In this document: in pieces, positions 1-64,000 of the stretch
Position numbering within the stretch: position 1 is the first letter of the stretch
Layout: each line of letters starts with the position of its first letter
Assembly (NCBI GenBank): GCA_902779035.1
Contig: CACZAH010000001.1
Span: 24,591-88,590 of the forward strand
Origin: an uncultured Erysipelotrichaceae bacterium
GTDB taxonomy: Bacteria > Bacillota_I > Bacilli_A > RF39 > UBA660
Direction: 5' to 3'
Length of the DNA stretch: 64,000 nucleotides
Made by a program: the position numbers and the translations under genes
The notes under the pieces: model-generated
Database searches by the model: none
What the model saw: the letters and a program-made list of their open reading frames with translations, nothing else
What the model was told of the DNA's origin: nothing

Positions 1-434
1 TCACCACACACCATAATATTAGTATGCCCATGAACACAAGTAATTAGAAAGTTTAGTATATCTTCAGTAATGTATTTATCTCTAATAATCTCATTTTTTA
101 CAAGTCTTATTTTGGCAGGTGTCTTTCTTATAACACATGCAATACCATTTCTAGCAATTGAATCATGTACAAAGTTAATACGAAGTTGTTCTGACTCACT
201 GTCTAGAAAAGGATGAGCTGCATTAAAGCTACGACCAACTACATTCGCACATTGAAATGCAAGCTTGTCCATAAAATTATCATCTATACCAGGGTTTTCT
301 ACTCTAAATGTTCCATGGGATAATGTTCTAAGCCATAACTGTCCTCCATTATCATAAGATATATCTGTTACATCATCATTATCTAAGTATTGCTGTAAAG
401 GACCAAAATCCATCTCATCAAAAACATTATCCAC
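1..434 (-). CDS. CpaF/TadA-like (type II/IV secretion family) pilus ATPase, N-terminal part; gene runs off the window
   Basis: Own minus-strand translation from GTG at 434 gives DNVFDEMDFGPLQQYLDNDDVTDISYDNGGQLWL...RINFVHDSIARNGIACVIRKTPAKIRL...NFLITCVHGHTNIMVCG. This is the segment that precedes the Walker A box in CpaF/VirB11-type ATPases. RBS-like ggaagtaggtga lies upstream, and the gene is directly downstream of a CpaB-like gene. Confidence 0.55.
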   Translation of the reverse strand, partial: MDNVFDEMDFGPLQQYLDNDDVTDISYDNGGQLWLRTLSHGTFRVENPGIDDNFMDKLAFQCANVVGRSFNAAHPFLDSESEQLRINFVHDSIARNGIACVIRKTPAKIRLVKNEIIRDKYITEDILNFLITCVHGHTNIMVCG

Positions 435-463
435 ATAATCACCTACTTCCCTATTTTATTCTA

Positions 464-1345
464 CTATCTAACTAAACTTCTGCTATTATTTGTTTGATTA
501 GTATTATTTGCATTGTTCTCAGTATTATTAGTATTATCATCTACACTATTTTGTGCACTTACAAACTCTTCTACAACCTCATCACTAACAGTGCTGGTTG
601 CATTATTTATATAATCTTGTAATGTTTTACTACTAACAAGTGTTCCTGATGCAGATACATATTTCTGCCCTTTAGGTTCTATTACTAAATCAATACCTTG
701 TCCTTTTAAGTATTCTGCACGCTTTAATAATTTATAATTATCACGTGATAATCCAAATGCTAAATATGATGGACTTCCTACATTAGCTGGATCAGCAAAT
801 ACATTATGTCCTGAACCATCATGTACCGCAAGCACCTTTATACTACTAAATAATTTCCCATACATAATATTACCATTTTCATCACGAGCAGACATATATA
901 TATCTATATGTGAATCAGGTAAGATTGAGTTACCAAAAGTTGATACCATATCTACTTTATAGTAATATGCTTCTTCTCCCTTTGAAATATCAATCTTCTC
1001 AATCCAATTACCAGGAATTTCATCTCCATTTGCAAGCCATTCTGCATAAATCATTGAACCAGCTGGTATAGTTACATTTAAATTAGTATACTTACCTACT
1101 ATTAAAGACGCATTTCTAACTACATTTTCAGTAAGTCCTACTTTAGATATTTTCTTAATTTGTAACATATCACCTGTAATCTTAGTCTGCGCAGGAATCA
1201 TTTGTTTTGCAACAGGAATACTTACAGGATTAACTGTCTGATTAATAGTTACATTAAACCCAATAAATAGTAAGAATACTATTAGTATTATTCCTAATAT
1301 AGTAACTGTATTTTTATTTCTTAAAAACTTATTTAACCCTCTCAT
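464..1345 (-). CDS. CpaB/RcpC-like pilus assembly protein (N-terminal TM helix plus SAF-like domain) with an N/T-rich C-terminal tail
   Basis: 293-aa ORF with TM helix VTILGIILIVFLLFIGF, followed by VSIPVAKQMIPAQTKITGDMLQIKKISKVGL...VGKYTNLNVTIPAGSMI, which resembles the CpaB SAF region. It sits upstream of the pilus ATPase. Confidence 0.5.
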   Translation of the reverse strand: MRGLNKFLRNKNTVTILGIILIVFLLFIGFNVTINQTVNPVSIPVAKQMIPAQTKITGDMLQIKKISKVGLTENVVRNASLIVGKYTNLNVTIPAGSMIYAEWLANGDEIPGNWIEKIDISKGEEAYYYKVDMVSTFGNSILPDSHIDIYMSARDENGNIMYGKLFSSIKVLAVHDGSGHNVFADPANVGSPSYLAFGLSRDNYKLLKRAEYLKGQGIDLVIEPKGQKYVSASGTLVSSKTLQDYINNATSTVSDEVVEEFVSAQNSVDDNTNNTENNANNTNQTNNSRSLVR

Positions 1346-1364
1346 ATAAAATTTTATTCTCCTT

Positions 1365-1757
1365 TCAATACTTTGTTTCTAATATTGCATCTACTTTATT
1401 TACTAAATCAAAATCAACTATCTCACTAGTACCCTTTTCCGTTGATGATACTTTTATACTAACTTTTGGTGGATACTCATTAATATCATATATTTCTACA
1501 ACATATTTTCTAGATAAAGATGCACTTTCTGCAAATCTTCTTAAAAAACTTTCAATAAATTTTTCTTGATTAATTTTAACAATTCCCCCGTTGTTTGCAT
1601 CATTATCAATTGCATCATACATAGCAGCCTCAGTTGTTTCACGAAGCAATGTATAATTATGTTGATCAGTAGTTGAAACTCTTTGCATAAAGAATATAAA
1701 TATAATAGCAATTATTCCAAACATAATTATAAAATATGCCCAAATAGAATCCTTCAT
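1365..1757 (-). CDS. Hypothetical membrane-anchored protein of the pilus locus
   Basis: 130-aa ORF with an N-terminal TM helix (WAYFIIMFGIIAIIFIFFM). Its TGA stop is followed by aaggag and the start of the next gene. The ORF is tightly packed between the dockerin protein and the CpaB-like gene. Confidence 0.5.
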   Translation of the reverse strand: MKDSIWAYFIIMFGIIAIIFIFFMQRVSTTDQHNYTLLRETTEAAMYDAIDNDANNGGIVKINQEKFIESFLRRFAESASLSRKYVVEIYDINEYPPKVSIKVSSTEKGTSEIVDFDLVNKVDAILETKY

Positions 1758-1759
1758 AA

Positions 1760-4273
1760 TTAACCTCCCAAACTAAATTGATTTTGAATTACTTCTTGAA
1801 TATTACATTCTTCTTTAATATCACACAATGAATCTTCTAAACTTGCATAATTTTTACTAACAATATTACTAACAAATGAACTCTTTTCACCATCAGACCC
1901 ACTATAAGATGCATTCTCTTTATTGTACTCTCTTATTTTTTTGATATTATTAGCATCTAATACAAATTTATATAACGATTTTGATGATTTAGTAGAACCA
2001 TCAGCTAAATTTATTTTCCCATTAGCATTAGGTCTTAAATAAATATATTCTTTTATTGTATCATTATTTTCTTTATTTCCTTGACAATACTTATAATTAT
2101 TAGGCATACTGACAACGCCATCATCATTGCTAATTTGTTGGCTAGCATATGTAAATTCAGCTTCTAAACCTTGAATATAAACTGCATCTATCGAGCTAAT
2201 CACACCATCACGATTGACATCAGCTAATCTTTTAATATTTTCATCATTAATATCTAGAGGATAATTAGTGTTTTCAGCTAAATAATTACTCAAATAGTTT
2301 ACATCTTTATTATCCACAACCCCATCCATATTAACATCTCCAACACGATATTGTTCAGTTTTTGATATTACATCCTCTATATTAATATTACTATCATTAG
2401 GAGTTGAACACCAATTACTTCCCGTTAATCTTTCTGTTCCATCTGGATTGTTAAAAGGGTTATTAGTATCAATAGTTCTATATATTATTTCATTTTTATA
2501 GCTTTCTGATTTTATTTGAAAATTACAAGCTGCATTTATATTACTATTATCTGTTGTATCAATAGAAAGAATTGTGCTATTGCCATTAATATCCTTTCTA
2601 CTAAATTCCATTGTCATTTCACCATCAGTAATACTTATTGTAGATGGTACTAAAATGCCATAACCATACACTTCATCACCACTATTCCAATGTTTTAAAT
2701 TGCCATCAGATGATATTGCATACTTATTATTATCATTATACATATAATTAACAATTGCAGTAAAATTTATCATATGTTTAGATGAATCACTAGAACAGTA
2801 AATTAGATTATCAGAAACACTACATCCATTACCACTTATAGAGTTAGGATCTAAAACACCTATAAGGTTTGTATCACTAATTCCATAGTTATTTTTAAAC
2901 TTCAATGTTAAGCTTGGTATAATCTCATCAACACTAATTACTTTTATATTTTGCATACTTTGTGAAGAACCATGCTTACTAGGTATATCACAAGTATATT
3001 GAACAGTAGCTTGTCCAAATAAATTAGATTTTTTACCATCTGACATATCATTTGGCATAAACAACAAACTGTTTTTTGATACATTCTTATTATTAGCGAC
3101 TAAATTATCAAAAGTAATATTTGTTTTACAAAGTGCTAATTCTTCCTTGCCATCTATTACTAATTCTTTAACAAATTGATTAGTAAAAACCGTTTTTTCA
3201 CATGAAGCGTTACTCTTAAAATCTACATTATCACACGATGGATTTAATGTATCTAATAAACCTTCTTTTTTATATTCATTATAAAGAAGTATATTTTCTT
3301 CAGGTGAGCCAATTGAATCCTCACAAGATTTTTCTTTGCCACTCTTTATCTTAAAATTAATATCCTGAGTAATTTTAGGACCAGGTGATGTTAATATATA
3401 ATTTGGAGAAATTGTTTGTTTTTTATAACCGCAATTATAATTTTGCGCAATCACATATAAACGTTGATTATAAAATTTTATAGTAATCTCCCTATCATTA
3501 AAAGAATTAATTTTATTTTTAATAAAGTCAGTAACATCAATAGTAATTATTGCATCATTAGCATTCTTTTCAACACGAGTATTATCAATCAAACTATCAA
3601 AATTAGAATCTTGATTTCCATCTTTAATAGTTAAACTATCAACGCCTGGTAAATCGCATGAAATCTTATTTCCACCCTCTTTATCATAGCACTCAATAGT
3701 AGCACTAATTATATATTTTTTACTATCATCGCTAATTTCAACAGTATCGTTATTTTTTATAGATGTTCCATTAAGTTTTAAGCTACTAACTTTTATAAAA
3801 TTATCATTACCATAATTGTTATATATTTCTTTTGCTTTATCAACGCTATCTTTTACTGTATTAAGTGTATATACCGAAGGAGCAATCTTATTCAACTTAT
3901 TTTTTTGGGGATTAATTTCATACAAGAAACGATTAATCGCAACTGTTGTATAAAAATAACTATTACTATACTGACGCCAATATAAAATAATGCTTCCAAT
4001 AGCAGCAGATGCTTTTTCATTATCTACATTAGGCCATGTTGCAAGAGTACATTCATCATTATTATATTGACTTGGATTATCAAGCCCCCATCTTGTACAA
4101 AATACATTTCTTTCACCAGAATTGATTTTTCCCTTTATTGTTGTCATAGGAAATCCATTAACTGTAATACCGCCCGTTCCACTAATATCAATAGTATTAG
4201 GAAAAGAATAAGCATTTACTTTTAATACCGAAAAGCAAAGAAACAACAGACTAAACATTAGTATTTTTTTCAT
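1760..4273 (-). CDS. Large secreted Cys-rich protein with an internal dockerin-type double Ca-binding repeat (candidate pilus-associated adhesin)
   Basis: 837-aa ORF with signal peptide MKKILMFSLLFLCFSVLKVNA, many Cys and N/S/T-rich content. Dockerin-like sequence GDVNMDGVVDNKDVNYL...LADVNRDGVISSIDAVYIQ. It is the first gene of the minus-strand pilus operon. Confidence 0.7.
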   Translation of the reverse strand: MKKILMFSLLFLCFSVLKVNAYSFPNTIDISGTGGITVNGFPMTTIKGKINSGERNVFCTRWGLDNPSQYNNDECTLATWPNVDNEKASAAIGSIILYWRQYSNSYFYTTVAINRFLYEINPQKNKLNKIAPSVYTLNTVKDSVDKAKEIYNNYGNDNFIKVSSLKLNGTSIKNNDTVEISDDSKKYIISATIECYDKEGGNKISCDLPGVDSLTIKDGNQDSNFDSLIDNTRVEKNANDAIITIDVTDFIKNKINSFNDREITIKFYNQRLYVIAQNYNCGYKKQTISPNYILTSPGPKITQDINFKIKSGKEKSCEDSIGSPEENILLYNEYKKEGLLDTLNPSCDNVDFKSNASCEKTVFTNQFVKELVIDGKEELALCKTNITFDNLVANNKNVSKNSLLFMPNDMSDGKKSNLFGQATVQYTCDIPSKHGSSQSMQNIKVISVDEIIPSLTLKFKNNYGISDTNLIGVLDPNSISGNGCSVSDNLIYCSSDSSKHMINFTAIVNYMYNDNNKYAISSDGNLKHWNSGDEVYGYGILVPSTISITDGEMTMEFSRKDINGNSTILSIDTTDNSNINAACNFQIKSESYKNEIIYRTIDTNNPFNNPDGTERLTGSNWCSTPNDSNINIEDVISKTEQYRVGDVNMDGVVDNKDVNYLSNYLAENTNYPLDINDENIKRLADVNRDGVISSIDAVYIQGLEAEFTYASQQISNDDGVVSMPNNYKYCQGNKENNDTIKEYIYLRPNANGKINLADGSTKSSKSLYKFVLDANNIKKIREYNKENASYSGSDGEKSSFVSNIVSKNYASLEDSLCDIKEECNIQEVIQNQFSLGG
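2168..2341 (-). other. Dockerin type-I-like module (two DxNxDGxxxxxD loops) inside the 837-aa protein
   Basis: Residues ~645-702: DVNMDGVVDNKD ... DVNRDGVISSID, separated by ~30 aa. This is the classic duplicated EF-hand-like dockerin signature. Confidence 0.7.
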
Positions 4274-4354
4274 TTATAAGCACCTTCCCACTATCATAAT
4301 ACATGATAATTTTAACATACTTTACAATTTTTGTATACGATTTTCAAAAAATAA

Positions 4355-4383
4355 TTGAAAAAAATTTACAAATTTATTATAAT
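4355..4383 (+). promoter_or_regulatory. Sigma-A-type promoter upstream of scpA
   Basis: TTGAAA (4355-4360), 17-nt spacer, TATAAT (4378-4383), followed by RBS-like taggggg before ATG 4412. Confidence 0.45.
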
Positions 4384-4411
4384 TAGGGGGTGCTAGTGGA
4401 TATGGTGATTT

Positions 4412-5125
4412 ATGGAATATGAAGTTAAGATAAATGAATTTGAAGGTCCTTTAGACTTATTATTACACTTAATAAAGAAAGAAAACATTAATATTTTTGA
4501 TATTAGTATCGAAGAAATTATCAAGCAATATCTAGATTATATTAATAAAATGAAAGAAGAAAATCTTGATATTACAAGTGAATACTTGGTTATGGCTTCA
4601 GAACTTATTGAATTAAAATCTAAAATGTTATTACCAAATAAAACTGAAGAAGTGGAAGATGAAATAGAAGAAGCTACTAATGATTTAATCAATAGATTAC
4701 TTGAATATGATAAATATAAAAATATGACTAGCGAACTTAGAAATTTAGAGACTATTAGAAGTAAAATACATACAAGAGAATCAGAAGAATTATTAAATTA
4801 CGCAAACAACGATGATATTGATTATGGTATTGATTTAGATGACTTAGTTAATGCTTTTCAAAAATTCTTAGAGTATAAAGAAATGACTAAACCACTTAAT
4901 ACCAAGATTGAAAAAAAAGAATATTCAGTAGATGAAAGATGTATAGAAATTAGAAATAAAATAAAAATAAAAGGTAGTTTGAACTTTGAAGACTTATTTG
5001 AAACAGTAACTAAGGAATATGTAGTAGTTACTTTTCTAGCGATATTATCAATGGCTAAAAAGCAAGAAATCTCTATTAATCAAGATAATAATTTTAACAA
5101 TATAACAATTATAGCAAGGAAGTGA
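4412..5125 (+). CDS. scpA: Segregation and condensation protein A
   Basis: 237 aa with N-terminus FEGPLDLLLHLIKKENINIFDISI typical of ScpA. It is followed 3 nt later by scpB. Confidence 0.9.
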   Translation: MEYEVKINEFEGPLDLLLHLIKKENINIFDISIEEIIKQYLDYINKMKEENLDITSEYLVMASELIELKSKMLLPNKTEEVEDEIEEATNDLINRLLEYDKYKNMTSELRNLETIRSKIHTRESEELLNYANNDDIDYGIDLDDLVNAFQKFLEYKEMTKPLNTKIEKKEYSVDERCIEIRNKIKIKGSLNFEDLFETVTKEYVVVTFLAILSMAKKQEISINQDNNFNNITIIARK

Positions 5126-5128
5126 GTT

Positions 5129-5677
5129 ATGTTATCAGCATTAGAAGGATTACTATTTATAATTGGTGATGAGGGTTTAACACTAAAGGATATATCTAGT
5201 ATATTAGAAATTAATGAAGATGAGGCAAAGAAATTAATTAAAGAGCTATATAATGAACTTAATCAAGATACTAGAGGTATAGAATTAGAATACTTTGGTG
5301 AAAGATTTAAGCTTACTACTAAAGCGAAACACGCTAAATATTTTGAAAAATTAGTAAAAAACGAACAGAACAACAAACTATCAGACGCAGCCCTAGAAGT
5401 ATTATCAATAATTGCATATAGCGGACCAATTACTAGAGTTAACATTGATAAGATTAGAGGAGTATCTAGTGCATATATTGTAAGAAAACTTGTTTTAAAA
5501 AATTTAATTGAAGAATGTGGAAAATCAGAGGATATTGGTAGACCTACACTATATAAAGTAACAAATCAATTCTTAAACTATTTTGGTCTTACAAGTATAA
5601 AAGAACTTCCGAAAATAAAAGAAATAGAGAAAAAAGAAGAAAATGACAATTTATTTGAAACAAAATATCACGAATAA
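5129..5677 (+). CDS. scpB: Segregation and condensation protein B
   Basis: 182 aa with ALEGLLFIIGDEGL...LSDAALEVLSIIAYSGPITRVNIDKIRGV, typical ScpB winged-helix repeats. Adjacent to scpA. Confidence 0.9.
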   Translation: MLSALEGLLFIIGDEGLTLKDISSILEINEDEAKKLIKELYNELNQDTRGIELEYFGERFKLTTKAKHAKYFEKLVKNEQNNKLSDAALEVLSIIAYSGPITRVNIDKIRGVSSAYIVRKLVLKNLIEECGKSEDIGRPTLYKVTNQFLNYFGLTSIKELPKIKEIEKKEENDNLFETKYHE

Positions 5678-5716
5678 TCTTGAAATAATAAATATTCATG
5701 ATATAATTGTTTTACT

Positions 5717-5803
5717 GCTCGTGTGATGAAATTGGTAGACGTGCGAGACTCAAAATCTCGTGGTAGCGATACCGTATCGGTTCGAGTCCGATCACGAGCA
5801 CCA
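5717..5803 (+). tRNA. tRNA-Leu (anticodon CAA), CCA encoded
   Basis: Acceptor GCTCGTG/CACGAGC, anticodon stem CGAGA/TCTCG with loop CTCAAAA, long variable arm, T-arm GGTTCGAGTCC, 3' ACCA. Length 87 nt. Confidence 0.9.
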
Positions 5804-5815
5804 ACTATACCCAAT

Positions 5816-5848
5816 AAAGCATCCGAAACAATCAGATGCTTTTCTTTT
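5816..5848. terminator. Hairpin terminator between convergent tRNA-Leu and uppP
   Basis: aaagcatc (5816-5823) pairs with gatgcttt (5835-5842). T-run on the plus strand and A-run on the other side. Confidence 0.5.
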
Positions 5849-6656
5849 ACAAGAATATAACTACAAGTAATCCCACTATAAAACAATAAACGGAAAAAAA
5901 TATAAGTTTTCCTTCATTAACAATCTTTCTAAACCATTTAGTAACTAAGAATGTAACTACGGCTGCAACTACTACTGCAAGTGTATAGTGAAGTATTAAA
6001 GATTTATCTAGATTAATCTTAGTAATTTCAAGAGCCATAGCCGCTAAACTCATTGGTATATATAACATAAATGAATACTTAAATGCTGTATCTCTTTTTA
6101 AATCACTAAACATACCGCCTACTATAGTAGAACCACTTCTACTTATTCCAGGAAAAAGTCCTAGTATTTGAAAACATCCTACAGTAAATGCATCTTTTAT
6201 AGTTAAATCTTCATCTTTCTTATGTCCTTTAAAATTACGGATTAAAAATAATAGAATTGCAGTAATCATAAGTGATAATCCAACAATTTTAACATTATCC
6301 TCTATTTTAGCAAATAAATCTAACTTACTTACTACAAGTCCGGCAAGTCCTGCTGGAATACACCCTATAACTATCATCCAAGCATACTTAAACTCCGACT
6401 TATATCTTTTATCCTTAGAACCAATGTATTTAAAGAAACCAGATATAATATCCATTATATCATTTCTAAATAAGAATAGTATTGCAAGTAAACTACCAAA
6501 GTTAGTTAGTATTGCAATCGTATCAAAATCAACTTTAACATCCATAAGTGTTTTAAAAATCATTAAATGTCCAGAAGATGAAACTGGTATTGTTTCCGTA
6601 AATCCTTGTATAAAACCTAAAAATATATATTTAAATATCATAATTATACTCACCAA
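5847..6656 (-). CDS. uppP: Undecaprenyl-diphosphate phosphatase (BacA/UppP)
   Basis: Polytopic membrane ORF with FIQGFTETIPVSSSGHL and PGISRSGSTI motifs. The true start may be the internal ATG at 6641 (MIFKY...). Confidence 0.9.
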   Translation of the reverse strand: MVSIIMIFKYIFLGFIQGFTETIPVSSSGHLMIFKTLMDVKVDFDTIAILTNFGSLLAILFLFRNDIMDIISGFFKYIGSKDKRYKSEFKYAWMIVIGCIPAGLAGLVVSKLDLFAKIEDNVKIVGLSLMITAILLFLIRNFKGHKKDEDLTIKDAFTVGCFQILGLFPGISRSGSTIVGGMFSDLKRDTAFKYSFMLYIPMSLAAMALEITKINLDKSLILHYTLAVVVAAVVTFLVTKWFRKIVNEGKLIFFSVYCFIVGLLVVIFL

Positions 6657-6723
6657 CCTTTATTTAATTATATACTAAAATTTAAATTTAATAAATAAAA
6701 TCTTATTAATTTAATAAAATTAA

Positions 6724-6948
6724 TTGAGTGATATGATTAGATTATTTTTCTTTTTAGTAGGATTTGGTCTTACTGTAATTGGTTCAGTATATATAATTAG
6801 TTACCTAAACTTACTATCTATTGGGTATAATTTTTTAGAATATGTACATTATGTTATTAGGCATATTGAATGCATAAATGCGCCTGTAGGCGTAGTAATT
6901 ATGTTTTTTGCGCTTTATAAAGGAGAGAAAAATGACATACATATATGA
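6724..6948 (+). CDS. Small hypothetical membrane protein
   Basis: 74-aa ORF (TTG start) with two hydrophobic helices. Overlaps the start of the next ORF. No recognised family. Confidence 0.3.
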   Translation: MSDMIRLFFFLVGFGLTVIGSVYIISYLNLLSIGYNFLEYVHYVIRHIECINAPVGVVIMFFALYKGEKNDIHI

Positions 6949-7555
6949 TGTTACACTAAATTTTAATGAAACTTTATATGATTTTTTTGAGTGGAATAAT
7001 AGTGACTCTCTAACACATGTTAGAAAGATTCCAATATTTAAAGTTAGTAATGAAGTATTTATAGATATACTTTCTAATGTAATTAAAGTATCTGATACAA
7101 TTTTAAGTAAAATAAAGGATAAGACTGATGTATATGGTAAAAAGAATAAATCATTTACCGCATGTCTTATTAGAAATGAAGATAATATTATTGCCTTAAA
7201 ATTCAATGAAGACGGTGTAAGTAAATATATAAGTAATATTGTTGTTGAGGAAGAACTAGATATATTAGAAATAAAAGTAAATACTACTAAAACATTTGAA
7301 TATGAAATAATTAAGCCTAGAAAGAATTTATTAACTACTAGATATGATAGTATGAATAAAACATATATTGAAAAGCAACTTAATAGTTTAAGCATAGATA
7401 AAGATAAAGAAAAGATTAAATATTTATATTTTGAATACTTTGGTAAGTATATAACTGATGAAACACTCGCACTAAATAAATTAAAGAAAGAGTTTAATAA
7501 TAATTCTAGTAATGATTTAAAAGATTTTTTTAAACTATCAAGCAATAAATATTAA
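6932..7555 (+). CDS. Conserved hypothetical protein
   Basis: ORF read from ATG 6932 (MTYIYDVTLNFNETLYDFFEWN...), preceded by aaaggagagaaaa. An antisense ORF at 6835..7545 is low-complexity and was rejected. Confidence 0.55.
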   Translation: MTYIYDVTLNFNETLYDFFEWNNSDSLTHVRKIPIFKVSNEVFIDILSNVIKVSDTILSKIKDKTDVYGKKNKSFTACLIRNEDNIIALKFNEDGVSKYISNIVVEEELDILEIKVNTTKTFEYEIIKPRKNLLTTRYDSMNKTYIEKQLNSLSIDKDKEKIKYLYFEYFGKYITDETLALNKLKKEFNNNSSNDLKDFFKLSSNKY

Positions 7556-7584
7556 ATATGTGCTAAAATGGTGTTGGTGGTTTT

Positions 7585-8754
7585 ATGTTGATTCAAAAGA
7601 TGGATAATCAAGCAAGAGGTATTACTTATTACAATGATAAGATTGTATTTGTTAATAACGCTCTACCTAATGAGGATGTTGATATAAATATTATTATAGA
7701 TAAAAAAAGATATAGTGTTGCGAATGTTGCTAAGTATAATAAGATAGATAAAAATAGAATTAAAACTAAATGTAAATACTACGGTATATGTGGTGGATGT
7801 CAGCTAGAACATATTAATTATCAAGATGAATTAGAGTATAAAAAGAATTACCTAAATGATATATTTAAAGTACTAGGTATTAAGATTGATAAAATAATTA
7901 GTAGTAATGACTACGGATATCGTAATAAGATTTCTTTAAAAGTTGATAATAACAAGATTGGTTATAATAAACTAAATAGTAATGAAATAATTAGTATTGA
8001 TAAGTGTTTAATTGCTGATAATCTTATTAATGAAAAGATTAAATATTTAGAATATATTGATAAGAATAAAGTTAATGAGATAATTATTAAATCATTTGAT
8101 AATAAAGTAATGCTTGTATTAGATGGAGAAAACAATATAGATATATCTAAATTAATTAATCACTTTGATACTATTTATATCAATGATAAATTAGTTTGTG
8201 GTGATAAAATAATCACTACTATTAATAGTATTAAGTATTATATAGCCCCTAATTCATTCTTTCAAGTAAATAGTAATATTGCAGAAAAGATGTTTAATTA
8301 TATTAAAGATATATGTAAGAAGAATAATGCATCTAGAGTAATTGATTTATATTGCGGATGTGGAAGTATATCTTTAATTATTGCAGATATAGTAGATTAT
8401 GTTTACGGAGTTGAATTAAATAAGCAATCTATAATTGATGCAAATGAAAATAAGTTATTAAATAATATTAGTAATGTGGAGTTTAAGTGCGATACTACTG
8501 ATAATATAGAAGATATAAATGATTTTGATAATATGATTGTAGATCCACCTAGAAATGGATTATCTAAAAAAGTTATAAATAAAATACTAAGTAGTAATAT
8601 TAAAAATATAATTTATGTATCATGTGATCCTATAACTTTAAGAAGAGATTTATTACTTTTAAAAGATAAATATAATATAGATAATATTACTACATTTGAT
8701 ATGTTTCCCAATACTTATCACGTAGAAAATGTATGCACACTATCTATAAAATAA
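7585..8754 (+). CDS. TrmA/RumA-family SAM-dependent RNA (uracil-5)-methyltransferase with an Fe-S Cys cluster
   Basis: 389 aa with CKYYGICGGCQLEH cluster, FFQVN, DLYCGCGSISL (SAM motif I), VDPPRNGL, VSCDP, FDMFPNTYHVE. Confidence 0.85.
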   Translation: MLIQKMDNQARGITYYNDKIVFVNNALPNEDVDINIIIDKKRYSVANVAKYNKIDKNRIKTKCKYYGICGGCQLEHINYQDELEYKKNYLNDIFKVLGIKIDKIISSNDYGYRNKISLKVDNNKIGYNKLNSNEIISIDKCLIADNLINEKIKYLEYIDKNKVNEIIIKSFDNKVMLVLDGENNIDISKLINHFDTIYINDKLVCGDKIITTINSIKYYIAPNSFFQVNSNIAEKMFNYIKDICKKNNASRVIDLYCGCGSISLIIADIVDYVYGVELNKQSIIDANENKLLNNISNVEFKCDTTDNIEDINDFDNMIVDPPRNGLSKKVINKILSSNIKNIIYVSCDPITLRRDLLLLKDKYNIDNITTFDMFPNTYHVENVCTLSIK

Positions 8755-8773
8755 ATCTACTTTACACTTTTAG

Positions 8774-8795
8774 ACACTATTTTTAGTGTTTTTTT
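8774..8795 (+). terminator. Rho-independent terminator after the methyltransferase gene
   Basis: ACACTA-TTTT-TAGTGT hairpin followed by a T-run. Confidence 0.6.
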
Positions 8796-8841
8796 CAATT
8801 TTCAACTTTTTTTTTGTGAATCTATGATATAATACTGTTGA

Positions 8842-9654
8842 ATGGTAGGTGTTCATATGATGACTGTTAAAGAAACTAACAAAAAATTAGTTCAAGACAC
8901 AATTGATAAGCTAATTAAAAGTGGGGCTTATAAAGATATTGCAGATATAAAAAGACGCAATCCTTCTTTACAAGACTTTTGTTTTAATAACAAACTTAAT
9001 TTTATTATGTATTCATTTTCATCACAATTTACCAATGATGATTATCTAAATCTATTAAAACAATTAGAAGAAGAAATGAAAAAGAACAATGATAATGAAA
9101 ATAAAATTGTTGAAACAAAAGTTGATGATAAAATGTTTGTCGACTATAATAACGGAGAACAACTTGAAACTTTAGTCGGAGTAGAATCTGTAAATAAGGA
9201 AGACACTGATTCAGAGACATATGAGCAAGAACAAAAATTTGAGAAAAACGTGGCCAGTTTTCAAAATATAAACGATATTGATACGAGTAAATTAAATAAT
9301 GAACAACTACAAGATTTAAGTGTTATTGCTACAAACGCAGAAAACACTGTTGCTAAAGAAAACACGCAAGTATATTTTGATGAATATGGCAACATGACCA
9401 ATACCGTACAAGTTACTAATGAAAGTGGCAATAGTTACTATACAGTTGATGAAGTAAATGGTAGTAAGGATTTAGTAGGACATGAGGCAAGCGAAACTAA
9501 AAGCGCGGGAGAAAAATCAAATGTTAAAGTAAAAACTTTAAGTAATGGACATAATATAAGTGGTGCATTTACTAATACATTAATATTATCATTTATAATA
9601 GGATCATTCTTTGGTATTGTATTTCTTGCAATATATATAAAAGTAATGCATTAA
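8842..9654 (+). CDS. Hypothetical acidic protein with a C-terminal TM anchor
   Basis: 270-aa ORF, D/E/N-rich, ending with hydrophobic LILSFIIGSFFGIVFLAIYI. The start could be ATG 8857. Confidence 0.55.
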   Translation: MVGVHMMTVKETNKKLVQDTIDKLIKSGAYKDIADIKRRNPSLQDFCFNNKLNFIMYSFSSQFTNDDYLNLLKQLEEEMKKNNDNENKIVETKVDDKMFVDYNNGEQLETLVGVESVNKEDTDSETYEQEQKFEKNVASFQNINDIDTSKLNNEQLQDLSVIATNAENTVAKENTQVYFDEYGNMTNTVQVTNESGNSYYTVDEVNGSKDLVGHEASETKSAGEKSNVKVKTLSNGHNISGAFTNTLILSFIIGSFFGIVFLAIYIKVMH

Positions 9655-9667
9655 TAAGGAGGTAAGC

Positions 9668-10018
9668 ATGAATAATAATATTGTATTTGATAACGATAAT
9701 AATTCTGATTCAAATGCAGAATTATTAAAGAACAATACTCCTAATACAGTAAACTATAATGAATTATATAATACCAATAATTATCAGAATATGGTAAATG
9801 GTATTAATGACAGTATAAGTAATAATAACCAAAATATGGTTAATAATAATATTGCAAACAATATAGCAAATACACAAAGCGAAATAAATAATCAAGAAAA
9901 TAATACTAAAAAAAAGAAAGGCATGGATAGTCTTCTCTTTGTATTTTTATTATTTATTATCATTTTGGGTATAATTATATTTTTATTTCCATTACTTAGC
10001 AAATACTTATTGGGATAA
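9668..10018 (+). CDS. Hypothetical Asn-rich protein with a C-terminal TM anchor
   Basis: 116-aa ORF preceded by aaggaggt. Low-complexity N-rich head and LLFVFLLFIIILGIIIFLFPLL tail. Confidence 0.5.
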   Translation: MNNNIVFDNDNNSDSNAELLKNNTPNTVNYNELYNTNNYQNMVNGINDSISNNNQNMVNNNIANNIANTQSEINNQENNTKKKKGMDSLLFVFLLFIIILGIIIFLFPLLSKYLLG

Positions 10019-10140
10019 ACTAAACTCAGAACCACTTGATTTTTAAAAATAATTGTTGTAAAATACGTATATCAGCAAGGAAATATATAATTTTTTACAA
10101 TTTATGTTATATTTTTCTTGTAAATAGGATATAATAGTAT

Positions 10141-10248
10141 TGTAGATATTATTATATCTATACTTGGTCTGTTGGATTAATCCATATGATCAAACCCGTG
10201 TTGGCGCCAAGCGCCGCTTAAAAAGGTAACCTTTATGGTTGCTTTTTT
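10141..10248 (+). ncRNA. Candidate small structured RNA / orphan transcript end (unclassified)
   Basis: Three hairpins, in order: tagatat-tatt-atatcta; the palindrome tggattaatcca; the GC-rich ggcgc-caa-gcgcc (10203-10215). These are followed by a terminator-like stem aggtaacc/ggttgctt plus T6 (10224-10248). No downstream plus-strand gene. Confidence 0.2.
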
Positions 10249-10255
10249 AATTTTC

Positions 10256-10927
10256 TTAAAATCTCTTCTTATTAATTTCTTTTAAAATCCTTCTTATTTC
10301 TTCAAAACCAAAAAAGTATTTCTCACTTTTGGAAAAAGAAAGTTTATTCTTATACTTATAATCATATTTATCAATATAGGTAAGCATATCAGAAACTTGA
10401 AACAATCTTTTTTCTTTTTGGTCGAAATGAATTCTGTGCTCAAAGCCATCAAATCTATAAAAAATGGAATCTAATATCGTTCCTAGAATCTCTTGTCCAT
10501 TATCATAGTACATAACTATTTTATCGAATTTACTAAAATAGTTTTCATGTTCTCTTATCATATTATTAATCTCAATTGATAATTTTTGTCTTAATATTCT
10601 AGCATTATCAGTATATTTTTTATCAACAATGATTGTTTTATATTTTACTGATATTCTTCGGGAGAACTGATATATTGAATTAAAAATACTCTTTCTCTTT
10701 GAAATATCAAAACCTCGATAATCTCCCCTTCTCATTATTAAATCAGCCATATGAATCATTTTCGTATAGCCTAATTTTTCTAACCTACTATTAAGTTTAT
10801 TAATTTGGGGCATAATATCTATATCTTGTTCATGAAAAGTAAATGAAATACCATATAATTCTGATGATTCATTACCAAAACCAAATTCTCCAGTTTCATC
10901 TACAAATATATTAAGTTTTTTCATCAA
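10256..10927 (-). CDS. DUF3800-like protein
   Basis: 223 aa with N-terminus LNIFVDETGEFGF, which resembles the DUF3800 signature (IFIDESG). Not verified by HMM. Confidence 0.6.
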   Translation of the reverse strand: MMKKLNIFVDETGEFGFGNESSELYGISFTFHEQDIDIMPQINKLNSRLEKLGYTKMIHMADLIMRRGDYRGFDISKRKSIFNSIYQFSRRISVKYKTIIVDKKYTDNARILRQKLSIEINNMIREHENYFSKFDKIVMYYDNGQEILGTILDSIFYRFDGFEHRIHFDQKEKRLFQVSDMLTYIDKYDYKYKNKLSFSKSEKYFFGFEEIRRILKEINKKRF

Positions 10928-10970
10928 TTACCCACCTCACAAAAATATATTATACACAATTTATGTTTAA

Positions 10971-11894
10971 TTATAACTCATTTGGACAACCAGATTTATA
11001 ATTAACATCATTAAATCCATATACTTTTCTACAATCGTTACATATTATAGCAATTTCATCTACACCATAAATATAGCGACCATCCCCTTTTTGAACAATT
11101 ATATTATTAGAATTACATTCTGGACATAAAACTTGGCCATCTTTATAAATATCTTTTTGTGTGCAATAATCTCTTACTATCTCATAACCATCACTATTAT
11201 ATTTAGGTGAGTATTCATCTTTGCCAAACACTTTAATCCTTCCAAACATAAATTCAACTTTATCAATTTGTTTCTCAGTATGATAATGCCCACAATACCA
11301 CTTATCATAATCTATAGTATCTTCTATTTTATCTAAGAAATGTTCCATAGATTTATCTACTTTAGTTTGATCTAATCCAGTCATAAATACTTCTCTAGGT
11401 TCGTATTTGTAAGGAGTAGTATGTGTTAGAACAATATCAAAATGTTTACCTTTAACTTTAGTTAATATATCATCCATTTCTTTAGGTGTTAACTGCTCAT
11501 TTTTAAACCATTGATATCCATACATTAATCTATATTCTTTATCAATAGAGTAAGCTCCACCTATTACTAAAACACTTTTATCATTGATATTGTAAACCTC
11601 TCCATCTTTGGCAAACACTAAGTTAGGATATTCATCTTCTATAAATACTTTTCCACTAAACATAATAGTTTCTTTATAAGTATCTATATTCTCAGGTCTT
11701 TCCTCATGATTACCTCTAATACAAAATAGCTTAATATTAAAACTACTCAAATATCCTTTTAATTTTTTATCATCATCATTAAGGAAATAATTTATTCCCG
11801 CATCACCCAATACAATTAACATATCATCTTCGTTATCTACTAAGTTATTTAATCTTTTAAAATCTCTATGTGTATCTCCAGTTATATATATCAT
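10971..11894 (-). CDS. Calcineurin-like metallophosphoesterase with a C-terminal Cys4 zinc ribbon
   Basis: Motifs ITGDTHRD, VLGDAGINY, IRGNHEERP, GGAYSIDK, THTTP and GHYH, followed by CPEC...CNDC. Confidence 0.8.
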   Translation of the reverse strand: MIYITGDTHRDFKRLNNLVDNEDDMLIVLGDAGINYFLNDDDKKLKGYLSSFNIKLFCIRGNHEERPENIDTYKETIMFSGKVFIEDEYPNLVFAKDGEVYNINDKSVLVIGGAYSIDKEYRLMYGYQWFKNEQLTPKEMDDILTKVKGKHFDIVLTHTTPYKYEPREVFMTGLDQTKVDKSMEHFLDKIEDTIDYDKWYCGHYHTEKQIDKVEFMFGRIKVFGKDEYSPKYNSDGYEIVRDYCTQKDIYKDGQVLCPECNSNNIIVQKGDGRYIYGVDEIAIICNDCRKVYGFNDVNYKSGCPNEL

Positions 11895-11966
11895 AATTAT
11901 ACCTTCAAAAAATAGTTAGTTCTTATCACTAACTATTATATCATGAATATGCACTTATAGTATATA

Positions 11967-12746
11967 TCATTCGATAATTAATTCCTGACCTATACTTAAC
12001 AAATTACTAGTTAAATTGTTAAGTCTTTTTATTGTATCTACTGTTGTATTAAACTTACTTGCAATTGAATATAAAGTATCTCCTAGTTTTACAATATACT
12101 TATTAATAACAGATTCTTTTAACTTAAGAACTTGCCCTACTCTAAGCACATCACTTGTAAGGTTATTAAGTTCTCTAATTCTATCTATACTTATATTGTT
12201 CTTTCTTGCAATTGAATATAATGTATCTCCTCTAGATACTGTATAAGTATCACTATCAGTATTATTACCGTTTGGAACAATTAAATTAGTTCCTACCTTT
12301 AATAAATTATTTGATAAATTATTCAACCTTTTTATCTCATTAACTGTTGTATCGAATTTTTTAGCAATACTCCATAGAGTATCACCTGATACTACTTTAT
12401 AAGTTCCATCAGCGCTAGGAATACTAGGATTAGTATTTTGATTGTATGGTATATTTAAGTACTCGCTTACAGCTTTAACTACAGCCTCTGCATAATTCTG
12501 CCAGTTATTCTTTAGTTGGTTTACATCATCCAACTTACTATCTAAAAATCCATATTCAACAATTAATGCATCAGTATTACCAGTATTTCTAAGCATAAAA
12601 TAATAGTCTTTACTAGGATCAGATGGTAATCTTCTAACATATGCTTTTCTAATGTTTTGTCCTTCATCCTTTAAATTGTTTAAAATAAGATTAGGTAGTC
12701 TATCTGTTCCACGAAGTGCATATATTACTTCAGCTCCATCACCACC
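11967..12746 (-). pseudogene. 3' part of a split N-acetylmuramoyl-L-alanine amidase (amidase_3) gene plus three LysM repeats
   Basis: The reading frame is open from 12743 (GDGAEVIYALRGTDRLPN...FMLRNTGNTDALIVEYGFLDS) with no start codon of its own. Three LysM repeats follow (YKVVSGDTLWSIAKKF.., YTVSRGDTLYSIARKN.., YIVKLGDTLYSIASKF..). The matching N-terminal half lies at 29872..29609. Confidence 0.85.
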
Positions 12747-12767
12747 AGGCGATAATCAATGTGTAAC
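12747..12767. repeat. Element-side arm of attL (P' half-site)
   Basis: aggcgataatcaatgtgtaac. Its reverse-complement partner is at 29589-29609 (18/21 identical). Confidence 0.75.
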
Positions 12768-13538
12768 GTTTTTATATTCTTCTAAAAGTAACTTTAAATC
12801 TCTTTCTCTTCCAACAACAAAATTTGGACTTGCATTATAAGTTGCTTTAAAAGTTTGTATATTTTCTTCTAAAATTATGTTTTGATCCTCAATTGTAGTA
12901 ATAAATACATCGTCTTGTAATTTAAGAATATTTTTTATTGAATTTTTTTTACAATAACGAACAGCAATATTAGGAGTTAAAATAATCGTAACAATATAAT
13001 AATCTGATGAGTCTTTGTTTAAAACAGAAGTAGCACTGTTTATAACATAGCCATTATCTGTATTATTAAAGACAATACAAATGCCCATTTCCTCTGTAAG
13101 TTTAGTGATTAATCTAGTTCTATCCTCTTCATCAATAAACATATTTTTCAGCGCTTTAATAGGCAAAAAAGCATTAAATTTATCTTTTATTTTTTGCATT
13201 AAAAAATCACTTCTTAACCATTGATATGCTAGGTATTTAGTTAATGTTTCCTTATCTTTCTTTGATAATATAAAATCAGTTTTATTATTAATTCTATGGT
13301 TTTCTAATTTTACAATTACATTGCCTATTTTTTCTTCTGAATTTGATTTTAATTTTTGTTCATTTTTATAAGTATAATATCCTAACTCTCTATTAAATTT
13401 TCTTGCTGTTTCTTGCTTTATTTTCATATTTTCTATATCAATATAACTAATCCAGTATTTTTTATTTTTATCTTGAAATGAAAATCTTTTTAAAATACTT
13501 TCTGCTAAATATATATGTGAATTAATTTTTCTATCCAT
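12756..13538 (-). CDS. Hypothetical protein, possibly DUF4238-like; terminal gene of the element
   Basis: 260 aa with N-terminus SHIYLAESILKRFSF, loosely similar to the DUF4238 HYVPxFYLxxF motif. Its last five codons and stop (NVTH*) lie inside the attL arm. Confidence 0.4.
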   Translation of the reverse strand: MDRKINSHIYLAESILKRFSFQDKNKKYWISYIDIENMKIKQETARKFNRELGYYTYKNEQKLKSNSEEKIGNVIVKLENHRINNKTDFILSKKDKETLTKYLAYQWLRSDFLMQKIKDKFNAFLPIKALKNMFIDEEDRTRLITKLTEEMGICIVFNNTDNGYVINSATSVLNKDSSDYYIVTIILTPNIAVRYCKKNSIKNILKLQDDVFITTIEDQNIILEENIQTFKATYNASPNFVVGRERDLKLLLEEYKNVTH

Positions 13539-13610
13539 TTTTACTTCTTTCTAATATATAAGTAGTTTATCTATTTCTATGTTTACTTTGTTCCAATTGG
13601 AACAAAGCTT

Positions 13611-15200
13611 TTAAATACTATTTAATATACTAAATTTGTAAATTATTTCAATATTTTTATCTTTATCTATAACTATTTTATCAATGATTGTTTGTATTAA
13701 TTCTCTTGTAGGATTTTCGATATCAATTAAAGATTTTATTTTATCTTCGTATTCTTTTAAATTATCAGTCTTGTTTTTTATCACTTTAGTATCAGTTTTT
13801 AATTTACTTATTTCAGTTCTTAATTTACTTAATAAAACTTCTGTATCATTAGCAATTCTTTTATACATTTCATCTGACACTAAACCTTTAAATTTATCTT
13901 CATAAAGCATATCAAGTTTATTCAAATACTCTTTTTCTTTATTCTCTAACACAGTTATTTTTTCTTTTATTTTAGAATCATTCTTTTTCTTATTATTAAT
14001 TTCACTTGCTATATCAGATATATTAACAACATCTAGATATTGTTTGCAAGTTTTTTTAATAACATCTAGTAAGGCCTGCTCTAGTTTATCATAAGGCATA
14101 AAATGTGGATAGCACATTTTTCTTTTTGGATCTCTCGAATATCTATTGCAATTAATAGTCCAATAGTCATGATTCTTTCTATAAGTAATAGTTAATGTAT
14201 TACCACATTCCTTACAATATAATAAATTTTCAAATAGTCTTTTTTCTCTTTTAGTATTATTAGTAATATTAGTTCTTTTCACATTATTTTGTACTTTTTC
14301 AAATATAATTCTATCAATGATTGGTTCATGAGTATTCTTAACAATACTCCAATTTGCTCTAGGTAGTGATTTTTTCTTTTTTGATTTATATGATACTTTA
14401 GTTTGAACACTTTGAACCATATCTCCAACATACATTTGGTTTTTAAGTATCTTTTTTATTGAAGATATTGTCCACATAGGATTATATTTATTATTAGCAT
14501 GAGAATTTTTTCTTTTAAGACTACTTGGTGTTTTAATTTTATTCTCATTTAGATAAGTTGTAATCTCAGATAAGCCTACCCCTTCATATGCCATATCAAA
14601 TATCTTCTTAACAACTGGTGCATATTCAGGATCTGGTATTAAGTGTCCTTTATCCTCTGGATCCCTTAAAAACCCATAACTTGGAGCACTACCAATAAAC
14701 TTACCATTTTTCCTTTTATCATTTAAAACATTTCTGATTTTAACTGAGTTTTGCTTACTATAATAATCATTACAAGCAATTATGAAAGTTGAAGAATCGT
14801 TACTTGCCTGATTTAAAGCATTGTCATAACCTTCTTGCATAGATATAAATCTTATTCCATTTTCAGGAAAGAAAGTTTCTACATAATATCCAGTCATAAC
14901 ATGATCTCTACCTAATCTTGATAAGTCTTTTACTATTACAAGATTGATAACTTTATTTTTGATATCTTCCATCATTTTATTAAATCCTGGTCTATCAAAG
15001 TCAGTGCCAGAAAAACCATCATCAACATATTCTGCTACAAAGATAAAACCTTTTTCTTTTACAAAATTCATTAGCATATTTCTTTGATTAAGGACACTCT
15101 CACTATCAGATTCGTAAGACTTTCCTTCATCTGCTTCAGATAATCTTATATATATTCCTGCTTTGTAAAACTTTGGCGTTTCTATTAAAGTGCTATACAA
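13611..15200 (-). CDS. Large serine recombinase (resolvase domain, recombinase domain, zinc ribbon, coiled coil)
   Basis: 529 aa with AGIYIRLSEADEG (catalytic Ser context), VDDGFSGTDFDRPGF, VIVKDLSRLGRD, a Cys motif CKECGN...C and a C-terminal coiled coil rich in K/E/L. Confidence 0.9.
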   Translation of the reverse strand: MYSTLIETPKFYKAGIYIRLSEADEGKSYESDSESVLNQRNMLMNFVKEKGFIFVAEYVDDGFSGTDFDRPGFNKMMEDIKNKVINLVIVKDLSRLGRDHVMTGYYVETFFPENGIRFISMQEGYDNALNQASNDSSTFIIACNDYYSKQNSVKIRNVLNDKRKNGKFIGSAPSYGFLRDPEDKGHLIPDPEYAPVVKKIFDMAYEGVGLSEITTYLNENKIKTPSSLKRKNSHANNKYNPMWTISSIKKILKNQMYVGDMVQSVQTKVSYKSKKKKSLPRANWSIVKNTHEPIIDRIIFEKVQNNVKRTNITNNTKREKRLFENLLYCKECGNTLTITYRKNHDYWTINCNRYSRDPKRKMCYPHFMPYDKLEQALLDVIKKTCKQYLDVVNISDIASEINNKKKNDSKIKEKITVLENKEKEYLNKLDMLYEDKFKGLVSDEMYKRIANDTEVLLSKLRTEISKLKTDTKVIKNKTDNLKEYEDKIKSLIDIENPTRELIQTIIDKIVIDKDKNIEIIYKFSILNSI

Positions 15201-15280
15201 GTTTTTCTACTCCTTTCTCTTTGTATAACAGATTAAAGCCAATTATATTGTACCATAAAGAACAATATATCGCCATTGTT

Positions 15281-15373
15281 CTACTCATTATCCATCACTC
15301 TTTTTATATAATTAGTTATCAACAAGGTTAAATCAGGAGAATCTTTTTTAAATGTTTCTATTATATTAAACAT
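15281..15373 (-). CDS. 30-aa ORF upstream of the recombinase (speculative directionality-factor candidate)
   Basis: Own translation: MFNIIETFKKDSPDLTLLITNYIKRVMDNE, with a good RBS (agaggtga, 3 nt, ATG). Too short for the supplied ORF track. Confidence 0.2.
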   Translation of the reverse strand: MFNIIETFKKDSPDLTLLITNYIKRVMDNE

Positions 15374-15414
15374 AAGTCACCTCTTTATAGTGTATGACTT
15401 TGTTAAACAATAAA

Positions 15415-15945
15415 TTATTCATCTCCTTTTGTTATTTCATTTATTAATGCTTCTAATTCTTTAAATTCCTCTTCACTCATAGGTTCTGATACTGTAGGTT
15501 TACCATTCCAAGATATGATATTACCTTCATCATCATATTCTATGACAAGACCTATATTTTTTCTTATATTATTATTTTTATTATATTGTTTAAAGTTTTC
15601 TTGATTACTGGCATTAAGATTTTCTTGTATATCTGATATCCTTTTTTTGAATACCTCTGATATAATAATTTTTCTTTTAGAATTATTCTTTTCTTTTTTA
15701 TCATATTTTAAAACAATATAACCATAATTAGATAAACTACTTATACTCTTTGATACTGTTTGCTTACTAACATTAAAACTATCACTAAAAAACTCGTTAG
15801 TAGCCCAGCAATATCCATACTTCTTACAAAGTGACAAAGTGTAAATTAATAGTAATCTTTCAAGTGGTGTTAAATTCTTATCTCCTAATATACTTGTTGG
15901 AAAAACTAATTTAATAAAAGTTTCAATATCTCTTTCCATATTCAT
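15415..15945 (-). CDS. Helix-turn-helix protein (phage/plasmid replication-organiser-like winged helix)
   Basis: 176 aa with LTPLERLLLIYTLSLC...GYCWATNEFFSDSFNVSKQTVSKSISSLSNYGYIV, typical of HTH_36-like proteins. Confidence 0.55.
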   Translation of the reverse strand: MNMERDIETFIKLVFPTSILGDKNLTPLERLLLIYTLSLCKKYGYCWATNEFFSDSFNVSKQTVSKSISSLSNYGYIVLKYDKKEKNNSKRKIIISEVFKKRISDIQENLNASNQENFKQYNKNNNIRKNIGLVIEYDDEGNIISWNGKPTVSEPMSEEEFKELEALINEITKGDE

Positions 15946-16196
15946 TGATATAAGATTACCTAATAGTTTATTCTTGTCAGTCTTTTAGAGCATAAGAAAA
16001 AGAACTGAACAAAGAATAGCACAGCAAATCTAGAAATACTCTAGTACTTCCCTTTAATTTTGGCACTTCATTTTTGTTAAGTTCTTTATAAGAACATTGC
16101 ATAAACTTCCTTTAGTAAAAGTCAACTTTTTTGAGTACACTCGTCGTACCCTAATTTAATTATAGCAAATTTTTACAAAAATTTCTAGTATGTTGC

Positions 16197-16550
16197 TTAA
16201 AAAAGCTTTTTGTTTAATATTGATTTAGGATTGTTATTCGCATACCATTTTAATAAAAATAGCACTAAAATCAATGAACAACTAATTAGTATATATATCC
16301 AATTAGTGATTATAAAAGTTACAAATTTAATCATAATTCCAAAAATAAACCATAATAACACAAATACTATAATTCTTATAGTCCAATGAGTGATGGAACC
16401 TAATTCACCTCTAAAACCAAGTTCTCCAACTATATTAAAGGCTATTATAAAAGCTAATGTGCCAACAATTGCCATAGCTATATAATTATAGAATGGATTA
16501 TCAAACAAAGAAAATGGTGATGTTATTAAATCAAAAATAAATCTTTTCAT
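16197..16550 (-). CDS. Hypothetical integral membrane protein (3-4 TM helices)
   Basis: Start chosen at ATG 16550 (MKRFIFDL...) because of the strong RBS aaaggaggg. Hydrophobic throughout. Confidence 0.55.
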   Translation of the reverse strand: MKRFIFDLITSPFSLFDNPFYNYIAMAIVGTLAFIIAFNIVGELGFRGELGSITHWTIRIIVFVLLWFIFGIMIKFVTFIITNWIYILISCSLILVLFLLKWYANNNPKSILNKKLF

Positions 16551-16648
16551 ATTCCCTCCTTTATATTTTTTTATTACAAAACAAAATAGAGCATATTCCA
16601 TCTTTAAAATGAAATATTGCTCTATTATTAAATATATTTTAACATTTT

Positions 16649-19600
16649 TTACATTTTATTACTAGATATACTAAAAAATTTATCAAAAAAATTCAATAAT
16701 TTATCAATAACTTTATTTTTCTTTTCTTGTCTATCATTAGTAGGTGTAAACATATTCATAGGTGGAAGTATTGTAGATATTTCAGTTCCATTTGTTTCTA
16801 CTCTACCCTGCTCAAAAGCTTTTTGAATAAAGCTATATGTTTCATCTTTATTTAGTTTTTCTTCACTTATTATCTTATCTAGTTCTTCCTTCTTTTTACT
16901 ATTCATAAATGATTCGAAATCAGCATATACATTTGAATTCTGATCTAACGAATCAATAAATGCCATGATTAAGTCCTTCTTATTTCTTAAGTCTGGACTT
17001 GCCATGATTGTTTTTTGAATAGTAACTAGTATCTCTTTATCTTCCATATTAGAATCATGATACTTTTTAACTAATCCTAAAATGTAATCTATATCAACTT
17101 CAATAGATTTAATAAGCTCCATTTCAAATACTACATCATCAGTAACATCTGTCTTCTCTTGCTTAGCCCTATTTCTAAACTCATTATATAGTTCAATATA
17201 AATACTATGATAGTCTTGTTTATCTCTTTCATTAATAAGTTCATCATCTTTGAACTCGTCAAAAGAAGATAAAATATTAGTTACTTTAAGAATAGCACCA
17301 TATAGTTTGATAAACTCTTTCTGATCTGCTTCACTTTGCATTAACTCACCGGGTGCGAATTTAGAAGTTAACTTTTCTACTAATGATTTATATCCCTCAA
17401 ATGTTTTACCATTATCATCCTCATATCCATAGTAGTAATCTTTATATGGTTTTAATAACACAACACCATGAGCTTGCTCATCTCCGAACTTAGCAAGGGC
17501 CTCATTTAATCTGTCTTCAAGATTTCTAAATGAAACTATATTACCATATGTTTTTACACTATTTAATATTCTATTAGTTCTAGAGAAAGCTTGAATTAAT
17601 CCATGCCACTTAAGGTTCTTATCAACCCATAATGTATTTAATGTTTTAGCATCAAATCCAGTTAAGAACATATTAGCAACAATTAATATATCAATCTCTC
17701 TATTCTTCATTCTTAAAGAAACATCTTTATAATAGTTTTGGAAACGTTCTGATGAAGTATCATAACTAGTACCAAACATCTTATTATAATCTTTAATAGC
17801 GTTATCTAAGAATGTACGATCATCATTACTTAATGCTTCAGTTGATTCAGAGTTCTCATCTATCACCCCATCTTCTCCATTAACACCATAAGAGTAAATT
17901 AAAGCTACCTTTAAATCGCTATTATTAAGTACTAACTCCTTCTTAAACTCAGCGTAATACTCCTTAGCCATCTTAATACTAGAAACAGCAAATATAGAGT
18001 TGAATCCATTTACATTCTTCTTAGATTTAATCTCTTCAGTATTTTGTTTCTTAGCAACATCTATTACATTATCTAATGTAGAATAAACATAACTTTCTGA
18101 AGTTTTTGTCTTAGTACTAAAATGATCAATAATATAATTAGTGATTAAATTAATTCTTATTTGATTATCAAATAACTTCTCTTCATCAATGTTATAAACT
18201 TTCTCATCCTTAACATCATCTGATATATCTACTCTACCAACATACTCGTATCTAAATGGTAATACATTCTTATCAGCAATAGCATTAACTATTGTATATG
18301 TATGTAATCTCTCCCCAAAGATTTGCTCAGTTGTTTCAGATACACCTTTAATAGTTCTAGCATTCTCTGGGAATATTGGTGTACCAGTAAACCCAAATAG
18401 ATAATACTTATTAAATTTCTTAATAATAGCTTTGTGCATGTCACCAAATTGAGATCTATGACACTCATCAAAGATAAATACTACATGTTTATTAAATACT
18501 TCACTATTCTCGTTCTTTTTAATAAATTGAGAAAGCTTTTGAATAGTAGTAATAATTATCTTAGCATTAGGATCGTATAATTGTTCCTCTAACACTTTAG
18601 TAGATGTATTAGAGTTTGCTGCACCTTTTTTAAAACGATCATACTCTTTCATTGTTTGATAGTCCAAATCTTTTCTATCTACAACGAATAATACTTTATC
18701 TATAAAGTCTAACTTACTAGCAAGTTGTGATGTCTTAAATGAAGTAAGTGTTTTACCAGAACCAGTTGTATGCCAGATATAACCACCTGACTTAATATCA
18801 CCATAGAACTTGTTATTATAGGCAATAGTTATTCTATTTAATATCTTCTCAGTAGCAACTATTTGATAAGGTCTCATAACAAGTAAATCTTCTTCACTTG
18901 TAAACACACAATACTTGGTTAAAACATTAAGTAAAGTATGTTTAGTTAAGAAGGTTTTAGTAAAATCAATTAAATCAGTTATACCATTATTCTTCTGATC
19001 TGCCCAATAAGAAGTAAATTCAAATGAATTGGACTTCTTTTTCTTTTGGTTATTAATATGAAACTCCCTAGTGGTATTAGAATAATACTTAGTTAAAGTA
19101 CCATTAGATATTACGAATATTTGAACAAAGTTATATAGACCAGATCCAGCCCAGAAGCTATCACGCTGATATCTTTCTATTTGATTAAAAGCTTCTCTAA
19201 GATCTACTCCTCTTTTCTTTAACTCTACATGTACTAAAGGTAAACCATTAACTAGAATAGTAACATCATATCTATTGTCATAATTACCTTCATTATTAAC
19301 ATATTGATTTAACACTTGAACACTATTATTATGAATGTTGTTCTTATCTATTAAATAGATATTTCTCTTAGCACCAGAATCAAGAGTAATCTCTTGTTTA
19401 TAGTCTTCTTGTATTAATCTTGTTTTCTCAATAATATAATCATTCTTATTAGCAATTACTTTAGTAAAAAAAGAATCCCATTCACCATCAGTAAAAGTAT
19501 AATTATTTAACTTTTCTAATTGTTTTCTTAAGTTAAGAATTAATTCATCTTCAGAGTTGATAGTTAATCTCTCATATCCTTGATCAACCAATGTCTTAAT

Positions 19601-19717
19601 TAGTTCTTTTTCAAGAGCATCTTCGCTTTGAAAAGAAGTAGCTACTCTATTTAATCCAGTATACTCTGCTAATACAGTAGAATTATCATTTTCACTTATT
19701 AAACCTATACTACTCAC
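16649..19717 (-). CDS. hsdR: Type I restriction enzyme R subunit
   Basis: 1022 aa (GTG start) with TGSGKT Walker A, FDECHRSQ (DEAD/H box), GFTGTP and QAFSRTNR motifs. Last gene of the R-M operon. Confidence 0.9.
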   Translation of the reverse strand: MSSIGLISENDNSTVLAEYTGLNRVATSFQSEDALEKELIKTLVDQGYERLTINSEDELILNLRKQLEKLNNYTFTDGEWDSFFTKVIANKNDYIIEKTRLIQEDYKQEITLDSGAKRNIYLIDKNNIHNNSVQVLNQYVNNEGNYDNRYDVTILVNGLPLVHVELKKRGVDLREAFNQIERYQRDSFWAGSGLYNFVQIFVISNGTLTKYYSNTTREFHINNQKKKKSNSFEFTSYWADQKNNGITDLIDFTKTFLTKHTLLNVLTKYCVFTSEEDLLVMRPYQIVATEKILNRITIAYNNKFYGDIKSGGYIWHTTGSGKTLTSFKTSQLASKLDFIDKVLFVVDRKDLDYQTMKEYDRFKKGAANSNTSTKVLEEQLYDPNAKIIITTIQKLSQFIKKNENSEVFNKHVVFIFDECHRSQFGDMHKAIIKKFNKYYLFGFTGTPIFPENARTIKGVSETTEQIFGERLHTYTIVNAIADKNVLPFRYEYVGRVDISDDVKDEKVYNIDEEKLFDNQIRINLITNYIIDHFSTKTKTSESYVYSTLDNVIDVAKKQNTEEIKSKKNVNGFNSIFAVSSIKMAKEYYAEFKKELVLNNSDLKVALIYSYGVNGEDGVIDENSESTEALSNDDRTFLDNAIKDYNKMFGTSYDTSSERFQNYYKDVSLRMKNREIDILIVANMFLTGFDAKTLNTLWVDKNLKWHGLIQAFSRTNRILNSVKTYGNIVSFRNLEDRLNEALAKFGDEQAHGVVLLKPYKDYYYGYEDDNGKTFEGYKSLVEKLTSKFAPGELMQSEADQKEFIKLYGAILKVTNILSSFDEFKDDELINERDKQDYHSIYIELYNEFRNRAKQEKTDVTDDVVFEMELIKSIEVDIDYILGLVKKYHDSNMEDKEILVTIQKTIMASPDLRNKKDLIMAFIDSLDQNSNVYADFESFMNSKKKEELDKIISEEKLNKDETYSFIQKAFEQGRVETNGTEISTILPPMNMFTPTNDRQEKKNKVIDKLLNFFDKFFSISSNKM

Positions 19718-20855
19718 TCTTATTCACCTCTTTTTGTGCTTGATAATAACAAGCAATTGTAACGAGCAATTTTATCTCAGTAAAGCTCATACCAACAGTA
19801 TTGATATTAACCCAATCTTTAGCAAACTCTTTTGAAAAAAGATCTGCTTGTGTTAATCCCCAATATATATCACCATATCCATCATCGTTAAGATAACAAT
19901 ATATCTTCTCCAATTGATAATGCATCATTGGATACACTTCTCTTATATGAGGGGTAAGTATAGGACTAGTTATTTGATATAACTCGTCATAATCCATATT
20001 GTCTATGCAATCACAAATAGCTGGAATTGAATTAATAATTAAATCTCTATACTTATTTACTATTTCAATATTAGTTTCATCAGTTATATTACAAGTTAAA
20101 TAATCATATAGTTCTTTTATATCTGAATCTTCAAGATATCTTTCATTTAAAATATCAATAACATCTAATAATATTGCACCACTATCTTGATTTCTATTTA
20201 CTTTTCTATTAGACCATTCTTTCTCTTTGTTATTAATAATATCTTGAAAAGCATTAATTATATCATTAATCTTTTCAAATTTAAGTCTAATATATTCCTT
20301 TAAATCTGCAAACTTAATACAAATGTGGAACATCTCTCGCTTATTACTATATACCATTACACCAACTGAATCTTTTAAATCTGGAAAAATACCACCCCTA
20401 TTATTCAAAATGTAAGGACTATATTGAACCTCACCTTTAATCGGATTAGGAATAGATCTATCAGTAATAAATGGATGTGCAAAAAATAAAGATCTAAGAT
20501 AATCGAAGAACTTATCATCACCCTTATAATCACTTGCAGGTATTAAAAATGGTTCCTCTTCACAATAACTTTGAAATATATTTGTGGGTTTATTTTCAAT
20601 ATTTAAAATATTAGAAACAACCTTAATTCCATCTCTAATAATACAGAAGTGATGAAAAAGCATTATAATTTCATCCTCAGACGTTGGAATATTTTGATGC
20701 GAGTTAAGGTACATTACCGAATTATCAAACTGATCCATAACTGCACATATTAGATTAAACTTTTCTTTCTCATTAACATCTGCAACAAATATATCAGTTT
20801 TATTAATAACATCTCTTAAGTCATAGACTAATTTACCATCTAATAAATCATTCAT
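19710..20855 (-). CDS. Unknown protein embedded between hsdS and hsdR (two Rx4-6H HEPN-like motifs)
   Basis: Start ATG 20855 overlaps the hsdS stop (ATGAATGA) and its stop overlaps the hsdR GTG (GTGAGTAG). No Walker motif. RSLFFAH at aa ~126-132 and REVYPMMH at ~310-317 (ORF-track numbering). Confidence 0.7.
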   Translation of the reverse strand: MNDLLDGKLVYDLRDVINKTDIFVADVNEKEKFNLICAVMDQFDNSVMYLNSHQNIPTSEDEIIMLFHHFCIIRDGIKVVSNILNIENKPTNIFQSYCEEEPFLIPASDYKGDDKFFDYLRSLFFAHPFITDRSIPNPIKGEVQYSPYILNNRGGIFPDLKDSVGVMVYSNKREMFHICIKFADLKEYIRLKFEKINDIINAFQDIINNKEKEWSNRKVNRNQDSGAILLDVIDILNERYLEDSDIKELYDYLTCNITDETNIEIVNKYRDLIINSIPAICDCIDNMDYDELYQITSPILTPHIREVYPMMHYQLEKIYCYLNDDGYGDIYWGLTQADLFSKEFAKDWVNINTVGMSFTEIKLLVTIACYYQAQKEVNKSE

Positions 20856-21930
20856 GGCATAATTCCTCAAAACTTAATAGTTTGTTTCTATAATACTCAT
20901 ATTGTTGTCTTCTTAATTCTATCTCTGCAGGAATACCTGCTGTTATATCATTAACCAATGCATCAAACTTATCTAGTATATTAACTATACGATTTTGTTC
21001 TTCTATAGAAGGTACCATAATAGATAATCTATTAAGTGTTGCTTGTGTCATACTTGGAACTCCACCAGCAATATTTAATCTATCTAAATGTTGATTTTGA
21101 ATGAAGTAATAAATATATTTAGGTATCACTTTGCTCTCATCTATTTCAGTATAATAGATAGTATCGACATTCCAGAAAGGTTTATCTACATAAAATACAT
21201 TTCCTAATGAACCCTTTCTTGGAATTAGCACAGAAGGTTTATCATAAGTAAAACTATCCACATACGTCATAATTCCACCTGATCCATAAACAGGAACATT
21301 ACCTTCATTCAAATGTTTATAATCCCTACCATTTTTAATTGTCAAAATATCTTGTAATTTGCATTCATTATATTTCTTTTTAAATAATTCTCCACGCCAA
21401 AACTCGTATTGACTCTTTCTCGCTTCTAGCTCCGCTTCTAGCTCCGCTTCTAGCTCGCCAAATTTATCAAGAATTTTTACTATTTCTTCTTGCACTTCTA
21501 TTGGTGGAGTTGGAACATTAAATCCTTGCAACATAGGTAAAGTAATATATGGAACTGAACCTTTCTTCGAATTCTCATCTATGTGAACTTTTAAATAAGC
21601 ATTTAAATAATGATATAGATACTTTGGAATTATACTATCTATAAAGTTCATTAAAACATAGGTTCTTTGATATGCATTAAACTTTCCAACATAATAATTA
21701 AGATGTCCAACTTGACTTCCATTACCTGATATTAAAATTGCTTCTCCATCAAATGCATACTTATCTATTTTAAAAGGTTTAGCATCACAAGTGAAAAATG
21801 CATACTCACCATCTTCTACCATAGCATTCGCATTTAATTTACCAGTTGTTATAGATACAATTTTATCTAAAGATTTATATTCTACACCATTAGGACATAA
21901 TTTATTAATCAAATCATTAATCCTACTCAT
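20848..21930 (-). CDS. hsdS: Type I restriction enzyme S (specificity) subunit
   Basis: Start at ATG 21930 (MSRINDLINKLCPNGVEYKSL). Two TRD halves separated by a central helix containing ELEAELEAELEA. C-terminal conserved helix EIELRRQQYEYYRNKLL. Confidence 0.9.
   Translation of the reverse strand: MSRINDLINKLCPNGVEYKSLDKIVSITTGKLNANAMVEDGEYAFFTCDAKPFKIDKYAFDGEAILISGNGSQVGHLNYYVGKFNAYQRTYVLMNFIDSIIPKYLYHYLNAYLKVHIDENSKKGSVPYITLPMLQGFNVPTPPIEVQEEIVKILDKFGELEAELEAELEARKSQYEFWRGELFKKKYNECKLQDILTIKNGRDYKHLNEGNVPVYGSGGIMTYVDSFTYDKPSVLIPRKGSLGNVFYVDKPFWNVDTIYYTEIDESKVIPKYIYYFIQNQHLDRLNIAGGVPSMTQATLNRLSIMVPSIEEQNRIVNILDKFDALVNDITAGIPAEIELRRQQYEYYRNKLLSFEELCHE
21421..21456. repeat. Perfect 3 x 12-bp tandem repeat inside the hsdS central conserved region
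   Basis: cgcttctagctc x3, encoding (ELEA)x3 on the minus strand. Confidence 0.95.
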
Positions 21931-22564
21931 TAGAATCACCGCCCACATTATAAAAATCAAGATTCTCTCTAGGATTTTGACCATATACACATAAATACTT
22001 ACCTATTAATAAGTACATTCTCTTAAAGCTTGATTTATCAACAGAATCTAAAATCTTTTCTGATAAAGATAATTTATTTATATATTCCTCTGATATCATT
22101 TCCATGCTTTGAATTATTAACTCATTATAATCAAATGTATCATACTCTTTAGATTTTTCGTTCTTAGTATTTATAATCTCTATAATCTTATTTTCTATAT
22201 ATTCATATGATGGTTTACTATTAAAATTCATATTATCATCATATTTAACTGCAACAAAATCAAAAAGAAACTTATACTTATCATCAGTTTTATCTAAAAT
22301 ATACATTTCATGTCTAGATAATACTCCAACATCATTCTTGTCTAACACACTATTGTCCTTAGAATTGAGAATCCTTTCTTTATATCCAGGATAATTAATT
22401 AATCTCGCAACAGATTCATTTAAATAAAACTCTGTAATCTCTACACCAAATGTAACATTATCAGCTTGTAACACAAAATCAGGTTGTTCATGCTCTTTAA
22501 TTGTTATTTTATCAGAATTATAAATCTTCTTTAATATTTGTAGTTCTCTATCTTTCTTACTCAT
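21923..22564 (-). CDS. Unknown protein embedded between hsdM and hsdS (possible PD-(D/E)xK-like core)
   Basis: Start ATG 22564 overlaps the hsdM stop (ATGAGTAA) and its stop overlaps the hsdS start. Sequence EQPDFVLQADNVTFGVEITEF is reminiscent of a nuclease PD...E core (inference only). Confidence 0.65.
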   Translation of the reverse strand: MSKKDRELQILKKIYNSDKITIKEHEQPDFVLQADNVTFGVEITEFYLNESVARLINYPGYKERILNSKDNSVLDKNDVGVLSRHEMYILDKTDDKYKFLFDFVAVKYDDNMNFNSKPSYEYIENKIIEIINTKNEKSKEYDTFDYNELIIQSMEMISEEYINKLSLSEKILDSVDKSSFKRMYLLIGKYLCVYGQNPRENLDFYNVGGDSNE

Positions 22565-24122
22565 GATAATCAACCTCTAATTCTTTGATTATCGCCTCTA
22601 GTTCTTCCCTAATCTTTTGTTGTCTTGGTACTACTTGGGATAGTTTTTCATTAACCGCTTTAATATCAATAGTAGTATCTTCTCCATTAGTCTTTAAGTA
22701 TGAATTAACAGATATATTATAATCATTATCTTTAACTTCTTCATATGCAGCTAAATAAGATTTACCTTCTACACTTTTTCTATCTTTTAATAGAGAAACA
22801 ATACTCTCTATATTTTCATCAGATAACTTATTCTTATTAGTTGTTCTAACACATTCATCAGTAGCATCTACAAATAAGATATTGTTATCAGTCTTATTCT
22901 TCTTTAATACTAAAATACATGTTGCAATAGAAGTACCAAAGAATAAATCACTAGGTAATTGAATAACTGTATCAACAAAGTTATTATCAATCATATATTG
23001 TCTTATCTTTTGCTCTGCTCCACCTCTATATAAAACTCCTGGGAACTCAACTATTGCTGCAGTACCTTTAGAAGATAGCCAAGATAACATATGCATAGTA
23101 AATGCTAAGTCAGCTTTAGATGTAGGAGCTAAAACACCAGCAGGTGCAAATCTCTCATCATTAATAAGAATTGGGTTCTCTTTACCAGCCCATTTAATAG
23201 AATAAGGTGGATTAGAAACTATAGCATCAAATGGTTCATCATCCCAATGCGCAGGATGTATTAAAGTATCACCACGTTCAATACTAAAGTTATTATAGTT
23301 AATATTATGTAAGAACATATTAATTCTAGCTAAGTTATATGTTGTTAAGTTAATTTCTTGTCCAAAGAAACCTTGCTTAACATTCTCTTTTCCTAATATC
23401 TTAGCAAACTTAAGTAATAGACCTCCAGATCCACAAGCAGGATCATACACTTTATTAACAGAAGTCTTATTCATTATAACTATTCTAGCAAGTAATTCTC
23501 CTACTTCTTGAGGCGTGAAGAACTCACCACCAGATTTACCTGCAGAAGAGGCATACATAGTCATTAAGAACTCATATGCATCACCAAACAAATCTATTGT
23601 TCCTTCATTATAATCACCAAAATTTAAATCACCTATAGCATTAAGTAACTTAACTAACTTCTCATTTCTCTCATCTACAGTATTACCTAACTTATTATCT
23701 ATTGTAAAATCATCAAATAAACCTTTAACATCATCTTCTGAAGCAGTGCCTCTAGCAGAAGCTTCAATATTGTTAAATACATTAGATATAACTACATTCA
23801 AGTTCTCATTCTTATCAGCACCTTTTCTAATATTACAGAATAGTTCACTAGGTAAAATGAAGAAACCTTTCTCCTCAAGTATTTGAGATTTACCAAGTAA
23901 TGCTTCTTCATCAGATATATTTCTATATTCAAAATCAGCTATACCAGCTTTTCTTTGATTTTCATTAACATAGTTTTCTATATTTTCAGATATAAATCTA
24001 TAAAATAACAATCCTAATACGTATTGTTTAAAATCCCATCCATCAACAGAACCTCTAAGTTCATTTGCTATCTTCCAAATAGTCTTATGAAGTTCTTCTC
24101 TTTCTCGTTCCTTATTATTCAT
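22557..24122 (-). CDS. hsdM: Type I restriction enzyme M subunit (N6-adenine methyltransferase)
   Basis: 521 aa with GEFFTPQEV, VYDPACGSGGLL (SAM motif) and VSNPPYSIKW (NPPY catalytic motif). Confidence 0.9.
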   Translation of the reverse strand: MNNKEREREELHKTIWKIANELRGSVDGWDFKQYVLGLLFYRFISENIENYVNENQRKAGIADFEYRNISDEEALLGKSQILEEKGFFILPSELFCNIRKGADKNENLNVVISNVFNNIEASARGTASEDDVKGLFDDFTIDNKLGNTVDERNEKLVKLLNAIGDLNFGDYNEGTIDLFGDAYEFLMTMYASSAGKSGGEFFTPQEVGELLARIVIMNKTSVNKVYDPACGSGGLLLKFAKILGKENVKQGFFGQEINLTTYNLARINMFLHNINYNNFSIERGDTLIHPAHWDDEPFDAIVSNPPYSIKWAGKENPILINDERFAPAGVLAPTSKADLAFTMHMLSWLSSKGTAAIVEFPGVLYRGGAEQKIRQYMIDNNFVDTVIQLPSDLFFGTSIATCILVLKKNKTDNNILFVDATDECVRTTNKNKLSDENIESIVSLLKDRKSVEGKSYLAAYEEVKDNDYNISVNSYLKTNGEDTTIDIKAVNEKLSQVVPRQQKIREELEAIIKELEVDYHE

Positions 24123-24140
24123 TACATCTTACCTTCCTTA

Positions 24141-24980
24141 CTAATCAAATAATTCTTTAACAATTAAATCTTGTGAATGTAAATTATTATTTTTACCTAA
24201 TAATAAATTTTCATAAAATTTAACTAAATAATTACTATCTTCTTTTATATTCAAATAATTATTAAAATAATTACTTCTAACTAAAGCATTTCTAAAATAA
24301 ATTGATTTATCTTTAAATAAAGTATTATCTACTTCATAACCTAAACTAATTAAATATTTTTCTATAAATAATGCTGTAGTCCTAGTATTACCTTCCCTAA
24401 ATGGATGAACTTGCCATATACTAGATGAAAATTTAGTAATATTATTTATTACTTCTACAACATTCATATCTTTATAATTCTTTTCTTTTTCTAAAGATAT
24501 ATCATATTCTAATGATTCTTTTAATGTCTTACAATCACCATAAGCAACTGAATCATTATTAAGTATTTTCTCATGTTTAGAAAAATCTATATTTCTAAAC
24601 TCTCCTGCAAATTCATAAACATCTTGAAATAAATATTTATGAACATATTTTAAATAATCAACAGATAATTTAAAATTATCAATTTGTAATAATTCAACAA
24701 TTCTTGTAGATACAAAATCACATTCTAATTCATTATGATTTAATTCTTGTTTTTTATCTTTTTCAATATAATATTCTCTCAACTCTTCTTCTACTTGCTT
24801 AATAGTTAAATTACCACTAACATTTTCTTCTAATAATTTTTCCAAATATTTAGAAGGTTTTAAATTATCTACTTCTTGAAGACCTATAGCCATATCCCAC
24901 TCTAGTTGTTTTACATATCCTTCTGGTTTAGTTTCTTCTGTATATTCAACATTACTTGAATCTAATTCTTTTTCACTCAT
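24141..24980 (-). CDS. Fic/DOC (Fido) family protein
   Basis: 279 aa with the Fic motif HPFREGNTRTTALF. 18 nt upstream of hsdM. Confidence 0.85.
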   Translation of the reverse strand: MSEKELDSSNVEYTEETKPEGYVKQLEWDMAIGLQEVDNLKPSKYLEKLLEENVSGNLTIKQVEEELREYYIEKDKKQELNHNELECDFVSTRIVELLQIDNFKLSVDYLKYVHKYLFQDVYEFAGEFRNIDFSKHEKILNNDSVAYGDCKTLKESLEYDISLEKEKNYKDMNVVEVINNITKFSSSIWQVHPFREGNTRTTALFIEKYLISLGYEVDNTLFKDKSIYFRNALVRSNYFNNYLNIKEDSNYLVKFYENLLLGKNNNLHSQDLIVKELFD

Positions 24981-24992
24981 TTAATTAACCTC

Positions 24993-25595
24993 CTATCTCA
25001 CTGCATAATCTACTAAAGTTCTAACTTTTTCATATATATTAAATATTTTAGAATACACTAGTAATTTATCTATATCTTTATCACTGCTATTAAAATAATC
25101 ATGTAATATATTATTTTGTAATTCTAAATCAAAATCATCACTTTTTAACATATCACAAACACATCTTTCAGCATTATATACTTTAATTGGATTATTAAAC
25201 ATATTGTTAATTTCAATAATACCAATATTATAATATTTATCTGCTACATAATGTACTTTATAATTGCTTAATACCCTTTTCTTACTACTAACAGTTATTT
25301 CTATTTCTTCTGGTAATTCTTTAATTAAACCTAACATACTTAATGCTGTCTTATATGAATATATGGCATCAGGATATCTTTTTTGAAAAACATACTCATC
25401 ATCAACTAATATATTGCTATCAACATATAAACCATGTGAAACTTTATTTATTAATCCATTATCAACATATTTTTTTATCAATGGTTTACTAATATTTAGT
25501 TTTAAAAAATCTGATGTAGATATGTATCCATGATTAGCATCTAAAAACTGTTTTATTTTATCTTCATTAGTCATAGAATCACCATTTACTTTCAT
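24993..25595 (-). CDS. AbiEi-like (type IV TA antitoxin-type) winged-helix regulator
   Basis: 200 aa with GYISTSDFLKLNISKPLIKKYVDNGLINKVSHGLYV, which resembles the AbiEi_4 N-terminal domain. First gene of the operon, 12 nt upstream of fic. Confidence 0.55.
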   Translation of the reverse strand: MKVNGDSMTNEDKIKQFLDANHGYISTSDFLKLNISKPLIKKYVDNGLINKVSHGLYVDSNILVDDEYVFQKRYPDAIYSYKTALSMLGLIKELPEEIEITVSSKKRVLSNYKVHYVADKYYNIGIIEINNMFNNPIKVYNAERCVCDMLKSDDFDLELQNNILHDYFNSSDKDIDKLLVYSKIFNIYEKVRTLVDYAVR

Positions 25596-25822
25596 AACAA
25601 TATTATATCATTTTATTATATTTAAGTAAACCAATTTTGCACAATAAAAATAATAATTTTTTAGTAACTGTCGGAGACTATTTTTATGGGTTTTAGGGAT
25701 AATCACTAACAAGCATTAACGGGTGTGTCAACACCATGCTTGATTTATTGTACAAGACTGGTAAGTTACCTCTAGTAAGGGGGTGATTTTTTAATATTTT
25801 CTTAACATTTTTTTATAAAAAA

Positions 25823-25852
25823 TAGCACTAATTTTTTATAAAATTAGTGCTA
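25823..25852. terminator. Bidirectional hairpin terminator downstream of gajB
   Basis: tagcactaatttt / aaaattagtgcta, a 13-bp perfect stem flanked by A/T runs. Confidence 0.7.
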
Positions 25853-25863
25853 AAATTTAATGA

Positions 25864-27429
25864 TTATACAATAAGATTATTAATAAAATTTGAGACAACT
25901 TCATTATTTTTTGACAAAATATATACATTATTTTTTGCTCTAGTTATTGCAACAAAAAGCTTATTTTTGAATTCTTCATTTATGACATTATATTGATTAT
26001 CTAAAACTATAATTACATTATCACTTTCTAATCCTTTTGAAGTATGTATAGTCATTATTCTATTTTCCTTTTCGACAGTATAGTAATTATATTTATATTT
26101 CTCATCTTCTAATTTATTGATAATTTCAAAAATAGTTTCATCTGATATAATTATACCTAATTTTAAAAAGCTTTCTTTTAAAAATTCATCTAATTGAATT
26201 TTTCGTCTTAAATTAAAATCTCTTTGTTTTATTTTTGTATTACAACTTAACAAAATTGATTCAATTTTTTCATAAGGATATTTATATTTATCAATAACAT
26301 TATCATAATTTAAGTAATATCTTAGTAGTTCATCTATTATATCTGAATTTTCATAATAGTCATTATATTTTTTGTTATCCAAATCTAATTTTTTTGTGTA
26401 TATTATATCATAATCAGTTTTATATAGTTCATATAACTCTTGTGCTGTATTATTGCTCTCGGTTAATATAAAAGATGAACCAGTTAATCCATTTAAAAAT
26501 TTTGAATTTACTTCAGATATAAGATTTACATGTGATTTATCTTTATAACTTTTAACAAGACTTGAATCATATATTTTATTTGCATAATAAATTATGCTAG
26601 GGTGACAACGTATACTTACATTTATTTTATATTCACTATATCCAAAATTAGTTAATTTTCTAAATAGTTCTGGTCTAGCTCCTCTAAATTGATAAATCGA
26701 CTGATTAGCATCACCAACCATAATGATGTTAACATTAGTGTTATCTTTTAAAGCTTTGAAAAATAAATGTTGAAAAAAATTTAAATCCTGTGCTTCATCT
26801 ATATATATAGTTGTATATTTATTATTAAACCACTCTATAAAAACTTTCATTTTTACTATATATGTTGCAAATAAATATGTTGGAAAAGAAACCTCATATT
26901 GACATTCTTTTAATTTTTTTATCCACTCCGAATAATATTTATTACCAATTTCCTTTAAAGATTGATTCTTATCATAATATCTTGTCAACTCATTAATTGT
27001 AAGATTCTTGCCATTATTCTTTAAGATAAATTCATCCTGAATTTTAACATATTCTTCAGGAAAAAATATTTTTTTATCAATTATAACTTGTTCAGAAAAT
27101 AAATTAGCATTAATAAGAGCCCTATTAACAAATTTACATACAGTATCTTTAACAAATGAATCAATGGTTCCAATATAACTATTATTTATTTCTAGTTTTT
27201 TGTTAATTCGTGATTTCAATTCTTCAGAAGCCTCACGAGTAAAAGAGCAAGCTACTACACCTTGATATTCTTCTATTTCATTAAGCTCTTTTTCAATTCT
27301 TTTTACAATAGTATAAGTTTTTCCTGAGCCCGGGCATGCTGATACAAAAATATATTTTTCACTAGAGCTTATAATCTTTTCTTGTTCAAAATCTAAGATT
27401 TCTTTTAATTCATCTGATATATTATTCAT
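25864..27429 (-). CDS. gajB: Gabija GajB-like UvrD/Rep-family helicase
   Basis: 521 aa with CPGSGKTYT (Walker A), IYIDEAQDLN (DExQD) and TIHTSKGLESDNV. Overlaps gajA by 8 nt. Confidence 0.8.
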   Translation of the reverse strand: MNNISDELKEILDFEQEKIISSSEKYIFVSACPGSGKTYTIVKRIEKELNEIEEYQGVVACSFTREASEELKSRINKKLEINNSYIGTIDSFVKDTVCKFVNRALINANLFSEQVIIDKKIFFPEEYVKIQDEFILKNNGKNLTINELTRYYDKNQSLKEIGNKYYSEWIKKLKECQYEVSFPTYLFATYIVKMKVFIEWFNNKYTTIYIDEAQDLNFFQHLFFKALKDNTNVNIIMVGDANQSIYQFRGARPELFRKLTNFGYSEYKINVSIRCHPSIIYYANKIYDSSLVKSYKDKSHVNLISEVNSKFLNGLTGSSFILTESNNTAQELYELYKTDYDIIYTKKLDLDNKKYNDYYENSDIIDELLRYYLNYDNVIDKYKYPYEKIESILLSCNTKIKQRDFNLRRKIQLDEFLKESFLKLGIIISDETIFEIINKLEDEKYKYNYYTVEKENRIMTIHTSKGLESDNVIIVLDNQYNVINEEFKNKLFVAITRAKNNVYILSKNNEVVSNFINNLIV

Positions 27430-29125
27430 ATAAAAAACTCACCAATACTGATTTCATATTACTAGAACAAATTTTAATATCCATATTATATTCGTTAATA
27501 AATGTATGCAAATTTTTTAATTTAGCTTGCTTTAAAAATGATATTGCTTCATCAGATATTTTATTTTTAGGATTCATATTTAAATAATCGATTAGATCTT
27601 GCTCAAAACCATCATTATGTTTTGAAAATAGTATGTTATTCTTAAATAATAATTTACAAATATCATCCATTTTATCTTCAACACTTTGAATTTTAGTTTC
27701 TCTATCTTTAAATCTAAATTCTAATTTTTCTACACCCAACAATTTTTTTAATTCTTCTTGAGCCTCACTAGAAATATACTCAACACATCTTTCTAAACCG
27801 GCATATCTATATTCATCAATACGTGGAACTTTAAAAATATCATTGTCAGTCTTTATATAGACTTTTATACCTAAATTTTCTAATAATTTTTTTATGGTTT
27901 TAAATGCAATACCATTTACGGCATAAATACCAAATCTATATTTATTAATTTTCTCCAAAAAACTATTATCTTTTGTCATTAGTAAACTATAAAAATATTT
28001 TTCGGAATCTCCCTCAATCAATAATACGTTATCATAATATAACATTTCAGCGACTTCAACATTAATCAAATATCCGAATTTTTTGAAATCTTCATTATTT
28101 ATATTATCAAATCTATTTATAATTCTATCGCCTGTTAATCTATTGCAAGATATTTTAATGATTTGATTTACTTTTTCAAAATCAATCGTATAAGGAGAAT
28201 GAGTAGTGATTATAAGTTGACTTGGATTCATTTGTAATAAAGCACTAATATAGATCTTTTGCAATAAAACATATAAATGATTTTCTGGTTCCTCTATAAT
28301 ATAGATTTTTTGTTTATCATTTTTATATATTTTGGATTTTAAAATCATAGAAAAGATTTTGCTTTTTCCGTCACCAATATTATTAAATTCATTATCATTT
28401 GCGTCATAAGTAGCAACATTTAAAGATTTATAAATATTTTCTTCTTTTATATTTGGAATAACTCTAAAATTCAAATCTTCAAGCAACTCTTTAAATTCAC
28501 CTTTTTCATTTAATTCTTGTTGAATTTGATCTATTATTTTCTCATCTTGTATTGTTTCATTTAGATTATTTATTTCTTTTAATATATTTTCACTAAAATA
28601 TATCCCATTTTCTTTGTTATCAGTTTCTTTAAATTTAAAGAAATCTTTTTTTGAATTTTCTATATCATATACTGGGTTTATGTATACAATTGATAATACT
28701 TTATCTAGCTGAGTTTGTGTATTTATTCTTACTTCTTCAAAATCAATATTAGGATCACCATATATTAATGTATCTTCATATTCTAAAGTATCTTCATTGT
28801 ATGTAGAAGTTAACTTAGCTATCATGTATTTCTTTCCTTCGTTATCAATATGAATATAATTACCTATAATAGCAGATTGTTCATTAGTTAAGTCATCTGC
28901 TGTTAGCTTTATTTCAATTTCAATATTATCTTTATTTGAATTTGTTGAGTCAGCAGCAACTAATGGAATACGTCTTTTATTATAATCTAAAACTTTTAAA
29001 ATTGCAGAGCAAATATTCGTTTTTCCACTATCATTTTGACCAATAAGTATTGAAACCTTCTCAACCGTATCAATTTCTATATTCAAACCTCTATAATTCT
29101 TAACTTTTAATCCACATATCAACAT
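27422..29125 (-). CDS. gajA: Gabija GajA-like OLD-family ATPase plus TOPRIM nuclease
   Basis: Start ATG 29125 after GGAGG. Motifs GQNDSGKTN (Walker A), IIEEPENHL (Walker B / D-loop region), HSP and LLIEGDSEKYF (Toprim). Confidence 0.8.
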   Translation of the reverse strand: MLICGLKVKNYRGLNIEIDTVEKVSILIGQNDSGKTNICSAILKVLDYNKRRIPLVAADSTNSNKDNIEIEIKLTADDLTNEQSAIIGNYIHIDNEGKKYMIAKLTSTYNEDTLEYEDTLIYGDPNIDFEEVRINTQTQLDKVLSIVYINPVYDIENSKKDFFKFKETDNKENGIYFSENILKEINNLNETIQDEKIIDQIQQELNEKGEFKELLEDLNFRVIPNIKEENIYKSLNVATYDANDNEFNNIGDGKSKIFSMILKSKIYKNDKQKIYIIEEPENHLYVLLQKIYISALLQMNPSQLIITTHSPYTIDFEKVNQIIKISCNRLTGDRIINRFDNINNEDFKKFGYLINVEVAEMLYYDNVLLIEGDSEKYFYSLLMTKDNSFLEKINKYRFGIYAVNGIAFKTIKKLLENLGIKVYIKTDNDIFKVPRIDEYRYAGLERCVEYISSEAQEELKKLLGVEKLEFRFKDRETKIQSVEDKMDDICKLLFKNNILFSKHNDGFEQDLIDYLNMNPKNKISDEAISFLKQAKLKNLHTFINEYNMDIKICSSNMKSVLVSFLYE

Positions 29126-29197
29126 CTTAACAACCTCCAAAAATATATAATTATTATACCATACAAAAGCACTATCATCAGTGATAGTGCTAAAATT

Positions 29198-29548
29198 TTA
29201 ATAATATTTTTCTAATTTTAATGGATTTCTACCAGTAATTTTTAGATTATATCTTATGTTTAATATCTTTTCTATAGATGGAATTATTATATCAATATTG
29301 CATCTACAATTAAAAATATCTACTGCAGAATTGATATGATTATATAATTTACTATCATCTAAGCAACTTCTTGAATAACTATTTGCAATATAAAATGCTA
29401 CTGCATCTGGTATTACATATCTAATCATGTACTCTTCAAAATTGTCATAGAAAGGCAAATACTTTTTTTGAAATTCTTCATCAGATATATTTCCTTCATC
29501 CATTAATTCTTTTTCATTTGTGTAACTCATATTATAACTAATCTCCAT
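29198..29548 (-). CDS. Hypothetical 116-aa protein, terminal gene at the attR end of the element; has a paralogue at 58447-58722
   Basis: ORF with FYDNFEEYMIRYVIPDAVAFYIANSY...AVDIFN, about one-third identical by eye to the 79-aa ORF at 58483..58722. Confidence 0.55.
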   Translation of the reverse strand: MEISYNMSYTNEKELMDEGNISDEEFQKKYLPFYDNFEEYMIRYVIPDAVAFYIANSYSRSCLDDSKLYNHINSAVDIFNCRCNIDIIIPSIEKILNIRYNLKITGRNPLKLEKYY

Positions 29549-29575
29549 TTCTTACTATGTTTTTGGCTTTAATCG

Positions 29576-29872
29576 TTATACATATTTTGTTACACATCGA
29601 CTGTCGCCTCCACCAGCATTTATATGATTAGAAATTACTAAAACATCTTTAGAATTACCATATGCATTAAGTACACGTCTTACTCTTTCTGAAGGATCAA
29701 GTGTTTCATCACTATCTCTAGTAAGAGTTACGTCCGCACCTAAGCCTCTTAATCTATCTGCTATATATGTTGCAATCTTTAAAGTTAATTCCTTTTCAAT
29801 TATCCCATTTCCAATAGCACCAGAGTCAGTTCCTCCATGTCCTGCATCTATAACAATTTTTTTATAGTTCAT
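29576..29872 (-). pseudogene. 5' part of the split amidase_3 gene (native codons 29872..29612, then read-through into the element)
   Basis: MNYKKIVIDAGHGGTDSGAIGNG...VLVISNHINAGG continues into the attR arm as GDSRCVTKYV*. RBS aggtga lies 6 nt before ATG 29872. Confidence 0.85.
29589..29609. repeat. Element-side arm of attR (P half-site)
   Basis: gttacacatcgactgtcgcct, the reverse complement of the attL arm at 18/21 positions. Confidence 0.75.
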
Positions 29873-29919
29873 TATAATCACCTATATTATCATATGAAAA
29901 AAGCACAAATACGTGCTTA
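29837..29919. repeat. 83-bp direct repeat, copy A (terminator, promoter/RBS and first 12 codons of the amidase)
   Basis: Identical to 31317-31399 except for 3 mismatches (29866, 29890, 29910). Confidence 0.95.
29897..29918 (-). terminator. Hairpin terminator (aagcac/gtgctt plus T-run) overlapping the stop of the AAA ATPase gene
   Basis: The minus strand reads aagcac-gtattt-gtgctt-tttt. The same structure recurs at 31377-31398. Confidence 0.5.
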
Positions 29920-31125
29920 ACTATCAATTAGCCAATCAATTATATTCTTATGAATTATACCATTTTGTGACATATCAAATTTATCCATTGATATTACATA
30001 CTTAGGATAATTATCAGCTACATTATCATAAGCATTAAACTCTCTATTAATAACTTTATCATCTGTAAGGTAGTAGCACACTTGATAATACTCTTTATTA
30101 CCATCTTTGAACGCAATAAAGTCTATCTCACCATTTTCAATATTACCAACATTAACATCATATCCTCTATAAACTAACTCATTATAAACTACGTTTTCTA
30201 AATATGCACCCATCTGTTTTTTCTTTGAAAAATTTAATACTTGTCCTAATCCTAAATCAGTTAAATAATACTTATATTTACCATTAAGTATTCTTTTACC
30301 CCTAACATCATATCTATCAACTTTATTAATTAAATGGGCTTTGCACATATATTCTAGATAATTGTATAAAGTTGTTTTCCCAACACCTCTATCATCATTT
30401 ACCTCGAAGTATTTAACGAGATTATCTGCAGAAAATGTTTGTGATGGTGTTGTAACAATATATTCTGCAATTCTATTAAATAATTCAATATCTGTTACAT
30501 TAAATCTGTTTATAATGTCTTTTACAACTATTGAATTATAAACATCTGTTAAATATGTTCTAATTGAATATTCATCATCTAAAGCAAATCTCTGTGGTAG
30601 TCCACCCCAGATTACATAATCAGTAAACTTGTCTTCTAATTTATACTTATCTAATTCATAATTCTTAAATTCACAAACTTCTTTAAAAGAAAATGGTACG
30701 ATTTTATAACTTACATATCTTCCAGATAGTAAAGAAGATAATTCTCCGGATAATAAATCACTATTAGACCCAGTTATAAATATTGAAATCATATTACCAT
30801 ATTTTGCTTTATATGAATTAACTGTTTTTTCCCAATCTTTAATATATTGTATCTCATCAAAAAATAGATAATACTTATCTTTATTAATAATTCTTTCACT
30901 AATATATTTATCTAAATCTTTATGTGTTTGTATTTCTGAATACTCTGACAATTCAAAATTAATACTTATAATATTTTCTTCTTTTACCCCAGATTCTTTT
31001 ATTTCATTTATTATTTGTTTTAAAATAACAGATTTACCAGACCTTCTTATTCCAGTAATAACTTTAATTAAATCCTGATTATAAAACGGCCTTATCTTTT
31101 TTAAATATTTTTCTCTTATTATCAT
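29917..31125 (-). CDS. AAA-family ATPase with a DUF4143-like C-terminal domain
   Basis: Start ATG 31125 after aggagg. IRPFYNQDLIKVITGIRRSGKSV (Walker A), YLFFDEIQY (Walker B) and a C-terminal GEIDF... nuclease-like/DUF4143-type region. Confidence 0.75.
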   Translation of the reverse strand: MIIREKYLKKIRPFYNQDLIKVITGIRRSGKSVILKQIINEIKESGVKEENIISINFELSEYSEIQTHKDLDKYISERIINKDKYYLFFDEIQYIKDWEKTVNSYKAKYGNMISIFITGSNSDLLSGELSSLLSGRYVSYKIVPFSFKEVCEFKNYELDKYKLEDKFTDYVIWGGLPQRFALDDEYSIRTYLTDVYNSIVVKDIINRFNVTDIELFNRIAEYIVTTPSQTFSADNLVKYFEVNDDRGVGKTTLYNYLEYMCKAHLINKVDRYDVRGKRILNGKYKYYLTDLGLGQVLNFSKKKQMGAYLENVVYNELVYRGYDVNVGNIENGEIDFIAFKDGNKEYYQVCYYLTDDKVINREFNAYDNVADNYPKYVISMDKFDMSQNGIIHKNIIDWLIDS

Positions 31126-31316
31126 AGTAATTCCTCCTAAAGACATTATACATCAGTTTTGTTTAATAGTCAATTTTGTCTTTTGCACAAGACTAAATTA
31201 CAATTTATGACATTTTTGTCTTAAGGCAAAGAACAATGCTGAACAAAAAAAATATTTAATTTTGTATTCGCATGTATTCATAGCCACTCAACATTTTGGG
31301 TCAAACTGATTTATCT

Positions 31317-31399
31317 ATGTCCTGCATCTATAACAATTTTTTTATCGTTCATTATAATCACCTATATTAGCATATGAAAAAAGCACAAAAACGTGCTTA
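31317..31399. repeat. 83-bp direct repeat, copy B (carries a dead amidase start: MNDKKIVIDAGHR*)
   Basis: See copy A. Downstream of position 31317 the amidase frame stops immediately. Confidence 0.95.
31377..31398 (-). terminator. Hairpin terminator downstream of the SEC-C-motif gene (copy of 29897-29918)
   Basis: aagcac / gtgctt stem plus T-run on the minus strand, 70 nt after the stop at 31469. Confidence 0.5.
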
Positions 31400-31468
31400 T
31401 AGATTGTTTTACTTCAGTATTTCAAAAAATAAAATTAAACTAATTAAACATTTATAATTCTTTATAAA

Positions 31469-33034
31469 TTACCTTCCGCAACACTTCTTATATTTCTTAC
31501 CTGATCCACATGGACAAGGTTCATTTCTACCTATTTTTTTATCTTTTTTTATTGTACTATTATTTGATTCTTGACAGTATCCATTACTAATCCAAAGTGG
31601 TATTATATTTTTATATTTCTTTACTATATCGTATATTTTATTAGATACAGATTTACTAAGGCTAAATTCATCTTTTATCTCTGCCATTATTTCCTTATTT
31701 ATTCCACCAAGTCTAGTTAGAATATTAATATTAAATTCAAGTTCATCATTACCATTACATACTTTATTAATCTCATCTAAATAATTGTTTATTGTAGTTA
31801 ATAATTCAGGAGTTAATTCTCGGTAATCACCACTTATTTTCTTTTTTTCAAGTAATTCTTTAGCAAGATAATCATCATTAACTATCGAATAATAGTTTTT
31901 GTGAATAACATGTTCTCCCATTGGCTTTATAGTATCATCCATCGCTTCAAAATCTAAATCAATACCGTGATTATTCTTTAATAATTTCTGTAATACACTC
32001 TTTTCAATTACACCATTCATCTCAAAATAACCAAAAATAATATCTCTAATATAGTAATCAAATGCATCTTTTAGATTATCAAAACCCTGTTCTTTTAAAT
32101 CTAACTTATCATAGTCTTCTAACTCGTTAACATCAACACTCTTTAATATATCCTTAACTTCTTTTGGAACAAGTGTCTTAATTATACCGTTATCATCATA
32201 TGCAAATACAAAGCCTTGCATAAAATCATTATCAGAAAATTCATAAGTAATCTCTTGATGATTACAATTCATAAATCTATTGTACTCATCTACAGTAAAA
32301 TGTTTAACACTTTCTTTCATTGTCTCAATAATAGTGTTTTTTAAATCTTCTACTGACTTAGCTTCACCAAGATATGTATAATAAACATTATCATATCCAT
32401 CTTCATCGAGGCTTTTAAGACAGTTAATTAACGTTTCTTCTTTAGGCTTTTTATTTAATAATGTATCTTCAATAATACCATCAAAATCAAGATCATCGTT
32501 ATTTCTTCCATATGCTGACCAATATCTAAGTTTATCTCCATACTTATTAAATACTTTAATTATTTTATTGATATCCTTCTTTTTAACACCAGCGTGTTCA
32601 AGATAAGAAAGACGATCTTTATCTTTAATCAGTTCATCTTCAAAATAAATATCATCAAAAAGCCTTAAGGTAGCTGCAAGAATAAAAACATATTCCGCTA
32701 CTTGAGGTTCAATAATTTTATCTAACTCATCAAATAAAGTTCCAATATAAATCATATAATCCATAATATCATCGATAGTCAATAATCTTATTTTATAATC
32801 ATTTCTCAAAACCAACAGTTCGTTAAGTTCTTTAAGGTTATATCTGCTATAATACTTTCCATCAAAATATAAATCTTCATCTTTTAATGCAGACTTCTTT
32901 TCTTTATCACTTAATTTAACATTATTATATTTGCATATAGCATCTATATCATCATTAGATAAAGTTCCACATGCAAGTAAATAAGCCATAATAGCGGCTT
33001 TGAATGCTTTTTTACTGTTTAAATCAAAATTCAT
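31469..33034 (-). CDS. Unknown 521-aa protein with a C-terminal SEC-C metal-binding motif; fifth gene of the Wadjet operon
   Basis: C-terminus [18 protein letters not shown]. Only 9 nt downstream of jetD on the same strand. Confidence 0.7.
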
Positions 33035-33043
33035 AATCTACTC

Positions 33044-34264
33044 CTAATCTACTCTTAAATACATAAATTCTTTTATATTATCTATATTCTTTTCTTGATA
33101 TCCAGCTTTCTTATTTAGTACTAATAAATCTTTAATAATACTTAATTCCTCACTTTCTATTTTGTTTAACTTGTTTAATCTTGATTTATTAATAGTCTCA
33201 CTTGATATAGAATTAATATAGTCATCTTTATTATAACAGATCAATTCTAATTCTTTATATCTTTTTTTCAAATTATCTGCAATAAGTAATCCTTCAGGAT
33301 CAAAGTCACCGTTATAATATAATTTATTTCCACTCAATACCAGCTTATCTAAAACTTTGTATAGTGTTATGTTGGGATTACCTGATGTAATTATAATTGA
33401 GTAATTAGTGTTTGCAAGACTATTTAGTATAGATGGGTTTTCAAATATATATACTCGTTTTTCTTTACTATCTATTCTATCCATACTAAGTACATTAGAT
33501 AAATTCATATTAAATATCTGCTTATTATTATAAAAAATATCTAATATCTCATTACCACATAAGTTATAAGTAATTATATAGTTAGATAATGAATCTACAT
33601 ATATATTGTATCTAGCAAGTAATTCTATTCTTTTATCATTAGTAGTAGGATAATCTTCGTTATTTATATAACACAATAGTTTTAAATACAGATTACTAGT
33701 TCTAGTGTTTAAATCTAGGTAATGCGGATTACCCGTTGTTGATGCATAAATAGATAAATTAATACTATTCTTAGGCATATTACTAAGTAAATTAAAGATA
33801 TTATCTAAATCACTATATAATAAATTATTATCTTTATTATAATTAGACTTTAATAAACGATAGATCTTAGAATTACTATCTTTAATACCTGGAATATATA
33901 ATTTATATTTATTAAGTAATTCACTAATCAAAGATTCATATGAAGAAATAACTAACTCCCTCTTCTCTTTTTTAGTTAGTATTTCTTCATTAAAATAACA
34001 CTTAAATAATCCGTCCCAAGTAAATCCTTGAAACCTTGTTTCATTAATCTTACGCGTTAATTCTTTATATGATATCTTTAATGTACTATCTATTTTTAGA
34101 GTCTTACCAAGTAAATCCCCAATGTCAATACACTCTTCTTTAGTTAAATTATTAATAGTAACAACTCCACTATATCTACCAATAGATATGTATTTATCTT
34201 TTAGTAATTTTAATAATCTTGATAAATGTTTAGATTTTAAATAAGTAGATAATTCTTTATTCAT
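33044..34264 (-). CDS. jetD: Wadjet JetD-like protein (DUF2399/Toprim-like C-terminus)
   Basis: 406 aa with C-terminal ...YYNGDFDPEGLLIADNL (Toprim-like DxD). Overlaps jetC by 8 nt. Fourth gene of a 486/399/1343/406-aa cassette. Confidence 0.7.
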   Translation of the reverse strand: MNKELSTYLKSKHLSRLLKLLKDKYISIGRYSGVVTINNLTKEECIDIGDLLGKTLKIDSTLKISYKELTRKINETRFQGFTWDGLFKCYFNEEILTKKEKRELVISSYESLISELLNKYKLYIPGIKDSNSKIYRLLKSNYNKDNNLLYSDLDNIFNLLSNMPKNSINLSIYASTTGNPHYLDLNTRTSNLYLKLLCYINNEDYPTTNDKRIELLARYNIYVDSLSNYIITYNLCGNEILDIFYNNKQIFNMNLSNVLSMDRIDSKEKRVYIFENPSILNSLANTNYSIIITSGNPNITLYKVLDKLVLSGNKLYYNGDFDPEGLLIADNLKKRYKELELICYNKDDYINSISSETINKSRLNKLNKIESEELSIIKDLLVLNKKAGYQEKNIDNIKEFMYLRVD

Positions 34265-37200
34265 CTAAAATCACTTTAACCTTACCATTCCAATGGAAAT
34301 GTTGAACAGCTACTGCTTTAATGCTTTCATCTTTTGTAAGTTCACATATTGCCAGATCCTTAACCTTTTCATAATCTCCCCAAAGTGCTTGTGAAGTTAA
34401 AATGTAATCTAAATTAAGTTTACCTAATATATCAAATAGTTCGTTAATATTTATGTCATCTACACCTGCAAATGCTTCATCAAGTGCAATAATTCTGAGT
34501 GCTTTTTTATCTGCGCTTTCTAACTTTGAATATACAGCTGCAAATAAAGGTATATACATACTTTTAGCGCGTTCTCCACCACTAAATACCGAGAATGCTT
34601 TATTAGTAAGTTCCTTTTTCTCTCCATATTTTCTCTTATAATATATCTTAAACTCAAACCAGTTACGATAATCAAGAACATGCGCAATTACACTTGTATA
34701 GTTATCTAAAGCAGAATCATTATACTCTAATTCTTGTTTAATCTTACTTCTAAAATGATTGATTAATGCATCACTATCCTTAGTACTAATCGCACCTGAA
34801 TCAATCTGAAATAATCTAACAAGTTCCTTAGTATCTAATTCATCTTCTGTATATGCTTGCTTATTCTTCCATTCAAGCGAGAATGATAAATCACTATCAA
34901 CACTAGTGCTATTCATAATATCATTCATCTTACGTACCCAGGCTTTAGACTCATTAATCCTATCTCTTATTTTTCTACCTACTGTCTTAAGTAAAATATC
35001 TTCAAATAAGTGTCTTTCTTGAGTAGTTATATATAACTCGCTATCACTAATAGAGGATTTAATACATGCTTCAAGTTCATACAAGTTAACATACTTTCCT
35101 TGATATGCAGCAGTTATATCATAACGTATATTTTCATTAAATAATTTTCTAATGCCATCTTCATCATATGAATCATTAACATACTTATTAATATAAGTAT
35201 CGTTATCATTAAATATTTCCTTACTATTAATTCTATAATCAAGTAAATCATTACGATAATCATTATAAGCACTAAAGTAATTTGATTGAGCACGCATAAC
35301 ATCATCATTCTTATGACTATCTAAATCTTTAATTATTTTAGATGCATTTACATCTTCATTATATACATAGCCTAAGTCTAATTCCCTTTTTAGTGCAATG
35401 TCTTTAATTTCAAGTTCTACTTCATACTTTTTTATGTTATCCTTAGTACTATTTAGAACTATAGTATTATTATTAATCTTCTCTTCATTTTGACCAATAC
35501 GTAAAGATATGTTTTCTTTTTCTTTTGGAATATCATTTAATCTACTTCTTAGACTCTTTAACTCATCAATAATACCTTTATTCTTAGGATTATTAAGCAT
35601 CTCATTAATTGCATCTATCTTACTTTTAACTTTATTTAAACTAATAGTAGTTTGTGATAACTCATCTCTTTTATCACTTATTTCAATTTCATTATCATCT
35701 AATTCTAATTTCTTAGTATTTTTTATATCAATAGTATTTTGATAACTTTCATATATACTTTTTAACTCATATATATTTTTTTGAATAATATCTATATTAG
35801 ATAATGCATTATTATAACTAGGTGTATTTATAGGAATATCTATATTCTTACTTAATTTATTTATCTCACTAAATATATCTTCTACTTCTTTAGTAAGTTT
35901 AGTAATAGTACTTGTTATATCACTTGATAACTTAGATAACTCATTCATAGTAATATTTAAATCAGTAATACTTTTTTCTATTTTATCTATATTAGTAGAA
36001 GTTGGAAATAACTTAGACTCTTCCTTTACAGTTTCTAATTTGTTATTAATTGTACTAATTATATTCTTATAGTTTTCAATAATCTTACCTATATCATTTA
36101 TTTCTACCTGCTTCTTGCTAATTAATCTATTACGTTCTTTCTCTCTATTAAATATTCCAATATATTTACTTTTGTAAAGTTTACCAGGGTATCCAATAAT
36201 AAAATCTAACTTAATCATTTCATCATTAATTGAGTAATCACCATCTACACTAATAGAGGATAGAATACTTTCAACAACACTAGAATCAATATCCGTATTA
36301 ACTACATTAAAATACTTTAATAAATTATTATCTTTCTTCTTAGTAGATTTTAGAAACATACCTTTAAGTTTATTTACCTTAGATAAATCTTTATTATTTA
36401 CAATTATTGCATTTAGTATATTTAAAGATGACAGTAACTCTTCAATTCTATTTTGTGTATATTTATCTATATTATCTTTAAATTCTATTGCTTTATAAAG
36501 TTCAACATATTTAATATTCATACTCTTAAGTTTATCTAATGTATCAAGAGTCTCTGTATCACTTTCATAATCTAATTCCTTGTTACTAATTAACTCTTCT
36601 AACTCTATATTTAGTTTATCTAACTCTATATTTGCATCATTTAGCTTATGTTCTACCTTCGCTAATTCTTTTTCATTATCACTTTCAATATTATGAGCAA
36701 GATTAAGATAAATATCTCTTGACTTCATATAATTACTACTATTATAATTATCCATTAGATTAAATATACTTAATTTCTCATCATCGTTTAAAACAACCAT
36801 CTTATTACTTTTATTAAGAGTATTAATACTATCTTTAAAATCCATAATTGCATCAGATAAGTGTTGTTTTTTACTAATTAATTCCTTATCTAATTCATCA
36901 ACCTTTTTATTTATTTTGTCTAATTCTTCTTGCCTATTATTAATATCTTTTTCTAAGTTATCAACACTTTCTAACTTAATCTTAATCTTAGTAAGTGTCT
37001 CTTTATAACTTCTTATTCTATCTATTATATAGGTAAAGTTTATACTATTATCAAGAATATTAGATAATTCTACTTTAATATCATTTAACTTAATATCATC
37101 AAGAAGACTAATTATATCGGTACTAATCTCTTTAATTAAAGATTCACTATTATATAGTTTATCATCATAATCCTTAATACTAGCTTCAATACTAATTCTT

Positions 37201-38288
37201 TTATCAACCTTCTTTTGAATTAAAGATTCAACCATTTCTATTCTTTGTTTAAGTGATTCTAACTCTTTAGTTAATTCATCTAATTCTTTTGCTTGACGTT
37301 CTAAATCACGCTCATCAATTGCATCTAATCTAGCTATTATAGTATCATTTTCTTTTTCTAGTTCAATATAACTATTCTTAAAACTATCTAATTCATTTTT
37401 TAAATCTTCTACTAATTTCTCTTTATCACTAATTTCACTTCTCTTACTTTCTAGCTCTTTTTCTGCATTTTTATAATTAACAGCTTTATTATAAAGTAAT
37501 ATTTCATTATAGTTTTTATACGTTTTTAAAAAGTTAGTTAGTGACTTTAATTGGTTTTCTAAGTTCAATATCTGCTCTTTAGTTTTATTAGTATCCTCAA
37601 TTGCATCACTTAACGGACGTAAATCTTCTATTGATAAAGGTTGTAAGACCTTCGTTAATACCTCAAGTAAATCAACTGGCTTAGTACCTCTTGATAATTT
37701 CGGACTTCTAAGTTGTAATAAAACATTAATAAACTCATCATAAGAATCAAGACTTTCAAATCCATATAGTAAATCATTTACCATAGCTTTATAATCTTTT
37801 TGTGTTTCAACAAACCTATTATTTGTACCAATACGCGCACGAAGTTCACCTTTATTATATAAAACTTTACTACCATAATCTTTATATAGAAAGAAATCTT
37901 CACCTATTCTCTTATTATCACATAATCCAAAACCCCAAAAATCAGTTGGTCTACCAATACGCGCACGAAGTCCCATACCAATAGTAATATACTTGTCAGT
38001 CTCTTCATTATAAGTTTCCATATAAAGATAAGCAGTTGCTTCATTTTTTTGAGCACCATCTGATGGACCTAGCAGGTAATCTTCAATCCTTTTTTCCTTA
38101 GAACCAAACGGATCTAATCTACTAGGTTGTTTATTTCCATCTAATATAAGTGGTATAAATGATTGCATTGTAACTGATTTACCACTACCATTTTTACCAC
38201 GTAATAGTAGCTTACCATCAGAAAATTTAAACTCTTCTTCATCAAACAACCAGAAATTAAGTAATCCTATCTTTGTAATTTTAAACAT
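34257..38288 (-). CDS. jetC: Wadjet JetC-like SMC-family ATPase
   Basis: 1343 aa with N-terminal GKNGSGKS Walker A, a very long K/E/L/N/I coiled-coil middle, and C-terminal FSGGERA (signature-like) and LRIIALDEAFAGVDD (Walker B). Confidence 0.85.
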   Translation of the reverse strand: MFKITKIGLLNFWLFDEEEFKFSDGKLLLRGKNGSGKSVTMQSFIPLILDGNKQPSRLDPFGSKEKRIEDYLLGPSDGAQKNEATAYLYMETYNEETDKYITIGMGLRARIGRPTDFWGFGLCDNKRIGEDFFLYKDYGSKVLYNKGELRARIGTNNRFVETQKDYKAMVNDLLYGFESLDSYDEFINVLLQLRSPKLSRGTKPVDLLEVLTKVLQPLSIEDLRPLSDAIEDTNKTKEQILNLENQLKSLTNFLKTYKNYNEILLYNKAVNYKNAEKELESKRSEISDKEKLVEDLKNELDSFKNSYIELEKENDTIIARLDAIDERDLERQAKELDELTKELESLKQRIEMVESLIQKKVDKRISIEASIKDYDDKLYNSESLIKEISTDIISLLDDIKLNDIKVELSNILDNSINFTYIIDRIRSYKETLTKIKIKLESVDNLEKDINNRQEELDKINKKVDELDKELISKKQHLSDAIMDFKDSINTLNKSNKMVVLNDDEKLSIFNLMDNYNSSNYMKSRDIYLNLAHNIESDNEKELAKVEHKLNDANIELDKLNIELEELISNKELDYESDTETLDTLDKLKSMNIKYVELYKAIEFKDNIDKYTQNRIEELLSSLNILNAIIVNNKDLSKVNKLKGMFLKSTKKKDNNLLKYFNVVNTDIDSSVVESILSSISVDGDYSINDEMIKLDFIIGYPGKLYKSKYIGIFNREKERNRLISKKQVEINDIGKIIENYKNIISTINNKLETVKEESKLFPTSTNIDKIEKSITDLNITMNELSKLSSDITSTITKLTKEVEDIFSEINKLSKNIDIPINTPSYNNALSNIDIIQKNIYELKSIYESYQNTIDIKNTKKLELDDNEIEISDKRDELSQTTISLNKVKSKIDAINEMLNNPKNKGIIDELKSLRSRLNDIPKEKENISLRIGQNEEKINNNTIVLNSTKDNIKKYEVELEIKDIALKRELDLGYVYNEDVNASKIIKDLDSHKNDDVMRAQSNYFSAYNDYRNDLLDYRINSKEIFNDNDTYINKYVNDSYDEDGIRKLFNENIRYDITAAYQGKYVNLYELEACIKSSISDSELYITTQERHLFEDILLKTVGRKIRDRINESKAWVRKMNDIMNSTSVDSDLSFSLEWKNKQAYTEDELDTKELVRLFQIDSGAISTKDSDALINHFRSKIKQELEYNDSALDNYTSVIAHVLDYRNWFEFKIYYKRKYGEKKELTNKAFSVFSGGERAKSMYIPLFAAVYSKLESADKKALRIIALDEAFAGVDDININELFDILGKLNLDYILTSQALWGDYEKVKDLAICELTKDESIKAVAVQHFHWNGKVKVILDE

Positions 38289-39480
38289 CTTCTACACCTC
38301 CAAATATATCCATCTGCATACTTTTATCTAATTCTTTAGTAATACCTACCATTCTACTAATTGTAGGATTAATTGTAACTAAATCTCCATCAATACTGAT
38401 AAAATTATACATACACATATAATTAACTACTTCTTTATAAAACTTATCAAATGTCTCTTTTTCTAAAGTCTTACCTATATATGGTATTTTTTCATTCTTT
38501 ATTCTTTTTATAATCATCTTTAAATAACTAATATCTACACTCGCACACTCATAATTATCAAGTATAATCTTACCATTTTTAATATCATCTAATATCTCTT
38601 TGTTAACCATAAGTACAATCTCTGTAATCTTTTTGTTATTAGGAAAATTATCCTTCATTGTACTAGATGTATCATCATATAAAAGAGTAAGATTATTAGT
38701 TATTTCTACTTCCATATCTAATTTAGATGATATTTCATTTTTAATATAGTTTCTATTTTTCTTAATATAATCAATCTCACTACTTGTAATACTTTTTGTA
38801 CTAGTACTAGGTAAATATAAAATATTTCTAAATACCTTATATCTTCTTACATCTCCCTTTTCTTCATCTTGATTTTGAAACTCCAACTTTAAAAAGTCAT
38901 TTATATCAGTAATATCAGTAATACTAGTATCAAAAAGTCGCATTATATAATTAGATATTCCTGTTACTTCATATAAGGCTTGTGATTCTCTATTATCAAC
39001 AAAACTTACTTTATCTCTATCTTTTACTTTAATAGCTGATAGATTTACTAAGAAATTAATAGCTGCATCAATACCCTTTCTATCTTTCTTTAAACTCCAA
39101 TCTGGTATATGGTTTAATTCTAAGGTAATTGATGTATTTTTTACATAGTCGATTAAATCAGTTAAAACAAATAAATCTCCTCTAGCTTTATCTTCTAAAT
39201 ATAAAAGGATGAGCGCTAAAAATATATAATCTTCTACATTATTAAAAGTATTAATTCCTTCGCTAGCAACCAAATAAGATGGAATTTTTTCTAACTTTAT
39301 AAAGCGATTATGGATAATTAAATTACTACCTAAATTCTTAGATATAAAATCTTTTATTTTATTTTGATTGTATTTAATTTTATAATATATCTCTTCATTA
39401 CCATCTTTTACTATCCAAAAATTATAAAGTAAATCTCTAAAATTATCTATTATATTATTATCCAATATCATCACCTTCAA
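38281..39480 (-). CDS. jetB: Wadjet JetB-like protein (type II, DUF2398-like by size and position)
   Basis: 399 aa, overlapping both jetA and jetC. No independent motif recognised, so the call rests on operon context. Confidence 0.6.
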   Translation of the reverse strand: MKVMILDNNIIDNFRDLLYNFWIVKDGNEEIYYKIKYNQNKIKDFISKNLGSNLIIHNRFIKLEKIPSYLVASEGINTFNNVEDYIFLALILLYLEDKARGDLFVLTDLIDYVKNTSITLELNHIPDWSLKKDRKGIDAAINFLVNLSAIKVKDRDKVSFVDNRESQALYEVTGISNYIMRLFDTSITDITDINDFLKLEFQNQDEEKGDVRRYKVFRNILYLPSTSTKSITSSEIDYIKKNRNYIKNEISSKLDMEVEITNNLTLLYDDTSSTMKDNFPNNKKITEIVLMVNKEILDDIKNGKIILDNYECASVDISYLKMIIKRIKNEKIPYIGKTLEKETFDKFYKEVVNYMCMYNFISIDGDLVTINPTISRMVGITKELDKSMQMDIFGGVEDV

Positions 39481-40918
39481 TCTTAATTGTTCTTGCGCTC
39501 ATCAAAAATTTACCATCGCTAGAATTAATCGTACAGAACCCATCTTTTTTCTCTATTTCATAACTATACCCATATTCTGATTCTTTAGTTAATTTATTCT
39601 GATACTTTTGAATAAGTGATAATACATACCTTCTTTCAAATGTATCTAATTTAATTTCTCCTGTTAGATCAATCACACCATCTTTAATTAAATTACGCAC
39701 CTTTTCTTTATTCTGTCTATCTATCTCAATTTGACGTTTTAATATCTCTTGTTTTTCTTTAGTTTTATCAACTATTGGAGTCACTTCATTTTTTACTTTA
39801 TACTCTCTAACATTACTATTAACAGGTATTTCTATAGTATCAACACCATAACTTGGTATTAAAGAATCAGTATTTATTGCAGATGCTCCTTTAAAGTGTC
39901 TTGGTTTAATCACACCAAATATTACTGAAGAAAGTTTATTTGCATCCTCGATATTTTTCATTGAATCAAATAGCTTTATTATATGAATATAGTCTTCCTT
40001 ACGATTAATCATATTACCATGCAATTCAATTAGTGAACTAGCATACTTATATATTTTAGCTATTATCTTCTGTGTTGCTTCTAGAAGTCTTTCTCCTTCA
40101 CTTAATCCATTACTATTTATAAACCATTTTTCTAAACTTTTCCACTTACCGTAATTAACACGTCTTAGTTTATCAAAATCAAATTCTGGTGATATCTTAG
40201 GAGCTTTCTTTTGATGAGATATAAGTGAGTCCATCATATATTCTACTTTAGAACTATCTATATTAAGTATAGAATTCTTTATATCAGTAGATGCTTTAAT
40301 ATAACTAGATATAAAGTTATTAATATAATTTATCATACTACTTTTAAATTCAAGGAATGCCTCACTTTGTAATAGTTCCTCAGTCTTTGCTTCATGGAAT
40401 TTCTTTAAAAAATCTTGATATTGTTCATTTAAATTCTTAAAATCAGATATTAAATCTGTCCATACTTCATATATATTGTTTTCATCCATATTATTAACAT
40501 TAACTAACTTCTTTATGAGCAAACTGATACGCTCAAAAAGTCTAGGTTCTAGACTTGTTACTTTTACTTCCAACTCTTCAAGTTCTATAGTCATTCTTTC
40601 TACTATAACCGCTTTATCAGTCATTTGATAACGATAATTACGGAACATCCAATCATTCAAATTACTAATATTCTCTGTATCTTGAAGACGAGTTAAAGAA
40701 CTATTTTGTACTAAAAATTCTAAATTACGCTCTAACTCTTCCATAGTATAATTATCAAAATATTCACTAATGCCTGCATATATATCTTCTTTATAAAGCC
40801 AGTATTCTGCTTGTTCATACTTATTAAAGAAAAACCTCATAATTGTTCTATAATAAGGAGTGTTTTCCTGAGATAAGTATTTAACCTCATCAATTTTATC
40901 TGTAATATTATAATCCAT
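39458..40918 (-). CDS. jetA: Wadjet JetA-like protein (type II, DUF2397-like)
   Basis: 486 aa with N-terminus VKYLSQENTPYYRTIMRFFFNKY, resembling the TIGR02677/DUF2397 N-terminus as I recall it. First gene of the cassette. Confidence 0.6.
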   Translation of the reverse strand: MDYNITDKIDEVKYLSQENTPYYRTIMRFFFNKYEQAEYWLYKEDIYAGISEYFDNYTMEELERNLEFLVQNSSLTRLQDTENISNLNDWMFRNYRYQMTDKAVIVERMTIELEELEVKVTSLEPRLFERISLLIKKLVNVNNMDENNIYEVWTDLISDFKNLNEQYQDFLKKFHEAKTEELLQSEAFLEFKSSMINYINNFISSYIKASTDIKNSILNIDSSKVEYMMDSLISHQKKAPKISPEFDFDKLRRVNYGKWKSLEKWFINSNGLSEGERLLEATQKIIAKIYKYASSLIELHGNMINRKEDYIHIIKLFDSMKNIEDANKLSSVIFGVIKPRHFKGASAINTDSLIPSYGVDTIEIPVNSNVREYKVKNEVTPIVDKTKEKQEILKRQIEIDRQNKEKVRNLIKDGVIDLTGEIKLDTFERRYVLSLIQKYQNKLTKESEYGYSYEIEKKDGFCTINSSDGKFLMSARTIKIEGDDIG

Positions 40919-41009
40919 ATAACCACAATCCTAACTGCGTTTATATAATAACATTTATTTAATTATATGTAAATATACCAAAAGAAAAAAACACATTACT
41001 GTGTTTAAA

Positions 41010-41486
41010 TTATGCTTCAATACAATTAATAATGTATTCTCTTGTTTCATCAATACTCTTATCAAGAACAATAGAAAACTCATTATATAAACATTTTTCT
41101 GCTTTATTAAAGTAAATAACATCTTTATCCCTAGCTCTTCTTTTTTTATTAGTTCTCTCTTGAGTATTTAAATATGCAGTCTTAATAATCTTTACTAAAT
41201 CTTCGACCTTATCAGTCGACATAAGTCTCTTATATTCAATTTCCAATTGTTTGTCAGGCAAATCAATAATCTCAATACTAGGTATTTCATTAACAACAAA
41301 ATCAAGTGTTTTCCTATCAATTATAGAACGAATATTCTCATTACTAGTTGGCACTTCTATTTTAAGCGATGCATCATCAACTGGAGCAAGAATATAAACC
41401 TCATTATCAGTATATTTACTCTTAGTAATATCATTAACTTTGCATACTTCTCTTTTATAAACTACATAATCATTAATCTTGTACAT
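41010..41486 (-). CDS. CarD_CdnL_TRCF-family (CarD-like) protein
   Basis: 158 aa with MYKINDYVVYKREVCKVNDI...ILAPVDDASLKIEVPTSN, a typical CarD-like N-terminal Tudor-like domain. Confidence 0.65.
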   Translation of the reverse strand: MYKINDYVVYKREVCKVNDITKSKYTDNEVYILAPVDDASLKIEVPTSNENIRSIIDRKTLDFVVNEIPSIEIIDLPDKQLEIEYKRLMSTDKVEDLVKIIKTAYLNTQERTNKKRRARDKDVIYFNKAEKCLYNEFSIVLDKSIDETREYIINCIEA

Positions 41487-41567
41487 ATAACCACCTGTTT
41501 CCTATATAAATTATACCATTTTTTTGCAAAAAATGTAAGTAAAACAGATGATTTTATACAATATTAA

Positions 41568-42491
41568 TTAATCTATATTAATTAAATCTCGCCAATTATC
41601 TGGAAAGCCTATTCTATTTAATAACTTATTAGTAGGTATTATATTAGTCTTACCGTCTAGTATATCAAATTCATAACTAATTTCATTAAACATCTCTTTA
41701 AATTCATCTCGTGATAGTAACTGCTTAAATATTATAATTACTGCAAATAAATCATCTTTGCCATATTTATACTCATCATCTATTTTTTCTATATTAAGTA
41801 TTTCATGATATTTAGTATCCGGTATTACTCTTTGGGTTTTATGTTCATAAAGTATATCTTCATGGGCACATAAATTACGATAATTAGAAAGTATATGTAG
41901 ATAGGTTGAAAAAGTAACACTATCTAGTTTATAAACATTCGCAATACGACTCTGATCTGCATCTTTTAAAATGTCATAATATTCTGACATAAGACCAAAT
42001 GATATAACTTTAACAAGTATCCACATAGGTACATATCCATAATTAGTAATGTAATGATAAGTGGCGCTGTGACCAGTACCATTAATTCTAATCTGTCTAT
42101 TAACTTTATTTAATACATCATGTACTTGTCTTACTTGCATAGGATCATTAGTATAATTCTTAGGCATTAAATATTCCTTATCATTCGCACCATATACCTG
42201 AGATAGTTCATAGCTCATAATAGATTTAACATTATTTTCAATTACTAATAAATTCTTAAAAAATATATTTCTAAGTTTTCTATCAAAAATAAATATTCCA
42301 TATAACTCTTCAAAAGTAGTACCTTTAATAAACTTATCTTTTGCGGTTTCAAAGAAATGACGATATCCACTTATAAAGAAATAATTCTCCTTAAGAAGTA
42401 TATTCTTAGCCTTTTCTTCATCAAATACTATCAATCCCCTACTTTTTAATATATCTAACTGTTCATCAAGTGTCCTAAATATTTTTTTCAT
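41568..42491 (-). CDS. Abi_2 family abortive-infection protein (AbiD/AbiF-like, HEPN)
   Basis: Start ATG 42491 after aaggag. LDEQLDILKSRGLIV...ENYFFISGYRHFF N-terminus and the canonical HEPN motif YRNLCAHED. Confidence 0.8.
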   Translation of the reverse strand: MKKIFRTLDEQLDILKSRGLIVFDEEKAKNILLKENYFFISGYRHFFETAKDKFIKGTTFEELYGIFIFDRKLRNIFFKNLLVIENNVKSIMSYELSQVYGANDKEYLMPKNYTNDPMQVRQVHDVLNKVNRQIRINGTGHSATYHYITNYGYVPMWILVKVISFGLMSEYYDILKDADQSRIANVYKLDSVTFSTYLHILSNYRNLCAHEDILYEHKTQRVIPDTKYHEILNIEKIDDEYKYGKDDLFAVIIIFKQLLSRDEFKEMFNEISYEFDILDGKTNIIPTNKLLNRIGFPDNWRDLINID

Positions 42492-42617
42492 ATGATCTCC
42501 TTTTACTCTAACCATATCTATTATATCATACCTAGAGTATTATTAATAAAAAAATATGCTTGTAGTGTTTTTTTAGCATATTTTTCTGTTTTTTTCGATT
42601 ATGTTACCAGAGTGTTA

Positions 42618-42645
42618 TTGACACGTTTTTTATAAGTGCTATAAT
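42618..42645 (+). promoter_or_regulatory. Near-consensus sigma-A promoter with an extended -10
   Basis: TTGACA (42618-42623), 16-nt spacer, then TGcTATAAT (42637-42645). Confidence 0.65.
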
Positions 42646-42740
42646 ACTTACTCGGATATGTTTGGACTTCAGATGTTATCTCTTACAACAAAAATTTGCT
42701 TATTAAAATTAAGGCGGGTTTTGGTATTGTAGGAGGTGAT

Positions 42741-42815
42741 ATGACTATGACTAAAAGAGTTTTCTTAATCGTCCTAGTTCATTTAATTATCGAAATATTA
42801 CTTATATTAAGATAA
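42741..42815 (+). CDS. 24-aa hydrophobic peptide, candidate type I toxin
   Basis: aggaggtga RBS, 3 nt, then ATG. MTMTKRVFLIVLVHLIIEILLILR* forms a single TM-like helix. No larger plus-strand gene downstream. Confidence 0.4.
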   Translation: MTMTKRVFLIVLVHLIIEILLILR

Positions 42816-42883
42816 TAAAGCATCTGAAACTTTAATAAGCGGTTTCAGATGTGTTACCTATAAGGGAAACGTCTGATATCCAC

Positions 42884-42903
42884 TTCAAACGTATCCTTTT
42901 TTT
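42884..42903 (+). terminator. 3' end of the small-peptide transcript: 13-nt segment pairing with the 5' end, followed by T7
   Basis: ttcaaacgtatcc (42884-42896) is fully complementary (with G-U pairs) to ggatatgtttgga (42654-42666) just after the predicted TSS, and is followed by ttttttt. An internal 10-bp hairpin catctgaaac/gtttcagatg lies at 42821-42851. Confidence 0.4.
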
Positions 42904-42961
42904 ATTATATGAAGCATTGCTTCCTATATACATAATAGCACATTCCCCAATCTTTTTCAAT

Positions 42962-43510
42962 CTAATATTCATAAATTCCTAGTATTTTATCTTCATCAGC
43001 TTCACTTACTTCATCTAAACTCCAGTCGCCATTATTATCCTTGTTTAAGTTAAAATAGATTGTAAATTTTACTTTATCAGTATTTTTACTCATCTTATCG
43101 AGTTTATAATCTATAAACTTAGATTCATCATATACACCATCTACAATAAATTCATCTCGATGTTCTAATAAATAATTATCAGCATCTTTATTAACCTTAT
43201 AATAATCATATACATTAATTTCAACTTCTACTTCAGCTATATCACCATTAACAGTTTCATCTTTTACTTTATAAGACATGTTTTGAAAATTCTTCTTCAT
43301 TATTTTTCTATATTTATTTTTTTCTTCTAAATTAAATGTAGTTTCACGTTCTACAACAATATCTAAATCACTTACTACATCACTTGATAATGATTGATAG
43401 TTATTTAAATACTCTTCTACTTTCTTAGTAGGAGTATTATCTATATCACCAATATTAAATGAACATGCAGTAAGTAATAATACTAAGGCTATTACAAGTA
43501 TTCTCTTCAC
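42962..43510 (-). CDS. Lipoprotein, unknown function
   Basis: 182 aa with lipobox LLLTAC after the signal peptide MKRILVIALV. Confidence 0.7.
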   Translation of the reverse strand: MKRILVIALVLLLTACSFNIGDIDNTPTKKVEEYLNNYQSLSSDVVSDLDIVVERETTFNLEEKNKYRKIMKKNFQNMSYKVKDETVNGDIAEVEVEINVYDYYKVNKDADNYLLEHRDEFIVDGVYDESKFIDYKLDKMSKNTDKVKFTIYFNLNKDNNGDWSLDEVSEADEDKILGIYEY

Positions 43511-43556
43511 ATTATCCCTCCACTAATAGTGTGGAGTAAATATTTTTTTTTATACA

Positions 43557-46163
43557 TTAAACTCCATCTTTTATACCTTTTTTCCTTATAAACATTTTTC
43601 TTAAAAAATCAAAAGGAATAACAGTGAAGGCAAATAGTAACATTATCTCTGCTTCTTTTAAAGTAAGTCCTGCTGTTCTAAAAACTGATCCTCCATAATA
43701 TATTAAAAAGATTTGAACTATAGCTATAAAAGAAATAATAAGTATAAAAATTTTATTTTTAGTAATTGATGCAAGTATATTATATCTATATGTTCTAGCA
43801 TTAAAACTATTAAATATATCTATAAATATAAACAATCCAAAGAATGCAGTATATAGATAAGTATTATTAACATCACTTCTAAATAAAGATACAATAAAAG
43901 GAGATTTTAAGAATAGTATACATATAAAACATGAATATAAACCTGTATACATTATTTGATTAATCATATATTTGTTAATTATAGGTTCAGTTTTCTTCTT
44001 TGGATATTCATTCATGTATTCTAGTAGTGGTGGTTCAAATGAGAAAGCAAGCCCAGCAAATGTATCCATAACCATATTTATCCAAAGCATCTGGATTACT
44101 GTAATAGGCATTTCAATACCAATAAATGGTCCGATTATAGATAGTCCTAGCGCACACATATTAATAGTAAGCTGTACTATAATAAACTTTCTAATACTTT
44201 TAAATATTGTTCTACCAAACAATATTGCCTTAGCAATTGATGCAAAGTTATCATCAAGAATAACAATATCACTTGCTTCTTTTGCAACTTCTGTTCCACT
44301 TCCCATGCTAAAGCCTACATCAGCTCGCTTTAGTGCCGGCGCATCATTTACACCATCACCTGTCATTCCAACAATATACCCTTCATCTTGACTAATTCTA
44401 ATTAATCTACTTTTATCTGTAGGAAGACTTCTTGCAACTACTTTTAGTTTAGGTAAAATGCTTTTAACCTCTTCATCATTCATACTATTTAATTCATCGC
44501 TAGTTAATACTATATCATTCATATCAAGTATTCCTACTTCTTTTGCAATACTAACAGCAGTATCCTTATTATCACCCGTAATCATTACAGTATTAATATG
44601 AGCTTTCTTGACAAGTTTAACTCCTTCGATTGCTTCAGGACGTATATCATCTTTTATCAAAATTAAACCTACTAAAGTAAGATTTTTAAATATTTCTGGA
44701 TTAGTTGATTCACTAGTTGCAAGAAATATTACTCTAATTCCATTATTAGTATTATCTTTTATTACCTTTTTTATGTTATCTTTATTGAGTTTATATAAAG
44801 AATTACCTGAATAATATGTACTGCAACTATCAAGTAATACCTCTGGAGCTCCTTTAATTAAATTAATCCTTTTACCATTATGTCTTATAGTAGTTATCGC
44901 ATATTTATTCTTACTATCAAATGGAATAGTTTTTATTTTATCTATAATAGTTTCACTAGGTTTAAAAAACTTCAAAAGAGCTCTATCTGTAATATTACCA
45001 CCTATTACTTTATCTTTATCATAATTACTAGCATTATTAATTATACAACTAAGTTTAACTATATCATATATTTTATCTTTTTTTAATTCATTCTCGTTTT
45101 TATACTCTTTTAAATTACCACTTATAAACTTAATTACTTCTAGTTTACCTTTAGTAAGTGTTCCTGTTTTATCTGTAAATAGCATATTTATATTTCCAGA
45201 TGTTTCTATTCCAACTAGTCTTCTTACTAACACATTGCTTTTAAGCATACGCTTCATATTAGAAGATAATACTAAAGTAATCATCATAGGAAGTCCTTCT
45301 GGAACTGCAACTATAATAATGGTTACACATAAGGTTAAGGCATATAAAACATGTCCACTAAGTACTGGAAAGTTATAAATTGTATCTTTTATTAAATTGA
45401 TATCAAATTGATTTTGAATTACTATTACTGAAAATAAGTATGATATGAATACTAATATCGCACCAATATAGCCTATTTTGCTTATAAATGTAGCAAGTTC
45501 TCTAAGTCTTATTTTTAAAGGAGTATCAGGTTGTTTAGTTTGAAGTTCTAATGATAACTTGCCATAAAAGGTATCATCACCTACTTTAGTTACTTGCATT
45601 AAAGCAGTATCATTATAAACTACAGTACCACGATATACCTTATTTTTATCTGTAGCTTTGTTTATATTTAAAGCAGTCTCTTTTACTGCTTCTTTGGTCT
45701 CTCCGTTTAAACTAGATTCATCTACACTGAGGCGACCTTTTACAATAATTCCATCGGCTGGTATTTTATCACCAGTTTCTAGAACTACAATATCATTAAC
45801 AACTACATCACTTACTGGTATTTCTATTTTTTTACCATTTCTAATTACTCGACATTTTAACTGTGATGCTTCTTCTTGTAGTTTTTCAAAGGCTTTTTCA
45901 CTTCCATACTCTGAGATTGTTGATATTAAGGATGCAAGTAATATAGCTATTACTATACCTATTGTTTCATACCAATCAAAGTCTTTAAATAAAAATATTA
46001 CTTTAAGTGCGAGAGCGATAAGTAAAATCTTAATAATTGGATCACTAAAAGTTATTAATAGTTTCTTTATAAAACTATCTTTCTTCATCTTTGTTAATTC
46101 ATTTGTTCCATGCTTTTCACGATTTATTTCTACTTGTTTATTAGTAAGACCACTATAGTTCAT
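43557..46163 (-). CDS. P-type cation-translocating ATPase (Ca2+-ATPase-like, type IIA/YloB-like)
   Basis: 868 aa with TGDKIPADG, SSLNGET, FTDKTGTLT, MITGDN, GMTGDGVNDAPALKRADVG and 10 TM-like segments. Confidence 0.9.
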   Translation of the reverse strand: MNYSGLTNKQVEINREKHGTNELTKMKKDSFIKKLLITFSDPIIKILLIALALKVIFLFKDFDWYETIGIVIAILLASLISTISEYGSEKAFEKLQEEASQLKCRVIRNGKKIEIPVSDVVVNDIVVLETGDKIPADGIIVKGRLSVDESSLNGETKEAVKETALNINKATDKNKVYRGTVVYNDTALMQVTKVGDDTFYGKLSLELQTKQPDTPLKIRLRELATFISKIGYIGAILVFISYLFSVIVIQNQFDINLIKDTIYNFPVLSGHVLYALTLCVTIIIVAVPEGLPMMITLVLSSNMKRMLKSNVLVRRLVGIETSGNINMLFTDKTGTLTKGKLEVIKFISGNLKEYKNENELKKDKIYDIVKLSCIINNASNYDKDKVIGGNITDRALLKFFKPSETIIDKIKTIPFDSKNKYAITTIRHNGKRINLIKGAPEVLLDSCSTYYSGNSLYKLNKDNIKKVIKDNTNNGIRVIFLATSESTNPEIFKNLTLVGLILIKDDIRPEAIEGVKLVKKAHINTVMITGDNKDTAVSIAKEVGILDMNDIVLTSDELNSMNDEEVKSILPKLKVVARSLPTDKSRLIRISQDEGYIVGMTGDGVNDAPALKRADVGFSMGSGTEVAKEASDIVILDDNFASIAKAILFGRTIFKSIRKFIIVQLTINMCALGLSIIGPFIGIEMPITVIQMLWINMVMDTFAGLAFSFEPPLLEYMNEYPKKKTEPIINKYMINQIMYTGLYSCFICILFLKSPFIVSLFRSDVNNTYLYTAFFGLFIFIDIFNSFNARTYRYNILASITKNKIFILIISFIAIVQIFLIYYGGSVFRTAGLTLKEAEIMLLFAFTVIPFDFLRKMFIRKKGIKDGV

Positions 46164-46239
46164 AAATTCCTCCTAACAAAGTATATTAAATACTTTTTGT
46201 ATTAGAAGAGTTTATTAGCGACAAAAAACGTAACCGAAG

Positions 46240-46866
46240 TTACGCATTTCTAATCTTATTAATATAATTGTTTACTTTAGTAGGCCACTCTTTTGATTCA
46301 GCATATTTAGGACCAATAGTTTCTGGAGTAGTTAAACCCCTACTAAAATAGTTTCTATTTAAGTTATCAACAAAAGCTCGAATACCATCGTCAAGTGTTG
46401 GGAAGGCTGCATAAGCACCACATCCTGAACCCTTCTGTCCACCTACGTTATAACACTTATTAACCATTGAACTACAAGTTGAGTTACATCCAGTCTCAAG
46501 AAGTATTACTGCAGTAGCTAAGTAAGGGTCTACACCTTGCTCTAGAGCATATGAAGCAACTAAATAACCTTTACCTGACATTGTAGAGTTAAGTACTCTA
46601 TCTAATTTTGCTGCAAGTTCATCTAAGGTCATATCCTCATATACAATTACAGGACGAGATTCAATATACTCCTCAATCTCTGAATCTCTAAATGTATCAA
46701 GAGCATCATCACTGGTTGCTAGAACATTAGCAGCAGCAACTGTATCTTTTTTCTCTATTTTATTTACTGATACATTACTTTTAATAAATACAACAAGCAA
46801 AATCACTAATATATCAGCAATCATAAGAGAAATACTTAATTTTTTTCTAAAATTCACAAATTTCAC
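46240..46866 (-). CDS. Membrane-anchored glucosaminidase-domain-like cell-wall hydrolase
   Basis: 208 aa with an N-terminal TM helix. GKGYLVASYALEQGVDPYLATAVILLETG...AAFPTLDDGIRAFVDNL resembles the mannosyl-glycoprotein endo-beta-N-acetylglucosaminidase domain. Confidence 0.5.
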   Translation of the reverse strand: MKFVNFRKKLSISLMIADILVILLVVFIKSNVSVNKIEKKDTVAAANVLATSDDALDTFRDSEIEEYIESRPVIVYEDMTLDELAAKLDRVLNSTMSGKGYLVASYALEQGVDPYLATAVILLETGCNSTCSSMVNKCYNVGGQKGSGCGAYAAFPTLDDGIRAFVDNLNRNYFSRGLTTPETIGPKYAESKEWPTKVNNYINKIRNA

Positions 46867-46910
46867 CCCGTCTTTTTAAGACAATTCCATGATATCATTC
46901 ACTTTTTTCT

Positions 46911-46939
46911 TTGTCAAATTGGTAATTTTAGTGTATAAT
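46911..46939 (+). promoter_or_regulatory. Sigma-A-type promoter of the thioredoxin-like gene
   Basis: TTGTCA, 17-nt spacer, then (TG)TATAAT. It lies inside the ORF-track start extension, which argues for the downstream GTG start. Confidence 0.5.
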
Positions 46940-46960
46940 TTACTTATTGGAGGTAAAAAA

Positions 46961-47494
46961 GTGAAAAATGAGTTAGATTCTAAAAGAATTAGAAATATTT
47001 ATATTATGTTAATTGCAATACTATGTATGACTATTATTTCTACAACAGCAATCCTATCTTATGTTGCAGTACATTGGAATGATAAAGTGGGCAATAAGAA
47101 AGAAATTAGTACAAATACCGAATATGATGTAAGTAGTTTTACTGAGATTAGTTATGATGAATTTATAAATAAGTATAAAAGTAGCGAGCAATCACTTATT
47201 TATATTGGTAGAAGCACATGTATTCATTGTATTAACTTTGTACCAGTTTTAAAAGAAGCACAAAACAAATATGGATACAAAACATATTACCTAGATATTT
47301 CTAAGATTAAAGAAGATGAATATAAAGAGACTATGAAACTAAATAGTTTCTTTAATGAAAATTTTGGTATGACACCTATGGTTGTAATTGTTAAAGATGG
47401 TAACATTATTGATAACGGTTCTTTCTTAGGTGAAGCTGATATTGATACTTTTAGTAAGTTTATAGAAAAAGCGGGATATAGTAAAAGGGATTAA
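46961..47494 (+). CDS. Membrane-anchored thioredoxin-fold protein
   Basis: GTG 46961 preceded by ggaggt. TM helix IYIMLIAILCMTIISTTAIL, and a CxxC motif (CIHC) in the context YIGRSTCIHCINFVP. Confidence 0.6.
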   Translation: MKNELDSKRIRNIYIMLIAILCMTIISTTAILSYVAVHWNDKVGNKKEISTNTEYDVSSFTEISYDEFINKYKSSEQSLIYIGRSTCIHCINFVPVLKEAQNKYGYKTYYLDISKIKEDEYKETMKLNSFFNENFGMTPMVVIVKDGNIIDNGSFLGEADIDTFSKFIEKAGYSKRD

Positions 47495-47574
47495 ACTGTA
47501 TCCTTTTTTATGTACAATTAATTTACAATTTTATATTATATATTTTATTATTTTTCGATTATATTACCCCACAT

Positions 47575-47943
47575 CTATGAAAATGCAAGTTCTACATTTA
47601 AATCTTTATCTGAATATGCAATATATAAAAATATGAAACCACTTATTAGAACTAGTGTGCTGGCAATAAATGATAACTTATTAAATTTATTAACCTCACT
47701 ATTTTGTGATTCCTCATTAACACTCTTATAACTATCATAAAAGTAATAAGCATATACAATTACTGCAATTACGAAAATTAGTATTAATAATCTTCTATAT
47801 TTAACCTTATCATTCTCATCTCTATAGATGAGATATTTTTTTTCTATCTTATTAGAATATAAAGATAAAAGTATTATTCCAAAATATATAATAAATATGA
47901 AGTTTTCTATCTTTATTTGTTTTAGTCTTGAACTTATATCCAT
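47575..47943 (-). CDS. Hypothetical membrane protein (3 TM helices)
   Basis: 122-aa hydrophobic ORF with no recognised family. Confidence 0.45.
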   Translation of the reverse strand: MDISSRLKQIKIENFIFIIYFGIILLSLYSNKIEKKYLIYRDENDKVKYRRLLILIFVIAVIVYAYYFYDSYKSVNEESQNSEVNKFNKLSFIASTLVLISGFIFLYIAYSDKDLNVELAFS

Positions 47944-48034
47944 ACTAAATTATATTAGTCAAATAAATTAACTTGATAGTTATTAGCCTATACACAAATT
48001 AATTAGTAGAATAGGCTATTGTGAGGAGGATGTT

Positions 48035-48460
48035 ATGAACAATTATTATAATTTTAGAGGTCAAGATATAATGAAACAGTATAATCCTAATAATTATAAA
48101 GAGGAGAAAAATAGTTTATATGAACCTTATCAAGGTTTTATAAGAGGTAATTTATATAAAGATTTATATGATCCATATAAAGTAAATGGGCCTTATGAAA
48201 TTAAACCTATGAATGAACAAGCTGAACTTCTTACTTATATTGATGCTTTATGTTTTGCTTGTACTGATTTAAATTTATACCTAGATGTATACCCTGATAA
48301 TAAGGAGATTATTAATCTATATAATAGGTATAATGATGAAAAGAAAAATTTAATGAAACAATATGAGGCTAAATTTGGTCCACTTGTCCTTGACAGTGAG
48401 TCATTAAATAGCTATCCTTGGGCTTGGAATGATAGACCTTGGCCTTGGGAAGGAAATTAG
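48035..48460 (+). CDS. cotJB: Spore coat protein CotJB with a CotJA-like N-terminal segment
   Basis: C-terminal part LLTYIDALCFACTDLNLYLDVYPDN...YEAKFGPL matches CotJB. The N-terminal part EPYQGFIRGNLYKDLYDPY resembles the CotJA GTLWxxLYxPY motif. RBS gaggagga. Confidence 0.75.
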   Translation: MNNYYNFRGQDIMKQYNPNNYKEEKNSLYEPYQGFIRGNLYKDLYDPYKVNGPYEIKPMNEQAELLTYIDALCFACTDLNLYLDVYPDNKEIINLYNRYNDEKKNLMKQYEAKFGPLVLDSESLNSYPWAWNDRPWPWEGN

Positions 48461-48468
48461 GAGGTTAT

Positions 48469-49044
48469 ATGTGGTTATATGAAAAGAAACTGGAATATCC
48501 AGTTAATATAAGAAAAAAAGATTTAAAGATGGCTAAACTTTTACTTGAACAATATGGTGGTGCGGATGGTGAGTTTTCAGCAGCAATGCGCTATTTAAAT
48601 CAAAGATATACTATGCCTGATGAAAAGGGATATGCACTACTTAATGATATTGGAACCGAGGAACTTGCACACGTTGAGATGATTGCGGCAATGGTTACTC
48701 AACTTATGAAAGGATCAACGAAAGAAGAATTAGAAAGAGCAGGACTAACACCTAACTACGTTCAAAGAGATCATGCAATATTTCCAACAAATGCAAACGG
48801 TGTGCCATTTACAACAGCATATATCGATACAAAAGGAGATTACAGAGCTGACCTTGAAAGTGATATGGCAGCTGAACAAAGAGCACGAGCTACTTATGAG
48901 TATTTAATGGATTTAACTAATGATCCAGATTTACTTGCCCCTTTATCATTTTTAAGACAAAGAGAGGTAGTACATTACGAGAGATTTAAAGAGTTAAGAG
49001 ATTATTACTTAAAGAAATATGGTAAGAATTATCATACGAAATAG
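48469..49044 (+). CDS. cotJC: Spore coat protein CotJC (manganese-catalase family)
   Basis: Start ATG 48469 after aggagg. MWLYEKKLEYPVNI...LLEQYGGADGEFSAAMRYLNQRY...EELAHVEM... Confidence 0.9.
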   Translation: MWLYEKKLEYPVNIRKKDLKMAKLLLEQYGGADGEFSAAMRYLNQRYTMPDEKGYALLNDIGTEELAHVEMIAAMVTQLMKGSTKEELERAGLTPNYVQRDHAIFPTNANGVPFTTAYIDTKGDYRADLESDMAAEQRARATYEYLMDLTNDPDLLAPLSFLRQREVVHYERFKELRDYYLKKYGKNYHTK

Positions 49045-49063
49045 TCGAAAGGCTATTTTTTTT
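49041..49063 (+). terminator. Rho-independent terminator of the cotJ operon
   Basis: atagtc-gaaa-ggctat hairpin followed by T7. Overlaps the cotJC stop. Confidence 0.6.
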
Positions 49064-49350
49064 GAATTTGCTCTCTTCAGGTGAACTACTCTCTTCAGCC
49101 AAAAGAGTTCAAAATTTGTAAAACCCTTTAAATACGGACCTTTTTATATTGACACAAGCCTTCATTTACCATGGCTTCTCAGTATTTTATACCTAAATTG
49201 TACCTAAAAAAAGAAAAATCCAGAGCTATTCTTCTGGAATAATTTCAAATAAATATAATTATATTATTTGCTTCTACTATTCTATAATCAATAATTGCAA
49301 CATCTTCGAACTTTCCATGTATCCCTTTACCAAATTTCAATTCTTGCATG

Positions 49351-51441
49351 CTACTCTTCTAAATTATCGACAGTTTCTAAATCAAAGCTATAATAATTTT
49401 TTAATACATTAATAAATTCATTTGTATCATTCTTTTGACAGATACTTCTAATATAGATATTCATGCCATTAGCTTCAACCTTTGTATATGAATAATTATC
49501 AAGTAATTCATTTTTTTCATCAATTATTAATTCATGAGAATACATTTTGAAATTTCTAATGCCTATCGGAATATCTATATATTTTTTTATATTATTATCA
49601 ACTATATAATTTTGAATTAGTGCTCTTACTAATTTTGCATTATCGTAGTATACATTTTTATATAACCATTTAGACTTTCCAGTTTTGCCACCTGTAGATT
49701 CTTCTGGTAATTTTAAATTAATATCTTCTCTACTAATTTCTAACATTTCTTCTATTTTAGATATCAAATATTTTTTTCTTTCTAATATTTGATCAATGTT
49801 CCATGTTGTATTTCCTGAATCATAATATTCAATAATCTTTCTTGTAAATTCAAATGATGTAATTCCTGACTTATTATTTCCTTCTTCATCTTGACCTTTA
49901 TATATTCTGATTTTTCTATCAAATCCACAGTTAAGAGCTTCTTCATTCTTAATATCTTGGAGTAAGGTCATATTACCTAATCCATTTATTTCAGGTAATA
50001 CTTCTTCATCTTTAATATAATTCCATTCATCATTTTGCTTATAAGCTCTTGGTAAGATGTGATCCATATGTAATGTATTATCTAAGGAATAAAAACTTTT
50101 ATCTGTTTTTTCTCTAATTTCATATTCCAAAGATAACATTAATGGTTTTAAGAATTTTTCGTTATAAACATCGTTGTCTAATGCATCATATACTTTCGCA
50201 TACATTCTTCTTGATATTATTGTTCTATTTAAGTCTTCTTTTATCTCATCGATACTATTTCCATTAACGATTGATTCAATTAATTTAAATGAAGTTTGTT
50301 TTATTTGGTTTAATGTACATCCTGCAGTTAATGAAATATGGAAAAATCTTCTAATTTCTTTAAATAATTTATCCTTTTCTGGATAATTTACTTGGTATGC
50401 ACTTGTTAATGCAGTCATAACATAGAATTTCCATGGTATATATCTTAAACTTAATATTACTGGATTATTTGACTCATAAACTTTCTTTAATGATTCTGAG
50501 AAACTATGAAGTTCTGCTACTAATTCGTATACATCGCTTCTTTGAATAATATCTCTTAATTCATCTACTACTTGTCTTTTAGGATTTGATTTTAATTTAT
50601 AATATTCATAAAATACTACAAAGTCATCAATTTTAAATCCATATTCTTTAGATAAATCCTCAATATTCTTCCAGTTATTATTGAATATTTGTTTTCCTGT
50701 TTCATCATCTTGCTCATATTTTCCTATTATATATGATTTTACTATATCAGATGGTGACAATTCTAATCCTCTATCATTTAATACTTGGAATAGTTTAATA
50801 GCGAATGATTGATTAGTACATTCTATTTTAATAATGTTTGTAGAATAGAAAATATAATTTACAAATTCATCTAATTCTGTTTCATTTAACTCTGATAATT
50901 TCTTATAGAAGAATACTGCTGAATTAATATATTTATATTGTGGATCATCAAGTTTTAATTCTCTTTTTGTTGGTTCATCAATATCTGCAAATGACTCACA
51001 ATTAATTATTAAATCATTAAATATAGAATCATATTTAGGATCAGTTTGTAATTGTAATCTATTTTTCCTTCCCTGGAATAAAATACAATTTTGAATTTTA
51101 TCTTTATCAGCAACAAATATTTCATCACTATTTTTATTTATTTCAGGGAAGTCTTTTACTAATACATTCATTAGTATCATTAATGTTGTAATTCTTTGCT
51201 GTCCATCTATTAATTCAAAATATCCTTTACCATCATTAACTACAACTATTGATCCTAAGAAATAACAATCATTATCAACAGTTTTGTTTTGATATGCTTC
51301 ATATAAATCATCCCATAATGCCTCTAATTGATCATTAGTCCAACTGTATTGTCTTTGATAATTAGGTATCTTATAAATACCATCGCAAGAAAATATTTCA
51401 CTTATTGTTTGATTAATTGGTTTAAATGTATCTACTGCCAT
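49351..51441 (-). CDS. GmrSD-like type IV restriction protein (DUF262 plus DUF1524 His-Me nuclease) with an extra C-terminal domain
   Basis: 696 aa with IPNYQRQYSW and LIDGQQRITTL (DUF262/ParB-like), and HMDHILP...GNMTLLQDIKN (DUF1524). 10 nt downstream of hsdR. Confidence 0.75.
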   Translation of the reverse strand: MAVDTFKPINQTISEIFSCDGIYKIPNYQRQYSWTNDQLEALWDDLYEAYQNKTVDNDCYFLGSIVVVNDGKGYFELIDGQQRITTLMILMNVLVKDFPEINKNSDEIFVADKDKIQNCILFQGRKNRLQLQTDPKYDSIFNDLIINCESFADIDEPTKRELKLDDPQYKYINSAVFFYKKLSELNETELDEFVNYIFYSTNIIKIECTNQSFAIKLFQVLNDRGLELSPSDIVKSYIIGKYEQDDETGKQIFNNNWKNIEDLSKEYGFKIDDFVVFYEYYKLKSNPKRQVVDELRDIIQRSDVYELVAELHSFSESLKKVYESNNPVILSLRYIPWKFYVMTALTSAYQVNYPEKDKLFKEIRRFFHISLTAGCTLNQIKQTSFKLIESIVNGNSIDEIKEDLNRTIISRRMYAKVYDALDNDVYNEKFLKPLMLSLEYEIREKTDKSFYSLDNTLHMDHILPRAYKQNDEWNYIKDEEVLPEINGLGNMTLLQDIKNEEALNCGFDRKIRIYKGQDEEGNNKSGITSFEFTRKIIEYYDSGNTTWNIDQILERKKYLISKIEEMLEISREDINLKLPEESTGGKTGKSKWLYKNVYYDNAKLVRALIQNYIVDNNIKKYIDIPIGIRNFKMYSHELIIDEKNELLDNYSYTKVEANGMNIYIRSICQKNDTNEFINVLKNYYSFDLETVDNLEE

Positions 51442-51451
51442 AATTTCACCT

Positions 51452-54400
51452 CTAATCCACCATATTTCTGCATTTTAATTCAGCTTGCTTTATAACTGTT
51501 TCTACTGCATTATCCCTCTTAATTGGAGGATAGTTATATTTTATTAATAGTTTCTTAATTTCAATTCTCATATGTGCTCTAGCTGATTTTTTGATATCCC
51601 AGTCTATCGTCATATTGCTGTTAACAACATCTACTAATTCTTTTGCTATTTGAACTAAAACTTCATCTTGCATTAGTTCTTTAATATCAGGATCATTACC
51701 TAATGCATCGAAGAATGCTTTTTCTTCTACAGATAAATTATATTCATTACCAGATTCAACTTCTTTTTCTATTTCTTTCTTTAATTTAATCATTTCTTCT
51801 AGCATTTGTTCAATATCTGCTATTGAAGTTCTTTCATTATAATTCTCAGCTATTTGTTTAAATCTTTCTGAGAATTTTTGCATCATTATGAAATTAGTAG
51901 CACCTATTTTTTCTATATATTCTTTAAGTGCATGTTTCATTACTTCTGCTGCAACATTTTTAGATTTCATCTTTGATAGTTTTGCTATCATTTCATCATT
52001 CAATAAACTAAAGGCATTACTTTTTTGAACTGTTCCTATTTGAATTAGTTCATCATCTTCAATTGCTTCTTCCAACATTTTAGCAACATTAGCATTTATT
52101 TCTTTAACATCTAATTTTCCACCATTTAGTTTACTTAAAAATGATCTAACAGAAATAATATATAATACTTCTTCTTTATACTTATAATCTAATTCTCCGG
52201 TACAAACAGAATATAACCCTTTAACATCATAGCTATATCTTAAAAATCTTTTTCTGATATCTTCTTCTCTTAAAATATAGTTTGCTCCTTCATTGATTAA
52301 ATCATATTTACCCCTATTATCTAATTTACCAAAGTTACTATAATCAAATCCATGGAACAAGTTTCTTATTAATTCAATTTTATCAGATAACATATTTACA
52401 ATATCTTTATTATCTACAATCTTTCCTTGATCTCGTTCTGTATATGTTTTTAATGCTTCTAACAACCATCTTTTTAGTCCAATGTAATCTACTATCAATC
52501 CACCTGTTTTGTCTTTATAAACTCTATTTACACGAGCTATAGCTTGCATTAAATTATGAGCTTTCATTGGCTTATCAATATACATTGTTCCAAGAGATGG
52601 AACATCAAATCCTGTTAGCCACATATCTACAACAATAGCTATTTTAAATTGTGAATTAGCATCTTTAAATTCTGTTTCTAATTCTTTTTTATCTTTTTTA
52701 GATCCAATAGCTAATTGCATTTCTTCAGGATCATTATTACTTGGTGTAATAATCATATGAACTTTATCTTTATAATCAGGTCTTAATTCTAAAATCTTCT
52801 TATACATTGTAAAAGCACTATATCTTGAATATGCTACTATCATAGCTTTATTAGCTACTAAGTCTTTTCTATCTTCATAGTGTTCAATAATATCTTTTAC
52901 AATCATTTCAAGTCTATCTGGATCCTCAAGTATTTTTCTCATGCTTGCCATTTCTATTTGTGACTTTTTAATTTCTTCTTCGTCAGCTTTTTCTTCATCT
53001 TCTAAAGATTTATAATATGCATCTATAGCCTGTAAGATTTTTTCATTTAATCCAACTTTTGCCATTCTAGCTTCATATAAAATTGGAACTGTAGATCCAT
53101 CTTCTATGGCTTGAGTCATATCATAAATATCAATTATTTCTCCAAATACATTTGTTGTTGAATGATCTTTAGTTTCTACTGGAGTTCCAGTAAATCCAAT
53201 ATAAGTTGCATTTGGAAGTGCATCATGTAAGTATTTTGCAGTACCATATTTTTTTACTGCTTCAAATTTAGCCATATCAAATTTCATAACAGCATCTATT
53301 CCATAATGACTTCTATGAGCTTCATCAGCTATTACAAGTATATCTTTTCTTTCACTTAATAATCCTGTTTCTTCTTCAAATTTTTGAAGTGTTGTAAATA
53401 TGATTCCTCCAGCAACTTTGCCATCTAATTGTGCTTTCAAATCACTTCTGGATTCTATTTGTATAGGTGTTTGTCTTAAGAAATCACTGCATTTAGCAAA
53501 TGTTTCAAATAATTGATTATCTAAATCATTTCTATCTGTTACAACTATTACTGTTGGATTGTTCAATTCTTTTATCATATTACCAACATAGAATACCATT
53601 GAGAAACTTTTACCAGATCCTTGAGTATGCCAAATAATACCAGCTTTACCATCTGTTGATTTTAATGTTCTTTCTATTGCTTTCTCTACTCCATAATATT
53701 GGTGATATGCAGGTAATATTTTATTATCATCACTATATAAAATATAATTATTAATTAAATCCATTAATGTTTCTTTTTTAAACATTCCTTTTATCAAAGA
53801 TTCATGAGTATTTAATTTATTAACTTTATCATTAATACCTGTTTTCTTCCATTCATTAAATCTAGAATAATTACAAGTTATAGTTCCTGCTTTAGCTTGT
53901 GCACCATCACTTATAATTAATATTTGATTGTAATAGAATAAACTTGGAATATGAACATTCATATAACCTTTTAATTGATTGTATGCACTTTCTAAGTCGA
54001 CTTCTTCACGAGTCATACTTTTTAATTCAAAAACTATTAAAGGAAGTCCGTTTATGAAGATAATGACATCAGTTCTTTTTTCACTATGTTCAATAATAGT
54101 AAATTGATTACTGACTAAGAATTCATTATTATCTATATTTTCAAAGTCAATTAATTTAACAGTATGATATCTTACACCTTCCTTAGTATATTCAGGCACA
54201 CTAACTCCAGTATGAAGATATTTACTAAATACTTTATTATTATTAACTAAATTATTTTGACCAAGATTTTTAATTATTCTAACTGCTTCTGCAATTATAT
54301 TTTCATTTAGTCCTTTATTAATTTTAAACAAAGCACAAGTCAAATTATACTCTAATATTACTTCTGAATAATCTCTACCAATTGATTCTCCAGACTCATA

Positions 54401-54463
54401 AGAATATCCTTGTTCTTTTAATAAATCTATAGTCATTAATTCTAAACATTCTTCGTTAAACAT
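51452..54463 (-). CDS. hsdR: Type I restriction enzyme R subunit (second system)
   Basis: 1003 aa with TQGSGKS Walker A, IADEAHRSH (DEAH), GFTGTP and QAIARVNR. Confidence 0.9.
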   Translation of the reverse strand: MFNEECLELMTIDLLKEQGYSYESGESIGRDYSEVILEYNLTCALFKINKGLNENIIAEAVRIIKNLGQNNLVNNNKVFSKYLHTGVSVPEYTKEGVRYHTVKLIDFENIDNNEFLVSNQFTIIEHSEKRTDVIIFINGLPLIVFELKSMTREEVDLESAYNQLKGYMNVHIPSLFYYNQILIISDGAQAKAGTITCNYSRFNEWKKTGINDKVNKLNTHESLIKGMFKKETLMDLINNYILYSDDNKILPAYHQYYGVEKAIERTLKSTDGKAGIIWHTQGSGKSFSMVFYVGNMIKELNNPTVIVVTDRNDLDNQLFETFAKCSDFLRQTPIQIESRSDLKAQLDGKVAGGIIFTTLQKFEEETGLLSERKDILVIADEAHRSHYGIDAVMKFDMAKFEAVKKYGTAKYLHDALPNATYIGFTGTPVETKDHSTTNVFGEIIDIYDMTQAIEDGSTVPILYEARMAKVGLNEKILQAIDAYYKSLEDEEKADEEEIKKSQIEMASMRKILEDPDRLEMIVKDIIEHYEDRKDLVANKAMIVAYSRYSAFTMYKKILELRPDYKDKVHMIITPSNNDPEEMQLAIGSKKDKKELETEFKDANSQFKIAIVVDMWLTGFDVPSLGTMYIDKPMKAHNLMQAIARVNRVYKDKTGGLIVDYIGLKRWLLEALKTYTERDQGKIVDNKDIVNMLSDKIELIRNLFHGFDYSNFGKLDNRGKYDLINEGANYILREEDIRKRFLRYSYDVKGLYSVCTGELDYKYKEEVLYIISVRSFLSKLNGGKLDVKEINANVAKMLEEAIEDDELIQIGTVQKSNAFSLLNDEMIAKLSKMKSKNVAAEVMKHALKEYIEKIGATNFIMMQKFSERFKQIAENYNERTSIADIEQMLEEMIKLKKEIEKEVESGNEYNLSVEEKAFFDALGNDPDIKELMQDEVLVQIAKELVDVVNSNMTIDWDIKKSARAHMRIEIKKLLIKYNYPPIKRDNAVETVIKQAELKCRNMVD

Positions 54464-54477
54464 ACAATTTCACTTCC

Positions 54478-55029
54478 TTATTTCTTTTTTTGCCAATGAC
54501 AATCTTCATTATCAGGATTATCAACAATAAAAGCTGGTTTAATAAGATTATCGACTCTTGATAATTCTAACAAAATACTTTTAGATTGCTCTAAACTAAT
54601 ATCAAACTTATTCATTATATCTTTTGTTGTTGCTATCATAGAAATACATATAAACTTATATATTTCTTCTTTTAGATTTATTTTTTTAATAGATACTTTA
54701 TCTGTTTTAGCATATCCCTTTAAATTATTTACTTCTTGTTTTAAACCTTTTATTTCATCATATAAAGTAGTATTAGAAATTTTAATTTCGTTTTTCTTTT
54801 CCTCCACCTCATTAGTATTCTTCTCAACTTGCTTTTCAATATATATTACTCCTATAGGAATTAAAACTGCAACTAAAATACTTGCCCATTCTCCAACAGA
54901 ACTAATTGCATTCCAACTTACAATATCATATTTTCTTAAAAGAAGAATTATTAATATAATTAATATTAATGATATAACCAATGTTAAAAACATAGTTAAA
55001 ATAATATGATTTTTTGCAAACTTTTTCAT
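54478..55029 (-). CDS. Unknown membrane protein (2 TM helices, coiled coil, small C-terminal wHTH-like domain) between hsdS and hsdR
   Basis: 183-aa ORF with ILTMFLTLVISLILIILIILLL and WASILVAVLIPIGVIYI helices, a K/E/N coiled segment, and then TTKDIMNKFDISLEQSKSILLELSRVDNLI. Confidence 0.6.
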   Translation of the reverse strand: MKKFAKNHIILTMFLTLVISLILIILIILLLRKYDIVSWNAISSVGEWASILVAVLIPIGVIYIEKQVEKNTNEVEEKKNEIKISNTTLYDEIKGLKQEVNNLKGYAKTDKVSIKKINLKEEIYKFICISMIATTKDIMNKFDISLEQSKSILLELSRVDNLIKPAFIVDNPDNEDCHWQKKK

Positions 55030-55062
55030 AGAACCAATCCCTTCAAATCACAATTTGTATGA

Positions 55063-56784
55063 TTAAATTTCTATATTATCTAAATCTATTTCACCATTCA
55101 TTAATTTTGGTAATAATGTATCTCTTAATTCTGATAACTTCCTATTTTCATCAATTATTAATAATCTTTTATCAATAACATTTTTTGAAATACTATTAAA
55201 CTCTTTTAATCCGTTTTCATCAGGTATAATAACATTAAATCCAGCTATATCACCTGCATTAAATCCTGCTTGTGCACTTCTTTGCCCAACTTGATTAATG
55301 TAGTTATAAAAACCATCAGATTCTAATATGACTCTTAACAACTCTTTATATTCTTCTTTTTTAGGCAGAACTTTTGCCAATGCGACATTGTATGCACCTG
55401 ATAAGCCATAACATATTCTTCCTAGTGATGCTCCATATCGTGCAATAAGAATATCATCTTTACTACATAACTTATTCTTCTTTGAATTAGGAATATAGCA
55501 CACATAAGAATCTGTTTCAAAATCTCTTATCTGAACAAATCTAATATTATCTTCACTTTTTTCTTTTTGAAATTCAGATGCTGGAGGTTGACTTCCTCCT
55601 TGATAATCCATCAATTCAGATAAAGATAATTCAATAATATTATTTTCAATTAATCTTAAATAATTAGTCTTGCATAACTCACGCAAATTATTATTTATTT
55701 TTATATTTAGCTCAATCTTTTTATCAATATTTTCAAGTATCGTAACAATTTTTTTTTGTATAATTTTTGAAGGAAGATATATACTATACTTCATAATAGC
55801 TTGTTTATCTCCTCTTGGCATCTTAGTACCTTTACTTGTTTCAGTAACATATTGAAAAAAGGTTGGCTGACTAAGAAAATAATATAAATATTTTGAATCT
55901 ATACCTTCTTCACTTCTTATAACCAAAACGTCATTTGAACATCCTCCATCAAATGTTGCATACCACATTTTTTTAAAATAAGGTCTTATATTCGATAATA
56001 ATATATCTCCCTTTTTAAAAGAAGTTACTTTATCTACTTTCGGTAATGAAGCAGATTCTGTGATTCCAGATAAATTTGGTAACATATTTTCTGTAGATAT
56101 ATATGATGTTCTATTTAATTTGGATACACTTATTTTTTCTGTAGAAAAAATACTTATTTCAGACATCTTTTTATATTTACTATTTATAAACTCTACTATT
56201 TTTGGTATCTGTTCTTTATACCAATTTGTTATTTGCTCTTGCGGTATTGCAATTAATGGTTCTAAAATAAATGTTATCATTAGCCATACTATTATTTGTC
56301 TAGGAAGTAAATGATCATTTTTATTTTCTATTTTATTTATATTTTCTATATCTTTATAGGTAATAGAATTTATTACTTCTTTTGTATCTTCTTCTGAATA
56401 GTTATAATTGTTACTATTTATTAAAGTTTCACACAGTGTTATAAATTCTTTTGAATTATAAAAAGAGTTTAAAGATTTATATACTGCTTCAATACTATTT
56501 GAATATTCTGTAATTATTTTGGAAATTGTATTTAATATTTTGCTATAGTTTTCGCTTATACTCCTTATTGCCTCTGATGCAGCTAGCGATGATGCAGTTA
56601 TACTTTTATAAATAGTATCATAATCTATCTTTGAAACGATGGAATCAATCGCTTTATTAAGACCAGCTGAACTTTTTTCTAAAGATTTTGCAATTTGCTC
56701 ATAATTAGTTGCTTTTAATTGATTTGATAAATTATCTAAACTATTTACCGTAGTTACGAAGCCCTCTTTATATCTCATAACCAA
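55063..56784 (-). CDS. hsdS: Type I restriction enzyme S subunit with a ~206-aa N-terminal extension
   Basis: 573-aa continuous ORF. The HsdS-like part starts around the internal Met at 56166 (MSEISIFS...GDILLSNIRPYFKKMWYA...). The ORF start overlaps hsdM by 17 nt. Confidence 0.8.
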   Translation of the reverse strand: MVMRYKEGFVTTVNSLDNLSNQLKATNYEQIAKSLEKSSAGLNKAIDSIVSKIDYDTIYKSITASSLAASEAIRSISENYSKILNTISKIITEYSNSIEAVYKSLNSFYNSKEFITLCETLINSNNYNYSEEDTKEVINSITYKDIENINKIENKNDHLLPRQIIVWLMITFILEPLIAIPQEQITNWYKEQIPKIVEFINSKYKKMSEISIFSTEKISVSKLNRTSYISTENMLPNLSGITESASLPKVDKVTSFKKGDILLSNIRPYFKKMWYATFDGGCSNDVLVIRSEEGIDSKYLYYFLSQPTFFQYVTETSKGTKMPRGDKQAIMKYSIYLPSKIIQKKIVTILENIDKKIELNIKINNNLRELCKTNYLRLIENNIIELSLSELMDYQGGSQPPASEFQKEKSEDNIRFVQIRDFETDSYVCYIPNSKKNKLCSKDDILIARYGASLGRICYGLSGAYNVALAKVLPKKEEYKELLRVILESDGFYNYINQVGQRSAQAGFNAGDIAGFNVIIPDENGLKEFNSISKNVIDKRLLIIDENRKLSELRDTLLPKLMNGEIDLDNIEI

Positions 56785-58276
56785 TATCCTCTAGATTTTT
56801 CTTTATTATTTCTTCTAATTCATGTGATTCTTTAAATTGTTTAGATAATTCAGATGTAATGTTTTTCATTTTCTCATCAAATGGAATATTATCTTCTTGA
56901 TTAGTTTCTACTCCAACATATCTTCCTGGAGTTAATGAATAATCATTATTTTTTATTTCATCTAATGTTGCTTTTTTACAAAAGCCAATTTTATCTTCAT
57001 AATTTTCATCATTTTGATAGTCATGATATATATCAGCAATCGTACTTATATCATTATGTTTATCGTCTTCTAACAATTCTCTAAGTTTTCTCGTAACCAT
57101 TGTTCCCATATTAGATGCATTGATAAATAAAGTATGTTCTTTTTGCTTTTTATTTCTATTGATTATCCAGATTGAACACGGAATAGTCACTGTATAAAAT
57201 AAATTTGATGGCATTGCAATTATACAGTCTACTAAATCTGCTTCAATTAAATTTTTCCTTATTTCTGCTTCTTGTCCACCTGCTGTTAATGAACCGTTCG
57301 CCAATACTATAGCAGCTTTTCCGTTTGCAGATAATTTAGATATCATATGTTGCAACCAAGCATAGTTTGCATTTCCTTTTGGAGGTATACCATACTTCCA
57401 TCTATAATCATCAACTAATTTTTCTTGTCCCCAGTCACTTATATTAAACGGTGGATTTGCAAGAATAAAATCTGCTTTTAAATCTTTATGTAAATCCTCA
57501 TGGAATGTATCTGCTGCAAACTTTCCTAAATCTCCATCTATAGATCTAATTGCTAAATTCATTTTAGCTAATTTCCAAGTTGTTGGATTTTTTTCTTGGC
57601 CAAATATGGATAAATTTCTAACGTTTCCCTGATGTCTTTCTATAAATTTTAACGATTGTACAAACATACCACCAGAACCACATGCTGGATCATATACTCT
57701 ACCTTCATAAGGTTCTATCATTTCAACCATTGTTCTAACAATACATGCTGGTGTATAGAATTCTCCACCCTTTTGTCCATCCTTACTTGCAAATTGTCCT
57801 AAGAAGTATTCATATACTCTTCCTAACATATCCTTTTCAGAAGCATCTTTTGTCCCTAATTTTAAATTAGTAAACAAATCTATTATCTCTCCTAGATTTA
57901 CATTTCTAAAATCTGGACTATTATATATTTTAAATAGTACTCCTTTTAATGAAGGGTTTTCTTTTTCAATTAAATCTAAAGCATTATCTAATATTTCTCC
58001 AATGTTATAGTCTTTTGAGTGTTTAACAATATATGACCATCTTGATTTTTCTGGTACAAAGAAAATATTATCTTCCATATAAGCATCTCTATCTTCTTCT
58101 AATCCATATCCCTCTTTTACTAATTCATTATATTTTTCTTCAAATGTATCTGATATATATTTTAGAAATATTAATCCTAATACTACGAACTTATAATTAG
58201 TTACAGATAGACCTCCAATCATCTTATCTGCTGCTGCCCATAAAGTCTTTTCTATCTCTTGCATATCTTTACCCAT
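56768..58276 (-). CDS. hsdM: Type I restriction enzyme M subunit (second system)
   Basis: 502 aa with GGEFYTPACIV, VYDPACGSGGMF and LANPPFNISDW. Confidence 0.9.
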   Translation of the reverse strand: MGKDMQEIEKTLWAAADKMIGGLSVTNYKFVVLGLIFLKYISDTFEEKYNELVKEGYGLEEDRDAYMEDNIFFVPEKSRWSYIVKHSKDYNIGEILDNALDLIEKENPSLKGVLFKIYNSPDFRNVNLGEIIDLFTNLKLGTKDASEKDMLGRVYEYFLGQFASKDGQKGGEFYTPACIVRTMVEMIEPYEGRVYDPACGSGGMFVQSLKFIERHQGNVRNLSIFGQEKNPTTWKLAKMNLAIRSIDGDLGKFAADTFHEDLHKDLKADFILANPPFNISDWGQEKLVDDYRWKYGIPPKGNANYAWLQHMISKLSANGKAAIVLANGSLTAGGQEAEIRKNLIEADLVDCIIAMPSNLFYTVTIPCSIWIINRNKKQKEHTLFINASNMGTMVTRKLRELLEDDKHNDISTIADIYHDYQNDENYEDKIGFCKKATLDEIKNNDYSLTPGRYVGVETNQEDNIPFDEKMKNITSELSKQFKESHELEEIIKKNLEDIGYEI

Positions 58277-58446
58277 ATTATTACCTCACATCCATTAGAT
58301 TTCAATCAATTATCAAATAAAATTATATCATAAAAACAGCAAAATTTGGCTATTTGACTAACAATTTGTGACAAAATTCATTATTTGCTATGAATATATT
58401 GCTAATTATAAAAAACTAATTAATACAACACGGAGGTGTGTATGTT

Positions 58447-58722
58447 ATGAAAATATACTGATGAACATATAAGCGATGAAGAATGAAAAATGTAATTGAT
58501 CTTTTTTATGATAACAATCTTGAATATAACATTACTTATATTATGCCTAAATCAAATGTGTATTATATAGCTAAAAATTATAATTGGAATGCAACTTATG
58601 AAGCAGTTTTCTATCAGCATTATACCGTTGCAAAAAATATATTTAATATTAGTGATAATAAGGATTATAATAGGTTTAAATCTGAAGTATTCGAATTATT
58701 AAGAATGAAGTATTATTTATAA
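58447..58722 (+). pseudogene. Frameshifted or N-terminally truncated paralogue of the 116-aa protein at 29198-29548
   Basis: The main ORF 58483..58722 aligns with the paralogue (FYDNNLEYNITYIMPKSNVYYIAKNY versus FYDNFEEYMIRYVIPDAVAFYIANSY). The homologous N-terminal stretch YTDEHISDEE is readable only in the +1 frame (58454-58483). The RBS-linked ATG at 58447 is in the main frame but hits TGA after 4 codons. Both frame changes coincide with A-runs. Confidence 0.5.
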
Positions 58723-58784
58723 TTTATTTGTAGAAAAACGTTAAAAAAATAGTATTAGCATTTGCTCTAATACTCTTCTTGTTC

Positions 58785-59711
58785 TTATTTTAAACTAAGA
58801 ATTAAATCCTCTAAGTAGTAATTATTATAATACATTTCTCGTTCTAAAAAATCAGACCAATTTTTAATTTCGATTTTTGTTTCCAACTTCGCTTTTCGAT
58901 TTGTAATTCTCAATATAATTCCAAGCTTATTTATTACATCAAATACATAATTATCAGTGTTTAATCTATTACTATCTTTATAAGCTTCAATTATACTTTT
59001 AACAATTTTAAACGCTTCATCAAATTCATCGCTTGACAGATATTGTCTTGCTCTATCAATATATAAATTTATTTTTTCAATATAACTTCCATCTACTATT
59101 AATTCATTATATAAATTATTGTAATAATACTCATAGTTCTGTTTCGGATAATATTTTCTAAAATATTCACTGAACGCTCCCATTTCTATAGCTACATTGT
59201 TTAACCCAATTGGAGAAAGCAAATAATTCTTAATTTCTTCTGCTGGTATTTCCTTAATAATCGACTTAAGATTAATTTCTTTTTCTTTAATTGGTGATTT
59301 TAATTCAACTTCATCATATTCAAGGTTTGATATAGCAATTATTACAGCATATAAATGTTTACAAGGGTAAGTACAAGGGCATGTACATCTATAGTGCGCT
59401 GTATCATCATCTATCACTACTATTTCTACATCATATGGTTTAGAAGTGTTACCACTTACTTTTGCAAAATATTTATTCTTGGTTTTATAAACATTTTGAA
59501 TATTTCCATCATAATAGTATTTCTCTCCTCTTTCTTTTATTTGGTAAGAAAAATCTTTGGCTAAAGAATTTTCTAAAGTACTCTCATCATAGTATATATC
59601 ATTTTTTTCTTCGCTTGTTTTATGTATATTATTATTTTTTTCAGCATCTATTGAATTTAAAGTTGCATTTCTCATTGTATTATCCAAAAAAACTTTTGTA
59701 TCTATTTCCAT
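58785..59711 (-). CDS. SWIM zinc-finger protein
   Basis: 308 aa with YRCTCPCTYPCKHLYAVIIAI (CxCx(n)CxH SWIM signature). Confidence 0.7.
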   Translation of the reverse strand: MEIDTKVFLDNTMRNATLNSIDAEKNNNIHKTSEEKNDIYYDESTLENSLAKDFSYQIKERGEKYYYDGNIQNVYKTKNKYFAKVSGNTSKPYDVEIVVIDDDTAHYRCTCPCTYPCKHLYAVIIAISNLEYDEVELKSPIKEKEINLKSIIKEIPAEEIKNYLLSPIGLNNVAIEMGAFSEYFRKYYPKQNYEYYYNNLYNELIVDGSYIEKINLYIDRARQYLSSDEFDEAFKIVKSIIEAYKDSNRLNTDNYVFDVINKLGIILRITNRKAKLETKIEIKNWSDFLEREMYYNNYYLEDLILSLK

Positions 59712-60202
59712 AACAAATCCCTTCCCTTTCTTAAGATATTATATCACGTTTTAAAAATTTTTAAATTACTTAAGTTTCTCTTATTGTGCCAATCTTGAAT
59801 CATTTAACATCAATAATTATACTATTATAATCAATAAATTAATAGAAATTGATTTTTCAAGTAAAAAATAACTACTTTCTATCACTATTACAGTTGTTTA
59901 GAAAATTAGGAACGTAATTTTCTTTAGTGTTATTAATTCTTTTATTGGTGCTTAATAAATATTTATTAACTATTTCATTTTAAAATTTTTCATCGAATTT
60001 AATTTCATTATTATCTAAATCTTCTAATTCTCTATCATCAAATAAGTATTCTACTTTTCTATCCATAAATCCACACCCATTACATTTTATAAATCTAAAA
60101 CTATATTACTATTATAACACTAATTATAAAATTTGACATTATTCGACATATTTCGACAAATTATGATGTTATAATACGCACTATATTTATTGACGAGGTG
60201 GT

Positions 60203-60946
60203 ATGATGGAAGAGTTTAAAAAATTTAAAGAATTATTTGAGCAAACAAAGAAAAAAGGATGGATAAAATCTTTAAGAAAAGGAGACACTGGAGTTGGTTA
60301 TACATTTGAAAAAACAATCGGTAAAGATGAAGAAAATTTGCCTATTGCTGACTATGGTTCGATTGAAATAAAAGCTACAAGGAAACATAGTAATAAACGG
60401 ATTCATTTATTTTGCGCAGTTCCTGATGGAGATTATTTATTTCCTATTAAAAGAATCCATGAAAAATTAGGATACCCAGATAAACAAAGACCTGAATTTA
60501 AAGTATTTCAAATGGGTTTTAACGGGAAAGATTATTCTAATATTGGGTATTATAAAAAAGGCATAATCAAAGTAAATCGCAAGGAAAAGAAAGTGGATTT
60601 TATTGTTGTTAATTCAAATAATAAATCTATAGATATTAATGTATCATGGTCATTTCAACTACTATATCAAAGACTATATCTAAAGTTAAAGAAGCTAGCA
60701 TATATAACTGCTGATACAAAATTTATAGATTGGAACGAGTACTTTTATTACTATGATTTAAGATTATTTAAATTAAAAGATTTTACAACATTTTTAAATC
60801 TAATAGAAAGTGGTGATATTGAAATTAGATTTTCTATTGGTGTTTTTAAAAGTGGTAAACGAGAAGGTCAAATACATGATAGAGGAACGGTGTTTTCTAT
60901 AAACGAAGAAAATATAACAAAACTATTTACTGAGATAAAAATATAA
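60203..60946 (+). CDS. MvaI/BcnI-family-like restriction endonuclease, no adjacent methyltransferase
   Basis: 247 aa with KKGWIKSLRKGDTGVGYTFEKTIGKDEENLPIADYGSIEIKATR, which resembles the MvaI_BcnI N-terminal catalytic region as I recall it. RBS gaggtgg. Confidence 0.55.
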   Translation: MMEEFKKFKELFEQTKKKGWIKSLRKGDTGVGYTFEKTIGKDEENLPIADYGSIEIKATRKHSNKRIHLFCAVPDGDYLFPIKRIHEKLGYPDKQRPEFKVFQMGFNGKDYSNIGYYKKGIIKVNRKEKKVDFIVVNSNNKSIDINVSWSFQLLYQRLYLKLKKLAYITADTKFIDWNEYFYYYDLRLFKLKDFTTFLNLIESGDIEIRFSIGVFKSGKREGQIHDRGTVFSINEENITKLFTEIKI

Positions 60947-61063
60947 AAGATATAAAAGATATTATTATCTGTTATCGATTACAAATTTATTCCTTACTAA
61001 TTGTTTGTTTCCAAGGGGTTGCATAAAAAAAGCAACTCTTTTAAAGTTACTTTGAAATTTCAA

Positions 61064-61140
61064 TGGTCGGGAAGACAGGATTTGAACCTGCAACCCCTTG
61101 GTCCCAAACCAAGTGCTCTACCAAGTTGAGCCACTTCCCG
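61064..61140 (-). tRNA. tRNA-Pro (anticodon UGG), CCA encoded
   Basis: The reverse complement reads CGGGAAGTGGCTCA...CTTGGTTTGGGACCAAG...GGTTCAAATCC...CCCGACCA. Confidence 0.9.
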
Positions 61141-61143
61141 ATA

Positions 61144-61220
61144 TGGTGCGCCCGAAGGGATTCGAACCCCTGACCTTTTGGTTCGTAGCCAAACACTCTA
61201 TCCAGCTGAGCTACGGGCGC
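61144..61220 (-). tRNA. tRNA-Arg (anticodon ACG), CCA encoded
   Basis: The reverse complement reads GCGCCCGTAGCTCAGCTGGATAGAG...GGCTACGAACC...GGTTCGAATCC...GGGCGCACCA. Confidence 0.9.
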
Positions 61221-61303
61221 GTATCCTTAAGGCTAACCATTACAATTATTTAAATGTAAATCCTTAAACCGTTTAAAACGGAGATATGGTTTTAAAAAAA
61301 AGA

Positions 61304-61379
61304 TGGTGGCTCCAGGTAGAATCGAACTACCGACACCAGGATTTTCAGTCCTGTGCTCTACCGACTGAGCTATAGAGCC
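61304..61379 (-). tRNA. tRNA-Phe (anticodon GAA), CCA encoded
   Basis: The reverse complement reads GGCTCTATAGCTCAGTCGGTAGAGC...GGACTGAAAATCC...GTTCGATTC...GAGCCACCA. Confidence 0.9.
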
Positions 61380-61387
61380 AAAAATAA

Positions 61388-61463
61388 TGGCGGTTCCGAC
61401 GAGAATCGAACTCGCGATCTTCTGCGTGACAGGCAGACGTGATAACCGCTACACCACGGAACC
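61388..61463 (-). tRNA. tRNA-Asp (anticodon GUC), CCA encoded
   Basis: The reverse complement reads GGTTCCGTGGTGTAGCGGTTATCAC...CCTGTCACGCAGA...GTTCGATTC...GGAACCGCCA. Confidence 0.9.
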
Positions 61464-61469
61464 ATTATT

Positions 61470-61546
<77 letters not shown>

Positions 61547-61568
61547 ATATTGTGTAACAAATTTTAAA

Positions 61569-61659
61569 TGGCGGAGAAAGAGGGATTCGAACCCCCGCGC
61601 CGTCGCCGACCTAACGGTTTTCAAGACCGCCCCCTTCAACCAGGCTTGGGTATTTCTCC
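61569..61659 (-). tRNA. tRNA-Ser (anticodon UGA), long variable arm, CCA encoded
   Basis: The reverse complement reads GGAGAAATACCCAAGCCTGGTTGAAGGG...GGTCTTGAAAACC...GGGGGTTCGAATCCC...TTCTCCGCCA. Confidence 0.9.
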
Positions 61660-61667
61660 AACAATTA

Positions 61668-61756
61668 TGGTGCCTAAGGCCGGACTTGAACCGGCACGGG
61701 ATTTGACTCCCGCAGGATTTTAAGTCCTGTGCGTCTACCAATTTCGCCACTCAGGC
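61668..61756 (-). tRNA. tRNA-Leu (anticodon UAA), long variable arm, CCA encoded
   Basis: The reverse complement reads GCCTGAGTGGCGAAATTGGTAGACGC...GGACTTAAAATCC...CCGGTTCAAGTCCGG...TTAGGCACCA. Confidence 0.9.
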
Positions 61757-61914
61757 ACATAACCCAAATTAAAATTCAAGTTACTTATTAAGTATATAAT
61801 ATTTTTATTTAAATTGCAATACTTTTCTTTAGTAAAATTCAAAGTTTTTTCGACTTTTAGTAGTTTTTTACTAAAAATCAGATATAATTAACCCAATTAA
61901 TACCAAAACTCCTA

Positions 61915-62910
61915 TTACTTACCAATCAAATGAATATTATCAAGAAGTACACCAGTACCTTCAACAACACATGTTAATGGACTTTCTGCAATAAATACAG
62001 GTACCTTTAACTCATGCGATAATAACTCATCAAAGCCATGAATTAGTGCTCCACCACCAGTAACTACTATTCCTTTATCAATAATATCCGCAGCAAGTTC
62101 TGGAGGAGTTTGTTCTAAAACATTTTTAGCAGCGTGAATAATCGCATACACGCTTTCTCTTAACGCTTCTTCTATCTCATCTGAGGTAAGTGTAATAGTA
62201 TGAGGAAGTCCTGTTACTAAGTCTCTACCTTTAACTTCCATTTGCTCATTACGACTTCCTGGGAACACAGAACCAATACTAAATTTTATATCTTCTGCAG
62301 TTCTTTCACCAACTAATAATTTATACTTTTCCTTAATATATTTAACAATATCAGAATCAAATACATTTCCAGCAATCTTAATTGATGAACTTGTAACAAT
62401 ACCTCCTAAAGATAAAATAGCAATATCAGTAGTTCCTCCTCCAACATCAATTACCATATTACCACTTGGTTTAGATATATCCATACCTGCACCAATTGCA
62501 GCAACCTTAGGTTCAACTTCTAAAAATACCTTTCTTGCTCCTGTTCTTTCAGCAGCCTCTTTAATAGCATTTTTCTCAACTTGGGTAATATTTGATGGAC
62601 AACAAATTAATATTCTCGGTCTTGAAAAGAATGATTTACCGTTAATTTTCTTTATAAAATTATTAAGCATAATCTCAGTTATTTCAAAATCAGCAATAAC
62701 ACCATCTTTCATCGGCCTAATTGCTTTAACTGTACCTGGAGTTCTACCAAACATTTCTCTTGCTTCTTGTCCAACTGCTAAAGGTTTCTTAGTTTCTGCA
62801 TCTATTGCAACTATACTTGGTTCATTTAATACTATACCTTGTCCTTTTACATAAATTAATACATTGGCAGTTCCTAAATCTATTCCAATATCTTTTGTGA
62901 ATTTAAACAT
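61915..62910 (-). CDS. mbl: MreB-family rod-shape protein (Mbl-like by synteny with spoIIID)
   Basis: Start ATG 62910 after gaggtga. DIGIDLGTANV, MKDGVIADF, DVGGGTTDIA and GGGALIHGFDELL motifs. Directly downstream of spoIIID, as in B. subtilis. Confidence 0.85.
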   Translation of the reverse strand: MFKFTKDIGIDLGTANVLIYVKGQGIVLNEPSIVAIDAETKKPLAVGQEAREMFGRTPGTVKAIRPMKDGVIADFEITEIMLNNFIKKINGKSFFSRPRILICCPSNITQVEKNAIKEAAERTGARKVFLEVEPKVAAIGAGMDISKPSGNMVIDVGGGTTDIAILSLGGIVTSSSIKIAGNVFDSDIVKYIKEKYKLLVGERTAEDIKFSIGSVFPGSRNEQMEVKGRDLVTGLPHTITLTSDEIEEALRESVYAIIHAAKNVLEQTPPELAADIIDKGIVVTGGGALIHGFDELLSHELKVPVFIAESPLTCVVEGTGVLLDNIHLIGK

Positions 62911-62987
62911 TTTATCACCTCGCACATTCATTATTTCTTCTTTGCATCACCTATTATACCATATATTGCCTTATTTTGCGCAACTAA

Positions 62988-63233
62988 TTATAAATTTTCA
63001 TATTTTTTTCTTGTTGATTCACCACCACGTATATGCCGTATCTCTAAATGATAATTAAGTATCTTCTTTACTTCTTTATATATATTACTATTAATATTTT
63101 TTAATCTTCTATTCAAATCAATATGAACAGTACTTTTAGATACATTAAACACTTTTGCAATCTCCCTAATAGTCTTCTTAGTATTCACCATATATTCTGC
63201 TTCATCTATTACCCTTTTTGATATATTATTCAA
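62988..63233 (-). CDS. spoIIID: Stage III sporulation transcription regulator SpoIIID
   Basis: 81 aa (TTG start after aggtga) with RVIDEAEYMVNTKKTIREIAKVFNVSKSTVHIDL...HIRGGESTRKKY. Confidence 0.9.
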   Translation of the reverse strand: MNNISKRVIDEAEYMVNTKKTIREIAKVFNVSKSTVHIDLNRRLKNINSNIYKEVKKILNYHLEIRHIRGGESTRKKYENL

Positions 63234-63299
63234 GATATCACCTATTTAAATATATAAATAATAATCAATAATATACATATTTTATAAACAAAAAGAGCT

Positions 63300-63935
63300 C
63301 TACGCTCCAATCTCATCTATCGATTTATCAAAGTAATCTTCTGGATTTACTAATTTTTCTTTTATTGATAATTCAAAATATAGATGATTCTTTAAATCTG
63401 ATGTAATATTTGCAGTTGAACTTGTTGCAATCTTCGCACCTTGTTTAACTGTATCTCCTTCTTTAACAGTAATATCTTTAATACTTTCATACGTAGATAC
63501 AATCCCGTTGTCATGTTCAATAGTAATTATATTACCAACTGTATCATCGTTTGAAACTTTAGTTACTTTACCATCAAGAATAGATACAACATCAAATTCA
63601 GTATCTTTTCCATATGATACTCCACTGCTTGGCATGTATGTATCCTGATAATAAATTATAGATTCCTTCTGTTCATCTTCTGTACCTTGATAGTTATAAA
63701 AATTCTTAACTATTTTTACATCACTATCTGTATAAGGACGAATTATTGTTGTTTTAGTATTTACAACAGGTATATCCTCACGTGTTATACCCGTCTTTGA
63801 TACATATTGATAATCAGGATTTTTAGTATCTAGCTTTTTATTATTAACCTCTAGTAATAGTATACCTCCTAAAAGCAAACCAAAGCCAATAACATACAAA
63901 CTATAAACAACAGGTCTTTTTAATCTTCTATTCAT
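63300..63935 (-). CDS. spoIIQ: SpoIIQ-like membrane-anchored degenerate LytM/M23 protein
   Basis: Start ATG 63935 after agaggtga. N-terminal TM helix. The C-terminal LytM fold (GNIITIEHDNGIVSTYESI..VKEGDTVKQGAKIA..NHLYFEL) has a degenerate HxH motif. Position upstream of spoIIID-mbl matches B. subtilis. Confidence 0.65.
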   Translation of the reverse strand: MNRRLKRPVVYSLYVIGFGLLLGGILLLEVNNKKLDTKNPDYQYVSKTGITREDIPVVNTKTTIIRPYTDSDVKIVKNFYNYQGTEDEQKESIIYYQDTYMPSSGVSYGKDTEFDVVSILDGKVTKVSNDDTVGNIITIEHDNGIVSTYESIKDITVKEGDTVKQGAKIATSSTANITSDLKNHLYFELSIKEKLVNPEDYFDKSIDEIGA

Positions 63936-64000
63936 TTTCTCACCTCTCATTTACAGTTTTACCATTTTTTATATTTTTATACCCTAATTATCAATTTTTT

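Follow-up and report, generated by a model that had tools for sequence, protein, structure and literature searches.

The window, a 64-kb stretch of DNA, holds a mobile island of 16,865 bp (12747-29611) inside a gene for an Amidase_3 enzyme with three LysM repeats, and both junctions of the island present a common CC/GG core with 21-nt inverted inner arms. The split gene and its junctions are as follows:

11967..12744, minus strand: 3' part of the amidase, from Gly89 (GDGAEVIY...) to the stop codon, including the catalytic VEYGF motif and the 3 LysM repeats
12745..12746: crossover core of the C-half junction, CC on the plus strand (GG in gene orientation)
12747..12767: inner (attP-derived) arm AGGCGATAATCAATGTGTAAC, an inverted repeat of 29589-29609 (18/21)
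29589..29609: inner (attP-derived) arm GTTACACATCGACTGTCGCCT, an inverted repeat of 12747..12767
29610..29611: crossover core of the N-half junction, CC
29576..29872, minus strand: 5' part of the amidase, Met1-Gly88, with the DAGHGG and NHINAGG zinc-ligand motifs

The split amidase and the junctions

The anatomy put forward in the original prediction (a split amidase, a recombinase element, attL/attR sites and defence cargo) was reproduced in all sequence details. The N-half, starting at 29872 on the minus strand, reads MNYKK...NHINAGGGDSRCVTKYV and stops after 10 codons of element sequence, and the C-half frame ending at 11967 reads stop-LSPG GDGAEVIY...ELIIE-stop, having no start codon of its own; both ORFs read as had been described. 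Deletion of the 16,865 bp produces the expected in-frame ORF of 346 aa, aligned by Pfam from end to end, with Amidase_3 at residues 6-181 (model 1-173/174) followed by the three LysM repeats. Uninterrupted alleles, 82-99% identical, read exactly NHINAGGGDGAEVIY across the island site, so that contiguous homologues with the NAGGGDGAEV junction exist, and homologues do not naturally end at the split point. The split leaves the zinc-ligand motifs in the 5' half, and the catalytic Glu with the LysM repeats in the 3' half; neither half, as read from these motifs, would be active alone; both are open and complete. The attB lies within the conserved codons N-A-G/G-G-D, whose encoded catalytic-site motif is invariant.

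Since the Amidase_3 domain begins at residue 6, the amidase appears to lack a signal peptide; CwlC of Bacillus subtilis has none either. The best named family for the catalytic domain is the spore protein CwlD (NCBIfam), with a score below its cut-off. CwlC and CwlH of B. subtilis also combine an Amidase_3 catalytic domain with C-terminal wall-binding repeats (PMC517825). However, the motif resemblance to CwlC claimed earlier proved to be generic for Amidase_3, and the repeats are LysM in the island amidase and SPOR in CwlC, leaving a likeness at the domain level.

Each junction string quoted in the prediction occurs once, at 12735-12767 and 29589-29621. On recomputation the inner arms again match at 18/21 positions as inverted repeats, with no further similarity beyond 21 nt, a match estimated to arise by chance at about 1e-7 (per-base match of about 30% in AT-rich DNA). 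The rebuilt attP is indeed symmetric about the shared CC, but the sequence strictly common to both junctions is CCA (3 nt). Judging from this architecture, a large serine recombinase (LSR) evidently recombined an attP with imperfect inverted arms of about 21 nt and a GG core with the attB. The codon precision of the split is an automatic outcome of such conservative site-specific recombination and no sign of regulation. The junction regions are reproduced at 100% identity on two contigs of other assemblies (L030 and L120), indicating that the island is not an assembly artefact.

Recombinase, micro-ORF and cargo

Between the junctions, all on the minus strand, lie the following features:

12756..13538: ORF of 260 aa between the LSR and the junction, without a Pfam, NCBIfam or PADLOC match
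13611..15200: LSR of 529 aa, with Resolvase, Recombinase and Zn_ribbon_recom domains
15201..15280: region upstream of the LSR, with a putative sigmaA-like extended -10 (TGGTACAAT)
15281..15373: conserved 30-aa ORF MFNIIETFKKDSPDLTLLITNYIKRVMDNE, candidate recombination directionality factor (RDF)
15388..15396: CATACACTA, a box resembling a sigmaE/sigmaK-type -10, 23 nt ahead of the 30-aa ORF
15415..15945: HTH_36/DnaD_N-like protein of 176 aa, in some of the elements forming part of the conserved core module
16197..16601: hydrophobic 134-aa ORF without assigned function
16649..24122: Type I restriction-modification operon (HsdR 16649-19717, HsdS 20848-21990, HsdM 22557-24122)
19710-20870 and 21923-22573: two unassigned ORFs interleaved in that operon
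24141-24980: Fic-domain protein (PADLOC candidate PDC-S72)
24993-25595: AbiEi-type antitoxin/regulator
25864..29140: Gabija (GajB 25864-27429, GajA 27422-29140; 229 and 222 bits, full length)
29198-29548: 116-aa ORF, the element gene that comes first after the amidase 5' half
29191-29168: intrinsic-terminator-like hairpin after the 116-aa ORF

The LSR gene, placed by the prediction 0.9 kb inside the left junction, ends 865 nt from it and carries the expected domains. It retains R19/S21 and the SRLGRD motif, its catalytic residues being invariant in the alignment of its clade, so that at the sequence level it does not look catalytically dead. No phage genes occur in the island, and no relatives of its LSR in IMG/VR; the island is a non-phage integrative element mobilised by an LSR. 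The cargo of the islands, by annotation, is mainly anti-phage defence (Type I restriction-modification, AbiEi-Fic and Gabija), which upholds the earlier assignment, except that the partner of AbiEi is the Fic protein and not AbiEii. Among the other fetched loci, the 260-aa ORF was found only in L030, which is another copy of the same element.

Each clade LSR examined is immediately preceded by a homologous micro-ORF of 25-37 aa (60 aa in L054/L055). The 23 loci compared represent 18 distinct versions, 13 of which have a CATA-type -10 box (CATANNNT) between -23 and -28, against about 5% expected; a clear -35 could not be recognised for the micro-ORF. It was this 30-aa ORF that the prediction had pointed to.

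A horizontally mobile family of islands

Rather than a singular new element, as first proposed, the island represents a family that moves horizontally, belonging to an LSR clade with its attB inside N-A-G/G-G-D of a signal-peptide-less Amidase_3-LysM gene. Wherever the contig is long enough, LSRs at least 48% identical to the island LSR lie between amidase halves, whereas those at most 43% identical never do so. The same GG is used in all 21 C-side junctions from other loci, and four more complete elements (5.5, 7.5, 10.0 and 14.8 kb) have the GG core at both ends and attP arms forming inverted repeats of 15-18/24. The amidase orthologue is split at the island site in 8 of 16 GTDB species representatives, and one more (L011) has it split at another site, by an LSR of 30% identity. 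Gut and rumen are the habitats of the clade's hosts, uncultured Bacilli of very high AT content and, judging from the window, with sporulation genes.

The divergence of LSR and amidase is uncorrelated (Spearman 0.03; for example, LSR 88% vs amidase 52%), indicating that the islands move horizontally. Different LSR elements occur within one species (L050/L051), near-identical element arms are shared by L001 and L053, whose host amidases are 57% identical, and split and intact alleles are interleaved in the phylogeny. As judged from these comparisons, the islands spread horizontally between species, and because of this rapid turnover the intact state of both gene halves is no evidence of selection for reconstitution.

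Sporulation context and predicted excision

In the window, SpoIIID (103.6 bits) is encoded in a spoIIQ-like/spoIIID/mbl cluster and CotJB (88.5 bits) adjoins a CotJC-like Mn catalase; the host is a predicted spore-former with five sporulation-associated genes, all in this 64-kb window, and none was found in the other fetched loci. Two features precede the amidase:

29888..29914, minus strand: AC-N16-CATATGATA, sigmaK-like promoter, 24 nt ahead of the amidase start codon ATG
29918-29901: terminator hairpin just ahead of that promoter

The promoter has the conserved form AC-N16-CATAnnnTA. Among 46 ORFs of the window, the amidase alone has CATANNNTA within the 60 nt upstream, with the full AC-N16-CATANNNTA present, and its CATA box recurs at the equivalent position in 9 of 12 orthologues vs a background of 0.00066 per nt, the promoter assignments here being tentative, made on a short -10 motif in 25%-GC DNA. 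The sigmaE and sigmaK promoters have a common -10 element and different -35 elements (ATA vs AC), and sigmaK-dependent amidases have been proposed for mother-cell lysis (PMC3789822). Late genes of mother-cell lysis include cwlC and cwlH (PMC517825), and the island amidase would resemble them in its predicted sigmaK-type promoter.

Islands inserted at the same nucleotide in many species probably represent a new case of the elements excised during sporulation in Bacillus and Clostridium. The skin/SPbeta-style reading of the original prediction is backed circumstantially by the sporulation genes, the missing amidase signal peptide, the sigmaK-like box and the conserved, usually CATA-boxed micro-ORF next to an LSR with a sigmaA-like promoter, but the search for excision products lends it nothing: the attP junction gave only chance matches in high-GC phages in IMG/VR and was not found in the metagenome collection, nor was a same-strain attB found. 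The exact rebuilt amidase is absent from a collection of 15 billion proteins, and even the closest of the intact alleles have 5-6 residue differences, thus coming from other strains. Under the developmental model, the amidase would be a late mother-cell, CwlC-like lysin under a sigmaK-type promoter. The LSR would be constitutive from a sigmaA-type promoter and alone unable to recombine attL with attR, with the ORF of about 30 aa acting as RDF from a sigmaE/sigmaK-type (CATA) promoter in the mother cell only. There the island would be excised, and the amidase gene rebuilt and expressed, so lysing the mother cell wall; the forespore chromosome would retain the island, with cargo inherited at no cost to spore release. 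Taken jointly, these steps are judged somewhat more probable than improbable. The coupling of defence loss with hydrolase gain, also suggested originally, would count only in a mother cell about to lyse.

An ordinary integrative defence island, in which the amidase stays inactive and rare excision serves transfer with no link to sporulation, is possible but rather doubtful. Its site would be targeted because of a highly conserved sequence in a dispensable or redundant gene, the CATA boxes being sigmaA variants or coincidental AT-rich motifs. The signs of mobility and replacement (L050/L051; the L001/L053 arms), the interleaved alleles, the failure to find attP or attB and the fact that the attB codes for a catalytic-site motif without variation, which is an obvious stable target, all agree with it. 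It leaves unexplained, however, the same non-sigmaA CATA-type -10 on both target gene and micro-ORF across distant lineages, the choice of the same gene by a second, unrelated LSR lineage and the tolerated loss in 9 of 16 species, which fit mother-cell genes as safe harbours (PMC5595907, PMC4191935).

Very unlikely is a vegetative reversible switch ('active lysogeny'), where stress or phage would trigger excision and re-integration, toggling an autolysin for separation or lysis. LSR and RDF systems able to run in both directions, LysM repeats typical of vegetative autolysins and the detection of Clostridium botulinum yin in excised form at all time points (PMC10747680) speak for such a switch, but an amidase without an export signal would need a holin or cell lysis for an extracellular role, the promoter motifs are of mother-cell type and there is no evident control of replication or re-integration. 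The readings as a chimeric assembly or as two decayed pseudogenes with a chance repeat are refuted by the 100% matches of L030 and L120, the junction common to 21 other loci and the open, complete halves.

Regarding sporulation-time excision, the preferred reading, several known systems are comparable. SPbeta, of 134 kb, is an active prophage whose excision serves lytic growth as well, whereas the island has neither phage genes nor an LSR with IMG/VR relatives. As proposed for the island, SPbeta (SprA/SprB) splits a late mother-cell gene, spsM of B. subtilis, which precise excision rebuilds, its RDF being controlled by sporulation sigma factors (PMC4191935, PMC5499854). In Bacillus cereus ATCC 10987, gin (target gerE) is likewise non-phage, splits a small or late mother-cell gene and carries restriction-modification; its excision by the LSR GirC with the small extra factor GirX was demonstrated experimentally (PMC5595907). 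However, gin is 28.6 kb long, has three serine recombinases and is described from a single strain (PMC5595907), compared to one LSR, a predicted excision, an amidase target and a family of many species with exchangeable cargo. The elements yin (yabG), vfbin (spoVFB) and vrin (spoVR) are LSR elements in sporulation-associated genes, and in their att sites inverted repeats flank a short shared core, as in the island, but they are prophage-like and have other targets (PMC10747680, and Abe et al. 2013 as cited in it). None of the known cases that these papers list has an amidase as target, and literature searches brought up none.

The layout proposed for the island matches that of skinCd (sigK, Clostridioides difficile), where the LSR CD1231 is sigmaA-constitutive and the small RDF CD1234 is under sigmaE and SpoIIID, restricting excision to the mother cell; skinCd is nonetheless prophage-like and targets a sigma factor gene (PMC5025042). 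Its RDF of 53 aa is also placed differently relative to the LSR, whereas the candidate RDF lies immediately upstream of it and, at 25-37 aa, is far smaller than either CD1234 or the yin RDF (72 aa) (PMC10747680).

The divided amidase gene and its island

The minus-strand gene for an Amidase_3 enzyme with three LysM repeats is divided by an insert of 16,865 bp (12747-29611), its 5' part lying at 29576-29872 and its 3' part at 11967-12744. As the original prediction had stated, the minus-strand ORF from 29872 encodes MNYKKIVIDAGHGG...VISNHINAGG and then runs into ten foreign codons (GDSRCVTKYV) and a stop, while the frame ending at 11967 encodes GDGAEVIYALRG...VEYGFLD... and the three LysM repeats, being preceded by a stop codon and having no start codon of its own. 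Both junction strings are found exactly once, with CC at 12745-12746 and 29610-29611; the 21 nt on the inner sides of CC are inverted repeats of each other (18/21), beyond which the similarity stops, and once the 16,865 bp separating the cores are deleted an ORF of 346 aa results, the prediction being accurate at the nucleotide level. Pfam aligns residues 6-181 of this rebuilt ORF with the complete Amidase_3 model and places three LysM domains after them. Strictly, the sequence common to both junctions is CCA, with CC as the symmetric centre of the reconstructed attP.

The predicted attB junction is ...CATATAAATGCTGGTGGTGGTGATGGAGCTGAAG... and the predicted attP junction ...CATCGACTGTCGCCTCCAGGCGATAATCAATG.... 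This is the architecture of an element moved by a large serine recombinase (LSR), having attL and attR with a 2-bp core, inner arms that form an imperfect inverted repeat (attP) and outer arms that rebuild attB. An assembly artefact is excluded, because two independent contigs from other assemblies (L030 and L120) carry the junction regions at 100% identity. The division leaves the zinc ligands in the 5' half and the catalytic Glu and the LysM repeats in the 3' half. It is practically certain that an LSR-borne island is inserted in the amidase gene, and the junctions, as read from their nucleotides, demonstrate conservative LSR recombination at the GG of N-A-G/G-G-D (slash, point of insertion).

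The search for uninterrupted alleles, on which the original prediction most depended, came out in its favour, since contiguous alleles exist. Full-length uninterrupted homologues of the rebuilt ORF were found by protein search, two at 99% identity (P0001 and P0002) and many at 82-94%, all reading ...SNHINAGGGDGAEVIYALRG... over the predicted join. In addition, a contiguous amidase with NH(I/L)NAGGG(D/E)GAE is present in seven species-level GTDB genomes.

Regarding the recombinase, its Resolvase (PF00239), Recombinase (PF07508) and Zn_ribbon_recom (PF13408) domains all score over their cut-offs, and the residues R19, S21, R95 and R98 (in YIRLS...SRLGRD) are invariant in a seven-member alignment (A1). 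By domains, catalytic residues and att architecture it is classed as an integrative-element recombinase, with predicted attP x attB activity. All listed ORFs of the element of at least 90 aa lie on the minus strand, co-directional with the amidase.

Contents of the island, in gene orientation (minus strand)
29168-29548, minus: 116-aa ORF, then a terminator-like hairpin
GajA and GajB, minus: genes overlapping at 27422-27429 (PADLOC 222 and 229 bits, both full length)
AbiEi (182 bits) and a Fic protein (PF02661; PADLOC candidate PDC-S72), minus
HsdM, HsdS and HsdR, minus: Type I restriction-modification operon, with two ORFs (19710-20870, 386 aa; 21923-22573, 216 aa) interleaving and overlapping the three genes
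134-aa hydrophobic ORF, minus
HTH_36/DnaD_N-like protein, minus
15281-15373, minus: 30-aa ORF
13611-15200, minus: LSR, 529 aa (Resolvase, Recombinase and Zn_ribbon_recom domains)
260-aa ORF, minus

The adjacent GajA (ATPase and OLD/TOPRIM nuclease) and GajB (UvrD-like helicase) constitute a Gabija system, and HsdR, HsdS and HsdM in one operon constitute a Type I restriction-modification (R-M) system. AbiEi is not part of an AbiE (AbiEi/AbiEii) toxin-antitoxin pair, its partner being the Fic-domain protein (PF02661) and not an AbiEii nucleotidyltransferase. The 260-, 134-, 386- and 216-aa ORFs had no match in Pfam, NCBIfam or PADLOC, and the 116-aa ORF had none in NCBIfam or PADLOC. Neither phage structural nor conjugation domains were found in the element by the Pfam, NCBIfam and PADLOC scans, and the LSR has no relatives in IMG/VR, leaving a phage origin unsupported. 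The island is compositionally indistinct from its flanks, as GC is 22-29% throughout.

The 116-aa ORF follows directly after the truncated amidase 5' half, closed by its hairpin, and could be co-transcribed from the amidase promoter with its CATA motif. Homologues occur at the same element end in L042 and L057 (56-59% identity), two other loci of this family, and more distant ones in L049 and L001-L003.

Islands exchanged at one attachment site

A genome scan added eight species (L015-L022) in which the amidase match begins at exactly the same nucleotide. In six of them (L016 and L018-L022), the contig extends about 2-3 kb upstream of the junction and carries there an LSR 52-76% identical to that of the window; in L015 and L017, none was found within the available 0.9-1.6 kb of upstream flank. 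Scanning metagenomes with an LSR alignment gave 80 loci. Among these, every LSR at least 48% identical whose contig extends far enough is flanked by the amidase halves, and none at or below 43% identity is so flanked. The C-side junctions read [variable arm]-GG-TGG(C/T)GA(T/A)GG in 21 of 21 cases. Four further loci have both junctions, delimiting elements of 5,528 bp (L022), 7,484 bp (L053), 9,951 bp (L055) and 14,815 bp (L057), in each of which the cores are GG and the attP arms are inverted repeats at 15-18/24. In another locus, L044, only about 235 bp separate the N-side junction from the small ORF and LSR, which suggests a near-minimal element.

The cargo of the other loci is mostly defence-like: Type I R-M with Fic, a Type IIG MmeI-like enzyme, an AAA ATPase with a subtilase, a PLD-helicase with DUF3427, and AbiEi-Fic. 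The compact 5.5-kb element of L022 (2334-8233) has, in place of such genes, two hybrid histidine kinases of 604 and 613 aa; judged from the unaligned translations, these look like paralogues of a chromosomal 609-aa kinase just upstream of the amidase, and may have been copied from this neighbouring host gene, or the reverse.

The divergence of the LSRs is uncorrelated with that of the host amidases (Spearman 0.03). Thus, L016 and L050 have LSRs 88% identical and amidases 52% identical, and L050 and L051 have amidases 99% identical and LSRs 59% identical. From this it follows, with sequence divergence as the guide, that the islands have spread horizontally and displaced each other at one attB, with variable cargo. 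Separately, L001 (2450-2545) and L053 (reverse strand, about 5156-5210) have near-identical element arms (...TATCATTACTTACATCGGCA-GG), although the amidases of their hosts share only about 57% identity. Elements of this type have the LSR oriented opposite to the amidase and close to the N-side junction, and the pair clearly shows that one element passed between species.

Insertion into the amidase gene occurs at more than one site, which makes it a hotspot. In L011 (2747-4400), which initially looked intact, an unrelated LSR (30% identical to that of the window) ends 50 bp upstream of .../HGGSDPG; the amidase is therefore divided here at a second site, DAGH/GG, the first zinc-ligand motif, and the LSR responsible is of another lineage. 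A search of the available 4.3 kb upstream did not reveal the 5' fragment. The GTDB genomes are therefore tallied as seven intact, eight split at the first site and one split at the second, and two unrelated LSR lineages appear to have converged on one amidase gene. The window itself contains an 83-bp direct repeat (80/83), at 29837-29919 and 31317-31399. It spans the terminator and the CATA promoter together with the first 12 codons of the amidase and ends exactly at ...DAGH, the upstream copy coding only for MNDKKIVIDAGHR and a stop. The repeats bracket a 1.48-kb module, in which the gene at 29917-31146 encodes an AAA_14/DUF4143 ATPase (PADLOC candidate defence protein PDC-S01, 484 bits). This module looks like a second, integrase-less insertion at the amidase 5' end, supplying a replacement 5' end.

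The amidase orthologue of L044 (8953-9633) has an extra N-terminal extension of about 130 aa ahead of the Amidase_3 domain, which by eye resembles a peptidoglycan-binding domain. A CATA box is absent from the 70 nt preceding its automatically chosen start codon, which is internal to a longer ORF (own start 8953).

Sporulation setting and predicted excision

In the window, SpoIIID (PF12116, 103.6 bits; 62988-63233) is encoded between a SpoIIQ-like M23 protein (63300-63950) and MreB/Mbl (61915-62931); SpoIIQ is by far the best NCBIfam match of the M23 protein, at 155 bits over the full length and under the 250-bit cut-off. This order corresponds to the spoIIQ-spoIIID-mbl arrangement of endospore formers. 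In addition, the gene for a CotJB-domain protein (141 aa, 48035-48460, 88.5 bits) overlaps the start of that for a CotJC-like Mn catalase (48439-49044). The amidase lacks an export signal, because Amidase_3 begins at residue 6, a trait that resembles B. subtilis CwlC. The best named-family match of the catalytic domain is the spore protein CwlD, under its cut-off.

Between the terminator hairpin and the RBS of the amidase stands AC-N16-CATATGATA. Among 46 window ORFs, only the amidase has CATANNNTA within 60 nt upstream, and the same box occupies the same place in 9 of 12 orthologues, in intergenic DNA that is otherwise unalignable (background 0.00066 per nt). This conserved AC-N16-CATAnnnTA box can be regarded as the phylogenetic footprint of a candidate sigmaK-type promoter, as distinct from an expression measurement. 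The call is uncalibrated, as the host's own spoIIID and cotJ have no clear CATA-type match upstream. This -10 is common to sigmaE and sigmaK in C. difficile and B. subtilis, the difference lying in the -35, ATA versus AC (PMC3789822), and sigmaK-dependent amidases (CwlC and CwlH; CD1898 and CD2184) are implicated in mother-cell lysis (PMC3789822; PMC517825).

An ORF of 25-37 aa (60 aa in L054 and L055) stands directly upstream of every examined LSR of the clade, at 23 loci and in 18 distinct versions, with a good RBS in most cases, and is retained in the compact elements L022 and L044. LSRs depend on a recombination directionality factor (RDF) in attL x attR recombination, and this small ORF is the candidate. 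The versions share the core (F/L)-x-(D/E)-(L/I)-I-x-x-Y-(L/I/V), its Tyr being near-invariant. In the window, the small ORF has 30 aa (15281-15373) and had already been flagged by the original prediction. As primary RDF candidate, the 116-aa ORF, reached by read-through of transcription from the amidase promoter, was rejected because it is absent from L022 and L044, the small ORF being upstream of every examined clade LSR. A CATANNNT box is found 23-28 nt upstream of the small-ORF ATG in 13 of the 18 distinct versions (CATACACTA in the window), with about 5% expected (binomial P ~7e-14, the 18 versions being not fully independent). A -35 element (ATA or AC) was sought ahead of the small ORF, where the DNA is too AT-rich to judge. 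Meanwhile, a sigmaA-like extended -10, such as TGGTACAAT or TGGTATAAT, typically lies between the small ORF and the LSR. This predicted layout is the one shown experimentally for skinCd, where the LSR CD1231 is sigmaA-constitutive and the RDF CD1234 is under sigmaE and SpoIIID, confining excision to the mother cell (PMC5025042).

In the mechanism proposed here, the LSR alone would be unable to excise the island in vegetative cells and the forespore. In the mother cell, the small RDF would be produced and the island would leave as a circle; the rebuilt amidase would then be transcribed from the sigmaK-type promoter and lyse the mother cell wall from within, the island being retained in the spore. 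That mother-cell excision rebuilds the amidase is rated somewhat better than an even chance, and membership of the developmentally excised class is unproven. The main rival, an ordinary integrative island merely inactivating a dispensable autolysin, is considered rather unlikely. Several points count against mother-cell excision. The attP junction had nine matches in IMG/VR, all by chance in phage contigs of 55-69% GC, and none in the metagenome collection. A collection of 15 billion proteins lacks the exact rebuilt 346-aa protein; on record is only its truncated N-half of 98 aa, whose cluster has 23 members, mostly shortened in a similar way. These searches covered assembled public contigs, where absence is not informative. 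The nearest intact alleles belong to other strains. Moreover, the promoter calls depend on a 9-nt motif in 25%-GC DNA and the hosts are uncultured. The intactness of the two gene halves was rejected as a sign of selection for reconstitution, since the uncoupled divergence of LSRs and amidases implies recent insertions, and under such fast horizontal turnover intact halves prove no such selection. That the amidase is a prophage endolysin is dismissed, as no phage-like genes lie beside it in the inspected loci and orthologues occur in 16 species.

A wider proposal is held more tentatively, at a little under an even chance. It states that a whole clade of horizontally exchangeable defence cassettes carried by LSR elements has, in a mother-cell lysin gene of uncultured spore-forming Bacilli from gut and rumen, a 'germline safe harbour' without cost. 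Their excision would be confined to the disposable mother cell and effected by the LSR with an RDF of 25-37 aa transcribed from a sigmaE/sigmaK-type promoter, and two unrelated LSR lineages would have converged on the gene. An island in a gene used only in the mother cell would be cost-free if excised there.

Relation to known elements and neighbouring genes

Intervening elements are known from the sporulation genes sigK (skin), spsM (SPbeta), spoVFB (vfbin), spoVR (vrin), gerE (gin) and yabG (yin); none of these elements targets an amidase (PMC5595907, PMC4191935, PMC10747680), and no report of one that does was found in the literature outside subscription-only work such as Abe et al. 2013. 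Among them gin comes closest, being non-phage and carrying R-M like the window island. What sets the island apart from the known elements is its target gene, its uncultured host clade, its family-wide horizontal distribution with exchangeable defence cargo, the convergence on one gene of two LSR lineages, and a very small RDF candidate, which would be far shorter than even the smaller RDFs in the cited work. The window amidase is at most a functional analogue of the B. subtilis mother-cell lysis amidase CwlC and not a member of that group: Amidase_3 and the lack of a signal peptide are common to both, whereas CwlC has SPOR repeats and sigmaK/GerE-dependent expression, and the window protein has LysM repeats and a candidate sigmaK-type promoter.

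If the developmental model holds, the amidase would be the seventh target gene, beside sigK, spsM, spoVFB, spoVR, gerE and yabG, and the first cell-wall lysin among them. Programmed excision would then reach an uncultured Bacilli lineage, with about half of the sampled species carrying such an element; what was a curiosity of single strains would become a system exchanged horizontally across a whole family, and defence-island biology would be tied to the germline/soma split of sporulation. The clade, in which many diverged LSRs recognise the same short attB beside a candidate 30-aa directionality factor, is of interest for serine-integrase genome engineering; under the safe-harbour reading it would offer dozens of natural LSR/attP variants for one attB core, each with its small RDF. 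Even as an ordinary integration site, the amidase gene is a well-defined hotspot, which can help to discover further defence cargo in metagenomes.

The chromosomal flank upstream of the amidase (31469-42515) is itself defence-rich, and additional defence genes lie farther along (49351-60946). Contigs encoding a 409-aa flank protein were sought and are not on record.

Defence genes in the flank
31469-33034: SEC-C-motif protein
33044-34264, 34257-38288, 38281-39480 and 39458-40918: complete Wadjet operon (JetD, JetC-like, JetB/DUF2398 and JetA/DUF2397, respectively)
41568-42515: Abi_2 protein
49351-51441: GmrSD-type restriction enzyme
51452-54463, 55063-56784 and 56768-58276: second Type I R-M system (HsdR, HsdS-like and HsdM, respectively)
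60203-60946: MvaI/BcnI-family endonuclease

Seven tRNA genes (Pro, Arg, Phe, Asp, Met, Ser and Leu; 61064-61756) adjoin the mbl-spoIIID region, and a lone tRNA-Leu(CAA) at 5717-5803 adjoins a gene that is BacA-like by synteny with L001.

Follow-up and report, generated by a model that had tools for sequence, protein, structure and literature searches.

A probable new anti-phage protein in the hsdS–hsdR cargo slot of a Type IC-like restriction–modification operon

What does an unannotated gene do when it is locked between hsdS and hsdR of a Type I restriction–modification (R-M) operon? We asked this of one such gene, hereafter the target, in the window, the whole 64,000-nucleotide stretch of an uncultured Erysipelotrichaceae bacterium analysed here. 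As a defence island the window is dense: it contains Gabija, Wadjet-like genes, GmrSD, Fic/AbiEi and two Type I systems. A promoter scan at 25% GC returned 75 sites, where 79 were expected, and so gave no usable signal. The operon that holds the target is laid out as follows.

22557..24122, minus strand: hsdM (HsdM_N and N6_Mtase, 8e-110).
21923..22573, minus strand: a second embedded gene, in the hsdM–hsdS slot, 213 aa from the ATG at 22564, overlapping both neighbours.
20848..21990, minus strand: hsdS (Methylase_S, 2.1e-45).
20848..20855, minus strand: overlap of the hsdS stop and the target start, ATGAATGA.
19710..20855, minus strand: the target gene, a 381-aa open reading frame from ATG, of an unannotated family whose members have ~380 aa.
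19710..19717, minus strand: overlap of the target stop and the hsdR start, GTGAGTAG.
16649..19717, minus strand: hsdR, EcoR124-type and thus Type IC-like (HSDR_N, SWI2_SNF2, T1R_D3-like and EcoR124_C).

The target is joined to its neighbours at both ends. The reverse complement of 20848-20858 reads GCCATGAATGA, where the target ATG overlaps the TGA of hsdS, and that of 19710-19720 reads AGAGTGAGTAG, where the target TAG overlaps the GTG of hsdR. The two-sided translational coupling claimed in the first-pass annotation was therefore found in the sequence. As the target is coupled to both flanking genes, its protein would be produced whenever the R-M system is produced. A longer TTG-start form of the reading frame is also listed (19710-20870, 386 aa). 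Homologues begin at the same Met as the ATG form (M1 is 98% conserved in alignment A3), so that 381 aa is the correct length; residue numbers in the first-pass annotation, which were counted from the TTG, are 5 too high.

The embedded gene between hsdM and hsdS (21923-22564/22573) had not been mentioned in the first-pass annotation. It has no family match in Pfam, NCBIfam, PADLOC or PHROGs, all of its 28 homologues are unannotated, and it is missing from the closest related operons (L004, L005, L007 and L009). This 216-aa gene was found in 0 of 56 surveyed target-family loci and 0 of 80 HsdR-relative loci, and for this reason we dropped the idea that the two unannotated genes act as a pair. 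It is cargo independent of the target.

The target family comprises at least 305 clusters at 50% identity (E ≤ 1e-3), with 136 full-length homologues. It ranges over Bacillota, gut Alphaproteobacteria, Bacteroidota, a Nanoarchaeia MAG, a temperate phage, and plasmids of E. coli and Bacillus. A distant homologue is native to E. coli, where it is present in 29 of 5,426 complete genomes, including NCTC86, whose copy is WP_001459672.1. A scan of IMG/VR returned three contigs only, all like the Latilactobacillus prophage. That the protein belongs to no recognisable family was confirmed: neither the target nor its distant homologues matched anything in Pfam, NCBIfam, PADLOC or PHROGs. A search of the target against PADLOC-DB v2.0.0 at E ≤ 0.1 gave no match, PDC/HEC models included, and a lenient Pfam scan of 90 family members revealed no recurring family. 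Against PDB sequences, both the single-protein query and the family-profile query gave nothing but weak matches to designed helical bundles. When the longer family members were screened for telling domain fusions, none was found; in P0223 the only addition is an extension at the N-terminus, which probably includes a transmembrane segment. A literature search by accession numbers and embedded-gene terms found no description of the family. Its proteins are mostly acidic, with a median pI of 5.4, but the range extends to 9.4, and we therefore rejected a DNA-mimic or anti-restriction reading. The family is horizontally mobile and, as part of the explanation preferred below, we tentatively regard it as a previously undescribed set of single-gene defence-island proteins.

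The hsdS–hsdR junction is a cargo slot in related Type I operons. Among 80 operons of relatives of the window's HsdR, this gap was empty in 45, held a member of the target family in 4, and held PrrC in another 4. Other occupants were a canonical HEPN protein (L070, PF05168), PDC-S57 and DUF3800. The slot protein of L074 is PrrC (PADLOC, E 2.4e-78) and its operon is of the same HsdR lineage, so the target does sit, as had been proposed, in the position that a genuine PrrC takes in sister operons. Because it holds a slot that PrrC fills in these operons, the target is probably a new anti-phage protein.

How far does the likeness to PrrC go? PrrC of the E. coli prr locus (Type IC, EcoprrI) likewise lies as a single gene between hsdS and hsdR and is of comparable length (about 355-396 aa), and within one HsdR lineage the very same slot carries PrrC in some operons and a target-family member in others. 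However, the target has no sequence or profile similarity to PrrC (hhalign of the family profile against the L074 PrrC gave a probability of 0.7%, and the target had no PADLOC PrrC match), and it has no ABC-ATPase domain or Walker A motif. The pattern [AG]x4GK[ST] was absent from the target and present in just 2 of 90 family members. On both counts, the lack of homology to PrrC and of a Walker A motif, the first-pass annotation was right. Moreover, the target family is often standalone, whereas PrrC is reported to occur almost exclusively inside Type I R-M operons (bioRxiv 10.1101/2024.01.29.577857).

Across 56 species-level loci of the target family, HsdS was at −1 in 17 and HsdR at +1 in 17. 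Embedding was seen in several phyla and in two Type I lineages, in which HsdR was either 55-92% or only 24-26% identical to that of the window. Every embedded copy lay in the S–R gap and none in the M–S gap, and this nesting on the same strand inside a multi-gene defence operon recurs across taxa. In well-flanked loci, drawn from genomic contexts of which many are MAG contigs read with a crude ORF caller, 14 of 32 copies were embedded; the other 18 were without Type I genes on at least one side, and 15 on both. Embedded and standalone copies interleave on the family tree, and close relatives switch state. At close loci, the DNA identity of hsdM and hsdR was 80-90%, but that of the target gene was 52-70% or mosaic; target and hsdS vary together and form one hypervariable cassette, flanked by hsdM and hsdR, which are conserved. 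The survey thus upheld a recurrent hsdS–hsdR placement, but with more than half of the well-flanked loci standalone, the idea of an R-M-guarded protein is weakened, while the slot position itself stands.

A PrrC-like guard would be held latent by HsdMS/HsdR until a phage anti-restriction protein (Ocr, ArdA or Stp-like) freed or activated it, leading to cell death or arrest. Such a protein would be expected in the exact slot that PrrC takes in sister operons, and the overlaps with hsdS and hsdR would favour co-assembly. The choice of S–R and never M–S in two very divergent Type I lineages, and the co-variation of the target with hsdS as a single cassette, fit this picture too. It is harder to reconcile with embedding in just 14 of 32 well-flanked loci, with switching between embedded and standalone states among close relatives, and with phage, plasmid and E. 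coli copies that have no R-M partner. In addition, unrelated cargos use the same slot and members of one cargo family turn up in either slot, which favours a permissive insertion site over a specific protein–protein partnership. We therefore consider a guard of this type unlikely.

The neighbours of standalone copies include Type II/IIG R-M, Avs2, PDC-S11/S32, mad2/8 and NERD+UvrD. The E. coli and B. thuringiensis copies adjoin AbiH+PIN, HNH and HEPN/MNT, and a temperate Latilactobacillus phage carries a 34%-identical copy in its lysin-integrase moron slot. A defence role for the target is well supported by this context, from which we infer the function itself. Could the gene instead be selfish or neutral mobile cargo, or have an unrelated cellular role, and simply pile up at permissive junctions of often-transferred operons? 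The defence role is drawn from context, some standalone copies have housekeeping neighbours (GroES/EL, TrmE, transporters), and seemingly disrupted copies exist (e.g. L044, L048, L053, L068). Yet the whole length is conserved across phyla and polar residues in it are invariant, which indicates that a function is under purifying selection, and the family turns up repeatedly beside defence genes, known or candidate, and beside R-M systems of several types. A role outside defence is thus quite unlikely.

An accessory of the R-M system, which would modulate the Type I enzyme through restriction alleviation, control of assembly upon arrival of a new hsdS allele, or added specificity, might also be expected to move with hsdS as one cassette, to be translationally coupled, and to be acidic, as most members are. 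However, the target family is missing from 76 of the 80 related operons (45 with an empty slot, 31 with other cargo) and is therefore dispensable for R-M function. Standalone copies distant from any R-M system are common, and acidity is not family-wide, with pI values up to 9.4. We judge an accessory role to be improbable.

What kind of protein is the target? The AF2 model of the full protein had a pLDDT of 90 and a pTM of 0.81. For residues 1-195 modelled alone, the values were 92 and 0.88, and this N-terminal module is predicted to fold confidently by itself. The protein is divided as follows.

20271..20855, minus strand: N-terminal alpha/beta module, aa 1-195, with a long helical hairpin, the signature helix and a small beta-sheet.
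20475..20519, minus strand: family signature D113-x3-F117-x3-R121-x5-H127, DDKFFDYLRSLFFAH.
19713..20270, minus strand: C-terminal module, aa 196-381, all-helical in predicted secondary structure, with conserved R239, N262, Y313/K317 (YQLEKI) and E360.
19917..19940, minus strand: the string REVYPMMH, aa 305-312, of the form Rx6H (R in 13/90 and H in 21/90 members).

In L005, a mosaic breakpoint falls near aa 185, close to the module boundary at aa 195. The signature is kept in homologues at 20-24% identity: R121 is present in 90/90 members, H127 in 89/90 and D113 in 99%. Even where overall identity is down to 20%, conservation of H127, D113, Y169 and R239 is 96% or higher. Foldseek searches, with the full model against the PDB and BFVD and with the N-terminal module against the PDB, returned nothing below E 0.2; the best E-values against the PDB were 0.5 and 1.1, respectively, with TM-scores of ~0.2 or lower. 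As modelled, both modules appear unlike any known fold. Matches to Rel/SAS and GPCR-BRIL structures were weak (TM < 0.2) and were discarded as noise. PD-(D/E)xK, GIY-YIG, 2H-phosphoesterase, tyrosine-recombinase-like and ART-like readings were set aside by reasoning, as spacing and topology did not fit, and they had no structural match.

The first-pass annotation had proposed a HEPN RNase from two Rx4-6H motifs. Both strings are present, RSLFFAH at aa 121-127 and REVYPMMH at aa 305-312 in 381-aa numbering, but only the first is conserved, and REVYPMMH is therefore a chance match. When the target was shuffled 20,000 times, at least one Rx4-6H match was obtained in 49% of shuffles and at least two in 13%; having two is no more than chance, and the motif alone is not diagnostic. 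R121-x5-H127 is the single conserved motif of this type. Characterised HEPN domains carry the R and H of the motif together on one long helix. In the predicted models of the target, no such core is seen: R121 belongs to the final turn of a short helix (113-124/126), H127 is at or just past its C-cap, and the chain then runs into a loop and the beta-sheet. There was no match to HEPN-clan Pfam families in 90 members at E ≤ 1, and hhalign against the canonical HEPN (PF05168) protein gave a probability of 0.4%. The two confident models gave no HEPN structure among the best 50 of 60 Foldseek matches (E ≤ 10) in either search. Thus, although HEPN families are notoriously divergent and are common defence effectors, one of them in the identical slot (L070), and although the single Rx5H is practically invariant, a divergent HEPN RNase with R121-x5-H127 as its active site, forming a composite RNase centre on dimerisation, is highly improbable.

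We suggest that the functional centre most likely comprises the invariant D113/R121/H127 constellation together with Y169 and R239, which would place it in or beside the N-terminal module. Judged by the residues alone, it could be a metal-independent acid-base or phosphate-binding site, with a nucleic acid or a nucleotide as substrate. The proposal of an enzyme acting on nucleic acid comes solely from the type of residues conserved. The acidic median pI of 5.4 is atypical for nucleic-acid binders and counts against such an enzyme. The rest of the protein, which evolves fast, may serve sensing or regulation.

Our best reading, held with some reserve, is that the target is an autonomous, mobile, single-gene defence effector riding in a Type IC-like R-M operon, in its cargo slot. 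It would act by itself as a second-line, abortive-infection-type effector against phage, and would not be a subunit of the restriction enzyme. The constant choice of the S–R junction and the tight coupling speak against this reading, as both could stem from a physical association of the protein with the R-M complex. A bolder reading makes the target a PrrC analogue in function: a guard enzyme with a new fold and a new D/R/H/Y catalytic centre that monitors Type I integrity and aborts infection once a phage anti-restriction protein has disabled restriction, with standalone copies that guard other partners or sense phage directly. We view this as rather unlikely.

Payne et al. are said to have described HEC/PDC candidates, which are embedded defence genes, in 2024. 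Further embedded defence genes are TgvAB, in the Type I operon of V. cholerae VPI-2, and BrxU, in BREX. The target family resembles these in being nested on the same strand in a multi-gene immune operon and in occurring elsewhere in defence islands too, but the target matches no PADLOC v2 PDC/HEC model and its predicted fold appears unrelated. In Campylobacter jejuni, the rlo and mlo genes (Miller et al. 2005, cited in PMC11411939) are reported to be ORFs of Type I loci that are linked to R and to M, respectively. Their five-gene order, hsdM-(mlo)-hsdS-(rlo)-hsdR, in which the genes in between vary, matches the layout of the target's operon. Annotated Rlo/Mlo proteins are ATPases or DUF262-type.

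That R-M operons harbour embedded genes with new immune mechanisms is proven by PrrC, TgvAB and the HEC systems. Should the target turn out to protect against phage, the catalogue would gain an effector with a new fold and a new chemistry. Its confident structure predictions have no detectable relative, its few invariant polar residues provide clear targets for mutagenesis, and experiments should be straightforward because a distant homologue is native to E. coli. Since a single slot in a single Type I lineage is taken now by PrrC and now by the target family, it offers a natural system in which to ask whether such cargos are wired to the R-M enzyme or are hitch-hiking.

The 381-aa target gene lies between hsdS and hsdR of a Type I operon that holds a second unknown gene, between hsdM and hsdS, and is preceded by AbiEi-like and Fic-domain genes:

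19710-20855, minus strand: target gene, 381 aa from ATG (ORF reading)
21923-22573, minus strand: second unknown gene (216 aa; 213 aa from an ATG at 22564), in the hsdM–hsdS slot, overlapping hsdM and hsdS
24141-25595, minus strand: AbiEi-like gene, then Fic-domain gene, directly upstream of hsdM (PADLOC AbiEi 1.7e-54; PDC-S72 3.4e-80)

As claimed in the first-pass annotation, the target gene overlaps both neighbours in the reverse-complemented sequence, its start overlapping the hsdS TGA (GCCATGAATGA, reverse complement of 20848-20858) and its TAG stop the hsdR GTG (AGAGTGAGTAG, reverse complement of 19710-19720). The flanking genes encode a genuine HsdS and an HsdR of EcoR124 type (Type IC-like), with HsdM farther upstream. 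A mechanical ORF list gave a longer reading of 386 aa from a TTG start; we take 381 aa as the right length because homologues start at the ATG-encoded Met (98% conserved). No minus-strand terminator-like site was found between 25595 and 16649. Upstream of the AbiEi-like gene lie a terminator-like site (25852-25823, minus strand) and then a strong promoter-like site (25630-25602), promoter matches being generally at chance level in the window's 25% GC DNA. The sequence is compatible with a single transcription unit of AbiEi-like, Fic, hsdM, the 216-aa gene, hsdS, target and hsdR, the first two genes possibly being co-transcribed with the R-M operon since no terminator separates them from hsdR. 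Fic appears to replace the AbiEii toxin usual beside an AbiEi-like gene. The 216-aa gene, overlooked in the first-pass annotation, matched no family, has only 28 homologues, all unannotated, and is missing from all four closest genome relatives (L004, L005, L007 and L009), so it and the target are independent cargos.

DNA comparison of the operon with the same four relatives showed that hsdM and hsdR hold ~80–90% identity, whereas hsdS falls to ~50%, its central conserved region excepted. The target gene is 88% identical to the window copy in L004 and 52–73% in L007 and L009. The L005 copy (7001-8158) is a mosaic relative to 19710-20855, with 58–69% identity in its 5′ half and ~86% in its 3′ half, and its recombination breakpoint falls near the predicted module boundary (about aa 185). 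The target therefore belongs to a hypervariable hsdS-plus-cargo cassette swapped between conserved hsdM and hsdR, and its turnover is fast relative to the core R-M genes.

In this Type I lineage, the hsdM–hsdS and hsdS–hsdR junctions both serve as polymorphic slots for cargo. Across 80 metagenomic HsdR relatives (58–94% identity, L068-L147), the distance from the hsdS end to the hsdR start showed an empty slot (≤60 nt) in 45 loci and an insert of 150–900 nt in 26; the target family occupied four and another large insert five. The ~355–365-aa gene in the slot of L074, L075, L076 and L080 is genuine PrrC (PADLOC PrrC E 2.4e-78; Pfam AAA_13). PDC-S57 (T5orf172/MUG113-like) is found in eight loci, a canonical HEPN-domain protein in L070, DUF3800 in L146, and at least five unannotated families also occur. 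With such mixed occupants, the hsdS–hsdR junction is a polymorphic slot in which both established and candidate defence genes lodge. Of the 55 loci in which the hsdM–hsdS slot could be measured, 35 carried an insert there (PDC-S05, PDC-S46, ABC-ATPase-like proteins and others), and one cargo family (181–206 aa) was found in both slots. By position, the target and PrrC are allelic, and the target, as first proposed, is a non-homologous occupant of this slot: PrrC fills it in sister operons, and the target has no PADLOC PrrC match (hhalign against PrrC 0.7%).

Neighbour clustering covered 56 species-level genome loci, with ORFs called by a simple longest-ORF heuristic; many of the related loci are MAG or metagenome contigs. 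HsdS lay directly upstream of the target homologue in 17 of the 56 (at −2 in six more) and HsdR directly downstream in 17 (at +2 in three more). In the embedded loci HsdM is farther upstream and all genes are on the same strand. These loci represent two Type I lineages, with HsdR 55–92% and only 24–26% identical to that of the window. Thirty-two loci extend about 3 kb or more to each side of the gene; 14 of these were embedded and the remaining 18 gave no recurring neighbour. The homologue survey suggested in the first-pass annotation thus found a recurrent place between hsdS and hsdR for part of the family, the rest being standalone.

Defence genes are abundant around the non-embedded copies: D12, N6_N4 and C5 methyltransferases, an MmeI-type IIL enzyme, an Avs2-like SMEK-STAND NTPase, PDC-S11, PDC-S32, mad2/mad8 and NERD+UvrD. 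The Bacillus thuringiensis homologue lies near HNH and HEPN/MNT genes. In the temperate, inducible Latilactobacillus phage TMW 1.1381 P1, a small HTH gene is followed by a 34%-identical homologue (L060, 5771-7149) flanked by amidase/holin lysis genes and an integrase/repressor module, a classic moron position. An E. coli homologue (20% identical, keeping the family's signature residues) occurs with at least 99% identity in 29 of 5,426 complete genomes, on chromosomes and plasmids, and adjoins AbiH and PIN genes in both inspected records:

L148 (NCTC86 chromosome), 7001-8089: E. coli homologue adjoining AbiH/PIN, in an insertion truncating umuC
L062 (plasmid pTB-nb3), 6001-7089: E. coli homologue adjoining AbiH/PIN

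Separately, a ~203-aa gene adjoins the homologue in one embedded locus (L036, at −1) and one standalone locus (L022, at +1), and may sometimes act as its partner.

A neighbour-joining tree mixes embedded with standalone copies throughout, so the gene has moved into and out of Type I operons many times. The target family is a conserved, mobile, single-gene family; it is recurrently inserted, with tight coupling, at the Type I PrrC slot and is often standalone among defence genes and in the prophage moron slot. The shared slot and the tight coupling to hsdS and hsdR make the idea of an RM-guarded effector appealing; the many standalone copies weaken it, being unlike PrrC, which reportedly occurs almost only inside Type I R-M operons (bioRxiv 10.1101/2024.01.29.577857), and we consider a PrrC-like guard unlikely. 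That the gene is cargo with a role outside defence we judge distinctly unlikely, and that it serves the R-M system as an accessory or regulator, quite improbable.

The family is real and unannotated. There are 136 full-length homologues in a 90%-clustered database, all 'hypothetical', and an exhaustive HMMER scan gave 305 clusters at 50% identity (E ≤ 1e-3). Hosts include Bacillota, gut 'Alphaproteobacteria' MAGs, Prevotella, Ignavibacteriaceae, a Deltaproteobacteria MAG and a Nanoarchaeia MAG. The first-pass annotation had recognised no family and no Walker A motif; Pfam, PADLOC, NCBIfam and PHROGs likewise gave no match, and a pattern check agreed on Walker A. The family matched no candidate model in PADLOC v2, a lenient Pfam scan across the 90 aligned members revealed no recurrent family, longer members carried no informative domain fusion, and no mention of the family or its accession numbers was found in the literature.

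AlphaFold2 modelled the whole target with pLDDT 90 and pTM 0.81. The predicted N-terminal module has a long helical hairpin (27-52 and 60-83), a short helix (113-124) bearing D113, F117 and R121, a loop and a small beta-sheet (144-181); the C-terminal half is predicted to be all helices. Residues 1-195 modelled alone scored above the whole-protein model (pLDDT 92, pTM 0.88), which supports a two-module architecture. Foldseek of the full model gave a best E of 0.5 against PDB, with TM-scores below 0.2, and 0.2 against BFVD; the N-module (1-195) gave 1.1 against PDB. A family-profile search of PDB sequences found weak designed-bundle matches only. The predicted two-module structure thus has no known relative in PDB or BFVD, the two Foldseek databases.

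In an alignment of 90 representatives (24–51% identity to the target), R121 was the sole strictly invariant residue (90/90) and H127 was present in 89. Of the two HEPN-like Rx4-6H motifs originally reported, both strings exist (aa 121-127 and 305-312 in 381-aa numbering) and the first is conserved; the second is not (R in 13/90, H in 21/90), although the adjoining YQLEKI is (Y313 96%, K317 91%). In 20,000 shuffles of the target protein, at least one match arose in 49% and at least two in 13%; the number of matches is not above chance, and the second motif is a chance match. D113, F117, R121, H127, Y169 and R239 are retained in the E. coli and B. thuringiensis plasmid homologues at 20–24% identity, and therefore define a family signature, D-x3-F-x3-R-x5-H plus Y169 and R239. 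The few apparently invariant polar residues centre on D113, R121 and H127.

An HEPN RNase, as first suggested, is highly improbable: the invariant R121-x5-H127 is the family's only HEPN-like feature, motif 2 is fortuitous, no HEPN Pfam family matched in the lenient scan of 90 members, hhalign against a canonical PF05168 protein from the same slot of a sister operon gave a probability of 0.4% (hhalign templates were single sequences), and the proposed Foldseek check of an AlphaFold model for HEPN bundles listed no HEPN structure among the 50 matches of each PDB search (full model and N-module).

The whole window forms a single large defence island on the minus strand, at about 25% GC, with further features as follows:

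5717-5803 and 61064-61756: tRNA genes
13611-15200, minus strand: large serine recombinase, 529 aa, ~1.4 kb downstream of hsdR, beyond two small ORFs
25864-29140, minus strand: Gabija (GajA, AAA_15 + OLD-TOPRIM; GajB, UvrD-like)
29917-31146: AAA_14/DUF4143 ATPase, between Gabija and the Wadjet-like set
31469-33034: SEC-C-motif protein, between Gabija and the Wadjet-like set
33044-40918, minus strand: Wadjet-like four-gene set (DUF2397, DUF2398, SbcC-like, DUF3323/DUF2399)
49351-51441: GmrSD Type IV enzyme, directly downstream of the second Type I system
51452-58276, minus strand: second Type I system, of a different family (HsdR with T1RH-like_C)
54478-55029: small gene in the second system's hsdS–hsdR slot, 183 aa, two predicted N-terminal transmembrane helices

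None of the surveyed cargos is homologous to the 183-aa gene. The island may once have been an integrated mobile element, or may still be one.

We propose tentatively, giving it slightly less than an even chance, that the target is a self-sufficient, R-M-riding defence effector with a predicted metal-independent catalytic or phosphate-binding centre. The gene would rely on the R-M operon for its expression and transfer, with layered defence as the result, and the D/R/H/Y/R constellation would form the putative centre. Embedded defence genes for comparison are reported by Payne et al. (2024; guilt-by-embedding) and Picton et al. (2021). The embedding phenomenon is known, the C. jejuni rlo/mlo ORFs being a further case; the target protein family is new and its fold unrecognised. 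Defence genes already known from within R-M operons are PrrC (review PMC12707154), which shares the target's slot but is not homologous to it nor, reportedly, often standalone, and TgvAB (PMC11411939). Hundreds of RM-embedded or defence-island single-gene candidates exist, and among them the target stands out for its breadth, confident novel predicted structure, clean mutagenesis targets, direct allelism with PrrC and native E. coli relative.
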